Assembly: GCA_965219575.1 (NCBI GenBank)
Contig: OZ244779.1
Coordinates: forward strand, 300,769 to 364,768
Direction of reading: 5' to 3'
Source: Candidatus Oxydemutatoraceae bacterium
Lineage (GTDB): Bacteria > Pseudomonadota > Gammaproteobacteria > Poriferisulfidales > Oxydemutatoraceae
DNA: 64,000 nt
Shown: piece after piece, positions 1 through 64,000 of the stretch
Numbering within the stretch: the stretch's first letter is position 1
How the letters are laid out: each line of letters starts with the position of its first letter
Program-made: the position numbers and the translations under genes
The notes under the pieces: generated by a model
What the model saw: the letters and a program-made list of their open reading frames with translations, nothing else
What the model was told of the DNA's origin: nothing
Database searches by the model: none

Positions 1-1
1 T

Positions 2-439
2 TTTAACTTCGAGAGCTACGAGCGGCAAGCAGCTTTGTTGTGTAGTGCCGAATTGAAGGCTCTACTCTACAAAATGGGGCTGATTATAGAATCGGGCACG
101 ATAGCGGGCGCAATCGAAAAAGAGGCACAGCAAGTAGTTAAAAAATCTTTGGGAGAAGCCGACTATTTATACGCATTAAAAAATAACATCGCTATGAGTA
201 GCCGACACACCGAAAATAACGGCTCTTTCTCGGCACAAAAAATAAGCGACATCAAGGATTTCAAAAGCTATGTATATCAAAGCGGATTGCGTTGTCTACT
301 CGGTTTGCTAAACGATATGCCGCAAGGATTTATTCAACGGATACTGTTCAAGCTCCCGAAAGCGTGGAGTGCGACTTCCTTTGAGAACAAAGCCGATTAT
401 CGAATAATCAAAAACTACTTGCCGCAGCTATTAAATTAA
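2..439 (+). CDS. T3SS sorting-platform protein SctK/YscK-like (5'-truncated by window edge)
   Basis: Frame is open from base 2; lies directly upstream of sctL; helical pattern resembles YscK. Confidence 0.55.
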   Translation, partial: FNFESYERQAALLCSAELKALLYKMGLIIESGTIAGAIEKEAQQVVKKSLGEADYLYALKNNIAMSSRHTENNGSFSAQKISDIKDFKSYVYQSGLRCLLGLLNDMPQGFIQRILFKLPKAWSATSFENKADYRIIKNYLPQLLN

Positions 440-445
440 AAAGGC

Positions 446-1081
446 ATGAGCAGTTTTACCTTGGTTAAAAATAAAAACATCCGGATTCAATCTCACAGCC
501 GAGTATTGAAAGCCGAGGACTATACGGTGGTTTTGCACGCCGCTCGGCTTGTCGAACAAGCGGAACAGGAAGCACAAAAAATAGTTGCCGATGCGCAAAC
601 CGCTTACGAGAGCGAAAAAGCACGCGGTTATCGAGACGGTTCCGAAGAAGGACGGGCCAAGCAAGCGGAAAAAATGATGACCGCAATGATAGAATCGGTG
701 CATTATTTTTCCGAAGTGGAAAATAAACTGGTCGATATCGTGATGTCGTCGACCAAAAAAATTTTAGACGGCTTCGACAACATAGAACTCACCAAAGGCA
801 TAGTCAAGCAAGCACTCGATAAAGTCCGCAACGAGAGCAAGATTACCTTGCGGGTCTATCCCGAGCACGCCGACGAAATTAGAACGGAACTTAAAGAGAT
901 TACCGCAAATTATACCAACATCGGCTTTATAGATGTGGTGGCGGACAGTCATATTCCCGAAAATGCCTGCAAAGTGGAAACTGAGATGGGGTCGGTCGAA
1001 ACCAGCGTGGATTTGCAACTGCGCGCCTTGCGCACCGCGTTAGCCAATAATTTTGACTCTCGGGCGACCGCGCTCGAATGA
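446..1081 (+). CDS. sctL: T3SS stator protein SctL (YscL/HrpE family)
   Basis: AxxxA/GxxxG repeats (YESEKARGYRDGSEEG) and C-terminal CKVETEMGSVETS, typical of FliH/YscL. Confidence 0.9.
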   Translation: MSSFTLVKNKNIRIQSHSRVLKAEDYTVVLHAARLVEQAEQEAQKIVADAQTAYESEKARGYRDGSEEGRAKQAEKMMTAMIESVHYFSEVENKLVDIVMSSTKKILDGFDNIELTKGIVKQALDKVRNESKITLRVYPEHADEIRTELKEITANYTNIGFIDVVADSHIPENACKVETEMGSVETSVDLQLRALRTALANNFDSRATALE

Positions 1082-1111
1082 TAGCCGACTCTGAAACCGT
1101 CCGATTGAATC

Positions 1112-1543
1112 ATGGTTAAACTCGATTTATTACTGAAAGAATTTGCCTATCAACATCATCTGGACGAACCGACTCCGGATGAAAAAAGTATCTACCACTT
1201 AACCATAGACGATATGGAGATTGCATGTTTTGAGAAGTTGAGTAAGGGTTATTTTTGCTCGACGCTGACGACTTTACCGGCACAAAATAGCACGATACCG
1301 ACCGTCTTGAAAGATGTGATGAACCACTCCCTGGCAAGAATTAAGTCTCAAACATGCGGTTTGGGATTAGACGAGGATAATAACCTGATTTTGTTTGAAC
1401 GTTTTGATATGGATACGATGAATCTATACGATTTTTCGGAGCGACTCGAGAAGTTCGTGAATGCTTTAGAAGAGTATCATCGCTTTACGACTGCCACGCC
1501 CACCGACCATCCTGCTGCCCCTAAGATGATTATCACACCTTGA
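1112..1543 (+). CDS. T3SS class I chaperone (CesT/YscB-like)
   Basis: 143 aa, acidic, GLGLDEDNNLILF followed by a C-terminal amphipathic helix; T3SS context. Confidence 0.7.
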   Translation: MVKLDLLLKEFAYQHHLDEPTPDEKSIYHLTIDDMEIACFEKLSKGYFCSTLTTLPAQNSTIPTVLKDVMNHSLARIKSQTCGLGLDEDNNLILFERFDMDTMNLYDFSERLEKFVNALEEYHRFTTATPTDHPAAPKMIITP

Positions 1544-1557
1544 CGGCGATCCGTATG

Positions 1558-1828
1558 GGGGCTGTTGAAAAAGTATCCACGAACCGCAGGGGCGGGCGGA
1601 CGTACAAGTCCGCCCTACTATGTCCGCCCGAAACCGTATCATGTTTGCACAATTAACGCGTTTACCCATGAATATTATGGAAACTATAATTAGGTGGCGC
1701 AAGCGGTTAAGGTTGTGCAGAACGGTACTTAAGGGCAGACATGCTAGTCTGCCCCTACGGGTGGTTATCGTTAATTTAGTGGCGCAAGCGGTTGCGGTCG
1801 TGCGAAGTGGTACTTTTTCAACAGTCCC
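1558..1828. mobile_element. MITE-like element (GGGRCTGTTGAAAAAGT TIR family) containing REP hairpins
   Basis: Terminal GGGGCTGTTGAAAAAGT ... ACTTTTTCAACAGTCCC. Confidence 0.7.
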
Positions 1829-1851
1829 ATGCAGCGGTAGCCTTTAGTTTG

Positions 1852-4236
1852 ATGAAGACACTGCGCGTAAAAGTATTGTGGGGGTTGGGCTTTCCGGTAA
1901 TTTTATTCGTAATAGTATTATTGATTGCCAACTTTTTTTATGTCGACCATCAAATGAGAGAACTGACTTATTCGTATGTCAACGGCATGGCTCTCGAGGT
2001 CGATAACAAACTCAACATGCAGGTAAGCGAAGTAGAGGAAATGACCAGAGTTATTGCCGCCTATCTGAAACAGAATGACGATATAGACAAAGCACGTGTT
2101 CAAGGATTACTGGACAATTTATTGGATGCCGAAGAACAATACGATATTTTTACCGTTCGCAGACCTTTGGTGATAGAGGGTCATATAAAGGGTAACAACC
2201 GGTCGAATATTCGGCAACGAACCGTGAATAGTGCCGATGAAGCGCGCTACCAAAATTATTTTGAACTCGCCCGCCAACGCGATGCATGGAGTCGGTTGAC
2301 ACTCGAGGACGGCAACTGGAAAACCAGCTATATCGCTCCTTTTAAGACTACAGCCGACCATACCGACGGGATCGTAGCCGTCGATGTTTTGTTGTCCGAT
2401 TTAGTCTCCGAACTCCTCGACGCACGCATATCCGAAGATGCGGCGATATTATTTTCCGTCAAATTAGGCAGCGGTGTGACCGAGACACTGATATTAGATG
2501 ACGAGATACACGGTAAAATTAGGCAACTGAACAGCGGTCTATCCGATATGACAGATAACGCCGACGCAATGTTACCGAGTTTTAGCGCGCCGATGAAGGC
2601 GCATCAAATAGAAGACCCTTTAGATGGTCACGGACAAGTATTTATTGCCCAACTACCGGCCAGTTTTAGCCCCAATTTACAACTCATCGTGTTGCTACCT
2701 AAAGAAACGGTATTTTTGTATCTTTATCGTGCAAAACTTATAGAGTCGGTATCGGTGTTAATAGCTTTCTTGGGTTTATTACTGTTGATATCTCTGGTTG
2801 CAAAGTCCTTATCGAAGCCGATTTCCGCGCTCAGCCAAAGAGTAGAGGGGTTGGCGGCGGGTAATTTGAGTATCAAATTCCCGGCAACCGATTCGTGCAG
2901 AGAACTCAGTAGCTTATCGACAAACCTGAATCGAACGGTCGGACGCTTGAAAAGCTATTTTTCCGACCTCAAACGAGTTACCGCACAAAACGAGAGGATC
3001 AATAGCGAAATCAATATCTCCCACGATGTACAAATGTCGCTTTTACCGCAGCGTAGCGATTGGGGAGAAATCACCGATACCGATATATACGGGTGTACCT
3101 TGCCCGCCAAAGAGGTCGGCGGCGATTTCTACTACTTTTTCAAGATAGATCAACATCGCACGGCATTGGTTATCGGAGATGTGTCGGGTAAAGGGATGCC
3201 GGCGGCGATCATGATGGCGGTGTGTCTCAGCCTGTTCAAAGCGCAAAGTGCCAACATTCCGCAACCCGATGTATGCCTGCAAAAAATCAACCACTTTTTA
3301 ATGCAAGAGCATGCCGGTCAAGGTGCTTTCGTAACCTTGTTTTATGCGATTCTCGACACTTCCAGCGGCGAGTTGATCTATGCCAATGCAGGACATAACC
3401 CGCCGTTGATAGCGAGAAAAACCGGTTCCATAGAGTTTTTGGATCAAAAACACGGTGTTGCATTGGCGGTTGTGGAAAACCCGCGTTATGAAATTTATAA
3501 GACACAGCTAGGTTATGGTGATATGTTGTTGCTCTATACCGACGGCATCACCGAAGCGCACGATATGGACGAAGAAGAATTCGGAGAACAAAGGCTCACC
3601 GAATGTATCGCGTACTGCAACGAAATCAACGCTGCACAACCGGCGAGACATTGTGTGCAACATATTATCAAGCGTGTGGCTCAATTCATGCGCGGCTGCG
3701 TACAGTTCGACGATATGACCCTATTATGTGCGGTGAGACAAGATGCGCGCAACAATTTGCCGAGTACCGACTCCGAGTCGGCAAGCGATGACCCGATAAC
3801 AGGTATCGTCGAATTACGCAATCTGCAATTTAAGCATCATTTGAGTATTCGTTACGACATCAAAGAAATTAGTAAAATTGTTGATTTGATCGACTCTTTC
3901 TGCACCGATTACCATATTGATAGCGAGGTCGCTTCCGACCTGTGCGTTGTGGTGGATGAGTTTATATCAAACATTATCCGCCATAACGAAACGGACAAGA
4001 ATACCGGGTCGATTAAAACACAGCTGGCTAAAAGAGACGGTGTTTTGCTTTTGGTGTTGGAATATCAAGGGAAATCGTTTGATCCGTTGCAACCGCCTAC
4101 GCTCGATATACACGAAGATTGGCGCAAACGACGTCCGGGCGGGTTGGGGATCCACATCGCTCGACAGTTGATCGATTACAGTGCTTATATGCACAGTGCC
4201 GGAAAAAATGTTCTGGTAATAGAAAAAAAGTTGTAA
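1852..4236 (+). CDS. Membrane sensor/HAMP/SpoIIE (PP2C, RsbU-like) phosphatase fused to C-terminal RsbW-like HATPase domain
   Basis: Two TM helices, HAMP, VGGDFY, IGDVSGKG, LYTDG, FDDMT; then DEFISNII and GGLGIHI. ATG 1852 preferred because 1792 lies in a repeat. Confidence 0.85.
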   Translation: MKTLRVKVLWGLGFPVILFVIVLLIANFFYVDHQMRELTYSYVNGMALEVDNKLNMQVSEVEEMTRVIAAYLKQNDDIDKARVQGLLDNLLDAEEQYDIFTVRRPLVIEGHIKGNNRSNIRQRTVNSADEARYQNYFELARQRDAWSRLTLEDGNWKTSYIAPFKTTADHTDGIVAVDVLLSDLVSELLDARISEDAAILFSVKLGSGVTETLILDDEIHGKIRQLNSGLSDMTDNADAMLPSFSAPMKAHQIEDPLDGHGQVFIAQLPASFSPNLQLIVLLPKETVFLYLYRAKLIESVSVLIAFLGLLLLISLVAKSLSKPISALSQRVEGLAAGNLSIKFPATDSCRELSSLSTNLNRTVGRLKSYFSDLKRVTAQNERINSEINISHDVQMSLLPQRSDWGEITDTDIYGCTLPAKEVGGDFYYFFKIDQHRTALVIGDVSGKGMPAAIMMAVCLSLFKAQSANIPQPDVCLQKINHFLMQEHAGQGAFVTLFYAILDTSSGELIYANAGHNPPLIARKTGSIEFLDQKHGVALAVVENPRYEIYKTQLGYGDMLLLYTDGITEAHDMDEEEFGEQRLTECIAYCNEINAAQPARHCVQHIIKRVAQFMRGCVQFDDMTLLCAVRQDARNNLPSTDSESASDDPITGIVELRNLQFKHHLSIRYDIKEISKIVDLIDSFCTDYHIDSEVASDLCVVVDEFISNIIRHNETDKNTGSIKTQLAKRDGVLLLVLEYQGKSFDPLQPPTLDIHEDWRKRRPGGLGIHIARQLIDYSAYMHSAGKNVLVIEKKL

Positions 4237-4260
4237 AATTGTTAAGGATACGGAGGGGAT

Positions 4261-5586
4261 ATGAACACCAGTTTTAACTATATTACCGAAGCACTCGAAG
4301 ACACGATCGATCGTGCCGAGTTGCTCGAAGTCTGCGGCTTCGTCTTGGAAGTCACCGGCACCTTGATTCGTGCCGTCGTGCCGGGGGTCAAAATAGGCGA
4401 ACTTTGCATTTTGCGCAACCCCGGCGAAAAAGGTTCTTTGATGGCCGAGGTTGTCGGTTTTGAAGACCGCCGTGTTTTGCTGACACCGATGGGCGAGATG
4501 CTCGGTATTTCCAACAGCACACAGGTTTTACCGACCGGGCATTCGCACAGAGTGCCGGTCGGTCCGCAGATTTTAGGGAGAGTATTAAACGGCTTGGGAC
4601 ACCCTTTCGACGACGGTCCCGCTTTGGAAACCAATACTTTTTATCCGGTCTACGCCGATCCGCCGGAACCGATGAAAAGAAAAATTATCGATAAACCGTT
4701 GCCTATGGGGTTGAAGGTCTTGGACGGTTTGTTGACCTGCGGCGAAGGACAAAGAATGGGTATCTTCGCAGCTGCCGGCGGCGGCAAAAGCACATTACTA
4801 TCGATGCTCGTTAGAAGTGCCGATGCCGATGTAACCGTACTGGCTCTGATAGGCGAGCGCGGACGAGAAGTGCGCGAGTTTATAGAACGAGACATCGGCA
4901 CCGAAAATCTAAAACATTCGGTAATCGTCGTGGCAACCTCGGATCGTCCTTCTATGGAACGCGTCAAAGCGGCTTATGTCGCAACTGCGGTTGCCGAATA
5001 TTTTAGGGATCAAGGTAAGCGGGTGTTACTGTTGATGGATTCGGTGACACGATTCGCCCGCGCCCAACGCGAGATCGGGCTGGCTGCCGGCGAACCGCCG
5101 ACACGGCGCGGTTTTCCGCCGTCGGTTTTTGCGACTTTGCCGCAGCTGATGGAACGCGCCGGACAGTCCGACAAAGGTTCGATTACGGCACTTTACACGG
5201 TGCTCGTCGAAGGCGACGATATGACCGAACCCGTTGCCGACGAGACTCGCTCCATACTCGACGGACATATCATATTATCGCGTCAGCTGGCGAGCGCAAA
5301 TCATTACCCGGCAGTTGATGTATTGGCAAGCGTTAGCCGCGTGATGAGTGCGATCGTAGAAAAGGAACATGTAGACTTGGCGGGGCGGATGCGCGAGCTG
5401 CTTGCTAAATATAAAGAGGTGGAATTGCTGATCAAAATAGGCGAATACAAAGAGGGCAGCGACGAAGTGGCAGACGAAGCGGTAGCTAAAATAGAGGCTA
5501 TCAACGAATTTTTGAAGCAGGGAGTCGACGAAGTGTTCTCAACCGAAGAGGTTTTGGATTCAATGCAAGCGGTGATGGAGGATTGA
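4261..5586 (+). CDS. sctN: T3SS ATPase SctN (Ysc family)
   Basis: [40 protein letters not shown], matching YscN. Confidence 0.95.
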
Positions 5587-6062
5587 AGCAAATGATGATA
5601 TCGTTGGACGAGTTGCTGGATGTTAAGCGATTACGAGAAGATGAGGCGATCAAAGCAATGAAAGAGAAGCAATTACAGCTCGAGCAATGTCAAAAAATAT
5701 TAGCCGTCAAAATCACCGAACACGACGACTATGTGGCATGGCGTAAAGAGAAAGAAAAAGGCTTATACGAAGAAGTTTTAGAAAAAGAAGTTCACGCACA
5801 TAATCTCAACACGATGCGAGACCAAATTAGATTTTTCAAAGAACAACAACAACAACTTAAAGAAGAGATAGAAAAAGCACAGGCCGCAGTGACCGAGGCG
5901 ACCGAGCATCTGGCGGAAGCTAGACAAATGCGTATGGAAGCCTACAAAACGGTTAAGAAATACGAAGAATACAGAGATATTATGCAAGCCATCGAAAATC
6001 GTGAAACCGAAAGGCGCGAAGAACTTGAAGCCGAAGAATTCACCGTTCGCCCGGCAAACTAA
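5583..6062 (+). CDS. sctO: T3SS stalk protein SctO
   Basis: Charged coiled coil ending EELEAEEF, immediately after sctN. Confidence 0.8.
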
Positions 6063-6064
6063 CA

Positions 6065-6823
6065 ATGATTAAAAAAATTTCCGACGGAAAAAGAGCGCAA
6101 GAGCAGAGTGTCGAGTCTCATAAACTCGATGCACGCACCGTGTCAAAGGCAGCTGCCGAACAGTTTTCGTCTTTGGTGAATAAAAAACCTACCGCATCAA
6201 AGGAAATTTCCAAATCGCCGAAGCTCAAAAAGTCCGTAGATAAGGTAAAGGCTAAATTGGCAGAAAAAATGGGGGAGGCTAAAACCACCGCTCGCCGAAC
6301 ACCGATAAGCAAAAACGATTCGTCTGCCGATAAGCAAAAGTCGAACGACCAGGAGGCTTTGCCACAAAGCCTGGATGCATTCGATATCGCCGCAATGGCT
6401 GCCCGAAGTAATACCCAGACTCAAAGTGCGCCCCCGGTTGCCGAAACTACACCGGCACCCTCTGCAGACTTGAGTAAGATTGTCAATGAAATTGCCGACC
6501 GCATACTGGTCTCTTCCCCCGCCGACAACCCCACCGGTGCGCAAGAGATCCGCATCCACTTAAAAGAATCGGTATTGTCCGACACCGAAGTCCGTATTTA
6601 TCGCCACGCCGGTAGCCTGCAAGTTGAATTCCTGAGCGGATCTAAAGATAGCCAAATGTTTATAGCGCAAAAACAACCGGACATACAAAAGATATTAGGC
6701 GAACGGTTGGCAAACGAAACCGTCAATGTGTCGGTGCAAGATAGCCAACAAACGCGTGGCGGACAAGGAGAGGGACGCTCCCGCCAGCAATATATCGACC
6801 CCGACGCAGACAACCAACCGTAG
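6065..6823 (+). CDS. sctP: T3SS needle-length control protein SctP
   Basis: Low-complexity N-terminus, T3S4-like domain (RILVS..EIRIHL..LSDTEVRI) and GEGRSRQ tail. Confidence 0.8.
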   Translation: MIKKISDGKRAQEQSVESHKLDARTVSKAAAEQFSSLVNKKPTASKEISKSPKLKKSVDKVKAKLAEKMGEAKTTARRTPISKNDSSADKQKSNDQEALPQSLDAFDIAAMAARSNTQTQSAPPVAETTPAPSADLSKIVNEIADRILVSSPADNPTGAQEIRIHLKESVLSDTEVRIYRHAGSLQVEFLSGSKDSQMFIAQKQPDIQKILGERLANETVNVSVQDSQQTRGGQGEGRSRQQYIDPDADNQP

Positions 6824-7550
6824 AACCGCCGATTGAACCGGTACAGTGCCGGCGCATTCCCCTCCTTGTAGGGGTGGCACAAGTCAATTCCCCTCCTGTG
6901 GAGGGGTGGCCTACGCATTTTGCAATGCATGCGTTTAGCAGTCATGTTGAGGTTCTGAACAAAGTCACGCCGATTGAACCAGTAGGTCAATCGGCGGTTC
7001 TATTCAGCTTGACGGGGTGGTCGCTAAGAGGGGCTGTTGAAAAAGTGTGGGCATTGCTCAAACCCAACCGCTGTGCGCCGTGAATATTTGCAAACCACCC
7101 GTAGGGGCGGACTTGTATGTCCGCCCTAAAGTGCCGCTCTGCACAGCCGTAACCGCTTGCGCCGTATGGTTTTGGTTTCCATAAATCGGGTGAATGAATG
7201 TATAAATCGTGCCAACCAGCACGTTACGGGCGGACATACAAGTCCGCCCCTACCACTCTATGGAATACTTTTTCAACAGTCCCTAAGAGTCTGCACCAGC
7301 TAATTCCCCTCCTCTGGAGGGATGGCCTACGCATTTTGCAATGCATGCGTTTAGCAGTCATGTTGAGGTTCTGAACAAAGTCACGCCGATTGACTTTTGA
7401 CATTCGTGTTATTTCTAATAGCCATAAATAGTTAAATCTCGTATAACGTAACGTTCCTTGTGCTACTGCAACAAGGAACGGTTATTTGGTTCAATCGGCG
7501 GTTCTATTCAGCTTGACGGGGTGGTCCCAACCACCTGCACCGCATCATAG
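6824..7550. repeat. Intergenic mosaic repeat cluster (CCCCTCC/GGAGGGG hairpins, GCCGATTGA hairpins, MITE)
   Basis: Block CCTACGCATTTTGCAATGCATGCG...TCACGCCGATTGA occurs at about 6910, 7326 and (as CCTATGC variant) 9056. Confidence 0.85.
7030..7283. mobile_element. MITE-like element with inverted REP doublet, 5-bp TSD TAAGA
   Basis: TIRs; TAAGA at 7025-7029 and 7284-7288; GTAG-REPs at 7101 (+) and ending 7253 (-). Confidence 0.8.
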
Positions 7551-7697
7551 CGGTTGCCACAAATCAAAAATGTGCCAATCTCGCCCGAGTAGAGTATAAT
7601 TAATACCTGCAAACGAATGAGATATGAATTTTTCATTTTTCTAGTCATTGAAACCCACAACAGCATTTTTGATAATTGAAGGAAAGAGAAATTAATT

Positions 7698-8300
7698 ATG
7701 AGATATACACTATGCTTAATTTTTTTGAGCTTTTTGGTGAGTAGCATGGCCGGCGCGCAAAGCGATGCCGAACACGGCAAATCAAAATCCATGACTTGCG
7801 CCGCTTGCCACGGTCCCGACGGCAACAGCGTTAACCCGCAGTGGCCTAAAATCGCCGGTCAGTCGGCACAATATATCACCAAGCAGTTGGAACATTTCAA
7901 AAAGAACGAGCGTGTCAACCCGCTAATGAACCCGCAGGCAGCGGCACTATCCGATGACGATATTAAGCACTTGGCAGCCTATTATGAATCGATCACTCGC
8001 AGTCCCGGTGCTGCCGACGAGAAATTGGCCGAAGCGGGTGAGAAACTATACCGCGGCGGTAATGCCGAAAGCGGTATTCCCGCCTGCATCTCGTGCCACG
8101 GCCCCAACGGCAAAGGCAATCCGGCAGCAGGTTTTCCCAACATTTCGTATCAACACGCAACATATTTGACTGAACGCCTCAAGAAATACCGTAGTGGTGC
8201 CGACACCTACAGTGGCTCGGAAATTATGAACGGTATTTCCGCTAAATTGACCGACGAAGAAATAGAAGCGGTCTCGTCGTATATGCAAGGACTGCATTAA
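7698..8300 (+). CDS. Diheme cytochrome c4
   Basis: Signal peptide; CAACH and CISCH heme motifs. Confidence 0.92.
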   Translation: MRYTLCLIFLSFLVSSMAGAQSDAEHGKSKSMTCAACHGPDGNSVNPQWPKIAGQSAQYITKQLEHFKKNERVNPLMNPQAAALSDDDIKHLAAYYESITRSPGAADEKLAEAGEKLYRGGNAESGIPACISCHGPNGKGNPAAGFPNISYQHATYLTERLKKYRSGADTYSGSEIMNGISAKLTDEEIEAVSSYMQGLH

Positions 8301-8302
8301 AG

Positions 8303-8971
8303 ATGTTCTCGCCACGCAATCCAATGACTCGTACTATGAGAACCCTATACGCATCGGGCATTGCCCTGATTTTTGTATTGTTGAGCCAGGCAGCATTTGC
8401 CGAAGAGTTTGTCGAAGGGAGCGACTATGATGTTATTTCTCCGCGTATGGAAACTACCGTCGGCGAAGACAAAATTGAAGTAATAGAATTCTTTTGGTAC
8501 GGTTGCCCGCATTGCTACACCATAGAACCGTATATCAAAAACTGGGAGATGCCGGCGGATGTGGAGCTGGTGCGCATCCCGGCGACATTCAGCGAACCAT
8601 GGATCATCCACGCCAAAGTCTATTACACCCTGGAAAGTCTAGACCGTCTTGATCTGCACGAGGTGTTTTTTAATGCGATACACGGCAGGCAGCAACGGCG
8701 CGACTTGGTGCGCGAAGATAAAATAGCCGAGTTCTTCGCCTCGTTTAGTTCCGGTATCCCCGAGGACAAATTTAGCAAAGCCTATAATTCCTTCATCGTT
8801 AATACCAAAACCCAAAAAGCCGATCGCTTGGTCCGCGAATACGCCATCAAGAGCGTACCGACTTTTATCGTCAACGGTCGCTACCTGAGCTCGCCGAGCA
8901 TGGTCGGCAGTTCCGAGCGTCTGATCGGTGCTTTGGATTATCTGACAAACCTAGAACGGGATAAATCTTAG
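8303..8971 (+). CDS. dsbA: Thiol:disulfide interchange protein DsbA
   Basis: EFFWYGCPHC and cis-Pro VPTF; follows cytochrome c4. Confidence 0.92.
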   Translation: MFSPRNPMTRTMRTLYASGIALIFVLLSQAAFAEEFVEGSDYDVISPRMETTVGEDKIEVIEFFWYGCPHCYTIEPYIKNWEMPADVELVRIPATFSEPWIIHAKVYYTLESLDRLDLHEVFFNAIHGRQQRRDLVREDKIAEFFASFSSGIPEDKFSKAYNSFIVNTKTQKADRLVREYAIKSVPTFIVNGRYLSSPSMVGSSERLIGALDYLTNLERDKS

Positions 8972-8974
8972 GCT

Positions 8975-9300
8975 GTGTGCCGAGGCACCCTATTCAATTC
9001 ACCCCTTAATTCCCCTCCTTGTAGGGGCGGACTCGTATGTCCGCCCTTAGGGTGGCCTATGCATTTTGCAATGCATGCGTTTAGCAGTCATGTTAAGGTT
9101 CTGAACAAAGTCACGCCGATTGAACCAGTAGGTCAATCGGCGGTTCTATTCAGCCTGACGGGGTGGTTATTATAAATTAAATGGCGCAAAGCGATTGGGT
9201 GCGTGCAAGTAATAATAAAGAGCAAACACACAAGTCCGCCTTTACATTGCGTTTTACATTGTGGTTCTGCACAATGTCACGCCGATCGGCGTCCGCCGAA
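8975..9300. repeat. Intergenic mosaic repeat cluster
   Basis: REP at 9021 plus the same blocks as 6824-7550. Confidence 0.8.
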
Positions 9301-9352
9301 TTGGATTCTGTCGTGCTGATATAATAGCCGATAACATGTTATATTTTTTACG

Positions 9353-10312
9353 ATGAAATACTTACAACGCAATCTAATCTATGCCGGTTTGTGCTTACTG
9401 CTCATCTGCTCGGCGAATATGGCTTCCGCACAAGCACCTGGGGTTAGCGTGTCAAGTAGTCAAACAGTGGTTAGTCGTACTATAGATTTCACCGTGAACT
9501 TAAGCCGTCAACTTGGCGAAGATGAAGCTGTAGCAGTTAATATTCGGCTTCGCGATATTGTTCAAAGTGAAGTCGAGAGTATAAATCCTTTGGGAAAGGA
9601 TAGTACCAACCTATGTAGGCTTGTAGGTGGCGGATTTCGGTTTAGACGAGAGAACACTGACCCTCCTGTTAGACGAGAGAACACTGACCCTCCTGAATAC
9701 AGTTTGTGCATGGATGAAGGTGAACAAAATGTGACCATACGATTAGTATTAAAGGATACTTTTGATACGAGCAGAGCTATAGCAATTTCTCTATTTGGAG
9801 GATCCTATGCTACTCCTGGCAGTATTGGTAACATTTTTGTCAGCTCAACCTTAAATATTTTGCCACCATTGGAGGTTAGCCTAGAAAGAGGGACAACCAC
9901 TCAAACTTCAATGGGTCTCCGAATAGATTTCAAAGTCAACTTAAGCCGTGAACTTACAGGTAGTGAGGTACTACAATGTACCATTGATTTTAACAATATT
10001 GATGACGATGAAATTGATAGTATAACGCTTGTGCCTCCTCATCCGTCGTCTACTAATTTGGGTGCTGGTAGTTCGGATCCCCCCAGACGCGACTTGAGAA
10101 CGCGCGCCGGTGCACAAGACACAACTATACGATTACAGCTAAAAAGTCCTCCTTTTGATGAGACAAAAATTATATCAATTTCTTTGAGCGGTTGTCTTGG
10201 TAGTAATATCGCCGAGGGTGTCGAAGAAGATCTTCAAAACTCTATTTTATATTATCCCGACACGGTTATTTTGATCCGTAGCAAGGTTTTTTTGGAGGGT
10301 CCGCTCCAATAA
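9353..10312 (+). CDS. Secreted protein with two beta-rich repeats and C-terminal IRSKVFLEGPLQ
   Basis: Signal peptide ending ASA|Q; IDFTVNLSRQL and IDFKVNLSREL repeats; AT-rich. Confidence 0.75.
   Translation: MKYLQRNLIYAGLCLLLICSANMASAQAPGVSVSSSQTVVSRTIDFTVNLSRQLGEDEAVAVNIRLRDIVQSEVESINPLGKDSTNLCRLVGGGFRFRRENTDPPVRRENTDPPEYSLCMDEGEQNVTIRLVLKDTFDTSRAIAISLFGGSYATPGSIGNIFVSSTLNILPPLEVSLERGTTTQTSMGLRIDFKVNLSRELTGSEVLQCTIDFNNIDDDEIDSITLVPPHPSSTNLGAGSSDPPRRDLRTRAGAQDTTIRLQLKSPPFDETKIISISLSGCLGSNIAEGVEEDLQNSILYYPDTVILIRSKVFLEGPLQ
9642..9695 (+). repeat. Perfect 27-bp in-frame tandem duplication
   Basis: TTAGACGAGAGAACACTGACCCTCCTG twice (RRENTDPP x2). Confidence 0.95.
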
Positions 10313-10356
10313 CTATTCGTATCCTGTGGAAGGGAATTAACTAGTGCAGAACCTCT

Positions 10357-10565
10357 CGGGCTGTTGAAAAAGTATCGTCACGGCGTAATCGTAACCGCTT
10401 GCGCTGTGAATATTTGCAAACCACCCGTAGGGGCGGACTAGCATGTCCGCCCGTAACGCGTTGTTCCTACACGATTTATACATTCATCCATCCAATTTAT
10501 GGAAACCAAAACCAAATGGCGCAAGTGATTGGATTCGTACGATGCCGCACTTTTTCAACAGTCCC
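10357..10565. mobile_element. MITE-like element, 5-bp TSD CCTCT
   Basis: TIRs; CCTCT at 10352-10356 and 10566-10570; internal REP. Confidence 0.8.
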
Positions 10566-10647
10566 CCTCTGCGACCACCCCGTCAGGCTGACTAGAACCG
10601 CCGATTGAACCAGTAGGTCAATCGGCGTGACTTTGTACAGATGCGAT

Positions 10648-10814
10648 GGGGCTGTTGAAAAAGTATCCACGAACCGTAGGGGCGGACTAACATGTCCGCC
10701 CGTAACGCGTTGGCCGGCACGATTTATACATTCATCCATTCAATTTATGGAAACCAAAACCATACGGCGCAAGCGGTTGGGTTTGAGCGATGCCCGCGCT
10801 TTTTCAACAGTCTC
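10648..10814. mobile_element. MITE-like element with one REP
   Basis: TIRs present; no matching TSD. Confidence 0.7.
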
Positions 10815-10858
10815 CCGTAACGTATCGGCTAGCGCATACATTACAATAGGTAGGTAGA

Positions 10859-11998
10859 ATGAAAATTTATTTAGTCGGCGGTGCGGTGCGCGATGTTTTA
10901 TTAAACCAAAAAGTATCCGAAAAAGACTGGGTCGTTGTCGGTGCCACACCCAAAGAGATGCTAAAACGCGGCTTCAAGCAAGTCGGGAAACACTTCCCGG
11001 TATTCCTACACCCTATAACAAACGAAGAGTATGCTCTCGCTCGTACCGAGCGTAAAACCAGCCACGGTTATCACGGATTTAAGTTTGACACTTCACCGAA
11101 TGTAACCATAGAGGAAGACCTTAAGCGCCGCGATCTAAGCATTAACGCGATCGCACAAGATGAACGCGGCGAATTGATCGACCCGTGGGGTGGACAGCGA
11201 GATATAAAAGCGCGTTTGATCAAGCATGTGTCGCGTGCTTTCGTCGAAGACCCGGTCAGAATATTGCGCGTTGCGCGTTTTACCGCACGTTTTGAATCGC
11301 TGGGGTTCAACATCGCACCCGAAACGCTAAATCTGATGCAACAAATGATCGCAAACGGCGAGGTCGATTACCTGGTTGCCGAGCGCGTCTGGCAAGAAAC
11401 GGCTAAGGCTTTTGCAGCCGGGCGGCCGTCTATTTACTTAAAAACATTGTCGGATGTCGGCGCGTTGGCTCGTATCGCTCCGGAATTAGACAACTTGCTT
11501 CATCACCTTGCCGGTATCACCGGCAAAGATAATATCCCTATGGATGTCTCTTTGTTTGCGGCAATAGATCGAGCACCGAAACAGCCGCCCGAAATTGTAT
11601 TGGCAATATTGTCTTTTTACGCACACCGCAACGGGGTTTCTATCGACACTTTGAGCGAGCGGTGGAAATTGTCTAGTCGTTGCAGAAAAATGATCCGCTC
11701 GGCAGAACGGTTTGACACATCGTTGAAATCTGCAACCGATTTGTCGAGCGAAGAACTGTTGGATTTTATAACACAGGTGGATGCACATAGGGACCGCGAA
11801 CAATTTGACGACTTATTGACTGCGTATACGCTGTCCAACTACGAAGGCATCGACATTGACCCCCAAATAAATCGTCTTAACCGCGCGTTAGATGCACTCG
11901 CTGCCGTTAAATTTGACTCCAGCCTTCAGGACTTACCGGGCGAACAAGCAAAGGCTCGGGTACGAGAGCGACGGCTTCAAGCCCTCAATTCGTTATAA
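10859..11998 (+). CDS. cca: CCA-adding tRNA nucleotidyltransferase (short form, no evident HD domain)
   Basis: [31 protein letters not shown]. Confidence 0.93.
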
Positions 11999-12779
11999 AT
12001 AACAACAATATGATACCGAGTAAAATACGATAAATGACGAAAGGCAACAACCCTATTTTTTCGACGAAGCGGATGAACAATTTTATCGTTAGCAAGGCAA
12101 ATACTGCGGAAATAATAAACCCTACAACCATCGGGTACCACAACGCCGCATTGAGCTGCGAACCGTTCCATAGCTCCCAGATATTCAGTGCACTGGCAGC
12201 GGCGATCACCGGTATTGCCAATAAAAACGAAAAATTCAACGATTGCCGGCGCGATAAACCCAGCAAGAGTGCCGCGGCAATCGTAATACCGGCTCTGGAG
12301 GTGCCGGGAATTAACGCAAGCGTTTGGGCTAAACCGATGATGAACGCCTGCCTGAGGCTTATCGTTTGTGCCGCGGTCGTGTTTCTACGCAAATCCGCAA
12401 ACCACAACACAAACGCAAAAATAATCGTTGCCGTAGCGATCACCTCGGTGCTACGCAACTCAGTTGCCACTACATCCTTTAACAATGCACCGGCGATAAA
12501 AACCGGCAACGATGCGACGATTAATAACACCCCTATATTTCGATCAGCCGAGAGTGCCGACTCCGATGGATGGTTCAGTATCATATTGCCAAGTTCTCTG
12601 CGAAAATGGAACAGCACCGCCGCCAAGGTGCCACTATGCACGGCAATATCAAAGGCAAGAAAACCTTCACCCCAGCCGAAAAGTTGTGATGTTAGTATAA
12701 GATGTGCCGAACTCGAAACCGGCAGGAATTCGGTAACTCCCTGTATTAAGGCGAGAATACTTGCTTGAAAAAAATCCAT
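11985..12779 (-). CDS. uppP: Undecaprenyl-diphosphate phosphatase
   Basis: [14 protein letters not shown] and IPGTSRAG. Confidence 0.95.
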
Positions 12780-12835
12780 TACTAACTTCTATATAATATA
12801 TCGGAACAACCTATCATAGCAGGAGTCATAATTTA

Positions 12836-13576
12836 GTGAAAAATGAACAACCCGTAGTACTAATCACCGGTGCTGCCAAACGCGTTGGCGCACAAATTGC
12901 ACAAACACTGCACCACGCCGGGATGCGAGTGATATTGCATTATCGGCATTCCGCTGCCGATGCGCAGGCACTCGTCGGCAGTCTCAATGCAAAACATCCC
13001 GACTCGGCTTGTTGCTTTGCTGCCGATTTATCCGAACTGCGAGCGATAGAGGAACTGGCACAATCGGCACGACATCGTTGGGGATACTTGGATGCACTTA
13101 TTAATAATGCTTCGGCTTTTTATCCTACCGAACTTGCGACCTTGAATCCGGCGCATTGGGAGGAACTGATTAATATCAATATGAAAGCACCGCTATTTTT
13201 GAGCTGTGCGCTTGCCGACACGCTCGCGGCGCGACGCGGATGCATTGTCAACATCGGCGACATACACGCAATTCGCCCACTTAAGAAACACACCGTTTAC
13301 TCGGCGAGCAAAGCCGGGCTGGCAATGATTACACAATCGCTAGCCAAGGAGCTTGCGCCGCAGGTGCGATGCAATGCGGTTTATCCGGGCGCAATTCTAT
13401 GGCCCGAAAACGACTACGACGATGAGAGAAAACAAGAGGTTTTGGAGCGCACGATGCTCAAACGCGCCGGATGTCCCGAAGACATTGCCTCGGCTGTGCT
13501 ATTTTTGGTGCGAGATGCGGGCTACATCACCGGTCAAACAATTATTGTCGACGGCGGGCGCACTTTGCACAACTGA
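12836..13576 (+). CDS. Pteridine reductase (FolM-like SDR)
   Basis: TGAAKRVG, NNAS, YSASK; near folB/folK. Confidence 0.88.
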   Translation: MKNEQPVVLITGAAKRVGAQIAQTLHHAGMRVILHYRHSAADAQALVGSLNAKHPDSACCFAADLSELRAIEELAQSARHRWGYLDALINNASAFYPTELATLNPAHWEELININMKAPLFLSCALADTLAARRGCIVNIGDIHAIRPLKKHTVYSASKAGLAMITQSLAKELAPQVRCNAVYPGAILWPENDYDDERKQEVLERTMLKRAGCPEDIASAVLFLVRDAGYITGQTIIVDGGRTLHN

Positions 13577-13649
13577 ACCGCCACTTGCTCCAGTTGGGCA
13601 AGTGGCGTAACTTGGATAGATAAATGTATAAACATAGTACAGATACGAC

Positions 13650-13895
13650 GGGGCTGTTGAAAAAGTGCGGCATCGTACGAATCCAATCACTTGCGCCATT
13701 TGGTTTTGGTTTCCATAAATCAAATGGATGAATGTATTGATTGTACAGATGCAACGCGTTTCGGGCAGAATAGAGCCGCCGATTGAGCCAGTAGGTCAAT
13801 CGGCAATTTTGATGTCCGCCCCTACGGGTGGTTTGCAAATATTCACAGCGCAAGCGGTTGCAGTTGTGCAAAAACAGTAATTTTTCAACAGCCCC
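13650..13895. mobile_element. MITE-like element, 5-bp flanking repeat ACGAC, with hairpin nested in a REP loop
   Basis: TIRs; ACGAC at 13645-13649 and 13896-13900. Confidence 0.8.
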
Positions 13896-14024
13896 ACGAC
13901 ACAACCACCCCGTCAGGCTTCGCCTGCCACCCCTCCGAAGGAGGGGAATGTACCGTCCCTCAAGTTCGTGGATACTTTTTCAACAGTCCCCGCTACAACC
14001 ACCCCGGCAGGTCGGACGGCGGTG

Positions 14025-14516
14025 CTATACCTCCCACACAAACGGGATGCGTGTTATCGGTTGCGGACTATCAAGGTGCTTCCATAATTCCGAGAAGCAT
14101 TTGCCTATCACCGGGTGCACCAAATCGCCGGCAATCTCTGCCATCGGTTTGAGTGTATGACTGTATTTGCTTAGATCGTTGTGCGGTAAATAAACCGCAT
14201 CGGTGTCGACGATCAAGTCGCCGTAAAGCAGTTGGTCTAAATCGAGTTCCCTCGAGACAAATTGGTTATTGCCACGTTTTCTACCGTGCTTTTTTTCTAT
14301 TTCAAAAAAAACACGGTTGATGCTGCTCGGGGTCAGCGTAGTTTCCAAACAAACGACTATATTATAAAAATCTTCTCCCTCGAAACCGACGGCGGCGGAT
14401 TGATACACCGACGACTTTACGACATTTCTAAATATCTGTTGCAGTGTGCTAAAGCACGAGCGAAGATTGTGCTCTTTGTCGATGTTCGTGCCGATGCCGG
14501 CGAATACTCTAGGCAT
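14025..14516 (-). CDS. folK: 2-amino-4-hydroxy-6-hydroxymethyldihydropteridine diphosphokinase
   Basis: GIGTN, FYN, RELDLD, LPH. Confidence 0.92.
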   Translation of the reverse strand: MPRVFAGIGTNIDKEHNLRSCFSTLQQIFRNVVKSSVYQSAAVGFEGEDFYNIVVCLETTLTPSSINRVFFEIEKKHGRKRGNNQFVSRELDLDQLLYGDLIVDTDAVYLPHNDLSKYSHTLKPMAEIAGDLVHPVIGKCFSELWKHLDSPQPITRIPFVWEV

Positions 14517-14523
14517 TGAAAAG

Positions 14524-14877
14524 TTACTGAGTGCCTCGTTCTATTAAAATGCCGACACCTTCGGCACCCCGAATGGCACCGGCCTTGTTGAGGCACAAGC
14601 GCAGCCATCTAATATCAAATGTCTGCATCAATGCTTCGGCAAGATCATGGCTCAAGGTTTCTATCAGTCGATACTCGGATGTAGAGACAAAGTGTTGTAT
14701 GTATTTTGCAATATTTTTATAGTCCAGCGCATCTTCTATACGGTCGCGACCGGCCGCCTTAGCGATATCGGTTGTTAGTTCCAAGTCGATGCACAGGCTT
14801 TGGCGAATCTGTCGTTCCCATGCAAACACACCGATTGTTGCTTCCACCTTGAGTCCGGTTAAAAATATTTTATCCAC
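14524..14877 (-). CDS. folB: Dihydroneopterin aldolase
   Basis: IGVFAWER, ALDY, LIET. Confidence 0.93.
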   Translation of the reverse strand: MDKIFLTGLKVEATIGVFAWERQIRQSLCIDLELTTDIAKAAGRDRIEDALDYKNIAKYIQHFVSTSEYRLIETLSHDLAEALMQTFDIRWLRLCLNKAGAIRGAEGVGILIERGTQ

Positions 14878-15991
14878 TTTCGGAGGTCTGCTTTTTTTCT
14901 TCTGGTTTGGGGGGGTTATTCAACAAAGAAAGGTCATAAACTTCGTTTAAGTGGTACATCATAGACCCCTTGTTCGGTGGGACAATCTTTACCGTCGCAT
15001 ATCTCATAATATTCTTTTCAACCAAATAAAGCATCACATTATCGATAACCGACTCCTGCTCACCGGAAACCAACCGCTTTAATTCCGGGAAGTCATAATA
15101 GCGATACACTCGGTAATCCTTTTTCAAGAAATCAAAGTGTTGCGGGTTGCGTATATCGGATGTGATATAGAGCCTGGAGCCTTTGCTGATAGCATAGCCG
15201 AGTAGCGTTTTTATCTGTTTCGGAGAGAACGCAAACTGAAGCATGGGCATTTCCTTCGGGCGCACACCCCGCTTACTTCCAACCTGCATGCAGGCATAAT
15301 ACGCTTCTCTTAAACTGATGCTACTTCCGCGTGCCTTAGTTTTTTCGTCAAAGCAAGATCTCATCGTGCCGACTTTATCCAAAAAATAATACTGCCCGGC
15401 GAGCGCATTTTCTCTGGTTGTGCCCATCGCTTCCAACACGATATCGGTAAACGCATTTACTTTTTGTGAATACGGAAGGTCTAGTAAAAATTCTGCTTTC
15501 TTATTCTGGGCGTATTTCTTGACATACTGGAATGGCGGGTCTCTTCTGATTATCACATCATAGCTTTGGTTCATCTCAGCGGAAACAACCTCGTCGCAAA
15601 CCGAACATATTTTGTTTGCCGTGTAATCATCTAAATTGAATTCTTCCTCCTTAAGCCACTTCTGACTATCCTTAACAATCGTGTCTACTTTATCGATTGA
15701 TCGAATTGTGATGCTCGACAAGTCTAGATAATCTTCAAAATCAAAATCATGTTTTTTGAAATAAAAGTTGTGCTCGGGGTGGATTGCAAATCTGCCGATT
15801 ATCGGTGTTCTGCCCAAGTCGAAGGCTTCTAGAAGAACCGTGTTAAGGATCTTAAACACTTGGTCTATATTAGGTTTGCTTTCCGTCATCGAGAAGACGA
15901 GATACTTGTCGTCTCTAGTGCTTTGCTCCACCATTGTTTTATTCAAATAATTTTTGATTTTATCCTTGATTGATGCCAGACATAGTGGCAT
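14870..15991 (-). CDS. Hypothetical protein, possible O-fucosyltransferase-like GT-B
   Basis: C-terminal YACMQV..LYITSD..LVEKNIM pattern resembles O-FucT, but the HxR motif is absent. Confidence 0.4.
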   Translation of the reverse strand: MPLCLASIKDKIKNYLNKTMVEQSTRDDKYLVFSMTESKPNIDQVFKILNTVLLEAFDLGRTPIIGRFAIHPEHNFYFKKHDFDFEDYLDLSSITIRSIDKVDTIVKDSQKWLKEEEFNLDDYTANKICSVCDEVVSAEMNQSYDVIIRRDPPFQYVKKYAQNKKAEFLLDLPYSQKVNAFTDIVLEAMGTTRENALAGQYYFLDKVGTMRSCFDEKTKARGSSISLREAYYACMQVGSKRGVRPKEMPMLQFAFSPKQIKTLLGYAISKGSRLYITSDIRNPQHFDFLKKDYRVYRYYDFPELKRLVSGEQESVIDNVMLYLVEKNIMRYATVKIVPPNKGSMMYHLNEVYDLSLLNNPPKPEEKKQTSESG

Positions 15992-16358
15992 GCGCCTGCC
16001 GTGCCATGTAATTGTTGGTGTTTTTTCTGTGTCGCCGGGTATAAATGGTATCTGATTGTTCTATGGGTTTGCATTGATATAATTTAACATTTCTTTGTCA
16101 AGTTATCTATATAATTCCTTTGGGATTTATGTCTTTTTTTCATTAAAGTAAAATGGCACCGCCGATTGAGCCGGCAGGTCGAACAAGCTAAGGCTTATTC
16201 TTATAAGTGCACGGTGACGGTCTTATTTCCGATAAATTTTGTTTGTAATTTGAGTAGTTTACAACATAACTAAAAATATTATAACTTTAGGGTTAAGCTA
16301 TGCTAATATAACTTTCTTAAAAATTATAAGATTAAAACCAAGTATAAGGATCTATTTT

Positions 16359-17642
16359 ATGGAACTCTGGCAAGCCTGTATTAAAGAACTAGAACACTTT
16401 CTTTCGCAAGAAGATATCAATAGATGGATACGGCCGCTAGTCGTAGAGACAACAAACAACCGAATAAAACTCACCGCTCCGAATAAATTGTTGTGCGAAA
16501 AGGTAAGATCCCCCTTTTATCTAGAGCTTATCCGTCAAGCCGTTTCTACTGCTGCAAAAAACCAAAACAGCTCGCCTCCCGAAGTTTGCTTAGAATACAA
16601 AGAAAGAGCTAGGAATCAGTTAGTTAGCTACATTAATAAGGATCAAGTTTTTGCCAATTTTATAGAAGGAAAATCAAATCGGCTGGCACGCGCTGCCGCA
16701 GAGCAGGTTGCCGCCCAACCGGGCATCTCGTATAATCCGTTTCTAATCTACAGTGGTGTCGGACTGGGTAAAACACATTTACTTCACGCAATAGGAAACA
16801 CGATTAGTCAGAATTTTCCGGAAAAGCGTGTTCGCTATTTGCACTCCGAAGAATTTGTCTTGGATATGGTTGACGCAATACGCTCCGGGAACATGAATAA
16901 GTTTACTCGCTATTACCGAGGCCTCGATGTACTGTTAATCGACGATGTTCAGTTTTTTGCCGGCAAAGAACAAAGCCAAGAGGAATTTTTCCATACTTTC
17001 AACCATTTATTTGGTAGCCAAAGCCAAATTGTGATGACTTGCGATCGCTACCCGAAAGAAATAGACCGGCTGGAAGACCGTCTCAAATCACGCTTTAGTT
17101 CCGGCTTAACCCAAATAATAGACCTTCCAGAACTTGAAACCCGTGCAGCGATTATCTTGAGCAAATCCAAACTTTATGGGCTCAAGTTGTCCGAGGAGGT
17201 TGCATTCTTTATTGCACAGCAGATACGATCCAACATCCGAGAACTAGAGGGTGCTCTGATAAGTATAAAAATGACCGTTAATGTTACTAAAAAACCTATA
17301 ACAGTGTCTTATCTGGAGGAAATTTTAGAAGACAAGTTTGCTGCCAACAAGCGTCAACTGACGATAGAGAACATTCAAAAGGCAACATCGGAATACTATA
17401 ATATACCACAAAGTGATCTATTGTCGGATCGCCGCTCTCGCTCCATCGTTAGACCTAGACAATTAGCGATGCTACTGTCAAAAGAGTTAACAAACCATAG
17501 TTTCCCCGAAATTGGAAAAGCGTTCGGAAGACGAGACCATACAACGGTGATTCATGCCTGCAAAGCAATTAAAAAACTAAAAGAGAGCAATCAAGAAATA
17601 GAGCAAGCCTACAAAGCGGTGTTAAGAATTTTGAACTATTGA
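16359..17642 (+). CDS. dnaA: Chromosomal replication initiator DnaA
   Basis: YNPFLIYSGVGLGKTHL, LLIDDVQF, RDHTTVIHA. Confidence 0.97.
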   Translation: MELWQACIKELEHFLSQEDINRWIRPLVVETTNNRIKLTAPNKLLCEKVRSPFYLELIRQAVSTAAKNQNSSPPEVCLEYKERARNQLVSYINKDQVFANFIEGKSNRLARAAAEQVAAQPGISYNPFLIYSGVGLGKTHLLHAIGNTISQNFPEKRVRYLHSEEFVLDMVDAIRSGNMNKFTRYYRGLDVLLIDDVQFFAGKEQSQEEFFHTFNHLFGSQSQIVMTCDRYPKEIDRLEDRLKSRFSSGLTQIIDLPELETRAAIILSKSKLYGLKLSEEVAFFIAQQIRSNIRELEGALISIKMTVNVTKKPITVSYLEEILEDKFAANKRQLTIENIQKATSEYYNIPQSDLLSDRRSRSIVRPRQLAMLLSKELTNHSFPEIGKAFGRRDHTTVIHACKAIKKLKESNQEIEQAYKAVLRILNY

Positions 17643-17833
17643 ACAAAATAAACAATAAACTGTGAACATTTTGGGGATATTTTCATACAAATTTATCAAA
17701 CCACAAATAAATAAGTAATAATTAACAAGATAGCTTTGAAAAAAAGGGAACAAGTACAACAGATTTTGCAGTTATCCACAAAAACGACGATGACCTACAA
17801 CTACAAATAGATTAATTAATTAATATTAGTGCT
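17643..17833. promoter_or_regulatory. Probable oriC segment
   Basis: Perfect DnaA box TTATCCACA at 17772-17780, then NAC/NAT trio-like run and AT-rich ATTAATTAATTAATATT; degenerate boxes near 17661-17680. Confidence 0.65.
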
Positions 17834-18943
17834 ATGAGGATAACTTTACAAAACAAACATCTTTTATCTATACTTTCTTCTGTTAGAGGGGTTGTTCCCT
17901 CTAGGCCGATTTTCCCGACACAGAGCATGGTTCTAATCTCTCCCTCGGATAAAGGGTGCTTTTTTTTTACGCAAGGACCCGAGGCGCAGATACGATGCTT
18001 TTCTGAACAGCTTTCAGTTGAGAAGCCCGAGAAAAAGCTCCTTTCTGTTTCAAAAATATTTGAAATATCTAGGAACTTTCCCGAGGATAGCATCGTTTCT
18101 ATGCTTTTTAAGGATAATTCTGTTTCGGTTTCGTGTGAGGGCGGAAAATATCAGCTAAAAGGCCTGCCTGCCGAGGAATTCCCGCTTATGGATCCACCCG
18201 ATGAAAAAGATGTTATTAAAATAGCGGAGCGAGACTTGAAATATCTATTGGAAAAAACCGACTTTTGTATGGCATCCCAAGATCCAAGGCATTACTTAAA
18301 CGGGTTGTTTTTTTCTTTGGATGAAGGGAAGTTGTGCGCCGTTGCAACCGATAGTCACAGACTTGCTTTGAGTAATCTGGAGGTATCTAGTCAAGGTGAT
18401 AGCGAAGGAATTCTACCGAGAGAGATTGTTTCGGAGATTAAAAGGCTTTTATCGGATACCAAAGATGTTGCCGAAGTCAGTATTAGCTCGCAAAAAATCG
18501 TTGTATCTCTTAAAGACATCCAAATTTCCGCAAAAGGGCTAAACGGGCAATTCCCCGATTATAAAAAGGTAATACCTAAAGAATTTTTGGTGGAAATCGT
18601 TCTGGATCGCCAAGAGTTTTTAAGCACGCTAAAACGCGCTTCTGCATTATCGGTATCTTCATCACTGGATGATGGTGCGCATTTAAGCTTAGCTTTTTCA
18701 AAGGAAGAATTATTGGTTAAAAGTAGCAATCCGGACGGTGAAGAAGCCAACGTAAAACAAAACATCGAATATACAGGAGATGATTTTGAAATTAGTTTCA
18801 ACTCCCGATATTTGCAGGATGTTATGAAAGTACTGGATACGGAGAAAATTCGCCTACAGATGCGAGATGCAAGTAGTGGAACAAAAATCATCGGCGAAGG
18901 GTCGAGTTCGGAAGAATATATCGTGATGCCCCTTCGTCTATAG
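17834..18943 (+). CDS. dnaN: DNA polymerase III beta clamp
   Basis: VATDSHRL, GQFPDY, SFNSRYL, VMPLRL. Confidence 0.95.
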   Translation: MRITLQNKHLLSILSSVRGVVPSRPIFPTQSMVLISPSDKGCFFFTQGPEAQIRCFSEQLSVEKPEKKLLSVSKIFEISRNFPEDSIVSMLFKDNSVSVSCEGGKYQLKGLPAEEFPLMDPPDEKDVIKIAERDLKYLLEKTDFCMASQDPRHYLNGLFFSLDEGKLCAVATDSHRLALSNLEVSSQGDSEGILPREIVSEIKRLLSDTKDVAEVSISSQKIVVSLKDIQISAKGLNGQFPDYKKVIPKEFLVEIVLDRQEFLSTLKRASALSVSSSLDDGAHLSLAFSKEELLVKSSNPDGEEANVKQNIEYTGDDFEISFNSRYLQDVMKVLDTEKIRLQMRDASSGTKIIGEGSSSEEYIVMPLRL

Positions 18944-18974
18944 ACTAAACAGGGAACAAACAAAGCCTAAATAT

Positions 18975-19269
18975 GGGACTGTTGAAAAAGTATTCCATAA
19001 AAGTTGTAGGGGCGGACTAGCATGTCCGCCCGAAACGTATCATGTTTGCACGATTAACGCGTTCACCCATTAATATTATGAAAACCATTATTTGTTGGCG
19101 CAAGCGGTTGGTGTTGTGCAGAACGATACTTAAGGGCAGACATCAGAGTTGCCGATTGACCTACCGGCTCAATCGGCGGCTTTATACTGCCCCTACGGCT
19201 TGGTGGTTATTATAAATTCACGGCGCAAGCGGTTACGGTTGAACGCTGACGATACTTTTTCAACAGCCC
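18975..19269. mobile_element. MITE-like element with REPs
   Basis: GGGACTGTTGAAAAAGT...ACTTTTTCAACAGCCC; ATAT on both flanks. Confidence 0.75.
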
Positions 19270-19278
19270 ATATACCAT

Positions 19279-19294
19279 TGTTTCCCGTGAAACA
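19279..19294. promoter_or_regulatory. parS site
   Basis: TGTTTCCCGTGAAACA, one mismatch to TGTTTCACGTGAAACA. Confidence 0.8.
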
Positions 19295-19333
19295 ATCAGC
19301 CCAAGCACGAAGTAAACCACCACAATACAACGT

Positions 19334-19349
19334 TGTTTCATGTGAAACA
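19334..19349. promoter_or_regulatory. parS site within a 38-bp palindrome
   Basis: TGTTTCATGTGAAACA; arms extend over 19323-19360. Confidence 0.85.
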
Positions 19350-19381
19350 ACGTTGTATTGAGAATAAATTTCGGTCAGGCA

Positions 19382-20488
19382 ATGAATGTAGAGATAACAG
19401 CGTGGCTTACTGTCAGTCAGGCACCCGGGATAGGTGTCATAAAATTTCATAGACTTCTCGATCAAATTGGTTGCCCCGAAGACATCCTCAAAGCAAAAAC
19501 ATACGAATTAGAAAAAGCCGGTCTCGATGAAAAAACAATTCATTTCTTGAGAAATCCGCCCCCCGATGAAATAGACCCTAATCTTAAGTGGATGGAAACA
19601 CCAAGCCACACAATACGTACATTCCATTGTCGGCAATATCCCGAAGGAATTAAAGAACTAAAGGATGCCCCCCCGCTACTATACATTAAAGGAAATGAAG
19701 ACTTATTGAAAGAGCCTCAAATTGCCGTTGTCGGTTCTCGCCAACCGACACCGGGCGGACAGGCTAATGCCAAAGAGTTCTCGCAAGATATCGCAAAAGC
19801 AGGTATCTTGATTAACAGTGGAATGGCTCTCGGTATTGATACCATTGCCCATCAGACAGCTTTAACCTGTGGAAGTACGACGGTTGCGGTAATCGCCACC
19901 GGACCCGATAAAATTTATCCGGCGAAAAACAAGCAACTAGCCGAGCGTATTGCCGAGCAAGGCGTATTGGTATCCGAATTTCCTGTCGGAACGACACCTG
20001 TTCGTGCCAATTTCCCTCGCCGCAACCGCCTGATTAGCGCGTTATCGTTAGGCGTTGTCGTTATAGAAGCCGGTGTGCAGAGCGGTGCACTCATTACCGC
20101 AAGGTTGGCAGCGGAGCAAGGCAAGGATGTTTTTGCGGTGCCGGGTTCTATCCAAAATCCCAAAGCGCAAGGTTGCCACCGGTTGATTCAGCAAGGTGCC
20201 AAGTTAGTACAAAAAACCGAAGACATACTATTGGAATTACAACCTCAACTGGAACGGCATCTGCGAAAACGAGAAGTGGGTAAAACCTCAAGTAGCAATA
20301 ACGGTGGCGCAGCGATAAGCTATCACCACAGAGAGATATTGGAGGCCATGGGCTATGAGCCTATCGATGTAGATACACTTGCTCTACGATGCAATCTCTC
20401 GGCACAGGCTGTTTCCGTTGCACTACTCACGCTGGAGATAGAAAATTATGTCGGGGAAAATAACGGGATTTACACAAGGATAAGATAA
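19382..20488 (+). CDS. dprA: DNA-processing protein DprA
   Basis: AVVGSR, SGMALGID, FPRRNRLIS, SGALITA. Confidence 0.95.
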   Translation: MNVEITAWLTVSQAPGIGVIKFHRLLDQIGCPEDILKAKTYELEKAGLDEKTIHFLRNPPPDEIDPNLKWMETPSHTIRTFHCRQYPEGIKELKDAPPLLYIKGNEDLLKEPQIAVVGSRQPTPGGQANAKEFSQDIAKAGILINSGMALGIDTIAHQTALTCGSTTVAVIATGPDKIYPAKNKQLAERIAEQGVLVSEFPVGTTPVRANFPRRNRLISALSLGVVVIEAGVQSGALITARLAAEQGKDVFAVPGSIQNPKAQGCHRLIQQGAKLVQKTEDILLELQPQLERHLRKREVGKTSSSNNGGAAISYHHREILEAMGYEPIDVDTLALRCNLSAQAVSVALLTLEIENYVGENNGIYTRIR

Positions 20489-20585
20489 CCTAAATTTTGA
20501 CGAATATAGCGGACTTTAGCAACAAATAAATACAAATAGACGAAAAAATATAGGGTTAATTTCATCGGATCAATCTTTTGAGAAC

Positions 20586-21266
20586 ATGTCGCAACCACCT
20601 ATCTACATCATTAGCTTGAAGCAGACGCCGGAACGGAAACGGTATATACATCGCATACATCGGTAGGGCATTCTTAAAAGCGGAAAAATTTAAGGTGCTA
20701 AAATACCCCCGTCATGCTTATAAGTTGATGCGTTAGAAAAATACTGGCCGCAATTAAACCCGTATACGGACTGCGAGACGGTGCGGTGTATTATTAAATA
20801 TCTGTTTCTAAAGTATCTTTGTCGGCTCAAGTTAAACGCGCTTTGAGAAGGTATCAAGGAACAAGCAGCAAGAGATGAGACATGCTTCGCCGTTGAAATA
20901 GGCGCATTACTCACCCCAGACCGAACATCGTGGTATAAAATCACACCCGAGCACTTTGCGGCAAATCCTTATATAGGTTCAATAGTGGGCGAGGATGGCC
21001 CGATTCCTATCAGCATAACCTCGTGCATAGCGTATCTGGTTAAGCGATCGGCAGCGATTAAATGGAAATGCGCAGCGATTGATCTCGCGCCGAAGGTAGG
21101 ACGCACGCCCGGATACCCGATACCCGGTTATGCGAGCAAAAACTTAGAAGTAGATCATATTCCTAGATATCTTCATTGCAAGGGAGATATCAATCTTTAT
21201 GTCCTAGTTGCCCCGTGCGTCAGGGCCGAACCGAAATACATGACATACTCCGCTCGGATGTCATAA
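20586..21266 (+). pseudogene. Degraded glycosyltransferase family 25 gene
   Basis: MSQPPIYIISLKQTPERK (stop at 20666) and a later frame (TSCIAYLV...LVAPCV) align with the N- and C-termini of 55738-56721. Confidence 0.7.
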
Positions 21267-21339
21267 ACAAGGACCGGTTAGGGTTGTGGAAAAGCAGATT
21301 GTGTGTGTTATAATCGCCACTTAACATATAGAGAGTTAG

Positions 21340-21792
21340 GTGGCTAGATTTACTATTTATCAAAACCAATCTTTATCGAAGCGCGGTAATCAAATATTTT
21401 TCTTAACGATGCTTTGCGTTTCTTTTGCGATTGCGTTGGCTTTTGCTTGGCAAGGATTATGGATGATTATTCCTTTTGCCGGCATTGAAATGTTGGCCTT
21501 GGGACTCGGATTATATTGGTGTATGAACAAACTCTCTCGCGTTGAAACGATCACCGTATCCGATAAAGAGGTTTTACTCGATGTTCGGCAACAAAACCGC
21601 AAGCCATCAAGCCGTAGCTTTCCTAAAGCATGGACACGCGCAACTGTTCTCTCGCCGCAAACGATAACACAAAGACGACAATTATGGTTGAAAGGAAATA
21701 GGGCAAAAGTTGAAATAGGGTCATTCTTGGAGGACTGCGAAAAAGTTAAATTGGCAAGCGCAATCAACCAATCAATTCAGAACAGACCATAG
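21340..21792 (+). CDS. DUF2244 membrane protein
   Basis: NQSLS, PFAGIE, VEIGSFL. Confidence 0.8.
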   Translation: MARFTIYQNQSLSKRGNQIFFLTMLCVSFAIALAFAWQGLWMIIPFAGIEMLALGLGLYWCMNKLSRVETITVSDKEVLLDVRQQNRKPSSRSFPKAWTRATVLSPQTITQRRQLWLKGNRAKVEIGSFLEDCEKVKLASAINQSIQNRP

Positions 21793-21804
21793 AGAGGACC
21801 CTAA

Positions 21805-22605
21805 ATGACACAAAAAGTAATCACAATATTCCTAATCGTTTGCTGGGCATTTTTGCCGGCGAGCGTCTCGGCTGAATTACAGCCGTATAATATGACCGTC
21901 GGCGTAACCGACATCAGTTCCAAAGTCTTTGATTTGCATATGCTGATTTTTTGGATTTGTGTTGCCATCGGGGTCGTCGTATTCGGCGTGATGATCATTT
22001 CGATGATCAAGCACCGCAAGTCGGTAGGACATAAGGCAGCACAATTTCACGAGAGCACCACCGCAGAGATTATATGGACGCTGGTGCCGTTGGCGATACT
22101 CGTCGGGATGGCAATTCCGGCAACAAAAGTCCTGATAGAAATGGAGGATACTTCGGCAGCCGATTTAACGATTAAGATTACCGGTTATCAGTGGATGTGG
22201 CACTACGATTATTTGGACGAAAACTTGGCTTTCTATAGCCAACTTGCAACCCCACGCGAACAGGTTTACAACATGAAGAACAAGGGAGAAAATTATTTGC
22301 TCGAAGTGAACAACGAGCTCGTACTACCGGTGGGTAAAAAAGTACGTTTCTTGATTACTTCAAACGATGTTTTGCATGCCTGGTGGGTGCCCGACCTTGC
22401 CGTTAAGAAAGATGCCATCCCCGGTTTCATCAATGAATCTTGGGCTAAAATAGAAAAGCCCGGCGTGTATCGCGGTCAATGCGCAGAGTTGTGCGGGCGC
22501 GATCATGCGTTTATGCCGATTGTCGTGCGAGCGGTAGACGAAGATCAATACCGACAATGGATACAGGAACAGACTGCTGTGCCGCAACAGACCGCACAGC
22601 GATAA
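21805..22605 (+). CDS. coxB: Cytochrome c oxidase subunit II
   Basis: DVLHAW and CuA motif CAELCGRDHAFM. Confidence 0.96.
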   Translation: MTQKVITIFLIVCWAFLPASVSAELQPYNMTVGVTDISSKVFDLHMLIFWICVAIGVVVFGVMIISMIKHRKSVGHKAAQFHESTTAEIIWTLVPLAILVGMAIPATKVLIEMEDTSAADLTIKITGYQWMWHYDYLDENLAFYSQLATPREQVYNMKNKGENYLLEVNNELVLPVGKKVRFLITSNDVLHAWWVPDLAVKKDAIPGFINESWAKIEKPGVYRGQCAELCGRDHAFMPIVVRAVDEDQYRQWIQEQTAVPQQTAQR

Positions 22606-22636
22606 GCCAACTACAGTAAAACAGGAGTTTATAGAT

Positions 22637-24211
22637 ATGAGTACACTAACAGCCGACGCCCACCACCACGCCGAACCCGACTCGGGCATCAAACGCTGGC
22701 TTTTTACGACAAACCACAAAGACATCGGTACTTTGTATTTGTGGTTTGCGATGATTATGTTCTTCATCGGCGGCGCAATGGCAATGATTATACGCGCCGA
22801 GTTATTCGAACCGGGCTTGCAGGTCGTAGACCCACAATTTTTTAATTCTATGACTACGATGCACGCACTGGTTATGATTTTCGGTGTCGTGATGCCGGCG
22901 TTCACCGGTCTGGCGAACTGGTTGATTCCAATGATGATCGGCGGCACTGATATGGCACTGCCGAGATTGAACAACTGGAGCTTTTGGATTTTGCCGTTTG
23001 CGTTTTCGATGTTGCTCGCCACCCTATTCGTGCCGGGAGGCGCACCGGCCGGCGGCTGGACGCTCTATCCGCCGCTCACCTTGCAAACCGGAACGGCACT
23101 GCCTTTAGTCATCTTTGCGATACACCTTATGGGGATGTCTTCGATTATGGGTGCAATCAATGTAATCGCAACGATTTTGAATATGCGCGCGCCGGGCATG
23201 ACGCTGATGAAAATGCCGTTGTTCGTGTGGACCTGGATGATTACCGCGTATTTATTGATTGCGGTGATGCCGGTTTTGGCTGGTGGGGTTACCATGTTGC
23301 TGACCGATAAATTCTTCGGCACCAGCTTCTTTAATGCTGCCGGCGGTGGCGACCCGGTAATGTTTCAGCATATATTCTGGTTTTTCGGACACCCCGAAGT
23401 TTATATTTTGATTTTACCGTCGTTCGGTGTTATTTCGAGTATCCTGCCGACTTTTGCCAGAAAGCCTCTGTTCGGTTATAGTTCAATGGTTTATGCAACG
23501 GCATCGATCGCATTTCTGTCGTTTATTGTTTGGGCGCATCACATGTTCACCGTCGGGATGCCGCTCGCCGGACAACTATTCTTTATGCTGTCTACGATGC
23601 TTATCGCAATACCGACCGGAGTAAAAATTTTCAATTGGATGGCAACCATGTGGCGCGGTGCGATGACGTTCGAGACACCGATGCTGTTTGCGATAGGCTT
23701 CATCGTGATGTTCACGATCGGAGGATTCTCGGGATTGATGCTGGCAATAACGCCTGCCGATTATCAATATCACGACACCTATTTCGTCGTTGCACATTTC
23801 CATTATGTGTTGGTTCCCGGGTCGATCTTTGCGATTATGGCGGCGGTTTATTACTGGTTGCCGAAATGGACCGGACACATGTATAACGAGACACTCGGCA
23901 AGTGGCATTTTTGGTTGTCGACGATCTCTGTCAACTTGACATTTTTCCCGATGCACTTCGTCGGTCTTGCCGGCATGCCGCGTCGTATACCCGATTATAA
24001 CTTGCAATTTGCCGATTATAATATGCTTGCAAGCATCGGCGCATTCGGCTTTGGTTTGGCGCAGATACTGTTCCTATATATTGTGATTGCAACGATACGC
24101 GCCGGTAAGAAAGCAACGAACGAGGTTTGGGAAGGTGCCGAAGGACTCGAATGGACGCTGGCATCGCCGCCGCCGTACCACTCGTTTACCACCCCACCCG
24201 TTGTTAAATAG
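22637..24211 (+). CDS. coxA: Cytochrome c oxidase subunit I
   Basis: NHKDIGTLY, GHPEVY, WAHHM. Confidence 0.97.
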   Translation: MSTLTADAHHHAEPDSGIKRWLFTTNHKDIGTLYLWFAMIMFFIGGAMAMIIRAELFEPGLQVVDPQFFNSMTTMHALVMIFGVVMPAFTGLANWLIPMMIGGTDMALPRLNNWSFWILPFAFSMLLATLFVPGGAPAGGWTLYPPLTLQTGTALPLVIFAIHLMGMSSIMGAINVIATILNMRAPGMTLMKMPLFVWTWMITAYLLIAVMPVLAGGVTMLLTDKFFGTSFFNAAGGGDPVMFQHIFWFFGHPEVYILILPSFGVISSILPTFARKPLFGYSSMVYATASIAFLSFIVWAHHMFTVGMPLAGQLFFMLSTMLIAIPTGVKIFNWMATMWRGAMTFETPMLFAIGFIVMFTIGGFSGLMLAITPADYQYHDTYFVVAHFHYVLVPGSIFAIMAAVYYWLPKWTGHMYNETLGKWHFWLSTISVNLTFFPMHFVGLAGMPRRIPDYNLQFADYNMLASIGAFGFGLAQILFLYIVIATIRAGKKATNEVWEGAEGLEWTLASPPPYHSFTTPPVVK

Positions 24212-24219
24212 TTTTGCCG

Positions 24220-24318
24220 GTGTCCAAGAGAGCGAATGCCAAGCTGACTGCGATTACCTTTGCATTGATAGCGGTGGCCATTTATATCGGTTTTTATTTC
24301 ATAGTGGCATCTCGATAG
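24220..24318 (+). CDS. 32-aa single-TM protein in the cox operon (absent from the ORF track)
   Basis: GTG start, SKRANAKLTAITFALIAVAIYIGFYFIVASR; stop abuts the ctaG ATG. Confidence 0.6.
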   Translation: MSKRANAKLTAITFALIAVAIYIGFYFIVASR

Positions 24319-24882
24319 ATGAAGCAGAAGACTAAAAATAACATTGTCGGCTGGAAGCTCGCACTGGTTGCCGTTGCGATGTTCGGTTTCGGTTATCTGA
24401 TGGTGCCGCTATACGATGTTTTTTGTGAGTTGACCGGGCTGAACGGAAAGGTTGGACGCACCGAGCTGGCAGAAATAAAACCGATGACAGTCGATGCCTC
24501 GCGTGAGGTCACGATTGAGTTTGTTGCCAATAGAAATCAATCGATGAATTGGCACTTCGAACCGAATGTTAGCAAGCTCGTGGCGCACCCGGGCAAAGCC
24601 TATAGCACCCACTACAAGGTTAAAAACTTGAGCGGAATCGACATGATCGGACAAGCTGTGCCGAGCATTTCACCGGTTGCGGCAGCATCGTATTTTAAGA
24701 AAATAGAATGTTTTTGTTTTGATAAGCAGACACTGCGTGCCGGTGAGACGCGCGATATGGAAGTGCGTTTTGTAATCGCACCTGATCTGCCCAAAAACTT
24801 GGCAACGATTTCACTCTCTTATACATTTTTTGATGTAAGTGAGCAGGCGGCGCGCCCCAAGGACCCCGAGACAGACACTTAA
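24319..24882 (+). CDS. ctaG: Cytochrome c oxidase assembly protein CtaG/Cox11
   Basis: VPLYDVFC and KIECFCF. Confidence 0.95.
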   Translation: MKQKTKNNIVGWKLALVAVAMFGFGYLMVPLYDVFCELTGLNGKVGRTELAEIKPMTVDASREVTIEFVANRNQSMNWHFEPNVSKLVAHPGKAYSTHYKVKNLSGIDMIGQAVPSISPVAAASYFKKIECFCFDKQTLRAGETRDMEVRFVIAPDLPKNLATISLSYTFFDVSEQAARPKDPETDT

Positions 24883-24903
24883 GCAGAGAATAGGGAGACA
24901 CTT

Positions 24904-25773
24904 ATGAGCACACAAACAGCGTATTATGTTCCACACGGTAGCCACTGGCCGATTGTCGGGTCGATTGCTTTGGCAAGTCTTTTTATCGGCGTATCGGCAT
25001 TTCTCAACGAAAGTGATATCGGGTTGCCGCTGATGGGGTTGGGGACGGCAATGCTCTTGATCATGCTGTTCGGTTGGTTCGGCACGGTGGTAAAAGAAAG
25101 CGAATCGGGCACCTATAACGATCAGGTAGACCTCTCGTTTCGCTGGGGAATGATGTGGTTTATCTTCTCCGAGGTGATGTTTTTCGCGGCTTTTTTCGGT
25201 GCCTTGTTCTATGCGCGGATGTTCTCGTTGCCGTGGTTGGGTGGTGAGGCGACCGGAGCTGCGACCAACTTTTATCTATGGCCGGCGTTTGAAGCACTAT
25301 GGCCTATGGCAGCGAACGGACCGGCGAGTATCGGCGGTGGGTTTCAGACTATAGGGGCATGGGGAATTCCGGCATTGAACACGCTGATCTTGCTAACCAG
25401 CGGTGCGACGGTTACCTGGGCGCATCACGGCTTAAAAACAAACAACCGCAGAGTCCTGATTTGGGGTTTATTTTTGACCGTTGCGTTGGGCTTCATTTTT
25501 GTCGGCTTTCAGGCATACGAATATTTACATGCGTATAACGATTTGAACCTAACCCTCAAATCGGGCATTTATGGTTCTACTTTCTTTATGCTGACCGGCT
25601 TTCACGGTTTGCATGTTACCTTGGGTGCGATCATCTTGTTGGTCATATTGATGCGCAGTATTTCCGGACATTTCACATCGCAAAAGCATTTCGCTTTTGA
25701 GGCTGCCGCATGGTATTGGCACTTCGTCGATGTGGTTTGGCTGGGTCTATTTGTTTTTGTTTATTGGGTTTAG
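24904..25773 (+). CDS. coxC: Cytochrome c oxidase subunit III
   Basis: FIFSEVMFF, TGFHGLHV, WYWHFVDVVW. Confidence 0.96.
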   Translation: MSTQTAYYVPHGSHWPIVGSIALASLFIGVSAFLNESDIGLPLMGLGTAMLLIMLFGWFGTVVKESESGTYNDQVDLSFRWGMMWFIFSEVMFFAAFFGALFYARMFSLPWLGGEATGAATNFYLWPAFEALWPMAANGPASIGGGFQTIGAWGIPALNTLILLTSGATVTWAHHGLKTNNRRVLIWGLFLTVALGFIFVGFQAYEYLHAYNDLNLTLKSGIYGSTFFMLTGFHGLHVTLGAIILLVILMRSISGHFTSQKHFAFEAAAWYWHFVDVVWLGLFVFVYWV

Positions 25774-25838
25774 CGACAAAACGGCAAAAGTTCGCTTTTG
25801 TTTTTACTATACTACTGGTTTTTCATAAATTTTGAAGT

Positions 25839-26297
25839 TCATTTTTCTTTTGCGATATCTAAAAAAACATCCCAGTTTTCTCTATAAGAATCAAGAAGGC
25901 TAACTGATTTTGTTTCACCCCAATCAGAGATATCGTGTACGGGAATAATATAGCAGTCGCCATTATCGCTATCTACGCCAACCAATATATCACAATCATC
26001 AATGGTGTACTTATAATCTCTTTTCTCCATATCCTTATCAAATTGTTTGCCACTGCGAAATCCTCCCATGAAACTAAATGTGCCGCCCTTGCGAATGCCT
26101 TTTATCTGTATCCGCAATAGTTTCTTTTGACCACCTAAATCAACCACCGCATCATATTTAGCATTGGTAACATCCACTCGTGAACAGGGAAAACCTGCCT
26201 TAATAATACGCCCAACGCCGATTAACTCATTAGCATTGCCGTTCATAGTTCTAAATATCCCAACTTCGATCTTGGTTAAATTTTCAGCCCAATCCAT
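25839..26297 (-). CDS. Small PD-(D/E)XK endonuclease
   Basis: E..KYDAVVD..IQIK motif; start overlaps the methylase 3' end. Confidence 0.7.
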   Translation of the reverse strand: MDWAENLTKIEVGIFRTMNGNANELIGVGRIIKAGFPCSRVDVTNAKYDAVVDLGGQKKLLRIQIKGIRKGGTFSFMGGFRSGKQFDKDMEKRDYKYTIDDCDILVGVDSDNGDCYIIPVHDISDWGETKSVSLLDSYRENWDVFLDIAKEK

Positions 26298-27109
26298 TGC
26301 TTAGTCCTTTTTCGCGAGAGGGCAACATATTCGGGATTGATTTCAAACCCGATATAACGCCGATCATGTTTTGCAGCGGCCACCGCCGTAGTACCACTTC
26401 CCATAAATGGGTCTAATACAACATCTCCTTTTTTAGAAGTTGTGAGTATCAACCTTTCGATCATTTCAACGGGGAATGACGCTTTATGCTCTTTGAACGG
26501 CTTGACATTCTGATTAAAAATATCACGATGAAAGTCCATTGCTTTTGCGCTTTCATAATCAAAAAAATACTTTGGGCTTTTCACAAAATGGAAAATATGC
26601 TCATAGCGAGGTAAGCGTCTGTCTTTTGAGAATGAAGGAATTGCGTTGGGCTTGTGCCAAATAATATCATTACGAAGTAACCATCCTTGCTCTTGCATCC
26701 CTATGGCCACCCGAGACGGAAGCATAAGTAGCTGTTTATATTGTAAAACCTTGCCGTCTTGCTTGCATATTTTATGTTCCTTATAGTGAGTGTCGGTGGA
26801 ACGCATATACTTACCGGTATTCCTAGAAAAGCCTTTTGTGCCAAAGTAAATGTCGCCGATATTTAGATAAAAAGAACCGGTGGGAGAGAGTGCTTGCCTT
26901 ATCAAAGGAGTAAATTTTAAGAAAGTATCTACATAATTTAAAGGGTTATCCTCTCTGCCGATAGTCTCGTTGCCGTATTCCCGACATCCGAAATAAGGTG
27001 GTGATGTAATAATTAGATCAACAGAGTTTGCATCTAGTTCTTTTAATAACTTCATTGAATCTCCGAGAGCTATTTTGTCGATGAATTTTTTATTTTTCAC
27101 TTCCGGCAA
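26276..27109 (-). CDS. DNA amino-methyltransferase, beta class (probably m4C)
   Basis: TSPPY precedes DPFMGSGTT. Confidence 0.9.
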   Translation of the reverse strand: MPEVKNKKFIDKIALGDSMKLLKELDANSVDLIITSPPYFGCREYGNETIGREDNPLNYVDTFLKFTPLIRQALSPTGSFYLNIGDIYFGTKGFSRNTGKYMRSTDTHYKEHKICKQDGKVLQYKQLLMLPSRVAIGMQEQGWLLRNDIIWHKPNAIPSFSKDRRLPRYEHIFHFVKSPKYFFDYESAKAMDFHRDIFNQNVKPFKEHKASFPVEMIERLILTTSKKGDVVLDPFMGSGTTAVAAAKHDRRYIGFEINPEYVALSRKRTKQWIGLKI

Positions 27110-27287
27110 ATCAAATAGATTAAGATTTTTGCGACGCTTTTTTCATATTCAAAACTTCCCATGTGGGAATAATAACATATCATAAAACTCTGTGCAGAAT
27201 GGTATATAATTCATAGTGATATGCTAAAAGATCACACGAAAACATGGAAGTTAAATATATAATTCCCCAAATCAGCACATTAATACG

Positions 27288-28166
27288 ATGAGAACAGAAA
27301 CCAGAAAATTCGGTGGAGGTAGTCGTATCGGGCACGATGCCTCGGCTTTTTACAACAGCAGAAAATATCGCCAACACACACCGCCGGGAAACGGCAAACT
27401 GCCTACTAAAGAGCGGATAATTAAACGCACGGAAAGAGACAAGATTTATCATAAATCGAGCGAAAATATGAATGAGTTGCCCGATAACAGCATACACCTG
27501 ATGGTCACTTCACCTCCGTACAATGTCGGCAAGGAGTACGACGACGATTTAACGACCGACGAATATCTGGGAATGTTGCACCGGGTATGGCAAGAGGTCT
27601 ATCGCGTATTGGTTGACGGTGGCAGAGCGTGTATCAATATCGCAAATGTAGGTAGAAAACCTTATATTCCGCTGAGTGCATTCATTACTTCGAAAATGCT
27701 CAGCATTGGTTTTCTGATGCGTGGAGAGATTATCTGGGACAAGCAGTCGTCGGCCGGAACTTCGTGTGCTTGGGGTAGCTGGCAGTCGCCGTCCAACCCG
27801 GTATTGCGCGACACCCACGAGTATATACTTGTCTTTTGTAAAAACTCGTTCAAAAGACCGAAACCGCTTCAAGTTACAAAGACACCGACAATAAGCAAAG
27901 CACAATTCCTTGAATATACCAAAAGCGTTTGGCACTTCAATGCTGAAAGTGCAAGGAAAGTACGGCATCCAGCCCCCTTTCCCATAGAGCTTCCTTATCG
28001 CTTCATACAGTTATTCACATACAAAAATGATGTTGTCTTGGATCCGTTTATCGGCAGCGGCACAACGGCGATAGCTGCCAAAAAAAGCAACAGGGTTTTT
28101 ATAGGGTATGAAACGAATAAGGAATATATCAAAATTTGCAAGGACAGATTAGCCGGTGAACAATAG
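27288..28166 (+). CDS. DNA amino-methyltransferase, beta class (probably m4C)
   Basis: TSPPY, HPAPFP, DPFIGSGTT. Confidence 0.9.
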   Translation: MRTETRKFGGGSRIGHDASAFYNSRKYRQHTPPGNGKLPTKERIIKRTERDKIYHKSSENMNELPDNSIHLMVTSPPYNVGKEYDDDLTTDEYLGMLHRVWQEVYRVLVDGGRACINIANVGRKPYIPLSAFITSKMLSIGFLMRGEIIWDKQSSAGTSCAWGSWQSPSNPVLRDTHEYILVFCKNSFKRPKPLQVTKTPTISKAQFLEYTKSVWHFNAESARKVRHPAPFPIELPYRFIQLFTYKNDVVLDPFIGSGTTAIAAKKSNRVFIGYETNKEYIKICKDRLAGEQ

Positions 28167-28193
28167 ATTTTTTGAGGAGAAGGTATATCGGGA

Positions 28194-28600
28194 GAGGCGG
28201 TTGAAAAAGTATTGGCATCGCAAAAATCCAACCGCTTGCGCCATTTGGTTTTGGTTTCCATAAATTGGATGGATGAATGTATAAACATAGTACAAATACG
28301 GCACAACCACCCCGTCAGGCTACGCCTGCCACCCCTCCACAGGAGGGGAATGTACCGCCCCTAAGGTTCAATGTACCGCCCCTAAGGTTCGTGGATACTT
28401 TTTCAACAGTCCCACGAGACAACCACGCCATGGAAAGGTTTTACATTTTGTATTTATTCGAGGTTATGCACAATGTCACGCCGCTTGTGCTACTGCAACA
28501 AGTGGCGGTTCTATTTCGCCTGCCACCCCTACACAGGAGGGGAATGGTACACCCCTACACAGGTCGGTTACATTGCGGTTCTATTTTTAAGCAGCTCCGG
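28194..28600. repeat. MITE-like element (28194-28413) plus hairpin repeats
   Basis: Degenerate TIRs; 21-bp tandem duplication at 28349-28390. Confidence 0.75.
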
Positions 28601-28642
28601 GTGACTGTTCGGGCAATGCCATGCGGTAAATTAACCGCACAC

Positions 28643-28855
28643 TCACATCGGCACAATGCCGTGGGGTTGTATCCAACCCATTCCATAGCTCAGCACCAGT
28701 AGGAAAAACACGATGATAGACAATATCACCCGCGCAGTTAAGGCATTGACGGTTTTTTTACCTCGCCCCTTGTCTTTCATCATGGAAAAGAGTGCCGCGC
28801 CTAGGCTTACGACAATTCCCACAAACAAGAATAAAAGAATTATTTTTACCCACAT
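28643..28855 (-). CDS. Twin transmembrane helix small protein (DUF2909)
   Basis: SLGAALFSM..ALTARV..GWIQPHG; divergent from SURF1. Confidence 0.85.
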   Translation of the reverse strand: MWVKIILLFLFVGIVVSLGAALFSMMKDKGRGKKTVNALTARVILSIIVFFLLVLSYGMGWIQPHGIVPM

Positions 28856-28903
28856 GATGTATCAAACATAGCAATTACCATACTTATATTATACTATCTC
28901 ATC

Positions 28904-29632
28904 ATGAAATTAGGTCATTATCAGTTTTCTCCACCGCTTTTGGTACTTTTATCGGCTATATTTTTGTCTGCGCTTTTTGCCGGCTTGGGTCGGTGGCAGA
29001 TCGATCGCATGTATCAAAAAGAGGAGATTATTGCGCAGTATCAGCAAAGGCAAGCTGCGCCTGCAATCGATAAACTGCCTCCGGCAACCGCCGATTTGGA
29101 AGAGTGGCGTTATCGTCAGGTACAGCTCGACGGGCGACTGCTTGCCGAGCGGCAGTTTCTGTTGGACAACCAGATCTCGGGCGGACGGGTCGGCTTCAAT
29201 GTACTGACACCGATGGCGTTGGAAGACGGCAGCACAGTGTTGGTTGACCGAGGCTGGGTTGCTATGGGTGCTCGGCGTGAGGACCTGCCCGATGTGCGTC
29301 TGACTACCGACCCCGAGACGATAACCGGCACGATTTATGTGCCGTTCGGAGAACCGTTTGCGCTCGGTAGTGCGACGATCGGCGAGGTTGGTTGGCCGCG
29401 CATCGTTCAATATCTAGACTTCAAGGCACTCGGTGATTTATTGGGAACCTCGCTTTTGCCTATGGTTGTGCGTCTGTCTCCACAACAAGCGGGGGGTTAT
29501 AAAAGAGAATGGTCTCTTATTGCCATGTCGGCCGATAAGCACTTGGCTTATGCAGTGCAATGGTTCGCACTGGCAGCGGTGCCGGTGATTTTGCTGTTGG
29601 TGCTCAACATCAAACGGAACGATGAACGATAA
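28904..29632 (+). CDS. SURF1 family protein
   Basis: LGRWQ, LLDN, VDRGWV, KHLAYAVQWF. Confidence 0.93.
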   Translation: MKLGHYQFSPPLLVLLSAIFLSALFAGLGRWQIDRMYQKEEIIAQYQQRQAAPAIDKLPPATADLEEWRYRQVQLDGRLLAERQFLLDNQISGGRVGFNVLTPMALEDGSTVLVDRGWVAMGARREDLPDVRLTTDPETITGTIYVPFGEPFALGSATIGEVGWPRIVQYLDFKALGDLLGTSLLPMVVRLSPQQAGGYKREWSLIAMSADKHLAYAVQWFALAAVPVILLLVLNIKRNDER

Positions 29633-30218
29633 GCGATTATCGCGCCTGAAGTTGATCGGCATATTTTCTGCATTTGCCGGCCCCTTATTGATTGCGTCGG
29701 TGCTTTATTTCGGGCAAGGGTGGTTTGAATTCGGTTCTACCGAGCGCGGTCAGTTGTTGTCATCCGGGCAGACTCTCGATTCCGAAGATTTTAATTTAAT
29801 AAAGGATGATCAAACAAGCGATGCAAATGGCGCACCGTTGCTCGACGGTCGTTGGTTACTAGTGTTTCACGGCAGCCGAGCGTGTAATCTTTATTGTCAA
29901 GCGAGCCTATTCAAGATGCGTCAGGCGAGATTGGTGCTGGGGCGCGATGCCGCCCGCGTGCGCATCGTCTATTTGCTTGCCGATGCACAGCAACCCGATA
30001 CAGAGCTAAACCGATTATTGCTTCAATATCCGGCACTTTCGGTGTATCGGATAGAAGATACCGCAGATGTGCGCGCACAAGCACCGCAATTTCGACAAAA
30101 CCAAGTTTATATTGCAGATCCTTTCGGCAATTTGGTCATGTTTTACCTACCCGATGCTTATTCGCGAGACATCATCAAGGACTTTAAGCGTCTACTGAAA
30201 GCCTCCAAAATCGGTTAA
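29622..30218 (+). CDS. Cytochrome oxidase biogenesis protein (SCO/thioredoxin-like)
   Basis: N-terminal TM, CNLYC, DPFGNLVM, LLKASKIG; cox context. Confidence 0.7.
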   Translation: MNDKRLSRLKLIGIFSAFAGPLLIASVLYFGQGWFEFGSTERGQLLSSGQTLDSEDFNLIKDDQTSDANGAPLLDGRWLLVFHGSRACNLYCQASLFKMRQARLVLGRDAARVRIVYLLADAQQPDTELNRLLLQYPALSVYRIEDTADVRAQAPQFRQNQVYIADPFGNLVMFYLPDAYSRDIIKDFKRLLKASKIG

Positions 30219-31198
30219 TGAATACATCTTATTTCTTAAAGGGTGTTGGTGTCGCATTGGTGCTGACAATGCTGGTTATCGTATTGGGGGCGTATACGCG
30301 CCTCAGCGATGCCGGATTGGGTTGCCCCGATTGGCCGGGGTGCTACGGGCAGTTGCTGGGTGTGCCCGAGCAACCTGCCGAGATAGAACAAGCCGAACAG
30401 GCTTACCCCGGTTGGCGCGTCGAGGTTGATAAGGCATGGATTGAAATGGTACATCGCTACTTTGCCGGCGGGTTGGGTTTAATCATCCTAGCACTAACCG
30501 TATTCGCATTTATCAAAGCCAAGCACCGCCGAGGCTTAATGCTGTTTCTGCTCGGCTTGGTCACCTTCCAAGCACTGCTGGGCATGTGGACGGTCACTTT
30601 GTTATTGCAACCACTCGTCGTTGTTGCCCATTTACTGGGAGGCTTTACGGTGCTCTCATTATTGTGGTGGCTATACCTAGACCGATGGTTTGAACCGAAG
30701 CAGGCAACCGTTCACAACAAAGCCTTTTATAAAATTACTTTAGTCGCATTGGTTTTGTTGGTTATGCAAATCACACTCGGCGGATGGACCAGTTCCAATT
30801 ATGCGGCACTCGCCTGTATCGATTTTCCGCTATGTCAGGGTTTATGGGTACCCGATGCCGATTATCGTGGGGGATTTCAATTTTTGGTTGACGAACAAAA
30901 CTATGAATACGGTGTGTTGGATAGCCCGCAACGCACCGCAATACACTTTTCTCACCGCTTGGGCGCATTGATTGTCACGGTGTTCTTTGTGGTGTTCTTG
31001 GCAAAACTATTCGCTCAAGGCTCGGCACTCGTGCGGCGGGTTGCACTAGGCATTGCGTCCCTGCTGGTTGTTCAAATCATGCTGGGCATTTCAAATATCG
31101 TATTTTCTTTGCCGTTGGCTGTTGCGGTCTTGCATAATGCGGTCGCCGCACTATTACTTTTATCGTTATTGCTCTTATTGCGCGTGCTAAAATCATAA
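30218..31198 (+). CDS. ctaA: Heme A synthase COX15/CtaA
   Basis: AGLGCPDWPGC, EMVHRY, HRLGA. Confidence 0.93.
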   Translation: MNTSYFLKGVGVALVLTMLVIVLGAYTRLSDAGLGCPDWPGCYGQLLGVPEQPAEIEQAEQAYPGWRVEVDKAWIEMVHRYFAGGLGLIILALTVFAFIKAKHRRGLMLFLLGLVTFQALLGMWTVTLLLQPLVVVAHLLGGFTVLSLLWWLYLDRWFEPKQATVHNKAFYKITLVALVLLVMQITLGGWTSSNYAALACIDFPLCQGLWVPDADYRGGFQFLVDEQNYEYGVLDSPQRTAIHFSHRLGALIVTVFFVVFLAKLFAQGSALVRRVALGIASLLVVQIMLGISNIVFSLPLAVAVLHNAVAALLLLSLLLLLRVLKS

Positions 31199-32456
31199 AG
31201 AATTATACAGATAACTTGACAAATAAATGTTAAATTATATCAATGAAAACTCATAGAATAACCAGATACTGTTTGTACCCGGCGACCTATGAAAAGCATC
31301 AGCAATTACATGGAACTGCCGGAGCATGTCGTCATGTTTGGAATCACTTTGTAGCTAAGTTAAAGGACGAATACGAGTATTGCGGCGAGAGCCGGTTTAG
31401 CTTTTTCACCATAGGCAAGCAATTTACGACATTGCGAAAGCATTGCGACAAGTGGTTGCAAGGTTATTCCGCTTATATCGTGAAATCATCATTACAACCG
31501 ATAGAAATAGCATACAAAGGATTTTTCAAAGGCAACAACGGATTGCCGAAGTTTCACGGCAAATATACGCATAGCCCGTCTTTCCCGATCAATTATCAAT
31601 CGGCAAAACTATCGGGTTGTCACTTGTATATACAGAAAGTCGGCTGGATGAAGTTTGCCGGTGGCGATAGGTATCAAGGTGAGAAGTTTGTATCGGGTCA
31701 AGTGAAGTATGAGTGCGGTCATTGGTATGCATATATTTGTTATGAAGTAGAGCTAGCGGACAAACTGCACATGCTAAAGGAAGTGGGTTTGGATAGGAAT
31801 GTGGGGCAGATAGCATTGTCGGATGGAACACTGTATCACTTACCCGACTTAAAGCGTAAGGAAGCAAGGCGTAGGCGTTATCAACGAATGGTTGCTAGAC
31901 GGGTCAAGGGGAGCAACAGACGCAAGCTAGCGAAGTATAGATTACAGAAAGCGTATCAAGCGGAGCGATTTGCGAGGGCGAATTGGTGTCATCAAACCAG
32001 CAAGCTCATAGCAGATAAGTACGATATTGTTTATATGGAAGGATTAAATACAGCAGAAATGACGAAGTCGGCGAAGGGGACGATAGACAGTCCGGGTAAG
32101 CATGTGAAAGCAAAGTCAGGTTTGAATAGGGAGATACTAAAGAGTGGCTGGTATAAACTGGAGCAATGCTTAAGCTACAAAGCACAGGTAGAGAAAGTGC
32201 CGGCACACTACACGAGTCAGACCTGTAATAAATGTAGCGCGATAGATAAAGCAAGCCGCAAAACACAATCAATTTTCAAGTGTCGGTATTGCGGACACGA
32301 GGACAATGCGGACATCAATGCTGCATTAAACATTATGGCGGTTGGGAGTACCGCTACTGGGTGTGGAGATTGCAACATTGGTTGGTCTGTGAAGTGCCAA
32401 AAAGATAGGGTGGCGAGGCGGTCTAACAAGTCTGTCAAGTTACCTATATAATTCCC
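31198..32456. mobile_element. Non-autonomous TIR element carrying tnpB, 8-bp TSD AAATCATA
   Basis: 24-bp inverted ends (20/24 identical); AAATCATA at 31190-31197 and 32457-32464. Confidence 0.85.
31243..32451 (+). CDS. tnpB: RNA-guided endonuclease TnpB
   Basis: N-terminal CRHVWN, RuvC residues VGLD / YMEGL / NADINAALNI, zinc finger CNKC..CRYC. Confidence 0.93.
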   Translation: MKTHRITRYCLYPATYEKHQQLHGTAGACRHVWNHFVAKLKDEYEYCGESRFSFFTIGKQFTTLRKHCDKWLQGYSAYIVKSSLQPIEIAYKGFFKGNNGLPKFHGKYTHSPSFPINYQSAKLSGCHLYIQKVGWMKFAGGDRYQGEKFVSGQVKYECGHWYAYICYEVELADKLHMLKEVGLDRNVGQIALSDGTLYHLPDLKRKEARRRRYQRMVARRVKGSNRRKLAKYRLQKAYQAERFARANWCHQTSKLIADKYDIVYMEGLNTAEMTKSAKGTIDSPGKHVKAKSGLNREILKSGWYKLEQCLSYKAQVEKVPAHYTSQTCNKCSAIDKASRKTQSIFKCRYCGHEDNADINAALNIMAVGSTATGCGDCNIGWSVKCQKDRVARRSNKSVKLPI

Positions 32457-32483
32457 AAATCATAGGCTCGAAGCTCAGAGACG

Positions 32484-33386
32484 ATGACTTTTTCCACACT
32501 ACAAATGGATGCGACACGGCTTCGCGTCGGAAATTATTTTGAGGTATGCAAACCCAGGGTGGTTGCGGTAATGCTGTTCACCGCACTGGTCGGCATGTTG
32601 GTTGCCACACCGTTGACCTTGCCGTTTAGTACGATGCTTGCAGCGATGATCGGCATTGCGTTGGTGTCTGCTTCCGCCGCCGCCATCAATCATGTTGCCG
32701 ATCATAGAATAGACGCACTGATGCAGCGCACCCGAAATCGTCCGCTACCCAGCGGCGCACTATCGGCACGCGAAGTATTGACTTTTGCCGGAGTAATCGG
32801 CACCGTAGGCACACTGATATTGGTGCTTTTTGTTAATGTACTCACCGCGGCATTAACCCTACTATCGCTAGTCGGCTATGCGGTCGTCTATACGCGCTTC
32901 TTAAAATACGCAACGCCGCAAAACATCGTTATCGGCGGTGCTGCCGGTGCGACACCACCGATGCTCGGTTGGACGGCTGCCACTGGGCAGTTGGATTTCG
33001 GCGCATTTTTATTATTTCTAATCGTTTTTGTCTGGACACCACCGCATTTTTGGGCACTGGCGATGTGCAGAAAAAAAGAGTACGCCGCAGCCGGGGTGCC
33101 GATGCTACCGGTCACGCACGGTGAAGATTTTACCCGCCTGCAGATACTGCTCTATATCATTCTGTTAACACTGGTTACGACGCTTCCCTATGTAACCGGT
33201 TTGTCGGGACCGGTATATTTATTCTCGGCAACACTGCTAAACGGGGTGTTTATATATTACGGCTTGGTTCTGAGGATAAATCGCACCCCGAATAAAGCGA
33301 TGGAAACATTCGGATTTTCCATCGTCTACATTATGTTGCTGTTCACGGCCTTGCTTGTTGATCGCTATATCGGTTTATTGATTTAA
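32484..33386 (+). CDS. cyoE: Heme O synthase
   Basis: CKPRV, DALMQRTRNRP, WTPPHFW. Confidence 0.95.
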   Translation: MTFSTLQMDATRLRVGNYFEVCKPRVVAVMLFTALVGMLVATPLTLPFSTMLAAMIGIALVSASAAAINHVADHRIDALMQRTRNRPLPSGALSAREVLTFAGVIGTVGTLILVLFVNVLTAALTLLSLVGYAVVYTRFLKYATPQNIVIGGAAGATPPMLGWTAATGQLDFGAFLLFLIVFVWTPPHFWALAMCRKKEYAAAGVPMLPVTHGEDFTRLQILLYIILLTLVTTLPYVTGLSGPVYLFSATLLNGVFIYYGLVLRINRTPNKAMETFGFSIVYIMLLFTALLVDRYIGLLI

Positions 33387-33394
33387 GCACATTC

Positions 33395-33920
33395 GGGGCT
33401 GCTGAAAAAGTATTTTATGCACGTAGGGGCGGACTAACATGTCCGCCCGTAACGCGTTGGCCGGCACGATTTATACATTCATCCATTCAATTTATGGAAA
33501 CCAAAACCAAATGGCGCAAGCGGTTGGTGTCGTGCAGAACGGTACTTAAGAGCAGACACACAGGTCTGCCCCTACGGCTTGGTGGTTATTATAAATTCAC
33601 GGCGCAAGCGGTTACGGTTGCAAGCTGACGATACTTTTTCAACAGCCCCAAAAGTATCTGCAATATTTATACATTCATCCATTCAATTTATGGAAACCAA
33701 AACCAAATGGCGCAAGCGGTTGGTGTCGTGCAGAACGGTACTTAAGGGTAGACACACAGGTCTGCCCCTACGGTTTGGTGGTTATTATAAATTCATGGCG
33801 CAAACGGTTACGGTTGCACGCTGACGATACTTTTTCAACAGCCCCGTCGTGTCTGCAACATTAATACAATTTATGGAAACCAAAACCCGATGGCGCGTAG
33901 CGCGTGGGTTTGTGCAGAAG
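33395..33920. repeat. MITE-like element (33395-33649) with partial tandem copy to 33845
   Basis: TIRs, REP doublet and a duplicated internal block. Confidence 0.8.
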
Positions 33921-33925
33921 TGAGG

Positions 33926-34900
33926 TTATTCGCCGCGAAAATGCTCTTGATTATCCAAAAACCACTGGTAAAACGACGGCAACCCTTCGGCAAGGCTGAT
34001 ACTATGGTGCCAACCTAAACGGTGTATCAAAGAAACATCCATCAGCTTGCGCGGTGTGCCGTCCGGTTTTGAGGTGTCGTAGACAATCTTGCCCTCGAAG
34101 CCGACTATCTGTGCAATTAAAGCGGCGCAATCGGCAATCGTAATTTCCTCGCCCGAACCGATATTGATGTGCGATTGTTGGGGGGAGATATGCTTGTCAT
34201 AGCTTGCTTTGTCTACTTGCATAATATACAGACATGCAGAGGCTAAATCATCAACATGCAAGAATTCACGCTTCACCTTGCCGGTCCCCCAAATCTCAAT
34301 TTTATCCGAGTTGCTTGCCGTCGCCTCGTGAAAGCGGCGCACCAACGCTGCCAAGACATGGCTGTTTTTTAGGTGAAAATTATCACCCGGACCATATAAA
34401 TTAGGCGGCATCAGAGAGCGATAATCGGTTCCGTATTGGCGGTTGTACGACTCGCATAGTTTGATACCGGTGATTTTTGCAACCGCATAAGGCTCGTTGG
34501 TCGCTTCCAAATGCCCCGACAGCAATGCCACCTCGGGCATCGGTTGTGCGGTTTGGCGTGGGTAGATACATGAACTTCCCAGAAAAATCAGGTTCTGTAT
34601 ACCGGCTTGCCATGCTTCGTGAATAAGATTTATCTCGATCATCAGATTCTGATGTATAAACTCGGCAGGATAGGTATTGTTTGCGTAGATTCCACCGACG
34701 CGGGCTGCCGCAACGACGAGACAATCGAGCGGGTTTGATTGAAAGAATTGACGCACCGCCGAGGAATCGCACAGATCCAGTTGTTTGTGCGGGATGGTAA
34801 TCGGTTGCTTAAAGCCTTGTGTTTGCAATGCTCTGACGATTGCCGAACCGACCATGCCGGTATGCCCGGCAACATAAACGGTGCTATTTTTGTTAATCAT
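33926..34900 (-). CDS. fcl: GDP-L-fucose synthase
   Basis: GHTGMVG, AARVGGI, GSSCIYP, YAVAK. Confidence 0.95.
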   Translation of the reverse strand: MINKNSTVYVAGHTGMVGSAIVRALQTQGFKQPITIPHKQLDLCDSSAVRQFFQSNPLDCLVVAAARVGGIYANNTYPAEFIHQNLMIEINLIHEAWQAGIQNLIFLGSSCIYPRQTAQPMPEVALLSGHLEATNEPYAVAKITGIKLCESYNRQYGTDYRSLMPPNLYGPGDNFHLKNSHVLAALVRRFHEATASNSDKIEIWGTGKVKREFLHVDDLASACLYIMQVDKASYDKHISPQQSHINIGSGEEITIADCAALIAQIVGFEGKIVYDTSKPDGTPRKLMDVSLIHRLGWHHSISLAEGLPSFYQWFLDNQEHFRGE

Positions 34901-34916
34901 CGGCGATATTACAGGG

Positions 34917-35975
34917 TTATTGTTGGGAGAGTTTTTCAAACTTTGCGAGCTTCAGATCTTCTTCTACCATTTCGTCTACGAGTTCGTCAAAAGTAATTTT
35001 GGGTTGCCAGCCCAGCTCGGTGCGCGCACGGGCGGCATCACCTTTTAAGGCTTCCAGTTCAAAGGGTCGAAAGTATCGAGGATCTACTTTGACAACGAGC
35101 CTCCCAGTTTTAGTGTCTATACCCTGCTCGTCAACGCCGGAACCTTGCCATTCTATTTGCATATCCATGCGTCCGGCGACGACTTCGACAAATTCCCGTA
35201 CCGAGCGTTGCTCACCCAGCGCAATCACATAATCTTTGGGCTTGTCTTGTTGGAGCATGAGCCATTGTGCTTCGACATAATCGCGGGCGTGTCCCCAGTC
35301 GCGCAGTGCGTCTAGGTTGCCTAAAGCAAGATAGTCTTGCAGGTTATTTTTGATACGGGCAAGTGCTCGGGTTATTTTACGGGTGACGAAAGTCTCACCG
35401 CGTTTTTTAGATTCGTGATTAAACAAAATGCCGTTGACCGCATAAATCCCGTAGGCTTCTCTGTAAATAACCGAAATCCAGTAAGCGTATAATTTGGCGG
35501 CAGCGTAGGGCGAGCAGGGGCGAAATGGTGTATCCTCGTTTTGAGGGCTTTCCGGCGATTGACCGTACATTTCCGATGTGGAGGCTTGGTAATAACGCAC
35601 CGTTTTATTCATGTGTAGGGTGCGGATTGCCTCGAGCATTCGCAGCGGACCCAAAGCATCCGAGTTTGCGGTGTATTCGGGCTCTTCAAACGAGACGGCA
35701 ACATGAGATTGCGCAGCGATATTGTATATTTCGTCGGGTTTTGTCTTTTCTATGATATGAACCAAGCTACTGGAGTCGGTCATATCGCCGTGGTGCATGT
35801 TGAATCCTTTACCGTGCTCGTGGAACTTGTTGTATAAATGGTCTACTCGGTCGGTATTGAATAGCGAGGTTCGCCGTTTAATGCCGTGAACGGTATACCC
35901 TTTTTCCAGCAGGAACTCGGAAAGGTAGGCACCGTCTTGCCCCGTGACACCGGTGATTAATGCGCATTTACTCAT
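34917..35975 (-). CDS. gmd: GDP-mannose 4,6-dehydratase
   Basis: [24 protein letters not shown]. Confidence 0.96.
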
Positions 35976-36081
35976 TGTTGATTACTTGTTTTAGGAATAA
36001 AGGGAGGAATTATAGCATATAAACTTGTTCTGGTTATTTTCCTCCTGTGGCGGGGCGGCAAACGAGATAGAACCGCCGGTT

Positions 36082-37068
36082 CTATTGAAGCGGTCCTTCC
36101 AAGAAAACTTTGCTACGAATGTAAATAGCTAGCGGATCGCCAATAGTGACCGTGGTTTGACGGCATGATCGGTTATTCATTGCTTGAGTCTCGGTCAGGT
36201 TACTGGGCGGGTTACTTTCCCCTATCACTATGGAAAACTGCTCTTCACCCTCAATACGATTGTCTCTCACTATCAGGTTTTCCAATGTGAAGCTGTTTTC
36301 GCCTGCTTTGATGACCACCGGAGTTATGGGGTTATAGTCAACATTCTTGAACGCCGTTTCATCGGTATAGATGAGTGTTACCGTGGTATTCCTATTCAAG
36401 CCTATCGTGGTATCGGCATTCTCCCCTCTGCGCAGTTCAATTATCGGTAGGTTGGTATTATCGCCCTCTCGAACGGAATAACTCCGTTGCGAGAAGCAAA
36501 GTAAGTATTCATCGTCCAATACCCTGAAAGTGATAGAACTGTTGGTACCACTGCGTCTGATATTGCTGGAGATATTATTAGGTGTAGGCATTGAGCCTAG
36601 AGAAATTAATATATCATTATCGCCGCCGGGATTTAAAGCAGAGTTATCGTTGAGCTGCCATTCCAATGTTGCGGTTTGCGCGTTTGCACCGCTAAAGGTA
36701 ATACTTTGAGTAAAAAGTTCCTTATTAAAATTTAGGCTAACACCATCACCGGATACGAGTCTTAGAATCCCAGTTTGTTGAGGAATCCCAGGTTGTTGAG
36801 TTAGCTGCCCTTCTGTGGAGAAAGTTAGCTGTAGTGATTGACCGGTTCTAAGCGGTCGGCTTAAAGAGATGGAAAACCGTATCTTGGGTCCGACAAGCCT
36901 ATCGCCTTGAGGGATGCCTTCGTATATCGGTGAAGGAGACAATCGCTCTATGCTATATATCAAGTCTTGTGCGACGGCAGACTGTGTAAAGCAAAGAGCC
37001 AACAAAAACAAGCCGAATAGCAATACACGCCGACGATAGGTATTGTTGTTGTGGACATAAGTATTCAT
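36082..37068 (-). CDS. Secreted Calx-beta-like domain protein with C-terminal IRSKVFLEGPLQ
   Basis: Signal peptide ending AVA|Q; FSQRSYSVREG..TA..DY..DNRIEGEEQF. Confidence 0.75.
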   Translation of the reverse strand: MNTYVHNNNTYRRRVLLFGLFLLALCFTQSAVAQDLIYSIERLSPSPIYEGIPQGDRLVGPKIRFSISLSRPLRTGQSLQLTFSTEGQLTQQPGIPQQTGILRLVSGDGVSLNFNKELFTQSITFSGANAQTATLEWQLNDNSALNPGGDNDILISLGSMPTPNNISSNIRRSGTNSSITFRVLDDEYLLCFSQRSYSVREGDNTNLPIIELRRGENADTTIGLNRNTTVTLIYTDETAFKNVDYNPITPVVIKAGENSFTLENLIVRDNRIEGEEQFSIVIGESNPPSNLTETQAMNNRSCRQTTVTIGDPLAIYIRSKVFLEGPLQ

Positions 37069-37215
37069 AGCGGTATTTTACCCGAAATGTAACCGACATG
37101 TGTAGGGGTGAACATCGTTGAATTGCCTATTGACCTACCGGCTCAACCGGCGGCTCTATATTTATAATTGTAATTATTATAATTTATGTTATAATTCGTT
37201 CCTTTGATAAATTAA

Positions 37216-38857
<1,642 letters not shown>

Positions 38858-38948
38858 TAGCATAACTTTTTATGGTGAGATGATAGAGGAACTACAAGGA
38901 TGTAGTTTCTCTATCGTTTTTTTGAAGCGTAGGTATCTGCAATATCTT

Positions 38949-40019
38949 TCAAAGAGGTCTAGAAAGCCTATTGAATAAATCCTTTCTAGGGATAGGCGCA
39001 TTATTTTTACCTTGTCCTATTTTTCTTTGGTCTAGCGATATAATTTTAATGTGTGGATTGAAATATCGCGTAGCGTCTACAAATCCGGAACCGGTAGTAT
39101 AGATAAGTTTGCTTTTTGCTAAAATCAGAAAATCTATCAGCGCATCTTTCTCTTGATTAAAATTATCAATTTCGTTTCGCGGATGTCCAATAATATTGTG
39201 TTTATGTAGGGGAAGTTCATTATAAGAGCGTTCAATATCTCTTGAAAACACTCTTCCCGGAAAGGCCATATACATTTTATCAATAAACTGCGCTTGATCC
39301 GAACATGCGAATATACTGTATTCGTCACCTATTACCCTTTTTAGGTAAATAATATAAGGATCAAGATCTATCCTATATCTGTATTTGAACAGAGAATCTT
39401 TTTTTGCAGCTATGTCTGTGCCACGGTAATGGACGGCAACCCAATTCCCTTTAATATTATTGGCAATCCATTGATCAGCACATCTTTTAAGATGCCGGTT
39501 TATCGCAAGTTTCGATAGTATTTTATGTCCGTATACCGAAGAAATGCAAAAAATCCCAAACCACGCAATGTCATTTTCGATTTTTTTTTGCGTAGAAAAT
39601 TGCAATTTATGCTTTGATTCATTTGTCATATTGATTAAATTATCGCTTTCAAAATGTCTCCATATCATGTTGGTAGGTTTTTTGATCTTTACATTAATTT
39701 TCATTTTTTCACAGATCCATGCAAAAGCAACGAACCCATCTAAAGACGTACCTATAGGGCGATAATCTTCATAATTCACTACTACACATTTACTATCAAG
39801 ATAATCTCTGTGTAAGAATTGACGACGGAATAGACAAGTAAACCATAAACATCTATCCAGAATACGCGCTACTGTTGTTTTGTTGACTTTAACTTTAATC
39901 ATAGGTTTTTGTATTTCAAATTTTAGAGTGGCAACTAAAATCATCCATATGGCTAGAACACGTAACTTGATAAAACGCCACCATAGCATGATCTGCCTGC
40001 CAAGCGCAGATAATTTCAT
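38949..40019 (-). CDS. Putative fucosyltransferase (NodZ/GT23-like)
   Basis: VHYRGTD, IFACSD and ALIDFLILAKS motifs; AT-rich. Confidence 0.6.
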   Translation of the reverse strand: MKLSALGRQIMLWWRFIKLRVLAIWMILVATLKFEIQKPMIKVKVNKTTVARILDRCLWFTCLFRRQFLHRDYLDSKCVVVNYEDYRPIGTSLDGFVAFAWICEKMKINVKIKKPTNMIWRHFESDNLINMTNESKHKLQFSTQKKIENDIAWFGIFCISSVYGHKILSKLAINRHLKRCADQWIANNIKGNWVAVHYRGTDIAAKKDSLFKYRYRIDLDPYIIYLKRVIGDEYSIFACSDQAQFIDKMYMAFPGRVFSRDIERSYNELPLHKHNIIGHPRNEIDNFNQEKDALIDFLILAKSKLIYTTGSGFVDATRYFNPHIKIISLDQRKIGQGKNNAPIPRKDLFNRLSRPL

Positions 40020-40032
40020 TTACATGTCTCGA

Positions 40033-41013
40033 TCAGACCACTTTGTCGGGTAAAGGTTCTCCTGCCAGATAGGCTTTTAGGTTTTGTAGTACTCGACGAC
40101 CCATTGCGATGCGAGTCTCCAGAGAAGCACTTCCCAGATGCGGAAGCAACACGATATTCTCCAAGCCGAGAAATCCGGGGTCTAGTTCGGGTTCGCCTTC
40201 GTAGACATCTAATCCTGCACCGGCAATGATTTTTTCCTTCAACGCTGTGATTAGTGCTTGATTATCTATCACATCGCCTCGTGCGGTGTTGATAATAAAA
40301 GCCGATGGTTTCATCAGAGAAAGTCGCTCGATGTTTATTAAATGATAGGTTGCTTTACCGCCCGGACAATGTAACGAGATAAAGTCTGCGCTGGACATCA
40401 ATTCTTCCAAGGAATCGCACGGAGTTGCCGAGACGGCATCGATGGCTTCCTGTGGAATGTGATCCATAGCCGGGTCGCTGAAGGTTATATTCATCCCGAA
40501 GCCGTGATGTGATCTTTTAGCGACTGCTTGGGCGATGCGCCCGAAGCCGACCAATCCTAGAGTTTTGCCGGTCACCTTCGTCCCCATCATGTGGGTTGGA
40601 CGCCACCCGCTCCACGCGCCGGCACGCAGATGTCGTTCGCCCTCTCCGGTACGGCGGGCAACCATCAACATCAAAACCATTGCGATATCGGCGGTACAAT
40701 CGGTCAGCACTTCGGGGGTATTGCTAACCGCAACATTCGCTTTTTTAGCAGCTTCTAAATCTATGTGATTGAAGCCGACACCGAAATTGCCGAGAAAACG
40801 GCACGCCATATCGTCAATGCCGAGTATTTCGGCATCGATAGGGTCGGTCACCGTCGGCAACACGCACTCGGCACTTGCCAGTGCCGCTTTGAGTTCGTCT
40901 TTGGACATGGGGCGGTCATCTTCGTTTAGACACACATCGTCGCACATCGTTTTAAGTTCTTGTTCCACAACTTCCGGCCAACGTCGGGTTACGACTACGG
41001 TTTTACTCATCAA
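40033..41013 (-). CDS. D-glycerate dehydrogenase / hydroxypyruvate reductase
   Basis: GFGRIA, INTARG, DVYEGEP, LPHLGS. Confidence 0.88.
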   Translation of the reverse strand: MMSKTVVVTRRWPEVVEQELKTMCDDVCLNEDDRPMSKDELKAALASAECVLPTVTDPIDAEILGIDDMACRFLGNFGVGFNHIDLEAAKKANVAVSNTPEVLTDCTADIAMVLMLMVARRTGEGERHLRAGAWSGWRPTHMMGTKVTGKTLGLVGFGRIAQAVAKRSHHGFGMNITFSDPAMDHIPQEAIDAVSATPCDSLEELMSSADFISLHCPGGKATYHLINIERLSLMKPSAFIINTARGDVIDNQALITALKEKIIAGAGLDVYEGEPELDPGFLGLENIVLLPHLGSASLETRIAMGRRVLQNLKAYLAGEPLPDKVV

Positions 41014-41025
41014 TCTTTCCTTTGC

Positions 41026-41913
41026 TTATAGCTTTTTCATGACCTCGGCCATCGTAGAGCCGAGTTCGGATGGATTCGGCGCAATTGCCACGCCGGCTTC
41101 TTGCAAGATTTCGACTTTCTCATCGGCACTTTCTCCTTTGCCGGAAACGATTGCACCGGCGTGTCCCATCCGTCGTCCTTTGGGCGCGGTCATTCCGGCG
41201 ATATAAGCGACCACCGGTTTGCTCATTTCCGATTTGATAAACTCCGCCGCTTCCGCTTCTTGGGGGCCGCCGATTTCACCGATCATCATCACCGCCTTGG
41301 TTTCGGGGTCGGCTTCGAACATTTCCAGTATGTCGCGATGCGAACTACCGTTAATCGGATCGCCGCCGATGCCTACGCTGGTCGTGATACCGATGTTTAA
41401 CGCTTTCATTTGCGAGGCGGCTTCATAGCCGAGTGTGCCCGAGCGTGCAACCACACCGACATCGCCGGTTATATAAATGTGTCCGGGCATGATCCCCATC
41501 ATTGCTTTGCCCGGGCTAATCGTGCCGGCACAGTTCGGGCCGGTGAGAATCATTTTTTTGGTTTCCTTATAACGGCGCATGAAACGTTTGACGCGCATCA
41601 TATCCAAAGCGGGTATGCCGTCGGTAATGGCAACGGCATATTTAATACCGCCGTCGGTTGCTTCCATCAGCGAATCGGCAGCGGCAGCAGCGGGGACGAA
41701 TAAAACACTCGCTTCGGCATCGGTTTCTTCTACCGCTTGTTTGACGGTATCGAAGACCGGCAGGTCGAGGTATGTTGTCCCGCCCTTGCCGGGAGTGACA
41801 CCGCCGACGACATTGGTGCCGTATTCAACCATCTCTTTAGTATGAAAACTACCGATCCTGCCGGTAATTCCCTGCACTATAACTTTGGTTTTTTCGTCTA
41901 GTAGTATTGCCAT
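41026..41913 (-). CDS. mtkB: Malate-CoA ligase alpha subunit (SucD family)
   Basis: GPNCAG, RMGHAGA; follows mcl-mtkA. Confidence 0.8.
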   Translation of the reverse strand: MAILLDEKTKVIVQGITGRIGSFHTKEMVEYGTNVVGGVTPGKGGTTYLDLPVFDTVKQAVEETDAEASVLFVPAAAAADSLMEATDGGIKYAVAITDGIPALDMMRVKRFMRRYKETKKMILTGPNCAGTISPGKAMMGIMPGHIYITGDVGVVARSGTLGYEAASQMKALNIGITTSVGIGGDPINGSSHRDILEMFEADPETKAVMMIGEIGGPQEAEAAEFIKSEMSKPVVAYIAGMTAPKGRRMGHAGAIVSGKGESADEKVEILQEAGVAIAPNPSELGSTMAEVMKKL

Positions 41914-41922
41914 GATGTCTCC

Positions 41923-43089
41923 TTATGATTTTGTGGCAGCAACCGCTTTCTCTGCCGCCTCGCCCAGAGTATACGCAGAGATAACCGGCAAACCGCTCTC
42001 TTTGATCATTTGCTGACCTTGTTCGACATTAGTTCCCGACAAACGCACCACCAAAGGCACGTTGAGTTCTATGGATTTGATTGCTTTAATCAAGCCTTCG
42101 GCAATCCAATCGCAACGATTAATACCGGCGTAAATGTTAACCAGCATGGACTTGACGTTTTTATCTTCTAAAACCAACTCGAATGCTTTAGCAACTCGCT
42201 CCGGTGAGGCACCGCCGCCGATGTCTAAAAAGTTCGCCGGCTCGCCGCCGGCGTATTTAATCATATCCATCGTTGCCATCGCAAGTCCTGCACCATTGAT
42301 CATACAGCCGATGTTTCCTTCCAATCCGACATAGCTTAGGTCGTGTTCCGAGGCATTGGTTTCGCGGGGGTCTTCCTGCGATTTGTCGCGCATTTGAGAA
42401 ATTTCCGGGTGTTTGTATAAAGCATTGTCGTCGACTGCGAGTTTGGCATCGACCGGCACCAACTGGTCTTCAGATTGAGTGACGACCAACGGATTGATTT
42501 CCAACAGATTGGCATCGCTCTGAACGAAGGTTTTATAGCAGTTGATGAATAATTTAATCGCCTCTTTGAGTAGCGGCTTAGGGATATCGAGCGCAAATGC
42601 CAATTCACGCGCCTGAAAGGGTTCCATGCCGATTGCCGGATCGATAGGTGAGCGAATAATCGTCTCGGGTTGGCTTTCGGCAAGTTCTTCTATGTCCATG
42701 CCGCCGACTGCCGAAGCGATCGCAACGATACGCTCGGTTGCACGATCCAGCACAAATGCCAGATAAAGTTCGCGGCCGATAGCGGTTCCCGCCTCTATAT
42801 AGATTTTCTCGACGGTTTTCCCTTGCGAACCGGTCTGCCGGGTGACCAAAGAGGTTCCTAAGATGTTGTTGACGAACTTGCGTATTTCCTCTTCGCTGTA
42901 ACAGACTTTGATGCCCCCGGCTTTGCCGCGCGCGCCGGAATGGATTTGTGCTTTTACCGCACAAGTCGGGGTTCCGATTTCTCTATAGCCGGCAACCGCC
43001 TGAGCAGGGCTATAGGCGAGTCTTGCGGCAGCGATTTTAACACCGTTTTTTTGCAGAAGTGCTTTTGCCTGATATTCGTGAAGGTTCAT
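41923..43089 (-). CDS. mtkA: Malate-CoA ligase beta subunit
   Basis: SGARGKAGG, NGAGLAM, AGINRCDW (MtkA-type rather than SucC GGIVRCD). Confidence 0.85.
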   Translation of the reverse strand: MNLHEYQAKALLQKNGVKIAAARLAYSPAQAVAGYREIGTPTCAVKAQIHSGARGKAGGIKVCYSEEEIRKFVNNILGTSLVTRQTGSQGKTVEKIYIEAGTAIGRELYLAFVLDRATERIVAIASAVGGMDIEELAESQPETIIRSPIDPAIGMEPFQARELAFALDIPKPLLKEAIKLFINCYKTFVQSDANLLEINPLVVTQSEDQLVPVDAKLAVDDNALYKHPEISQMRDKSQEDPRETNASEHDLSYVGLEGNIGCMINGAGLAMATMDMIKYAGGEPANFLDIGGGASPERVAKAFELVLEDKNVKSMLVNIYAGINRCDWIAEGLIKAIKSIELNVPLVVRLSGTNVEQGQQMIKESGLPVISAYTLGEAAEKAVAATKS

Positions 43090-43111
43090 TGTGATCTCCT
43101 CCTATGGTTTT

Positions 43112-44071
43112 TTAGGATTTACTTTGTTTATTCGCAATCGCTTCCGCAATACCGACGATATTTTCCGCCATGCGTGCGGAGGCTGCGTCAATCATTTTTC
43201 CGTCTAGGGATGCCGCCCCACGCCCTTCGGCGGCAGCCTTGTCTAATTCTTCGAGTATACGCCGTGCTTTGTCTACTTCGGCATCGGGTGGCGAGAAGAC
43301 TTGATTTGCCAATTCTATTTGTGAGGGGTGTATCGCCCATTTGCCCTCTATACCCAGTGCCGCGGCGCGTTTTGCAGCCAAAATATAACCGTCGGGGTCT
43401 TTGAAATCTCCGAAAGGTCCGTCTATCGGGCGTAATCCGTATGCCCGGCAAGCAACCGTCATGCGCGTAATTGCGGCGTGCCATTGATCGCCCGGATAGT
43501 CCGGATTCAGCCCACCGATATTGACGGTGCGCGCTCTATTGCTCGCCGCATAATCGGCTACCCCGAAGTGCATCGCTTCGAGACGTTTGCTCGACGACGA
43601 TGCAATCTGCTCGACGCACGCCATCCCGAGTGCGGTTTCAATCAGGGCCTCCAGTCCGATGCGGTGTTTAATGCCTTTTGCCTCTTCCATCTGTGTTAAT
43701 AAAACATCTACCGTATAGAGGTCGCCGGGCACACCCACCTTGGGCACCAGTATCGTGTCCAGTTTGGAACCGGCTTGTTCTATCACATCGACGACATCGC
43801 GATACATATAATGTGTATCGAGTCCGTTGATGCGCACCGAGATGGTTTTGCCGGCACTTTTCCAATCCAGGCTGTTGAGGGCTTCTATAACATTCTTGCG
43901 CGCTTGCAATTTGTCGCCGGGAGCGACTGCGTCCTCTAAATCGAGGAATACATAATCGGCATCGCAGTGCAGGGCTTTCTCTATCATTTTAGGATTGGAG
44001 CCCGGCACCGCAAGCTCACTGCGCTGAACTCGCTGGCAGACCGGTTCAAAACGTGTATGACTCATAACCAA
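43112..44071 (-). CDS. mcl: Malyl-CoA lyase (CitE family)
   Basis: RSELAVPG, DLEDAV, HFGVADY, GKWAIHP. Confidence 0.88.
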   Translation of the reverse strand: MVMSHTRFEPVCQRVQRSELAVPGSNPKMIEKALHCDADYVFLDLEDAVAPGDKLQARKNVIEALNSLDWKSAGKTISVRINGLDTHYMYRDVVDVIEQAGSKLDTILVPKVGVPGDLYTVDVLLTQMEEAKGIKHRIGLEALIETALGMACVEQIASSSSKRLEAMHFGVADYAASNRARTVNIGGLNPDYPGDQWHAAITRMTVACRAYGLRPIDGPFGDFKDPDGYILAAKRAAALGIEGKWAIHPSQIELANQVFSPPDAEVDKARRILEELDKAAAEGRGAASLDGKMIDAASARMAENIVGIAEAIANKQSKS

Positions 44072-44074
44072 TTC

Positions 44075-45334
44075 TTAGCGACGGACGATACCCGAACCGC
44101 CTTTCTTCTTCTTGCTTTTTGCCGGGCTCTTTTTAAGTTTTGTGGTCGTTAATTTTATTTTGAGGGGCGGGGCGGTACGGCGGAAGTATTCAATTGCTGC
44201 GCCCACGCCTTTGCCTGCGGTAATCGGTACGCCGGCATCGCGCAATGCCATTTCAACTCCGGCAATTACGCCTAAAATAGAGGTTTCGTTGTGATCGCCC
44301 AAATGTCCGATACGGAAAGCCTTTCCGGCAAGTACCGATAACCCGGCACCTAAAGAAATGTTGTAGCGATAATAAGCAATCTCTATCACATCGCGAGCGT
44401 CGTAGTTCGGCGGTGTGTAGATTGCCGTCACGGTGTCCGAGTACCATTTAGGCAACTTGGCGACAGGTTTTAGACCCCACGCCTTGACCGCAGCGCGCAC
44501 TCCTTCGGCGAGCCGATGATGGCGCTTGAATATCTGGCTCAAGCCCTCCTCGGATATCAACCTCAACGATTCCGTCAATCCGTATAGCATCGGCACCGAT
44601 GGTGTATACGGGAAGAAACCGTCGCTATTTGCATTGATGTGGTCTTGTATATCTAAAAAGCAGCGGGGGCATTTTGCCGTGTTCCTTGCTCGCAACGCTT
44701 TTTTGCTGAAGCACACCAACGCCATGCCGGCCGGCAACATAAACCCTTTTTGCGAACCGCTTACGGCAACATCGACACCCCAATCGTCCATGCGAAAATC
44801 TATACTTGCGATAGAACTCACACCGTCGACGAACAGCATTGCCGGATGATCCACCTTATTCATCGCTTTACGCAAGCCGGCGATATCCGAGGTGACCCCG
44901 GTGGCAGTTTCGTTATGACACGTGAGTATCGCTTTGATTTCATGCCGGGTGTCCTTCTCCAGATGTCGTCGGAATTTCTCAATCGGCACACCTTCGCCCC
45001 ACGGCACATCTATGGTTTCTACGTCTAGACCGATACGCACCGCAAGATCCCACCATAGATGGCTAAATTGCCCGAAACGCGAAGTCAACACCTTGTCGCC
45101 CGGCGACAGCGTGTTGCTCAGTGCGATTTCCCAGCCCGCCGTGCCGGTAGCGGGGAAGATAAAAGAGCGTCCGGTTTTAGTTTTGAACACCTCGTTCAAA
45201 CCCTTGAACAGAGGTTTTGTTAATTGTGCGAAATCAGGTCGCCGATGATCCTGCTGTGCGATATTCATCGCGTTTTGTATAGATTGCGGGATGTTTGTCG
45301 GTCCTGGAACAAATAAAAAGTTACGTCCTGGCAT
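44075..45334 (-). CDS. Serine-glyoxylate aminotransferase family (class V)
   Basis: FVPGPTN, HNETATG, GSQKG, FRIGHLG. Confidence 0.85.
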   Translation of the reverse strand: MPGRNFLFVPGPTNIPQSIQNAMNIAQQDHRRPDFAQLTKPLFKGLNEVFKTKTGRSFIFPATGTAGWEIALSNTLSPGDKVLTSRFGQFSHLWWDLAVRIGLDVETIDVPWGEGVPIEKFRRHLEKDTRHEIKAILTCHNETATGVTSDIAGLRKAMNKVDHPAMLFVDGVSSIASIDFRMDDWGVDVAVSGSQKGFMLPAGMALVCFSKKALRARNTAKCPRCFLDIQDHINANSDGFFPYTPSVPMLYGLTESLRLISEEGLSQIFKRHHRLAEGVRAAVKAWGLKPVAKLPKWYSDTVTAIYTPPNYDARDVIEIAYYRYNISLGAGLSVLAGKAFRIGHLGDHNETSILGVIAGVEMALRDAGVPITAGKGVGAAIEYFRRTAPPLKIKLTTTKLKKSPAKSKKKKGGSGIVRR

Positions 45335-45565
45335 GTTTTGATCCTTATAATGTAATGTTTTAATTAGTGAAGCGAAATGCCGCTAAAGAGGCTATTATGC
45401 CCTAAATAAATAATTCCGCAAGGAATTTTTATCTGTTGTGTAAGCCCCAAATAGTAATGTGGGGTTGCCGGAAAATACCGTTTTGCACGGAGTCACGCCG
45501 ATTGACTTGCTAACTCAACCGACGGCTTTACTCATTGTTAATTTCTCGTTAAATGTTCTTAGATT

Positions 45566-46522
45566 CTATAATCTAAGCAGTCTTTGTTTTAACTTTCTTA
45601 GTTTATCGGGAAAGCTCATTTTAAGATGTTTATATTTTTTCCACCGCCAGAAAATTAACACTATATTCCACCAAGGGTGGTAATCGCTCCCTAGATAAAT
45701 TTTAAGCACATCGTAGGGTGAAGTATCGTCTATATTCATTTTCCATAAATCCTTTAAATCGAAAAATCTTCTAATAAAATTAGGATATTTTATTTTAGTG
45801 AAAGAAGCGTTGTCGTAGTCTATAAAATAAATTTTTGCATCCGCTAATTTGTCGGTGTCTTGAACCGACATTAGGATATTATGCGGTATCACATCTCCGT
45901 GTCGTATGCCTTGCCGATGAAAAGATTTAAGCGCATCGGTGATTTTTTGTGTTATCAAGTCGCTTTTTTGATTTGAGTCCACATTCCCTACCTTTCTTAA
46001 TTTCCTATATGTATTTAGCCACGGAAAATCCACATTTATATGTTGATATAAAAAATAACTCTTAAACTTTGTCGGGCTGTCGCTCTTTTTCCAATAAGCT
46101 AAAGGTTCGGGTACTGCCAAATTACGGGAATAGGCTTTCTCGCAGCAACGAAAAACCATTCGGTCGGTGCCTCGTAAATGATACTTTAATAGCAACGTAA
46201 ATCGGCTTTTCCATTCATAGTGTCTATTTATATGCACGACCTTCATAACAACCTGACGATCAATATCGCTAAGCATGAATTTATAAAGTTTATTCTTCGG
46301 CCGGCCTATTTCATAATTAAGTTCGTATTCGGTTGATTCGTATTTCTCAAACTTGCAGTTTTCTATCCAGCTTCTTAGTGCTTTTGATTGTTGCGGCGAG
46401 GCGATATTTGCCGCTATTAAGTGATTATATTTCGGCATATTAGATAATTTTGTCAGGTAAAAATAAGATTTGTCTATACTATTTATAATACACGAAATAG
46501 TATTTCTCAAAATAGTAAACAC
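45566..46522 (-). CDS. Lipopolysaccharide kinase (Kdo/WaaP/InaA-like)
   Basis: VPEPLA, HGDVIPHNIL, FIDYD; AT-rich. Confidence 0.75.
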   Translation of the reverse strand: MFTILRNTISCIINSIDKSYFYLTKLSNMPKYNHLIAANIASPQQSKALRSWIENCKFEKYESTEYELNYEIGRPKNKLYKFMLSDIDRQVVMKVVHINRHYEWKSRFTLLLKYHLRGTDRMVFRCCEKAYSRNLAVPEPLAYWKKSDSPTKFKSYFLYQHINVDFPWLNTYRKLRKVGNVDSNQKSDLITQKITDALKSFHRQGIRHGDVIPHNILMSVQDTDKLADAKIYFIDYDNASFTKIKYPNFIRRFFDLKDLWKMNIDDTSPYDVLKIYLGSDYHPWWNIVLIFWRWKKYKHLKMSFPDKLRKLKQRLLRL

Positions 46523-46665
46523 TTTTTTATGTCCACTTCGTGATAGATTTTTTATAATCTACATAGAATAAAGCGTAACAAAAGTTTAGCTCGGCATTCG
46601 TTATTGCATAGTATAGCTTTAGATTAGAACATGTAAATCGTGCAAGCTGATATAATACGCTTTCA

Positions 46666-47199
46666 ATGGAAATGTTTCACGGAACCACAATTTTATCGGT
46701 ACGCAAAGACGATTGCTTGGTCATGGGCGGCGACGGTCAGGTCACAATGGGTAATACAATCGTCAAACATCGTGCGCGCAAGGTGCGGCGTTTGAACAAC
46801 AATCAGGTCTTGGCAGGGTTTGCCGGCAGCACCGCCGATGCGTTTACCTTGTTTGAGCGTTTCGAAGGCAAATTGCAGGAGCACGGCGGTCAATTATTGC
46901 GCGCCGCCGTGGAATTAGCCAAAGACTGGCGTATGGATCGCAATCTAAGGCAATTACAAGCCCTGCTGGCAGTTGCCGACAAGCATACTTCGTTGTTGGT
47001 GTCGGGTACCGGAGATGTCATAGAACCCGAGCACGACTTGATTGCCATCGGTTCGGGAGGGGATTACGCGCGTGCTGCCGCACTGGCTCTGCTTGAACAT
47101 TCACCGCTCGATGCAAAAACTTTAGTCGAACAAGCCCTGACAATCGCCAGCAGGATTTGTGTGTTCACGAACCGAGAACTTGTTCTGGAAACCTTATAA
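46666..47199 (+). CDS. hslV: ATP-dependent protease subunit HslV
   Basis: [19 protein letters not shown]. Confidence 0.96.
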
Positions 47200-47230
47200 C
47201 ACAGATTTTATATACAACCGAGGAGATTTT

Positions 47231-48574
47231 ATGTCCGATATGACACCCCAAGAAATAGTCACCCAATTAGAAAAATTTATCATAGGGCAAGACGACGCAA
47301 AGCGCGCAGTTGCCATCGCCTTGCGCAATCGCTGGCGGCGGATGCAAGTTGCCGAACCGTTGCGTAGCGAGATCACGCCCAAGAATATCTTGATGATAGG
47401 TCCGACCGGGGTCGGCAAAACCGAAATTGCAAAACGTCTTTCGGATATAGAGGAAGCACCTTTTTTGAAAGTGGAGGCGACCAAGTTCACCGAAGTCGGA
47501 TATGTGGGACGCGATGTCGAATCAATCGTGCGCGATTTAGCTCAAATCGCTTTCAACAAGGTACGCGAACGAGAGTTTGCAAAGCACGATGACCTCGCTC
47601 AAAAATTAGCGGTAGATAAGGTTATAGATGGTTTGATGGACAACTTAAAGGAAACATACCACGAGCAGGCGGGGTTGGATGAAAACCAACTACGCGAAGA
47701 TATACGTAGATCAGTGGAACAAGGGAGCTTAGACGATCAAAAGATTAAAATTGCCGTCTCCAAACCTCAGGTCAATCTCGGCGTCATGTCGGTGCCGGGG
47801 CTGGAGAGCATCGGTGAGCAAATGCAAGACATGTTCAAAAATCTGGGTAATCTGGGCTTAGGTGCGCGCAAGGAACACAGAACGATGACCGTAAAACACG
47901 CGCTGAAAATGTTGAAACAGGAAGAATTGGAAAAAATGATAGATCAAGAAGGTCTGCATACGCTGGTCGTAGAAGAAACCGAGCAGCACGGCATCGTTTT
48001 TATAGATGAGATAGACAAGTTGGCGCGCCGTTCTCAAGGAACGACTCAGGGCGAAGTCTCTCGCGAAGGCGTGCAACGAGATTTGTTGCCTTTGATAGAA
48101 GGTTCTACGGTCAGCACCCGCTACGGGATGATCAAAACCAACCATATACTGTTCATCGCTGCCGGTGCTTTTCACTTCTCTAAGCCCTCGGAACTGATAC
48201 CCGAATTGCAGGGTCGCTTGCCGATACGGGTTGAACTTGAGCCGTTGGATATAGAGGCATTCATTAAAATTTTGAGAGATACCGGCAACTCTCTAATCAG
48301 ACAATATCAAGCACTGCTTGCCCAAGAGGGCTTGAGTGTAACATTCAGCGAAGGTGCCATTAAGCGCATCGCAACGATAGCCTTTGAGATCAATAAAAAC
48401 ACCGAGAATATAGGGGCTCGGCGGTTGCAGACGGTGATGGAGCGACTGTTGGAAGACATTTCTTTCACCGCACCCGAGTTGGGCAAAAAGAAAATAAGCA
48501 TCAGCGAAAAGGTCGTCAACAAGCAATTAGCCGATATCGCTAAAGATCAAGACCTCAGTTCGTATATTCTCTAA
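47231..48574 (+). CDS. hslU: ATP-dependent protease ATPase HslU
   Basis: GPTGVGKT, GYVG, DEIDK; AGGAG RBS before ATG 47231. Confidence 0.96.
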   Translation: MSDMTPQEIVTQLEKFIIGQDDAKRAVAIALRNRWRRMQVAEPLRSEITPKNILMIGPTGVGKTEIAKRLSDIEEAPFLKVEATKFTEVGYVGRDVESIVRDLAQIAFNKVREREFAKHDDLAQKLAVDKVIDGLMDNLKETYHEQAGLDENQLREDIRRSVEQGSLDDQKIKIAVSKPQVNLGVMSVPGLESIGEQMQDMFKNLGNLGLGARKEHRTMTVKHALKMLKQEELEKMIDQEGLHTLVVEETEQHGIVFIDEIDKLARRSQGTTQGEVSREGVQRDLLPLIEGSTVSTRYGMIKTNHILFIAAGAFHFSKPSELIPELQGRLPIRVELEPLDIEAFIKILRDTGNSLIRQYQALLAQEGLSVTFSEGAIKRIATIAFEINKNTENIGARRLQTVMERLLEDISFTAPELGKKKISISEKVVNKQLADIAKDQDLSSYIL

Positions 48575-48577
48575 GCG

Positions 48578-48949
48578 ATGTCGAATACCCAACTCAATGA
48601 AATTCATCTGCACCAAAGCTCTAGAGTGCTAGAGCTGGTGTTCGACGACGGCAAGAAGTTCAACTTAAGCTGCGAATATTTGCGTGTCTATTCACCCTCG
48701 GCGGAAGTTGCCGGACACGGTCCCGGGCAGGAGGTACTGCAGGTCGGCAAAGAGGATGTCAATATCTCGGCACTCGAGCCGGTCGGCAACTACGCCATTA
48801 AAATAATATTCGACGACGGACATAGTACCGGTATTTACACTTGGGATTATTTATACGACTTGGGCGCGAATTACGAACCCAAATGGCGTAGCTATTTGCA
48901 AAGGCTCAAGGATGCCGGCTTTGAGCGCAAAGAAAATCGCCTAGGTTAA
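48578..48949 (+). CDS. DUF971 protein
   Basis: EYLRVYSPSAEV, VGNYA, DGHSTGIY. Confidence 0.88.
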   Translation: MSNTQLNEIHLHQSSRVLELVFDDGKKFNLSCEYLRVYSPSAEVAGHGPGQEVLQVGKEDVNISALEPVGNYAIKIIFDDGHSTGIYTWDYLYDLGANYEPKWRSYLQRLKDAGFERKENRLG

Positions 48950-49017
48950 ATGTATGCTGAATGTATAGAGAAAACTGCGAATAATTTGCCACATCCTCAA
49001 TTTGATAAATTTAAGCT

Positions 49018-49758
49018 ATGAGAGACTCAAAGACGCATTTCGGTTTTCGCGAAGTCAACCTTGCCGATAAATCTAAACTGGTCGACGAAGTGTTCGGTTC
49101 GGTGGCCAATCGCTACGACTTGATGAACGACCTGATGTCCTTGGGGCTACATCGCTTATGGAAATGGATTGCCACGACGGCTTGCGGCATCAGACCCGAT
49201 ATGCGTGTTCTAGACCTCGCCGGCGGTACCGGCGATATGGCGATACGCATCAGACCTTTTATGCAAGCTCGAGGGTTGCTGACGGTTGCCGATATCAACC
49301 AGGCGATGTTATCGGAAGGACAAGACCGTCTGTTCGATCTCGGTTATGCCGATGTGCCCTTTGTTCGTTGTGATGCCGAAAACCTACCTTTCCCCGACCA
49401 TGCTTTCGACTGCGTCGTAGTTGCCTTCGGGTTGAGAAATATGAGCTCCAAACAAAGCGCATTGCGTTCTATGCTGCGGGTGCTCAAACCCGCCGGTCGG
49501 TTGGTGGTGCTGGAGTTTTCCGAACCACACAAATGGTTGCGGCGTCTGTATCGTTGGTATTCTTTTAATGTGATACCCAAACTGGGGGGGCGTGTGACAG
49601 GAGACGAGGACAGTTATCGTTATTTGGTCGAATCTATTCGTGTCCACCCGAATCAGCAAGCACTGCGCGAGATGATCATTCAAAGCGGGTTTGTGCGTTG
49701 CGAAATCTACAATCTATCGGGTGGTATCGTTGCCATACACCGTGCGTATAAACCATGA
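49018..49758 (+). CDS. ubiE: Ubiquinone/menaquinone C-methyltransferase
   Basis: YDLMNDLMS, LDLAGGTGD, YLVESI. Confidence 0.95.
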   Translation: MRDSKTHFGFREVNLADKSKLVDEVFGSVANRYDLMNDLMSLGLHRLWKWIATTACGIRPDMRVLDLAGGTGDMAIRIRPFMQARGLLTVADINQAMLSEGQDRLFDLGYADVPFVRCDAENLPFPDHAFDCVVVAFGLRNMSSKQSALRSMLRVLKPAGRLVVLEFSEPHKWLRRLYRWYSFNVIPKLGGRVTGDEDSYRYLVESIRVHPNQQALREMIIQSGFVRCEIYNLSGGIVAIHRAYKP

Positions 49759-50366
49759 CGATGAATGTGAGTTCTAAAAAACTAGCCCCGGTGCTCGATT
49801 ATGCAATCACTCGTTATCTGCAGGTGGACCCGCTACTCGTTGCATCGTCGCTAAAGAAAATGGCCGGCAAGACGGTCGGAATATCTCTCGAGGCTCCGAA
49901 GCTGGAATTCTTTTTGCTAATCAAGGAGGATACGATACGCATCGATGCCGATTTTTCGGGACAACCGGATACTTGGATACGCGGCGGTTTTTTTGACTTG
50001 GTAAAACTGGGTTTGGATAAAGACGGCTATACATCGGCGACGCATCTGGAAATCATAGGCGATGTGCAGTTGGGACAAAGGCTACAGCAGTTGTTCGCCG
50101 AGATAGAGTTTGATTGGGAAGAACTGCTGGTTCCGATAATCGGCGATATCGCAACAAATCAATTCGGTGAGGGCGTACGCGCGACGAACAAATTTATCGC
50201 TCGCTGTATAGACTCCTTGGCTTATAGCAGTGGCGAGTTTCTGCGCGAAGAATTGAAAATAACACCGACACAGCAAGAGATCACTTATTTTATAGACCAT
50301 GTAGAAAAGCTACGAGACACCGTGGAACGTTTGGATGCAAGGCTACATCGCATAATGCGCGCATAA
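49755..50366 (+). CDS. ubiJ: Ubiquinone biosynthesis factor UbiJ
   Basis: SCP2-like region, DWEE; between ubiE and ubiB. Confidence 0.85.
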
Positions 50367-51910
50367 TGTTTATCTTAAAATTGTGGCGCTTGCTCGCAAT
50401 CAATCTGGTGCTGGTTCGACACGGCTTGGACGAAATTGTATTGGCTATTCATTTGTTCAGACCGATCCACTTTATTTTTTATTTACTACCGTGGAATTGG
50501 TTGGGTAAAAAGAAAAAACCGCTTGCGGTCAGAATAAGATTGGCATTGGAAGACTTAGGTCCGATATTCGTTAAATTCGGGCAAGCCCTTTCTACCAGAC
50601 CGGATTTATTGTCGCCCGAGCTGATCACCGAATTGGAAAAACTGCAAGATAAGGTTCCGCCTTTTGCAGGTGATATCGCCCGAGCGAAAGTTGAGGAGGT
50701 CATGGCGGCACCGATAAACGAAGTGTTTGCATATTTTGATATCACACCATTGGCCTCGGCATCTATTGCGCAAGTACATGCGGCGCGGTTGGACAACGGT
50801 AGCGAGGTGGTCGTGAAGATCCTGCGTCCTAATGTTCAAAAGCGCATCAAACGCGACCTTGAATTGCTGCATACGATGGCGCGGCTCGCCGAACGTTATT
50901 GGTCCGAGGGCAAACGCTTACATGCGGTCGATGTGGTACACGAGTATGAAAAAACCATCACCGATGAACTCGATTTATTGCGCGAAGCGGCGAATGCCGG
51001 ACAACTACGGAGAAACTTCGAGGGTTCCGATTTGCTTTATGTGCCTAAAATCTATTGGGATTATTGCCGACGCGAAGTCATCGTGATGGAGCGCATATAC
51101 GGTGTGCCGATCAACGACATGGAGGAATTAAAACGTCATGATACCGATTTACGGAAGCTCGCACATCGCGGTGTGGAAATTTTCTTCACCCAAGTATTCG
51201 ACCATAACTTTTTTCATGCCGACATGCACCCCGGCAACATATTCGTATCGATAAAGAACCCGCTGGAACCCTATTATATGGGTGTCGACTTCGGCATTGT
51301 CGGTAGCTTGGACTTGAGCGATCAACGTTATCTTGCGGAAAATTTCTTGGCATTCTTCAATCGTGACTACCGGCGTGTTGCCGAACTTCATATAGAGTCC
51401 GGGTGGATACCGGCGGATGTGCGCATAGACGAGTTTGAATCGGCAATTCGGACGGTGTGCGAACCCATTTTTCAGCGACCTTTGAACGAAATATCCTTCG
51501 GTGCTTTGCTGTTGCGTCTATTTCAAACCGCCCGACGTTTTAATATGGAGGTTCAACCGCAACTGATTTTGTTGCAAAAAACCCTGCTAAACATAGAAGG
51601 TCTGGGACGGCAGCTATACCCGCAACTGGATTTGTGGGAAACCGCAAAACCTTTTTTGGAACGCTGGATGCGCCGGCGCAGACACCCGACGACGTTGTTG
51701 AAGCGATTGCTTAAACAACTACCGGCATTGATCGAGAAGGGTGCCGATATGATAGAGGCGAATGGTACCCCGCCGACCGCCGATACCGAGAGCGCGCAAC
51801 TGCGTGAAGAAATCTCCCGCTTGAGTGGCGAACTGAAACGATGGCGCATCGCCTTCGTTGCCATCTTGATTGCCGGCGCAGTGGCATTCGGTATCACATT
51901 GTGGACTTGA
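50366..51910 (+). CDS. ubiB: Ubiquinone biosynthesis kinase UbiB
   Basis: [21 protein letters not shown]. Confidence 0.95.
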
Positions 51911-51913
51911 GCA

Positions 51914-54118
51914 GTGTCCGATAGCACCGATATCAAAGCACGGATCTTAGCCGATTTGAACGACGAGCAACAATCGGCGGTTGCCGCACCACCGTGTTCG
52001 GCATTGGTATTGGCGGGTGCCGGTAGCGGCAAGACCCGAGTATTGGTTCATCGCATTGCCTGGTTATGCGCCGCAGAAGGCATTTCGGAATATGCGATCA
52101 TGGCGGTCACATTCACCAATAAAGCAGCGAACGAAATGCGCGCCCGCATCGCATCACTCAACGGTAGATCGCCGAGCAACATGTGGGTCGGCACCTTTCA
52201 CGGTCTGTGCCACCGATTTTTACGCCTTCACGGCGAGCAGATCGGCCTGCCTAAAACATTTCAGGTGATTGACGCAGCCGATCAGCTGAGGCTGGTTAAA
52301 CGGATTACTCGAAGCCTTGAAATCGACGAGGACCGATGCGCACCGAAGAACACCCGATACATGATAAACCAGTGCAAAGAAGAAGGTCTGAGAGCCGATG
52401 CCGTTCCGCCCGACTACAGCACACACCCCATGTTTAAGCACGCCTTGAGAGTTTATCGCAACTATGAAAACCTTTGTGCGGAAATGCATTTGGTTGACTT
52501 CAGTGAATTACTGCTCGCAACCCACGAACTGCTTCGCGACCACGATTCGTTGAGGCAACAATATCAAAGCCGTTTTAGGCATATTTTGGTCGATGAGTTT
52601 CAAGACACGAACCGATTGCAATACGCATGGCTGCGAGTATTGGCGGGCGAGCAAATCCCGGTGTTTGCGGTCGGCGACGACGATCAATCTATATACGGGT
52701 GGCGCGGTGCGCGTATCGCAAACCTCCACAGTTTTGAGAGAGATTTTAACGATGTACATATCTACCGTCTGGAGCGCAACTATCGCTCTACCGCAGTCAT
52801 ACTCGACGCCGCCAATGCCCTGATAAAAAACAACGACGGACGCATGGGCAAGCAGTTGTGGACAGCCGAAAAAGGTGGCAACAAAATAAAGCTATACACC
52901 GCATTCAATGAAGAAGAAGAAGCGAACTATGTCGTAGAAACCGTCAATCAATGGCAAACACAGCGGCGCGCATTATCCGAAATCGCAGTGTGCTATCGTG
53001 CGAACGCACAATCATTCATCATAGAAAGTGCTTTGGCAGGTGCCGGCATTCCTTATCGCGTCTACGGCGGGCTTAGATTTTTTGAACGAGCGATTATCAA
53101 GCATGCACTGGCGTATCTGAGATTAACTTCCAACCTTAACGACGACCCCTCTTTTGAACGCATCGTCAATTATCCGCCACGCGGCATCGGCACTCGCACC
53201 GTGGGCATAATCACCGAACACGCCGGCACTACAAATGCGAGCTTGTGGGAAACCGCACTAAAGCTGGTAAAAACCAAAACCTTGAGCGCGCGGGCGGGCA
53301 CGGCAATGCAGGCTTTCTTTGATTTGATTAAGCACCTCGGTGCCGATTTCAAAGTACAACCGCTTCCTAGAAAAGTGGAACAAGTGATACGGTTAATCAT
53401 CCCGTATCTTGAAAACCAACGTAGCGAAAGTGCCCAATCCGATATAGAAAATCTTGAGGAACTGGTTAAGGCTGCCGAGCAATTCGCCAACCGATGGCAG
53501 AGAACCGGGGATGCCGATATGGATGAACTCGATGCCTTTTTATCGCATGTCGCTCTGGAGGCGGGCGACAACGAAGCTGAAAGCGACGAAGACAGCGTAC
53601 AGCTGATGACTTTACATTCGTCCAAGGGACTGGAATTCCCGTTGGTTATTATCACCGGCATGGAAGAGGGTTTATTCCCGCACAGCCGTTCTTTGAGCGA
53701 CGAAAGTGGTTCGGAAGGTTTAGAGGAAGAACGCAGACTATGCTATGTCGGCATCACCCGCGCCCGCGAACAGTTGATTTTATGTCATGCGCGATTGCGC
53801 AACCTATCGTACGGCAAAACCACATACAACCAACCCTCTCGCTTTCTGGGCGAATTGCCTGCCGCCTTGATTGAGGAGGTGCGACCGCAAAGCAATGGCG
53901 CACCGTACTATCAATCGTCCAATTCGAATGATGCGACAAGACCTATGCCGGATATCGGCGGGCTTGTTGCAGGGCAACGCGTAACACATCCTATTTTCGG
54001 CGACGGTGTCGTGCTTGATTTTGAAGGCACCGACAAAAACACCCGCATCCAAGTCCGCTTCGACAAGGCAGGCACTAAATGGATGGTGTCGGAATATACC
54101 AACCTGCAGAAAATCTAG
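51914..54118 (+). CDS. uvrD: DNA helicase II
   Basis: AGAGSGKT, VDEFQD, KGLEF, EERRLCYVGITRA. Confidence 0.93.
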   Translation: MSDSTDIKARILADLNDEQQSAVAAPPCSALVLAGAGSGKTRVLVHRIAWLCAAEGISEYAIMAVTFTNKAANEMRARIASLNGRSPSNMWVGTFHGLCHRFLRLHGEQIGLPKTFQVIDAADQLRLVKRITRSLEIDEDRCAPKNTRYMINQCKEEGLRADAVPPDYSTHPMFKHALRVYRNYENLCAEMHLVDFSELLLATHELLRDHDSLRQQYQSRFRHILVDEFQDTNRLQYAWLRVLAGEQIPVFAVGDDDQSIYGWRGARIANLHSFERDFNDVHIYRLERNYRSTAVILDAANALIKNNDGRMGKQLWTAEKGGNKIKLYTAFNEEEEANYVVETVNQWQTQRRALSEIAVCYRANAQSFIIESALAGAGIPYRVYGGLRFFERAIIKHALAYLRLTSNLNDDPSFERIVNYPPRGIGTRTVGIITEHAGTTNASLWETALKLVKTKTLSARAGTAMQAFFDLIKHLGADFKVQPLPRKVEQVIRLIIPYLENQRSESAQSDIENLEELVKAAEQFANRWQRTGDADMDELDAFLSHVALEAGDNEAESDEDSVQLMTLHSSKGLEFPLVIITGMEEGLFPHSRSLSDESGSEGLEEERRLCYVGITRAREQLILCHARLRNLSYGKTTYNQPSRFLGELPAALIEEVRPQSNGAPYYQSSNSNDATRPMPDIGGLVAGQRVTHPIFGDGVVLDFEGTDKNTRIQVRFDKAGTKWMVSEYTNLQKI

Positions 54119-54240
54119 GGGTCAATGGTCGTAGTGTAGAATATACAAATATTTATCTTGACCGGCTGCACACCTACCAACCCCACGGGCGCGCCCACAA
54201 AACATCATCGCAAAACATAAGGTAATAGACTAGGAAAATT

Positions 54241-55344
54241 ATGAAAAGAAGAGACTTTATCAATAAAGCAACAGGGGCACTTTTGACGGCACCGCTCGTC
54301 GGGTGTAGTCGAAGCGAGCAAGCAGCGGATAAGCAACCCGGCGACAACAAAACATATCGGTGGAAGATGGTGACTTGTTGGCCCAAAAACTATCCGGGGC
54401 TGGGAACTGGTGCCGAGCGTATCGCCGAGAACATCAATAGAATGTCGAACGGTCGCTTACAGATTACGGTCTACGGTGCCGGTGAATTGGTTTCGGCGTT
54501 TGAGGTCTTCGACACGGTGCGCAGCGGCGCAGTTGCAATGGGACACTCCGCCGCATATTACTGGCAAGGCAAAAATCGCGCGTTCAATTTCTTCGGCTCG
54601 GTGCCGTTCGGTATGAACATCGCTGAAATGACCGCATGGTTGAACCATGGTGGAGGTCAAGAATTATGGAACGAAGGTTACGGCGAGTTCGGTTTGATGC
54701 CGATTGCGGCCGGTGGCACCGGGGCACAGATGGGTGGCTGGTTCAGTCGCGAGATCAATGGTATCGAAGACCTAAAAGGAATAAAAATAAGAATACCGGG
54801 ACTTGCCGGTCAAATTTATGCACAGTTGGGAATGGTTCCGATCAATTTACCGGGCGGTGAATTGTTCACCGCACTACAGACCGGAACACTCGATGCGGTC
54901 GAGTGGGCTACACCGTATAACGATTTAACTTTCGGCTTCTATAAAATTGCCGAATACTATTATTATCCGGGCTGGCAAGAACCGGGGGTTATGATCGAGT
55001 GTATACTCAACAAGGAGATGTTCATGGAATTGCCGGAAGATTTACAAGCTATCGTGCGTAATGCCTGCGCAGCCGAAAACATGCGCTTGTATACCCAATA
55101 TATGGCACTAAACCCCGACTCGCTAAAGATATTGCGGGATAAGCACGGTGTGCAGATGCGCAAATTTCCCGATTCGGTGCTAGATCGAATACGCGAAATT
55201 TCCGACGATGTATTACAAAAATTAGCCGCCGAAAGTGATTACGCACAACGGGTATATCGATCGTACAACGATTTTCTGGAAAAAATGAGGGAGTGGTCGC
55301 AGTATTCCGAGAAAATGGTATATGATATACGCAACACGAAATAA
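54241..55344 (+). CDS. dctP: TRAP transporter substrate-binding protein (TakP-like)
   Basis: KRRDF Tat signal, QMGGWF, YYPGWQEP. Confidence 0.9.
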   Translation: MKRRDFINKATGALLTAPLVGCSRSEQAADKQPGDNKTYRWKMVTCWPKNYPGLGTGAERIAENINRMSNGRLQITVYGAGELVSAFEVFDTVRSGAVAMGHSAAYYWQGKNRAFNFFGSVPFGMNIAEMTAWLNHGGGQELWNEGYGEFGLMPIAAGGTGAQMGGWFSREINGIEDLKGIKIRIPGLAGQIYAQLGMVPINLPGGELFTALQTGTLDAVEWATPYNDLTFGFYKIAEYYYYPGWQEPGVMIECILNKEMFMELPEDLQAIVRNACAAENMRLYTQYMALNPDSLKILRDKHGVQMRKFPDSVLDRIREISDDVLQKLAAESDYAQRVYRSYNDFLEKMREWSQYSEKMVYDIRNTK

Positions 55345-55378
55345 TGAAATAGCACCAAACAAATTACACGAGAGAAAA

Positions 55379-55666
55379 ATGGAAGTATTCGGTTATGACA
55401 TAGGAACTTTTACCTTTTTTGCATTTAGCTTTTTGGCGGCACTTTTTATTTTTCTATCCGCCATATTCGGTTGCAAAGAAGAGACCAACATGCATCGCTG
55501 GGTGCGAGGTGCCTTGGGATTCGCCTACCTGTTTGTGACCTTCGTTGCCTTCGTACAACTGGAGACTGCAGATTTTCAATATCAACAACAACTGCTGCCG
55601 TTCATAATGATGCTTGCGAGCAAAAGCGCGACTATCGGAAAGTTCTCCGACCCGAAACTTTTATAG
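55379..55666 (+). CDS. Small hypothetical membrane protein
   Basis: Two or three hydrophobic segments. Confidence 0.45.
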   Translation: MEVFGYDIGTFTFFAFSFLAALFIFLSAIFGCKEETNMHRWVRGALGFAYLFVTFVAFVQLETADFQYQQQLLPFIMMLASKSATIGKFSDPKLL

Positions 55667-55737
55667 CCTACAACATACCTCCTTTCTGGAGACGTGGCGA
55701 GTAAAGCATAACCGGATAGTGTTATTTTTGAGAAACT

Positions 55738-56721
55738 TTAAGCTGAGCCCTCTGGAGTATAGCGGCGGGCTGCGAATTTCAAATAAACCTTCGAAGCTAT
55801 AGCACAAGGTGGGGTAATAATTCGCAATTTAACACCGTGATATCTATATAATTTCCAGAAATCGTCTGCTATAAGTACTTGATTATTAGTAATTATTCTA
55901 GCAAAGGTTTGCTTATATGTGTTTGCCGTATCTGCGGTCAATAGGTAAGCCATGCCAGAAGTCGGTGCCTCGGCGGGAATAGCTATGTCGTAGTTCTCGT
56001 ATAAAGCCTGTTGGCTGGATCTAACGGGAAGACCTCCTACTTTGCAGTGCACATAGCTCGTTATTGGTAGTCCTGTTGTATTAATGAAGTCTCTGAACAA
56101 GTAATTAGCAATTTGCGACTGGCTTGAAAGCATCAGCCAATACCACTGTAATTTAGGAATAACAGTCCAATCTACAGAACAAGACGTGGGATTGGGTGGC
56201 AATAATTTTCTAAAGAATTTCATTTTTCTCAATTCGGGAAATAGAGAGCAATCTATTTCAGGAAATTCTTTAATTTTTTCCTGTATACTAAAATTCTTTT
56301 TCAGTATGGAACCCATAGCCGCAGATCGGCTGGACAACATGAGTATATCCCAAGATTTTTTTTGGGCTGCGCGTAATATCTCTGCAAAATCAGGTGATAT
56401 TTGAACATCGTCTTCTAACACACAAGCAGCAGAATGATTATGTTTCATCATTAATTTCTGAGCCTTTATATGGCTCAATGTGCACACAAATATTCCTATT
56501 TTGTTATTAATGTATTCACTATATTTAGTAATATATCCATCGATGTCCAACAAATCGAAAACTTCGGCTTGGTATTCTGGAGATTTCAAATCATAGCTGT
56601 CTATGGCATCTACGAATTGATAGTCCAAGTTCAACGCATCAAGTTGTCTTTGTACATGTAGTCTACGCTCGGGCGTGCGCTTGAGGCTTATTACATAAAT
56701 AGGATAAGGATTAATATGCAT
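55738..56721 (-). CDS. Glycosyltransferase family 25
   Basis: YVISL..RR, FVDAID, CTLSH, VLEDD. Confidence 0.85.
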   Translation of the reverse strand: MHINPYPIYVISLKRTPERRLHVQRQLDALNLDYQFVDAIDSYDLKSPEYQAEVFDLLDIDGYITKYSEYINNKIGIFVCTLSHIKAQKLMMKHNHSAACVLEDDVQISPDFAEILRAAQKKSWDILMLSSRSAAMGSILKKNFSIQEKIKEFPEIDCSLFPELRKMKFFRKLLPPNPTSCSVDWTVIPKLQWYWLMLSSQSQIANYLFRDFINTTGLPITSYVHCKVGGLPVRSSQQALYENYDIAIPAEAPTSGMAYLLTADTANTYKQTFARIITNNQVLIADDFWKLYRYHGVKLRIITPPCAIASKVYLKFAARRYTPEGSA

Positions 56722-56784
56722 GTCAGGGTTAACTTAAGCAGTAGTGGTCAAACTAAAATATAGCATGTGCCTTGCGTGCGCCTT

Positions 56785-58155
56785 TTAGTCTAGTAAAACC
56801 TTCGGTAGCCAAGTTGCCAATTCCGGCCACAGTGCCAGTATCGACAAGGCAAATAATTGTAATCCCACAAACGGAACGACCCCCTTATAAATTTGCTCGG
56901 TGCGTATTTCTCTTGTGATTACACCGCGTAAATAGAACAGTGAAAAGCCGAAAGGCGGGGTCATAAAGGAAGTCTGCAAATTGATTGCAATCATAATCGC
57001 AAGCCAGATAGGGTCTGCGCCCATAATAATTAAGGTGGGTGCCACCACCGGCACGACGACAAACATAATCTCTATGAAATCCAACACGAAACCCAGTATG
57101 AACATCGCCAACATGACGACGACCATCGTCACCAATAAATCGCCGGGGAGGGCAACCAGCATCTCGTGGATGAGGCGATCACCGTCCAGTCCTCTGAAAA
57201 CTAAAGAAAATATGGTGGCACCTATCAAGATCATAAAAACCATGCAACTGATTTTGATGGTCTCTCGGGTAATTTCTCTTAGCTTTGGTATAGAAAATTC
57301 GCGCCGTAGCACGGCGAGCAATACGGCACCAATTGCACCGACCGATGCCGCTTCGGTCGGTGTTGCCGCACCACTCAATATAGATCCCAAAACGACTAAA
57401 ATTAAAACCAACGGCAATAGCAATGTATAGAGTTGAGGTTTAGGTCGGCGTTGCGATCTTTCTTCGGTCGTGTCGACATCATAGTTCGGCATCGATTGCG
57501 GCCTTAAAAGACCTACCGCATAAATATAAATCACATAAAAAACCACGAGTAGTAATCCCGGCAACAAGGCACCGGCAAACAAATCACTCACCGAAACCGA
57601 ATCGGAGGCGAACAACCCTTGTTTATAATGCGCTTGCTGGTAGCTCGCCGAGATGACATCTCCCAGCATTACCAACATAATCGAGGGCGGAATAATCTGT
57701 CCGAGTGTTCCCGCTGCGCAAACCGTGCCACACGCCAAGCCGGGGTCGTATCTGCGCTTGAGCATGGCAGGCACCGATAGCAACCCCATCGTTGTTACGG
57801 TTGCGCCAACTATTCCGGTGCTCGCTGCCAACAGTGCGCCGACCAAGACGATGGAGACACCCAAGCCACTGCGCAACCGACGCATCGTATCGGCACTCGC
57901 CAGCAGTAATTCTTCGGCAAGTTTGGTCTTTTGTAAGGTTACACCCATAAAAACAAACATCGGAATTGCAATCAAGGTGCTATTCGTCAGAATACTAAAC
58001 AGCCTATTCGGCAATGCATGCAGGATGTTGACATCGAAAATACCCAAAGCGGTACAGATTGCGGCAAACAACAACGATACACCGGCAAGCGTAAAGGCAA
58101 CCGGATAACCTGCCAGTATCACTACGATAACGAGAAAAAATAATACTAATGCCAT
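56785..58155 (-). CDS. dctM: TRAP transporter large permease
   Basis: GTLGQIIPPS, TPTEA, TPPFG. Confidence 0.93.
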   Translation of the reverse strand: MALVLFFLVIVVILAGYPVAFTLAGVSLLFAAICTALGIFDVNILHALPNRLFSILTNSTLIAIPMFVFMGVTLQKTKLAEELLLASADTMRRLRSGLGVSIVLVGALLAASTGIVGATVTTMGLLSVPAMLKRRYDPGLACGTVCAAGTLGQIIPPSIMLVMLGDVISASYQQAHYKQGLFASDSVSVSDLFAGALLPGLLLVVFYVIYIYAVGLLRPQSMPNYDVDTTEERSQRRPKPQLYTLLLPLVLILVVLGSILSGAATPTEAASVGAIGAVLLAVLRREFSIPKLREITRETIKISCMVFMILIGATIFSLVFRGLDGDRLIHEMLVALPGDLLVTMVVVMLAMFILGFVLDFIEIMFVVVPVVAPTLIIMGADPIWLAIMIAINLQTSFMTPPFGFSLFYLRGVITREIRTEQIYKGVVPFVGLQLFALSILALWPELATWLPKVLLD

Positions 58156-58172
58156 CGTCGCCCGATTGATGC

Positions 58173-58676
58173 TTAGTCGCTGCCTCGCAAAACCAAATAA
58201 GCCTGACGTATGACCCAAATCATCCCTTGCCAAAAAAGTAGTACCGCCATCACCGGGATTAATGTTTTCAGTATGAAGATTAACGGCAGTCCGTCGGCTT
58301 CTTGTGATCTTTCCAAAAAATGCCAGGAGGTCGCAACATAGTCGATGCTGTAAGCAATAATTGTTATACAAGTCGGCAGCAGAAATAAAAGATCGCCGAT
58401 CAGATTGATCTTCATTTTAGTCTTTTCCTGCATCTTGCCGTAGAAGACATCGACGCGCACATGCCCGTCGAGGCGCATCGTATAACCCATGCATAGACAT
58501 AATATAAAGACATGTAGATAAACGACACCCTCCTGCATATCTACTCGGCCGTAATTAAAACCGTAGCGCAATACGACGATTGCAAAGGCAAGGCAAATCA
58601 TCGGTGGTAACAACCACATCGCAGCTTGTCCGACCCGTTTATTAACTTGGTCGAGATGGGTTAATAGCTTAGGCAT
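58173..58676 (-). CDS. dctQ: TRAP transporter small permease
   Basis: VVLRY, HVRVDVFY. Confidence 0.9.
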   Translation of the reverse strand: MPKLLTHLDQVNKRVGQAAMWLLPPMICLAFAIVVLRYGFNYGRVDMQEGVVYLHVFILCLCMGYTMRLDGHVRVDVFYGKMQEKTKMKINLIGDLLFLLPTCITIIAYSIDYVATSWHFLERSQEADGLPLIFILKTLIPVMAVLLFWQGMIWVIRQAYLVLRGSD

Positions 58677-58704
58677 TGCATAGATTATTCGGTGTATTGA
58701 GTGC

Positions 58705-59643
58705 CTAGCAGAGTTCGCAGTCCTCTTCCCTGCAAAGTAGCAGTATGTTCTTAAAAACATCCGGATCTTTGATGTGGGTGATAGCACCGTCTTTGGGAAA
58801 AAGTTTATCGCGCAGCCGCGACAACCAAAAACGTAGTGCCGCCCGACGCAGAATATTCTGCCATTCGTCTCTCTCGTGCGGCTCAAAAGGACGTCTCAGA
58901 TGATATGCGTTGATCAATGCCTCGTAGTGCGGGCGCAACAAATGTTGATCCGCCGAGCGGCACCAATCGTTAACCGCAACCGCAACATCGTACAAAAGTT
59001 TGGCATGACAGGCATAGTAAAAGTCTATCACGCCGCTTAATCGCTCGCCCTCGAACAATACATTGTCTTTGAATAGGTCGGCATGGACGGTGCCGGCAGG
59101 CAACGCATTCGATAACTGCTTGCTTTGATGTTTGATCTCATCGTTTAATAGCATTTTGTCCTCCTTATCCAATTTTGATTGTATTTTGTCGGATTGCATC
59201 TTGAACCAACCGATATCCCTAATGTTCTCGCTATGACCATCAAAGTTGTGCATTACCAAATGCATCTTTGCCAAAATATCACCGACCTGTTGACATTGTG
59301 CTACGCCGGGTGCTTTGATAGTGTGCCCCGGCAAGCGTGTAATCAGTGCCGCAGGTTTGCCCTTTAACTCGTGCAAAGTGCGACCTTGTCGGTCGGCAAT
59401 AGGGTGCGGACACGGCAAACCGGCATCCGCGACATGGCACATCAAATCGATAAAGTAAGGCAACTGATCTGCTTCCAACCACTCGAACAAGGTCAGCACA
59501 TAGTCTCCCCGCTTGGTGTCGACAAAATAATTGGTATTTTCTATGCCTTCGTCTATACCTCGGTATGAAAGCAGAGAACCTATTTCAAACCCCTGTATGA
59601 ACCGTCCCAACTCCTGTTCAGAAATAACCGTATAAACCGACAT
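58705..59643 (-). CDS. thrB: Homoserine kinase type II
   Basis: MSVYT, GIENTNY, HADLFKDN, IDFY, RFWLSRL. Confidence 0.92.
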   Translation of the reverse strand: MSVYTVISEQELGRFIQGFEIGSLLSYRGIDEGIENTNYFVDTKRGDYVLTLFEWLEADQLPYFIDLMCHVADAGLPCPHPIADRQGRTLHELKGKPAALITRLPGHTIKAPGVAQCQQVGDILAKMHLVMHNFDGHSENIRDIGWFKMQSDKIQSKLDKEDKMLLNDEIKHQSKQLSNALPAGTVHADLFKDNVLFEGERLSGVIDFYYACHAKLLYDVAVAVNDWCRSADQHLLRPHYEALINAYHLRRPFEPHERDEWQNILRRAALRFWLSRLRDKLFPKDGAITHIKDPDVFKNILLLCREEDCELC

Positions 59644-59899
59644 GCCGTATAGAAATCCAATATCAAAAAAGGATAATTATAAAGGATTATTATTCCTATA
59701 CATATAACTCGACTAAAAGCAAACTTTTATGATGAACCAAAGATACCTCTTTGAAGAAGAGGTTGATTTTCACAACAGAGATATGAATACTAAAAAAGAA
59801 TATGGTGGAATAGCATTAGAGTTTTGTAGATTGCCACCTGAATAATATCTACAGTGCTTAAAACTTTTGTCGTATGCGGCAACCTTTTGCCTATTGCCC

Positions 59900-59966
59900 T
59901 AAAAAGCAAAGGCCACTGCCGAAGCAGTGGCCTGCACCCGCCAAACCGAAGTCGGGCGGGGGGTTT
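59900..59966 (-). ncRNA. Candidate two-hairpin small RNA, copy A
   Basis: Two cUUCGg-capped stems and a U-rich tail; TTGATT-N16-TATAAT at 60000-59973. Confidence 0.55.
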
Positions 59967-60331
59967 ACCTGTATTATATGTATGACAAAAGAAAAATCAA
60001 TAGTCCTTGGAATATACAATCAAAATAGTAGTGTTATAAACTAAAATTCCGATATTAACGCCATTCTTTAGGGCAAAAAAACTCGCCTTGTTTATCTTTA
60101 AGTTTAAGAGGAAATTGAGCATTTTTAAGCCTTTCACTGGAAATTTTTCTTCTTAGAGAGGAATATTGGTGTAACTTTGACACCCAAAATTTGGCAGGTG
60201 TGATAAGTCCAATAGGTAATTTCAAAATCGTTTTTATATATTTTAACGGTTCGGTAAGATCCGAGTCGTTTGATAGAAGAATGGGAACATCGCATTCGTT
60301 CTTCAAACAATCTATCAACATAAAAGTTGAG

Positions 60332-61084
60332 GGTACTTGACTAGTTTAGGGAGTACGATTTGATAAAATAACTAGTAATGACAACACCTAACAGACATTT
60401 TAGAAGGGCACATATTTCAAACAGGAAAATAAGGCAAATTGTGAGGTATTTTGCCCTTGATCTGAGTGCAACCCAAATCGCACAAGCAGCCGGGGTCAAT
60501 AGAAATACCGCGAATAGATATGTCAATATAATCCGAGAAAGAATTGCACAACACTGCGAGCAGACGAGCCTATTCTCTGGCGAGGTAGAGTTCGATGAGT
60601 CCTACTTCGGTGGTCGCAAAAAGGGAGACAAAAGAGGTAGAGGTGCACCGAACAAAGTACCGGTATTCGGCATATTAAAAAGAGATGGGAAGGTCTATAC
60701 GCAGGTGATACGCAATGCTTCAAAGAGCGAGATACGACCTATTATCAAGCGTTTAGTGGGACACAGGAGTACTATATACACAGATAAATGGAGAGCTTAT
60801 GACGGGTTGGTGTTGAATGGATACAAACACTACCGCATCAATCATTCAAAGACACTGGGCAGTGGTACTAGACATATCAATGGCATTGAAAACTTCTGGG
60901 AATGGGCCAAAAGGAGATTAACAAAGTTCTGCGGCGTGTCGAGAAAACATTTCCACCTTCATCTAAAAGAATGCGAGTGGCGATTCAATCACAGACACCT
61001 TTCAGCCTCCCAAAAGTATGAGATGCTAATGAAGATGGTAAGGGATATTTGAGTGGGACTTTGTCCCTAAACTAGTCAAGTACC
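60332..61084. mobile_element. IS1595-family (IS1016-like) insertion sequence, 753 bp
   Basis: Perfect 21-bp TIR GGTACTTGACTAGTTTAGGGA; flanks AAGTTGAG and TAGTTGAG. Confidence 0.92.
60378..61052 (+). CDS. IS1595-family DDE transposase
   Basis: VEFDESY, IYTD, INGIENFW, ECEWRFN. Confidence 0.93.
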   Translation: MTTPNRHFRRAHISNRKIRQIVRYFALDLSATQIAQAAGVNRNTANRYVNIIRERIAQHCEQTSLFSGEVEFDESYFGGRKKGDKRGRGAPNKVPVFGILKRDGKVYTQVIRNASKSEIRPIIKRLVGHRSTIYTDKWRAYDGLVLNGYKHYRINHSKTLGSGTRHINGIENFWEWAKRRLTKFCGVSRKHFHLHLKECEWRFNHRHLSASQKYEMLMKMVRDI

Positions 61085-61461
61085 TAGTTGAGATATTAAC
61101 ATCCGAACCTTTCTCTTCAAATTTAGAAACTTTTACTATCTTTCTATATGAGGGGTTACCTTTTTCTAAAAGTTCACCTTTGACGGATCGTCTCTTAAAT
61201 GATCCAAAATGAATTTCTATTTCAGGGATTGTTCGTAAAGCTCCTAGATAAACATCCTGTCTTTGTCTTACACCGGGGTTACTGTCGTTGGGAATCACCT
61301 TTGCCGTAAAATAGCGTATTTTTGAAATTTTACAATCCTTAAAACTGAAAGACTGAATAAGTGCCTTTAAGTCTAGCCACTTATATTTCGTCTTTTTTAT
61401 ACTGTGATAAAGATTGAAACCATCTACATAGATAATATAATTTTTCAAATTAAACCTACCT

Positions 61462-61530
61462 TAAAAAGCACAAGCCACCGCCGAAGCAGTGGCTCTGCAC
61501 CCGCCAAACCGAAGTCGGACGGGGGGATTG
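61462..61530 (-). ncRNA. Candidate two-hairpin small RNA / NYN leader, copy B
   Basis: Same stems with covariation; TTGATT-N16-TATAAT at 61563-61536; RBS and NYN start follow directly. Confidence 0.6.
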
Positions 61531-61624
61531 CGTATATTATATGTAGGGTTGGAAAGAAATCAAGAATTTAAGCAGACGAAATTTGGTGGTGCTTGGCGGC
61601 TGGGGCTGTACCCTGGCCTTGATT

Positions 61625-61855
61625 TTATAGTTTAACTATTAAAGCTACAATTATTCCGACGGATGCAATGACTATTCCACCAACGGCATACATCTGCTTC
61701 ACTAGCCTAACTTCTAAGTTAGCTAGTTCTGTTTCCAAGTCTGCCTTCGTAGCCACCTCTTTTGAATCGGCAATATTGGCTACCGCTTCCTTTGCTTCGG
61801 CATCGGTGACACCGTCTACCTTTCTTAAAATATTGTACAGGGCTATATCAGTCAT
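61625..61855 (-). CDS. Small coiled-coil plus C-terminal TM protein (DUF1640-like)
   Basis: VATKADL motif and hydrophobic tail. Confidence 0.65.
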   Translation of the reverse strand: MTDIALYNILRKVDGVTDAEAKEAVANIADSKEVATKADLETELANLEVRLVKQMYAVGGIVIASVGIIVALIVKL

Positions 61856-61950
61856 ATCTTAATACCATTTGTTGCTTCAAAACCATACTATACATTAAAT
61901 GTATACGCAATTATCTACATAATTTATGTTCGCAGATACTCTGATACTTC

Positions 61951-62015
61951 CCCTAAAAAGCAAAGGCCACCGCCGAAGCAGTGGCCTGCACCCGCCAAAC
62001 CGAAGTCGGGCGGGG
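61951..62015 (-). repeat. Third copy (C) of the two-hairpin element, no promoter seen
   Basis: Near-identical to 59897-59961. Confidence 0.8.
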
Positions 62016-62202
62016 ACATCTGCAGACCCTTAGCAACCACCCCGTGGAAAGGCTTTACATTTTGTACTACGTTAAAGTTATGCACAACGTTACGCCACTT
62101 GTGCTACTGCAACAAGTGGCGGTTCCACTCGGCGGTTCTGTTGCGCCTGCCACCCCTTCAGAGGAGGGGAATGTACTGACACTTTACTTGTGCAGATACG
62201 AC

Positions 62203-62460
62203 GTGGCTGTTGAAAAAGTATTTCATAGAGTGGTAGGGGCGGACTTATATGTCCGCCCGTAACGGGTTGCGCCTGCATGATTTATACATTCATTCATCCA
62301 ATTTATGGAAACCAAAACTAAATGGCGCAAGCGGTTACGGCTGTGCAGAACGGCACTTAAGGGCAGACACACAGGTCTGCCCCTACGGCTTGGTGGTTAT
62401 TACAAATTCACGGCGCAAGCGGTTACGGTTGCACGCTGACGATACTTTTTCAACAGCCCG
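62203..62460. mobile_element. MITE-like element with REP doublet, flanking repeat ACGAC
   Basis: TIRs; ACGAC at 62198-62202 and 62461-62465. Confidence 0.8.
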
Positions 62461-62499
62461 ACGACGCAACTACTCCGTCAGGCTGCGTCTGTGTGCGGG

Positions 62500-62919
62500 T
62501 TAGCGGCCGCGTTTGCGGAGGCGTTCTATCATGCGAAGTTGGGCAGCCACTTCGGCAAGTTCGGTCATCGCTTTGGCAGTTTCTATATCGGTGAGTTGGC
62601 TTTGTAGCAGTTCTTCGGCACGTTGTTTGGCTTCCAGTGCTCTGGCTTCGTCCAGATCCTCGCCACGCAGAGCGGTGTCGGTTAGGACGGTGACCATGTG
62701 CGGTTGCACTTCTATCACGCCGCCGGAGACATAGAAGTGGCGGTCATCTTGACCTTCCATGCGCACCCGCACTTCGCCGGGGCGTAGGGTCGATAGAAAG
62801 GGTGCATGTTGCGGATAGATGCCGACTTCGCCCAGTTCGGCTTCGGCAAAAACCGCATTGACTTCGCCGTTGAAGATTTCCTCTTCGGCACTAACAATAT
62901 AAGTACGTATGGTGTTCAT
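62500..62919 (-). CDS. atpC: ATP synthase epsilon subunit
   Basis: GEVGIYPQHAP, VSGGVIEVQP. Confidence 0.95.
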   Translation of the reverse strand: MNTIRTYIVSAEEEIFNGEVNAVFAEAELGEVGIYPQHAPFLSTLRPGEVRVRMEGQDDRHFYVSGGVIEVQPHMVTVLTDTALRGEDLDEARALEAKQRAEELLQSQLTDIETAKAMTELAEVAAQLRMIERLRKRGR

Positions 62920-62940
62920 CTGTGGCGGCGTAGGGTTGGC

Positions 62941-64000
<1,060 letters not shown>

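Follow-up and report, generated by a model that had tools for sequence, protein, structure and literature searches.

A candidate C-terminal sorting or anchoring tag on Sec-exported, mostly adhesin-like proteins of the "candidatus Porisulfidus" lineage

Why should two exported proteins, encoded far apart and on opposite strands, end in exactly the same peptide? The question was raised by a window of 64,000 nucleotides (the whole stretch of DNA that was analysed) from a Candidatus Oxydemutatoraceae bacterium, in which two open reading frames both end in IRSKVFLEGPLQ followed by a stop codon (Table 1). Compared codon by codon, six of the last 12 codons differ between gene 1 and gene 2, all of them synonymously. 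The stop codons differ as well (TAA and TAG, respectively), and the DNA 3' of the stops is unrelated. A six-frame scan found the motif at only these two gene ends in the window. A chance coincidence cannot explain why the final 12 residues of two proteins are identical. An earlier note on this DNA had described the shared ends, the synonymous differences and the change of stop codon, all of which are present, and had proposed a C-terminal sorting or anchoring signal.

Table 1. Positions of the two tagged genes and their features in the window
Feature	Positions	Strand	Description
Gene 1	9353..10312	+	319 aa; Sec-type signal peptide and two tandem small-family modules
Gene 1, predicted signal peptide	9353..9430	+	MKYLQRNL...NMASA, cleaved before Q; by eye (AxA rule)
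Gene 1, decayed internal tag equivalent	9815..9874	+	PGSIGNIFVSSTLNILPPLE; junction of modules 1 and 2; from alignment
Gene 1, C-terminal tag	10265..10309	+	VILIRSKVFLEGPLQ; stop TAA at 10310-10312
Gene 2	36082..37068	-	328 aa; signal peptide, one family-like module, Calx-beta domain, tag
Gene 2, predicted signal peptide	36970..37068	-	MNTYVHNNNTYRRRVLLFGLFLLALCFTQSAVA, cleaved before Q; by eye
Gene 2, Calx-beta domain	36136..36516	-	residues 185-311; PF03160, E = 2.2e-9
Gene 2, C-terminal tag	36085..36129	-	AIYIRSKVFLEGPLQ; stop TAG at 36082-36084

Both N-termini are Sec-like, as previously suggested, with a basic n-region, a hydrophobic core and a cleavage site of the ASA-Q or AVA-Q type, judged by eye without a predictor. 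In gene 1, the profile of a family of small secreted proteins matches twice (residues 1-152 and 172-319), and only the second module carries the tag. In gene 2, the Calx-beta match scores 37.8 bits against a gathering cut-off of 27 and covers model positions 3-117 of 119, with the tag lying outside it. The statement in the earlier note that the two proteins have little in common beyond an FxxxLSR motif has to be corrected. The small-family profile also detects a module at the N-terminus of gene 2 (independent E-value 4.8e-6), and the two proteins find each other by BLASTP with E = 2e-5, a value that owes most to the tail.

The motif is not confined to these two proteins. An exhaustive protein search retrieved a family of small secreted proteins in which the signal peptide is conserved, the body variable and the tail the same. 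A phmmer search with gene 1, which is independent of any tag pattern, gave 25 matches, 14 of which end in [KR][VF]FLEG[PA]LQ. Within this small family, the sequences share on average 69.5% pairwise identity over the signal region, 28.6% over the body and 79% over the tail; the gene 1 signal peptide is strongly conserved in the family alignment. The DNA of 185,579 species genomes was scanned with the pattern KVFLEG[PA][LF]Q, which thus fixes the last nine residues. It occurs at 45 places, 26 of them in three genomes from relatives of the window's organism, all "candidatus Porisulfidus". In all 26 the motif runs straight into a stop codon, which the search pattern had not asked for. Among the remaining 19 matches there is no credible C-terminal tag; one of them ends a 21-residue junk frame. 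Seen in one narrow lineage only, the tag is probably specific to "candidatus Porisulfidus", and the window's organism is a member or a close relative of it.

The tagged proteins have many architectures and are mostly adhesin-like. They range from modules of 100 residues to giants of more than 2000, and the open frames exceed 2009 residues in 19 of the 26 genomic carriers. As revealed by Pfam on 23 carriers, the tag is preceded by Cadherin-like arrays (up to 18 repeats), Big_2, Big_9 and GLUG-containing proteins; it also follows Calx-beta and the small-family module. One carrier (L039) is a subtilase with a Peptidase_S8 and a proprotein-convertase P-domain. Taken together, the domains preceding the tag are of at least five different types. 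Every carrier whose N-terminus is in view has a signal peptide as judged by eye, namely both window genes, the small family and the carriers L037 and L039. The last two are the only ones with a Sec-like start among the 26 genomic carriers, of which 20 have their N-terminus beyond the 6-kb flanks or off the contig end and four more are fragments or broken genes.

The 15-residue consensus is [GA][ILV]R[IVL]Rx-KVFLEGPLQ-COOH. At positions -14 to -11, which the pattern left free, the 26 genomic copies have I16/L7/V3, R20, I19/V4/L3 and R25. The two window copies and the 26 genomic ones are not 28 independent cases, as several are orthologues across the three genomes (for example L007/L033/L035 and L016/L019/L022). 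Still, they exist in 27 distinct 27-nt DNA versions and use all six Leu, all four Val and all four Pro codons as well as all three stop codons. Every copy ends at the same residue, with Gln terminal in 28 of 28. The tag is under protein-level selection, which bears out, on many more copies, the earlier reading of the window pair as selection on the protein and not recent copying. The same 27 versions, three stop codons and common end residue show that the copies are not recently truncated relics of a longer domain. Intergenic repeat elements of the genome often lie 3' of the tagged genes, as might be expected if the conserved feature were one of DNA or RNA, such as a recombination site, a mobile-element end or a translational signal, and not the peptide. 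We give this explanation practically no chance: every synonymous codon is used, the sequence 3' of the stops is unrelated between copies, Rfam has no match in the window, and any mechanism dependent on nucleotide sequence is refuted by 27 DNA versions among 28 copies.

The tag is modular, occurs at the terminus only and goes together with signal peptides. It starts two to three residues past complete matches to two domain families, Calx-beta and the Cadherin-like PF12733, the latter matched over model positions 3-89 of 89 and ending at residue 1992 of a 2009-residue carrier. An AlphaFold model of the family module is a complete sandwich (pLDDT 85, pTM 0.78), in which the last 18 residues are coil with a pLDDT of about 60, against about 90 in the body; being a monomer model, its floppy tail says nothing on binding. 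Both observations speak against an integral strand of the last domain, which the earlier note had considered. Where two modules stand in tandem, in gene 1 and in its relative P0003, the tag equivalent at the module junction has degenerated, whereas terminal copies are nearly invariant.

The earlier note had also placed KVFLEGP at the start of a larger domain in some Bacteroidota proteins, and this was correct. The motif opens an unannotated domain, roughly 220 residues long and found in Bacteroidota, Chlorobi and Calditrichia, with the overall pattern LDLKVFLEGPF...PLxQPYNxxPWNYxGxE...VDWVLVELR...HRNHL, followed by dockerin-like loops. The Bacteroidota-type domain, modelled with a pLDDT of 96.9, is predicted to resemble an X-module plus dockerin. 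Its best PDB matches are type II X-dockerin dyads with target-normalised TM-scores of 0.56-0.60, at Foldseek E-values of 4e-3 and above, none reaching 1e-3. The tag shares with dockerins its place at the end of cargo proteins of diverse kinds, and it repeats the opening strand of the domain in the same register (GIDLDL[KL]VFLEGP[FY] there, GIRIRAKVFLEGPL here). As a member of this domain it has to be rejected, because only the first 14 or so of about 220 positions are matched, without the calcium-binding loops.

Could the tag then be a functionless vestige, either the first beta-strand of this domain left after a truncation or the last strand of whatever domain precedes it? In support, a profile built from 59 domain members, chosen independently of the pattern, places the 28 tags among the 30 best of 10,676 six-frame fragments, although single E-values range from 0.03 to 9 and the loci were preselected for the motif, so that homology is unproven. 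A vestige, however, would hardly keep the same end residue in all copies through saturated synonymous divergence and three different stop codons, follow at least five domain types, or stay invariant at the terminus while decaying internally. Furthermore, tblastn against the window and the 26 loci found nothing of the domain beyond the tag, neither after any stop nor elsewhere. The relic reading is close to refuted, and we consider it very improbable. The likeness to the opening strand of the Bacteroidota dockerin-type module suggests a route by which a tag of this kind could come about.

No Pfam or NCBIfam model matches the tag, and in the literature searched no paper describes it. Among known C-terminal signals, the type IX secretion system (T9SS) CTD offers a close parallel, as a modular signal on Sec-exported surface proteins and adhesins, often giant and multi-domain, with many unrelated carriers per genome. 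With about 70-100 residues, the T9SS CTD forms a folded domain, whereas only 15 residues are conserved here and the model shows them without structure. Moreover, this lineage is a gammaproteobacterial relative of SUP05, in which a T9SS is not expected. Assignment as type A or type B cargo was rejected: the last 60 residues of ten carriers, searched against the NCBIfam T9SS models at E up to 10, gave only two chance-level matches of 12-14 bits against cut-offs of 260-420.

In PEP-CTERM/exosortase, GlyGly-CTERM/rhombosortase and LPXTG/sortase substrates, too, a short signature, always at the very C-terminus, is shared by many secreted proteins of one genome, paralogous as well as non-homologous. 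Their signals are tripartite (signature, transmembrane helix and basic cluster), in contrast to the tag, which has no hydrophobic helix. Reading the 28 tails confirmed this distinction, already drawn in the earlier note. None has a PEP signature, a hydrophobic stretch or a basic tail; LPXTG, its hydrophobic segment and its positive tail are absent in 28/28; each tail has a single Gly, then P-L-Q and the stop. NCBIfam gave no match for any of the three classes.

The BAM beta-signal is also an amphipathic C-terminal strand, necessarily terminal and read by strand pairing. It is the last strand of a barrel and has a terminal aromatic residue. The tag ends in Gln in every copy, as opposed to an aromatic residue, and follows soluble Calx-beta, Cadherin-like or Big sandwiches, and an outer-membrane beta-barrel was rejected. 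A terminal extra strand on an Ig-like module, able to complete or extend the sheet of a partner, recalls the donor strand of chaperone-usher and type V pili. Here, the model predicts the family module to be a complete sandwich, the carriers are mostly giants of several domains and not pilins, and no chaperone or usher family was found among 99 neighbouring ORFs scanned. Type I secretion (T1SS) RTX adhesins share the giant, repetitive build and the information at the C-terminus. T1SS substrates are not known to carry Sec signal peptides and have poorly conserved C-terminal signals. The tagged proteins differ on both counts, with signal-peptide-like N-termini wherever these are in view (out of view in 20 carriers) and a nearly invariant tag; Pfam found no RTX family in 23 carriers, and this assignment was rejected too.

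We therefore hold it probable that the tag is a modular, lineage-specific C-terminal sorting or anchoring tag without a membrane-spanning segment on Sec-exported proteins. Appended after the last folded domain, the tail would remain exposed in the periplasm after export. Its residues h-R-h-R-h-K-V-F-L-E would make up an extended amphipathic beta-strand, and G-P-L-Q a final turn that carries the free carboxylate. One common envelope component would recognise the tail, probably by beta-strand augmentation, and would then move the proteins across the outer membrane or retain them on the cell surface. We infer the surface location, the protein partner and the mode of recognition, and likewise docking or export through the tag by strand complementation. 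The flanks of tagged genes hold type II secretion (T2SS) genes L, M and N and a PilMN-PilP-secretin-ATPase cluster, indicating that routes for folded periplasmic proteins exist in these genomes. In the gene neighbourhoods scanned, no partner gene was found near any carrier, and no gene family recurs beside the tagged genes beyond the shared ancestry of the three genomes.

This lack of a neighbouring partner would fit an anchoring that needs none, in which a cationic amphipathic strand of net charge +2 sticks to LPS or the outer leaflet, or the tails zip together as cross-beta. Alternating basic and hydrophobic residues can bind LPS, and the alternation I-R-I-R-A-K-V-F-L-E is clear in all 26 genomic copies. 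It is weaker in the small family (IFIRSKV), however, and the invariant part is KVFLEGPLQ and not the basic alternation. Nine invariant residues at an exact terminal position suggest a specific binding pocket over general physico-chemistry, and we regard partner-free anchoring as unlikely. Somewhat less likely still is a role in processing or turnover. The tail would then be a C-terminal propeptide or degron, recognised by the tagged subtilase or by a periplasmic protease of the tail-specific or PDZ type, and would be cleaved off or serve to control protein levels and not to sort or anchor. The decay of internal copies indicates that a free C-terminus is needed, the tail is exposed in the AlphaFold model, and L039 with its P-domain would be a candidate enzyme. 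Yet no protease gene recurs beside the carriers, and a degron on dozens of very costly giants is hard to explain. Known tail-specific proteases favour non-polar C-termini, and the last residue here is Gln. A signal can, moreover, serve both cleavage and sorting, as in the T9SS, so that this explanation partly overlaps with the sorting or anchoring tag that we prefer.

A bolder version of the sorting tag, which we put forward tentatively and consider rather doubtful, is that KVFLEGPLQ-COOH is the address label of an undescribed Gram-negative sorting pathway. A 15-residue strand without a transmembrane segment would be read by a dedicated envelope receptor. In host-associated SUP05 relatives, this receptor would export, or dock on the cell surface, covalently or not, a whole set of giant adhesins and small hypervariable modules. 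It might be a surface protein with the rest of the X-module-like fold, so that the tag completes a split domain.

Each of the earlier tags (LPXTG, PEP-CTERM, GlyGly-CTERM and the T9SS CTD) pointed the way to a dedicated machinery and accounted for the display of whole sets of surface proteins. The present tag is short, nearly invariant and without the transmembrane helix common to short tags of that kind, and it appears to be an address or anchoring label of a new kind. Among the exported proteins of this uncultured marine lineage, it marks those that are largest and most variable. The lineage also carries type III secretion genes and homologues of eukaryote-directed effectors. If a receptor exists, the tag would be a handle for finding it, by phylogenetic profiling or a complex-prediction screen, and possibly a very small portable display tag. 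It would also provide a one-line rule for listing the surface proteome of these bacteria.

The two window proteins that share an identical end, gene 1 and gene 2, were confirmed as the ORFs claimed in the earlier note, and both close with IRSKVFLEGPLQ. In a six-frame translation these are the only sites of the shared end motif in the window. The codon comparison likewise came out as claimed: six of the last twelve codons differ, all synonymously, and the stop codons are TAA and TAG; the DNA 3' of the stops is unrelated. By eye, both N-termini are Sec-signal-like, with a basic n-region, a hydrophobic core and ASA|Q or AVA|Q. Pfam places a Calx-beta domain (PF03160) at residues 185-311 of gene 2 (37.8 bits; cut-off 27). 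Nothing in Pfam or NCBIfam matches gene 1, and neither collection returned a model of the tag when both window proteins were scanned.

The tag has a wider distribution. When gene 1 was compared exhaustively by phmmer with 1.84 billion representatives, 25 sequences matched at E ≤ 0.001, and 14 of these end in [KR][VF]FLEG[PA]LQ (twelve with RSKVFLEGPLQ or RSKVFLEGALQ, one with RIKVFLEGALQ and one with RTRFFLEGALQ). Nine hits are shorter pieces or variants without the tag end and may be incomplete, one (P0023) reads through past the motif, and one (P0024) is an unrelated repeat protein. In P0023, a metagenome protein, RVKVFLEGPLA replaces PLQ-stop and the frame continues for 44 residues of repeat-element-like coding; it appears to be a natural example of a tag turned internal by stop loss. 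Word-index protein searches using the C-terminal 44 residues of gene 2 returned the query alone among two candidates of 'near' lengths and no match in the 'longer' range, negatives that are unreliable because tail-bearing members of suitable length (P0003, P0006, P0019) were missed.

A DNA scan of one genome per species (185,579 species) with the pattern AARGTNTTYYTNGARGGNSCNYTNCAR, encoding K-V-F-L-E-G-[PA]-[LF]-Q, yielded 45 loci. Three 'uncultured candidatus Porisulfidus sp.' genomes hold 26 of them (OZ241323 11, OZ244052 nine, CBDAVG01 six), and in all 26 a stop codon, not required by the pattern, directly follows the motif. Of the other 19, six are alphaproteobacterial proteins with an internal KVFLEGALQTRKW, which we take to be SSB-like. 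In four more, two from Bacteroidales and one each from Bacteroidetes and Calditrichia, the motif stands at the start of an internal domain, and two longer frames have it inside. The remaining seven are junk frames (20-80 residues), among which L004, with 21 residues, ends in the motif by chance. The possibility that only the two window proteins carry the motif is thus set aside by the 14 tagged hits and the Porisulfidus loci.

Over the 26 genomic copies the consensus reads [GA]-[ILV]-R-[IVL]-R-x-K-V-F-L-E-G-P-L-Q. Positions left free by the search pattern are strongly conserved (n = 26), with I16/L7/V3 at -14, R20 at -13, I19/V4/L3 at -12 and R25 at -11. At the DNA level, the 28 copies (26 genomic and two from the window) hold 27 distinct versions of the 27 nucleotides, use all six Leu, all four Val, all four Pro and three Gly codons, and stop with TAA (17), TAG (8) or TGA (3). 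Because nearly every DNA version is distinct, and synonymous codons and stops vary, this comparison shows that selection acts on the tag peptide and not on the DNA. The earlier claim of protein-level selection rather than recent copying is borne out. As accounts of the tag, both a DNA-level feature and a functionless relic are close to excluded.

The Porisulfidus carriers are mostly very long. Nineteen of the 26 frames are open to the limit of the 6-kb flank, at 2009 residues, and one passes the end of its contig. Two, L039 (1896 aa) and L037 (445 aa), are complete with signal-peptide-like starts, and four (L011, L018, L043, L045) are fragments or broken genes. The N-termini of 20 carriers lie outside the flanks; wherever an N-terminus is visible, tag carriers have signal peptides. 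Pfam, applied to 23 of the 26, found Cadherin-like PF12733 in up to 18 repeats, GLUG, Big_2, Big_9, He_PIG, a K319L-like PKD domain, and Peptidase_S8 with a proprotein-convertase P-domain; for two of these 23 carriers Pfam gave no family. In gene 2 the tag begins 2-3 residues past a complete Calx-beta match (model positions 3-117 of 119), and in L033 and L035 equally 2-3 residues past a Cadherin-like match (positions 3-89 of 89, ending at residue 1992 of 2009). Lying outside these complete matches, it is not an integral strand of the last domain, a reading that would have spoken against a separate signal. An AlphaFold model of the second module of gene 1, built on a 15-row family alignment (pLDDT 85.2, pTM 0.78), predicts a beta-sandwich to about residue 134 and coil for the last 18 residues (block pLDDT 59-73). 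By Foldseek the sandwich resembles cohesins, Calx CBD1 and, from a Gram-negative fibrillar adhesin, the CLIPPER domain (9ifr), with modest TM scores (0.41-0.55 query-normalised, up to 0.64 target-normalised). If the tag is taken as a strand, hydrophobic and charged residues take turns over the ten positions of I-R-I-R-A-K-V-F-L-E, before the G-P-L-Q end. These observations establish a tag that is modular, strictly terminal and under peptide-level selection.

The phmmer hits form a small secreted family (members among P0003-P0026), mostly of 105-190 residues, with a common and strikingly conserved signal peptide, MKYLRRYLIHAGLCLLLVCSANVASAQ. Pairwise identity across nine full-length members averages 69.5% for the signal peptide, 28.6% for the body and 79.2% for the final 20 columns of the alignment. 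Such nearly invariant ends around a highly variable body resemble those of gene families whose exposed part is under diversifying selection. Two Cys residues are conserved and may form a disulfide bond, the ESM Atlas gives a weak Calx-beta lead (score 0.79), and the window's own 2.37-Mb contig also encodes one member, P0004. Gene 1 is, by the family profile, a tandem of two such modules, in which the tag-equivalent stretch at the internal junction has decayed to PGSIGNIFVSSTLNILPPLE; it has likewise decayed at the junction of the two-module relative P0003. The N-terminal module of gene 2 matches the same profile (independent E-value 4.8e-6), so the window proteins are distant relatives in their first modules. 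This corrects the view in the earlier note that they have little similarity beyond a short motif.

The earlier note mentioned a motif like the tag at the start of a larger domain in some Bacteroidota proteins, and this is indeed found in L001, L009, L031 and L038, where [LV]KVFLEGPFQ opens a domain running on for 208-430 residues. Neither Pfam nor NCBIfam has a model for this Bacteroidota-type domain. Of 242 candidate homologues, 192 proteins matched it at E ≤ 0.001, the named ones all being 'hypothetical protein' from Bacteroidales, Bacteroidetes or Chlorobi, and in the ESM Atlas the domain sits among unnamed Bacteroidota clusters. PDB sequence searches with it, gene 1 and gene 2 gave nothing below E = 0.29. 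In its predicted structure (pLDDT 96.9, pTM 0.93) the motif region lies inside the fold. Because type II X-module-plus-dockerin dyads match it best in the PDB (TM 0.56-0.60 target-normalised, E = 4e-3 and above), the domain is probably a docking module. The family (P0029-P0148) is large, C-terminal and unannotated, spans Bacteroidota, Chlorobi and Calditrichia, and includes some proteins in which Pfam finds cohesin (PF00963) as well. There is thus a hint that the three groups have a cohesin-dockerin-like display system, one without a Pfam or NCBIfam model.

The common opening of the domain, GIDLDL[KL]VFLEGP[FY]NGxxMxTxLN, is in the same register as GIRIRAKVFLEGPLQ. A profile of the opening, made from 59 members of which none was picked by pattern, placed the 28 tags among its 30 best matches out of 10,676 six-frame fragments, with individual E-values of 0.03-9 and at loci that had been selected for the motif. 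We regard the likeness as a real resemblance, for which homology is possible. When four of the domains were compared with the window and the 26 loci by tblastn, only the tag matched, and the rest of the domain was absent.

The window and the Porisulfidus genomes have intergenic repeat families in common and are 79-85% identical over three aligned stretches (339-1276 nt), covering two housekeeping genes and one IS605/TnpB-type element. Because of these repeats and this identity, the window can be assigned to the Porisulfidus lineage or a close relative. A figure legend places the genus as outgroup to SUP05 (PMC9123188). Window intergenic regions are dense with modular repeat elements, each in 6-9 copies and either orientation: GC-rich hairpins such as GGGGCGGAC...GTCCGCCC, a CATCCAT.CAATTTATGGAAACCAAAACC module and a GGCGCAAGCGGTT...CTTTTTCAACAG module. 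Rfam gave no match on the window, repeats included.

Other window genes include a partial type III secretion cluster (SctL, CesT-type chaperone, SctN ATPase, SctO, HpaP) with an inserted 814-residue HAMP/SpoIIE-phosphatase/HATPase protein. In related genomes, tagged giant genes have an 861-residue IpgD-like ORF (inositol phosphatase effector family) immediately downstream, and a YscU-family gene is found near another tagged gene. The cytochrome c oxidase operon (coxB, coxA, ctaG, coxC ... SURF1, CtaA, CtaB) is interrupted twice. Because the window has a serine-cycle-type set (hydroxyacid dehydrogenase, two succinyl-CoA-ligase-like subunits, HpcH-type lyase, class V aminotransferase) and related genomes have the tetrahydromethanopterin-pathway genes MCH and Mpt_N with DsrC, the gene content suggests one-carbon metabolism beside sulfur oxidation in this SUP05 relative. 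An Arg/Gly/His-rich ORF of 379 residues with no family match, opposite the region upstream of atpC (62503-62919, -), is probably an antisense shadow of atpD and not a gene.

Positions of features in the window and at loci of the genome scan (L-numbers)
Feature	Position	Strand	Remark
Gene 1	9353-10312	+	319 aa ORF, ends in IRSKVFLEGPLQ
Gene 1, signal-peptide-like start	9353-9430	+	conserved in the small family
Gene 2	36082-37068	-	328 aa ORF, ends in IRSKVFLEGPLQ
Repeat-rich intergenic regions	1560-1850, 6900-7440, 9020-9290, 10345-10820, 13560-14015, 18975-19300, 28200-28550, 33395-33900, 62050-62490		
Partial type III secretion cluster	446-6820		
Cytochrome c oxidase operon	21805-33383		
Operon interruption 1	25842-28163		two N6/N4 DNA methylase genes, PD-(D/E)XK nuclease gene
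Operon interruption 2	31243-32448		IS605-type TnpB gene, 85% identical to L011 copy
Serine-cycle-type set	40036-45334		
379-residue ORF	62806-63942	+	
Bacteroidota-type domain	L001:5986-6720, L009:5377-6042, L031:5986-6750, L038:5374-6042		
Type III secretion-related ORFs, related loci	L011:28-804; L012:1086-3668; L025:6868-9450		
MCH, Mpt_N with DsrC, related genomes	L008:963-1928; L022:3946-4848		
Pil/secretin cluster	L007:388-3424, L016:85-5129, L033:441-3477, L035:32-4919		convergent to tagged gene

Among the flanking ORFs of tagged genes no general partner gene was found by all-against-all BLAST of 163 ORFs and Pfam on 12 and 87 of them; the flanking genes are mostly housekeeping and differ between loci. 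NCBIfam on 12 unexplained flanking ORFs gave a PA0111-family match alone, unrelated to the tag question. A PilMN / (unknown) / PilP / secretin / T2SSE-ATPase cluster faces the tagged giant gene at four loci, and a signal-peptide-bearing VWA protein of ~900 residues is encoded directly downstream of the tagged gene at L011, L042 and L044. This recurrence is weak evidence because the loci are orthologous between the three genomes, and it can be explained by shared ancestry. The Pil/secretin cluster is compact and present in all three Porisulfidus genomes, with a PilMN-fusion and, as second gene, an uncharacterised 220-residue protein; the tagged gene beside it is giant and cadherin-like, and in some of the genomes cluster and tagged gene are separated by restriction-modification genes or a gene for a PBECR2 nuclease. 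T2SS genes L, M and N are found 3 kb away from L044, and L019 has a CsgG-like gene nearby. Anchoring might also proceed without a protein partner, through tails that bind LPS or other tails, which we consider unlikely; a processing or turnover signal seems somewhat less probable again.

The tag behaves like known C-terminal sorting tags and lacks the hallmarks of each family compared. It has neither the transmembrane helix nor the basic tail of PEP-CTERM, GlyGly-CTERM and LPXTG and lacks the terminal aromatic residue of the BAM signal, as the earlier note had observed; the folded CTD of T9SS is missing as well, and its carriers have signal peptides, unlike T1SS. The C-terminal 60 residues of 10 carriers, scanned with NCBIfam at E up to 10, produced chance-level matches only, and no Pfam or NCBIfam model matches the tag. 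The motif was not found in the literature text searched, no paper turned up on C-terminal sorting in sponge Thioglobaceae, and a wider literature search on sponge symbionts and cadherin yielded nothing relevant by title or abstract. As the most economical mechanism, and the one towards which we lean, the exposed C-terminal strand and its free carboxylate would be recognised by one shared envelope component, which would then export or anchor the carriers.

Follow-up and report, generated by a model that had tools for sequence, protein, structure and literature searches.

A tnpB gene as sole cargo of a probably trans-mobilised element with IS1595-type ends in a Candidatus Oxydemutatoraceae bacterium

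The window analysed is a stretch of 64,000 nucleotides from the genome of a Candidatus Oxydemutatoraceae bacterium (contig OZ244779.1, positions 300,769 to 364,768). Between a ctaA gene and a gene for a UbiA-family prenyltransferase lies a unit of 1259 bp (31198-32456) with 24-bp terminal inverted repeats (TIRs), an exact 8-bp duplication at its flanks (the target-site duplication, TSD) and one gene, tnpB. Direct reading confirmed each of these traits, including the 20 matching positions of the 24 in the TIRs and the intactness of the gene, as a sequence-only reading had described them. The features, in window coordinates, are as follows.

15971-16119, minus strand: isolated left end from the same family of elements, a 147-bp fragment with 82% identity
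30218-31198, plus strand: host gene on the upstream side, ctaA (COX15-CtaA), with a stop codon that spans the junction of TSD and element
31188-31189, plus strand: candidate TAM, the dinucleotide TA that directly precedes the left TSD; it is host DNA and is found in the empty sites of congeners as well
31190-31197, no strand: left copy of the 8-bp TSD, AAATCATA; the 8-mer occurs once at the empty site of each of the congeners G003, G004 and G001
31198-31221, plus strand: left TIR, AAGAATTATACAGATAACTTGACA; its tip is AA where the family has GG
31243-32451, plus strand: tnpB, 402 aa, RuvC D-E-D and CxxC...CxxC intact
32307-32456, plus strand: predicted omega-RNA scaffold, from covariation on 45 elements
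32338-32354; 32360-32364 with 32394-32398; 32370-32376 with 32381-32385: predicted helices of the scaffold
32419-32437: predicted terminal hairpin, extending into the right TIR
32433-32456, minus strand: right TIR, reverse complement GGGAATTATATAGGTAACTTGACA; matches the left end at 20/24 positions
32457-32464, no strand: right copy of the TSD, AAATCATA; predicted to supply the initial 8 nt of the guide, a role inferred from TnpB architecture
32457 to about 32476: predicted guide past the right TIR
32484-33386, plus strand: UbiA-family prenyltransferase (cyoE/ctaB-like), downstream host gene

The unit is tightly packed against its neighbours. The natural ctaA stop is a TAG made of the last two bases of the TSD and the next base, and the stop codon of tnpB falls within the right TIR. 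A repeat search on the element gave a TIR core of 22 nt with 91% identity, and the pattern of TIR and TSD is far beyond chance. The AA at the left tip is unique to this copy, all others having GG, and mobilisation of the window copy may therefore have become impossible. The idea that the left repeat contains a TTGACA promoter was rejected, as the sigma-70 scan gave 3 sites against a shuffle mean of 3.0. Since tnpB is the only open reading frame and a transposase gene of its own is absent, the element must be a non-autonomous derivative.

In profile searches the product of tnpB matched HTH_OrfB_IS605, OrfB_IS605 and Cas12f1-like_TNB, as well as NCBIfam guided_TnpB, and the protein has the architecture of HTH, OrfB_IS605 (RuvC) and Zn-ribbon TNB domains with the D-E-D triad intact. 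Residues D184, E266 and D357 and the cysteines C328, C331, C347 and C350 were invariant in an alignment of ten sequences. These catalytic and cysteine residues align with ISDra2-numbered chain positions, the catalytic ones with what we take to be D191, E278 and D361 of ISDra2. Judged by its residues, the window TnpB is catalytically intact. The 3' 230 nt of the element contain covarying RNA helices: paired cells amounted to 77.3% against 66.9% in shuffles (0/500 reaching the value) and the covariation score was 0.310 against 0.160 (again 0/500), slid controls staying at or below 0.129. An Rfam scan of positions 31000-32700 at E<=1 gave no match.

Five full-length copies of the element, with pairwise identities of 80-90% and each with an intact frame of 402-405 aa, are present in the genome, together with short non-coding derivatives that have the same ends. 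Three of the five are flanked by perfect TSDs, all different, one by a TSD matching at 7/8 positions and one by none; thus the other tnpB copies with the same TIR and different 8-bp duplications expected from the sequence alone do occur. A pattern search allowing up to 5 substitutions found the TIR 23 times in this genome. The TIR pattern also occurs in 12 of 31 related genomes, the reversed control giving 0. The empty site that had been predicted between ctaA and cyoE, with a single AAATCATA, was found in three of four same-genus genomes; in the fourth the spot has diverged and the element is absent there too. The window copy would have entered this site once the species had diverged from the nearest congeners with sequenced genomes. 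Around the insertion no step in divergence was seen against these three genomes, identity to G003 being about 92% on both sides. Contigs from 4 DNA runs of 2 studies bridged both junctions, with no joint across the element, although contigs drop rare variants. Among the sequencing runs listed for the element none was of RNA.

In relatives, the same TIR bounds elements that encode proteins of 306-324 aa matching PF12762 and PF12760 (Pfam) and NF033547 (NCBIfam). One of them, in G004 (locus L044), carries a 24-mer identical to the TIR of the TnpB element and encodes a protein with these three matches; it shares with the TnpB element the ends alone (30/32 positions at the left, 24/24 at the right). 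IS1595-family transposase elements with the same ends and perfect 8-bp TSDs are present in G006 (8 copies) and G022 (2 copies), which supplies the autonomous partner that the sequence-only reading had asked for. Many IS1595 transposase elements are lengthened by passenger genes, which in relatives lie downstream of the transposase, and the boundaries were taken from copy-to-copy comparison. In the genome under study a PF12762 search gave only two types of IS1595 transposase, neither with the full 24-bp TIR. Type B is the copy within the window and has different ends (GGTACTTGACTAG...), in keeping with the earlier doubt about it as helper. Type A, outside the window, has 3 copies with perfect TSDs and shares the terminal 12 bp of the TIR; because its match is limited to these 12 of 24 positions, present mobility of the TnpB element in this genome is unproven. 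None of 80 IS1595 transposase loci had a tnpB within 1.5 kb and no autonomous ancestor with both genes was found; therefore the whole TnpB clade looks non-autonomous.

The association extends well outside this genome. TnpBs with identities as low as about 40%, most of them encoded by sponge symbionts, lie between ends of the type GGG(A/G)(A/C)TTAT with 8-bp duplications, and those at 36% identity or less are without such ends. With a TSD counted when at least 7/8 positions matched, 108 loci yielded 48 distinct TnpB insertions with GGG-type TIR and TSD; in 49 of the 108 no pair of TIR and TSD was recognised by these criteria, many of them having TIRs with decayed or exchanged flanks. A further 29 insertions came from 55 loci in two additional genomes. 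In a metagenome scan, also of 55 loci, the three at 41% identity or more gave both (2/2) GGG-type elements with TSD, and GGG-type ends occurred in 0/52 loci at 36% or less. At least 40 copies of the TnpB element, with different TSDs, are present in one genome. The window element is part of an extensive TnpB clade, found for the most part in sponge-associated bacteria, that is tied throughout to such ends.

The duplications of these elements differ in sequence, and no conserved target tetra- or pentanucleotide was found among the TnpB-element insertions. The base directly 5' of the left TSD (position -1), however, is a purine in 79 of 79 insertions, 31 of which were collected after the purine hypothesis had been set. 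Among the first-set insertions with A at -1, which include the subfamily of the window, 8 of 11 have TA at -2/-1. If the guide begins at the duplication, position -1 is where the TAM should lie. Other sources of the bias were considered and rejected. A duplication of 9 bp, or misplaced boundaries, is contradicted by the base before the right copy, which is always the terminal C of the repeat, and by the TA retained in the empty site. Neither stop nor start codons at -3 to -1 can explain the pattern in general: a stop codon is excluded for the window insertion, as ctaA naturally ends at the TAG at the end of the TSD, and NTG, though frequent at these positions, is found there alongside AGG, NCG and NAG.

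The bias could also reflect a target preference of the helper transposase, or an asymmetric transpososome assembled on TnpB-type ends, with TnpB a passive passenger. DDE transposases often show weak target preferences, and three traits of the insertions would suit such an origin: the TSDs are AT-rich at positions 1-3 and 6-7, the motif is short and strict at -1 alone (1.11 bits), and the choice of A or G at -1 switches among closely related TnpBs (ATA in L078 against ATG in L077 and TAG in L079). However, transposase-only elements of the same TIR family, among them 10 insertions of G006 and G022 with the TAACTTGACA repeat, are unbiased on either side (purine in 10/21 at the left and 11/21 at the right). 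Moreover, the bias of the TnpB elements is one-sided, the complement of the base at +1 being T18 A12 G10 C8; it falls exactly at the predicted TAM position; and in the occupied site the terminal CCC of the right end puts a pyrimidine where the corresponding base would be. We therefore regard a mere transposase preference as unlikely, although it deserves more weight than the other two alternatives.

One of these is the annotation under which tnpB-only elements are usually filed, namely an ordinary IS200/IS605 element of the IS1341 group in which inverted repeat and 8-bp repeat would be coincidental. The NCBIfam model IS200_TnpB does match the protein with 154.9 bits, yet this lies below the cut-off of 425; TIRs with different 8-bp TSDs recur across dozens of copies and genomes, the 8-mer is single in the empty site, a fixed target motif is missing and IS1595 transposases are bounded by the same ends, so that such a coincidence is barely conceivable. 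Exaptation of the protein between old repeats, as a TldR-like RNA-guided regulator or for some other host function, would agree with the age of the copies in this genome, whose identities of 80-90% with five of five frames intact imply purifying selection on the protein. TldR-type proteins are, however, inactivated, whereas the RuvC triad and the zinc finger are invariant here; the copy number reached in one genome with different TSDs, as well as the short non-coding derivatives with the same ends, are the behaviour of a transposon. Exaptation is accordingly judged highly improbable.

The locus is thus, with high confidence, explained as a non-autonomous element of the IS1595 lineage with GGGAATTAT ends, mobilised in trans and carrying tnpB and a 3' omega-RNA region as sole cargo. 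The explanation draws on what the sequences show directly: TIRs and TSDs, an empty site, several copies, ends in common with transposase elements, intact catalytic residues and a covarying 3' RNA structure. Capture of tnpB by an IS1595-like element moved in trans, as proposed from the sequence alone, is in this way supported by the shared ends, the TSDs and the empty site. IS1595-family DDE transposases would recognise the same TIRs of about 24 bp, make staggered cuts of 8 bp and move the element in trans; which of them acts as helper in this genome is inferred. The omega-RNA would read through the right repeat, the duplication and the right flank would form the guide, and the TAM would be the motif that ends in a purine and precedes the left duplication.

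A further reading, to which we give an even chance, is that the nuclease works in functional coupling with a DDE transposon devoid of a sequence-specific target, with the variable 8-bp duplication plus the right flank as guide and a TAM of 1-3 nt ending in a purine, the coupling acting through placement or through selective fixation. By the former route TnpB would help to position the right end exactly at a TAM. By the latter, only TAM-adjacent insertions would become fixed, for example if TnpB cut empty sister copies in polyploid symbionts; a cut-and-paste element would then spread inside the cell as a gene drive and, were such homing true, its footprint would be a recombination tract between two species that spans one element and stops 38 nt beyond the right end.

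In IS605 and IS607, scarless excision and a fixed target site supply the TAM for free; the present case bears on how OMEGA nucleases can serve other transposons. A whole TnpB clade is here confined to IS1595-type ends and reaches tens of copies in a genome, and its insertion sites show a one-sided signature missing from the transposase-only relatives. The clade offers compact nucleases (about 400 aa) with possibly very short TAMs, and tnpB genes between IS1595-type ends should not be filed as IS200/IS605. Pairings with DDE transposons have been argued to be rare because target recognition by the nuclease is too inflexible, according to the available text of a 2026 review (PMC13565253).

Among known systems, the window element resembles the IS1341-group tnpB-only elements in its single tnpB, its non-autonomy and an omega-RNA expected at the 3' side. 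Its GGGAATTAT ends fit GGnnATTAT, which we take to be the end consensus of the ISNwi group. The ISNwi1 group of the IS1595 family makes 8-bp TSDs and has passenger-carrying forms (ISfinder). The window element shares this TSD length, and its helpers would be transposases with Zn-ribbon and DDE_Tnp_IS1595 domains; it differs in having lost, or never had, the transposase and in having an RNA-guided nuclease as cargo. IS200/IS605 elements, as the consulted sections of the 2026 review describe them, have no TIRs, make no TSD, carry subterminal hairpins and enter the DNA on the 3' side of a fixed site of 4-5 nt equal to the TAM (PMC13565253), whereas the window element has TIRs of 24 bp and a TSD of 8 bp that varies between copies, and would use a DDE transposase as helper.

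The pairing had been called atypical, and this holds in part. TnpBs inside DDE transposons with inverted terminal repeats, in branches DDE-1 to DDE-6, and solo TnpBs whose ends match those of transposase-bearing elements, indicating mobilisation in trans, were already published in 2023, as far as the text at hand goes (Altae-Tran et al. 2023, PNAS, PMC10691335). IS630 (DDE-6) is the sole family named in the portion of that text consulted, IS1595 is not mentioned in its main text, and the accessible part of the review lists ISL2, IS630 and IS1031 as DDE partners without IS1595 (PMC13565253). A literature search on a TnpB-IS1595 pairing found no paper. Like the window element, those branches have TIRs around tnpB, the 3' end of tnpB near the transposon end, and solo copies with ends in common with transposase-bearing elements; here, by contrast, a two-gene element was absent from the 80 transposase loci. 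The Fanzor1-only transposon of a Spodoptera frugiperda ascovirus, non-autonomous and with TIR and TSD, is a parallel as presented in the available text of Yoon et al. 2023 (PMC10711439): its only gene encodes a nuclease of the TnpB family, the element moves by cut-and-paste and has TIRs with short TSDs, and the guide RNA reads out across TIR and TSD, as is proposed for the window element. That system is eukaryotic/viral and, in the same text, its TSD is proposed as part of the RNA scaffold, whereas the 8-bp TSD of the window type, being variable, would have to be guide rather than scaffold.

The 1259-bp unit between ctaA and cyoE is as the sequence-only reading had described it. Exact copies of AAATCATA bound it at 31190-31197 and 32457-32464, and its left end, AAGAATTATACAGATAACTTGACA, equals the reverse complement of its right end, GGGAATTATATAGGTAACTTGACA, at 20 of 24 positions, with a core of 22 nt at 91% in a repeat search of the window. 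The features discussed are the following (window positions unless stated otherwise):

15971-16119: solo end of the same element family
31243-32451: tnpB, 402 aa, the only long ORF in the unit
Flanking gene: ctaA (COX15-CtaA)
Flanking gene: UbiA-family prenyltransferase gene
32338-32354: predicted hairpin
32360-32364 with 32394-32398: predicted long-range helix, enclosing a covarying tetraloop hairpin
Inner part of the right repeat: 3' strand of a predicted terminal hairpin
Genome 226749-231072 (outside the window): tract region at copy c2, loci L002, L073, L278 and L279
Genome 458819-460166, 2344320-2345667 and 497452-498799 (outside the window): type A transposase elements, loci L017-L019

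The tnpB product matches all three TnpB domains in a Pfam search and scores 186 bits against the NCBIfam model 'RNA-guided endonuclease TnpB family', staying under the cut-offs of the NCBIfam IS200- and IS607-specific TnpB models. The nuclease is intact, and D184, E266, D357 and four zinc-finger cysteines are invariant in an alignment of 10 relatives; in a PDB search these residues line up with the catalytic residues (D191/E278/D361) of a chain that follows ISDra2 numbering. The left tip of the window copy is damaged, with AA where the family has GG. The ctaA stop, at 31196-31198, is now a TAA made up of the end of the target-site duplication (TSD) plus the element's first base; in empty sites the natural stop, TAG, combines the end of the TSD with the base that follows it, and the CtaA protein has the same length before and after insertion.

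The genome, a single contig of 2.37 Mb, contains five full-length copies of the element, pairwise 80-90% identical and all with intact ORFs (402-405 aa), together with four short pairs of terminal inverted repeats (TIRs; 140-226 bp), one degenerate pair (1839 bp) and solo ends. Three of the five full-length copies have perfect and different TSDs (AAATCATA, AATGAGTG and ATTTTTCT); of the other two, one has a TSD at 7/8 and one has none. The empty ctaA-cyoE site was found in three same-genus genomes, where the sequence is ...GCGCGTGCTA AAATCATA GTC..., AAATCATA being present once and the element missing; in a fourth the junction has diverged and the element is absent too. Metagenome contigs (four runs, two studies) bridge the occupied site at its left and right junctions, and the empty-site joint was not seen in contigs of those same runs. 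The insertion is of DDE type, as its TIRs, 8-bp TSDs and empty site show, and the element has no transposase.

TIR pairs of 1839 bp (genome 663666-665504, L006) and 1899 bp (965778-967676 of the congener G003, L093 and L112) hold rearranged tnpB fragments and about 1.2 kb of other sequence, with ORFs of 152-208 aa, and are probably nested insertions or rearrangements. In an Arenicellales MAG (L224/L226) two IS1595 copies have a flank in common (CTATTAAT), to the right of one and to the left of the other, which indicates that flanks were swapped by recombination between copies; such exchange accounts for some elements without matching TSDs.

A search with Pfam PF12762 for the IS1595 transposases of the genome yielded two element types. 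Type B (8 near-identical copies, about 750 bp, 226-aa frame) includes the copy in the window at about 60332-61087, whose ends, GGTACTTGACTAG... / GGTACTTGACTAGTTTAGGG, are unrelated to those of the TnpB element, as had been noted when it was considered probably not the helper. Type A (3 copies, 1348 bp, perfect 8-bp TSDs, ends GGGAATTATATACTTAAATACATAA) encodes a 319-aa transposase with Zn_ribbon_IS1595 and DDE_Tnp_IS1595 domains. Since its first 12 nt are identical to the ends of the TnpB element, type A is a candidate helper, and only a candidate; the PF12762 search found no helper with exactly matching ends in this genome. In relatives, the 24-mer of the TnpB element itself bounds autonomous transposase elements. 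In the congener G004 such an element has one end identical to the 24-mer and the other matching at 22/24, and encodes a 306-aa IS1595 transposase; a sister copy is present in the congener G001, and the further relatives G006 and G022, the latter from another family, have 8 and 2 copies, respectively, all with perfect TSDs. The TnpB element and the G004 element have only their ends in common (30/32 left, 24/24 right), and therefore the tnpB unit is a non-autonomous member of this IS1595 lineage.

No tnpB was found within 1.5 kb at any of 80 IS1595 transposase loci. Other passengers follow the transposase in several of them. In a Nitrospirales MAG (L210-L217, L244) and a Nitrosomonadaceae MAG (L261-L267), same-lineage elements of 2.0-2.4 kb in all, in multiple identical copies, carry downstream ORFs of 262 aa and of 288 aa with a TSPPY motif; our guess is that the former is glycosyltransferase-like and the latter DNA methyltransferase-like. 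A Caldilineaceae MAG (G032; L390-L435) contains at least 40 TnpB elements, 80-93% identical, and IS1595 transposases as degraded fragments only, several of them no more than a few hundred bp away from a TnpB copy.

The spread of the association was examined by two tblastn scans of one-genome-per-species contigs, which found 36 and then 446 relatives, the best 80 of the 446 being used. Most of the TnpB relatives used come from sponge-associated MAGs (sources: Porisulfidus, Arenicellales, Caldilineaceae, Poriferihabitaceae, Azotimanducus and Oxydemutator). An unbiased finder (TIR matching at 13 or more of 20 positions and TSD at 7 or more of 8, no further than 450 bp from the TnpB match) was applied to 108 loci, counting duplicates between scans and the five own copies, and returned 51 pairs. 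Three (L090, L171, L174), with ends not of GGG type, were dropped as spurious, leaving 48 distinct insertions with GGG(A/G)(A/C)TTAT-type ends; another 49 loci gave no pair at these thresholds, many having clear TIRs and decayed or exchanged flanks. Among 55 metagenome loci only two GGG-type elements with TSD were found (56% and 41% identity), both belonging to the three that are at least 41% identical. The 52 whose identity does not exceed 36% showed no GGG-type ends, only 5 low-scoring matches with other ends, and therefore also serve as a negative control for the finder.

When the elements are oriented by tnpB, the base directly 5' of the left TSD copy (-1) is G in 37 and A in 11 of the 48 insertions, never C or T (1.11 bits). 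Positions -2 and -3 are weaker (T and A, each in 26/48), and the subfamily of the window has TA 5' of the left TSD. The right-hand mirror position is unbiased (complement of +1: T18 A12 G10 C8). The main rival explanation, an asymmetric target preference of the transposase, is argued against by 21 insertions of elements from this TIR family that encode a transposase only and have good TSDs: a purine is found in 10/21 at the left position and in 11/21 at the right one, against 48/48 (p = 2e-7, Fisher test). Because the purine hypothesis arose on those 48, fresh insertions were tested: 55 loci of two multi-copy genomes gave 35 pairs; with 5 already known and 1 dropped as mis-registered, 29 new insertions remained, 28 with G and one with A. 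With the two metagenome elements (one A, one G), a purine occupies -1 in 79/79 TnpB-element insertions. In the TnpB tree A occurs mostly in the larger clade of the window, yet switches with G between close relatives, and therefore the strict requirement looks like a purine, apparently with clade-specific preferences for TA or AGG/ATG/NTG. If the omega-RNA exits through the right repeat and the guide starts with the TSD, -1 is exactly where the target-adjacent motif (TAM) must lie. An empty site has the motif followed by the TSD and the right flank; once the element is in place, the right TSD comes after the invariant repeat end ...TTCCC, which would shield the element from its own nuclease.

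No Rfam family matched window 31000-32700. The last 230 nt of 45 elements have a common predicted structure, with about 8-20 nt of repeat between the terminal hairpin and the flank. Its 25 pairs, derived from one member's fold and lying partly inside coding sequence, were tested on a MAFFT alignment against 500 shuffles: 77.3% of cells were paired (shuffled 66.9%) and the covariation score was 0.310 (shuffled 0.160; slid controls at most 0.129), neither value being reached in any shuffle. Two helices are 92-96% paired, with compensatory changes. In the right repeat (32423-32452) a perfect TATAAT with CTAACA 18 nt before faces cyoE; since promoter-like sites in the region are no more frequent than in shuffled sequence, it is a consensus match only.

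The copies, their TSDs, the empty site and the ends shared with transposase elements thus support the proposal of a non-autonomous IS1595-like tnpB element mobilised in trans. An IS1595 transposase would move the unit, the helper in this genome being type A or a transposase since lost; the guide would be the TSD plus flank, and the motif 5' of the TSD would be the TAM. TnpB may assist placement of the right end at the TAM, or TAM-adjacent insertions may be preferentially fixed, empty sister copies being cleaved and then repaired by recombination. Another full-length copy, c2 (genome 229776-231034), is shared with G003, at the same position and with an identical TSD. Identity to G003 is 99.4% in the element and 99.7% over the 2.27 kb to its left, back to a type B IS present in this genome and not in G003, left of which it is 83%; on the right the first mismatch lies 38 nt past the element, followed by about 80-93%. 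A tract recently exchanged between lineages by recombination therefore spans the element. On the left it reaches the type B IS, and on the right it stops no more than 38 nt beyond the element, close to the position expected for a TnpB cut directed by TSD and flank. It is a possible homing footprint, a single case that cannot carry weight; the window's own copy has no such identity step.

With the insertion-site signature, cooperation of an OMEGA nuclease with a DDE transposon that lacks site specificity can be tested directly. The pairing had been called atypical, which is too strong, DDE linkage of TnpB being a kind already published. Full-text searches did not find a TnpB-IS1595 pairing, and this pairing, the -1 signature, the RNA structure and the homing footprint are absent from the literature examined, as far as its accessible text goes. 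Excerpts of a 2026 review (PMC13565253) list ISL2, IS630 and IS1031. Six TnpB branches linked to DDE transposases, each with inverted terminal repeats, were described by Altae-Tran et al. 2023 (PMC10691335). That paper names only the IS630 family in its text, 'IS1595' has no occurrence in its main text, and its supplements may already include this clade. Some solo TnpBs there share ends with transposase-bearing elements, implying mobilisation in trans. Like those DDE-linked TnpBs, as the text of that paper presents them, the element described here combines inverted repeats with a solo tnpB that shares its ends with transposase elements.
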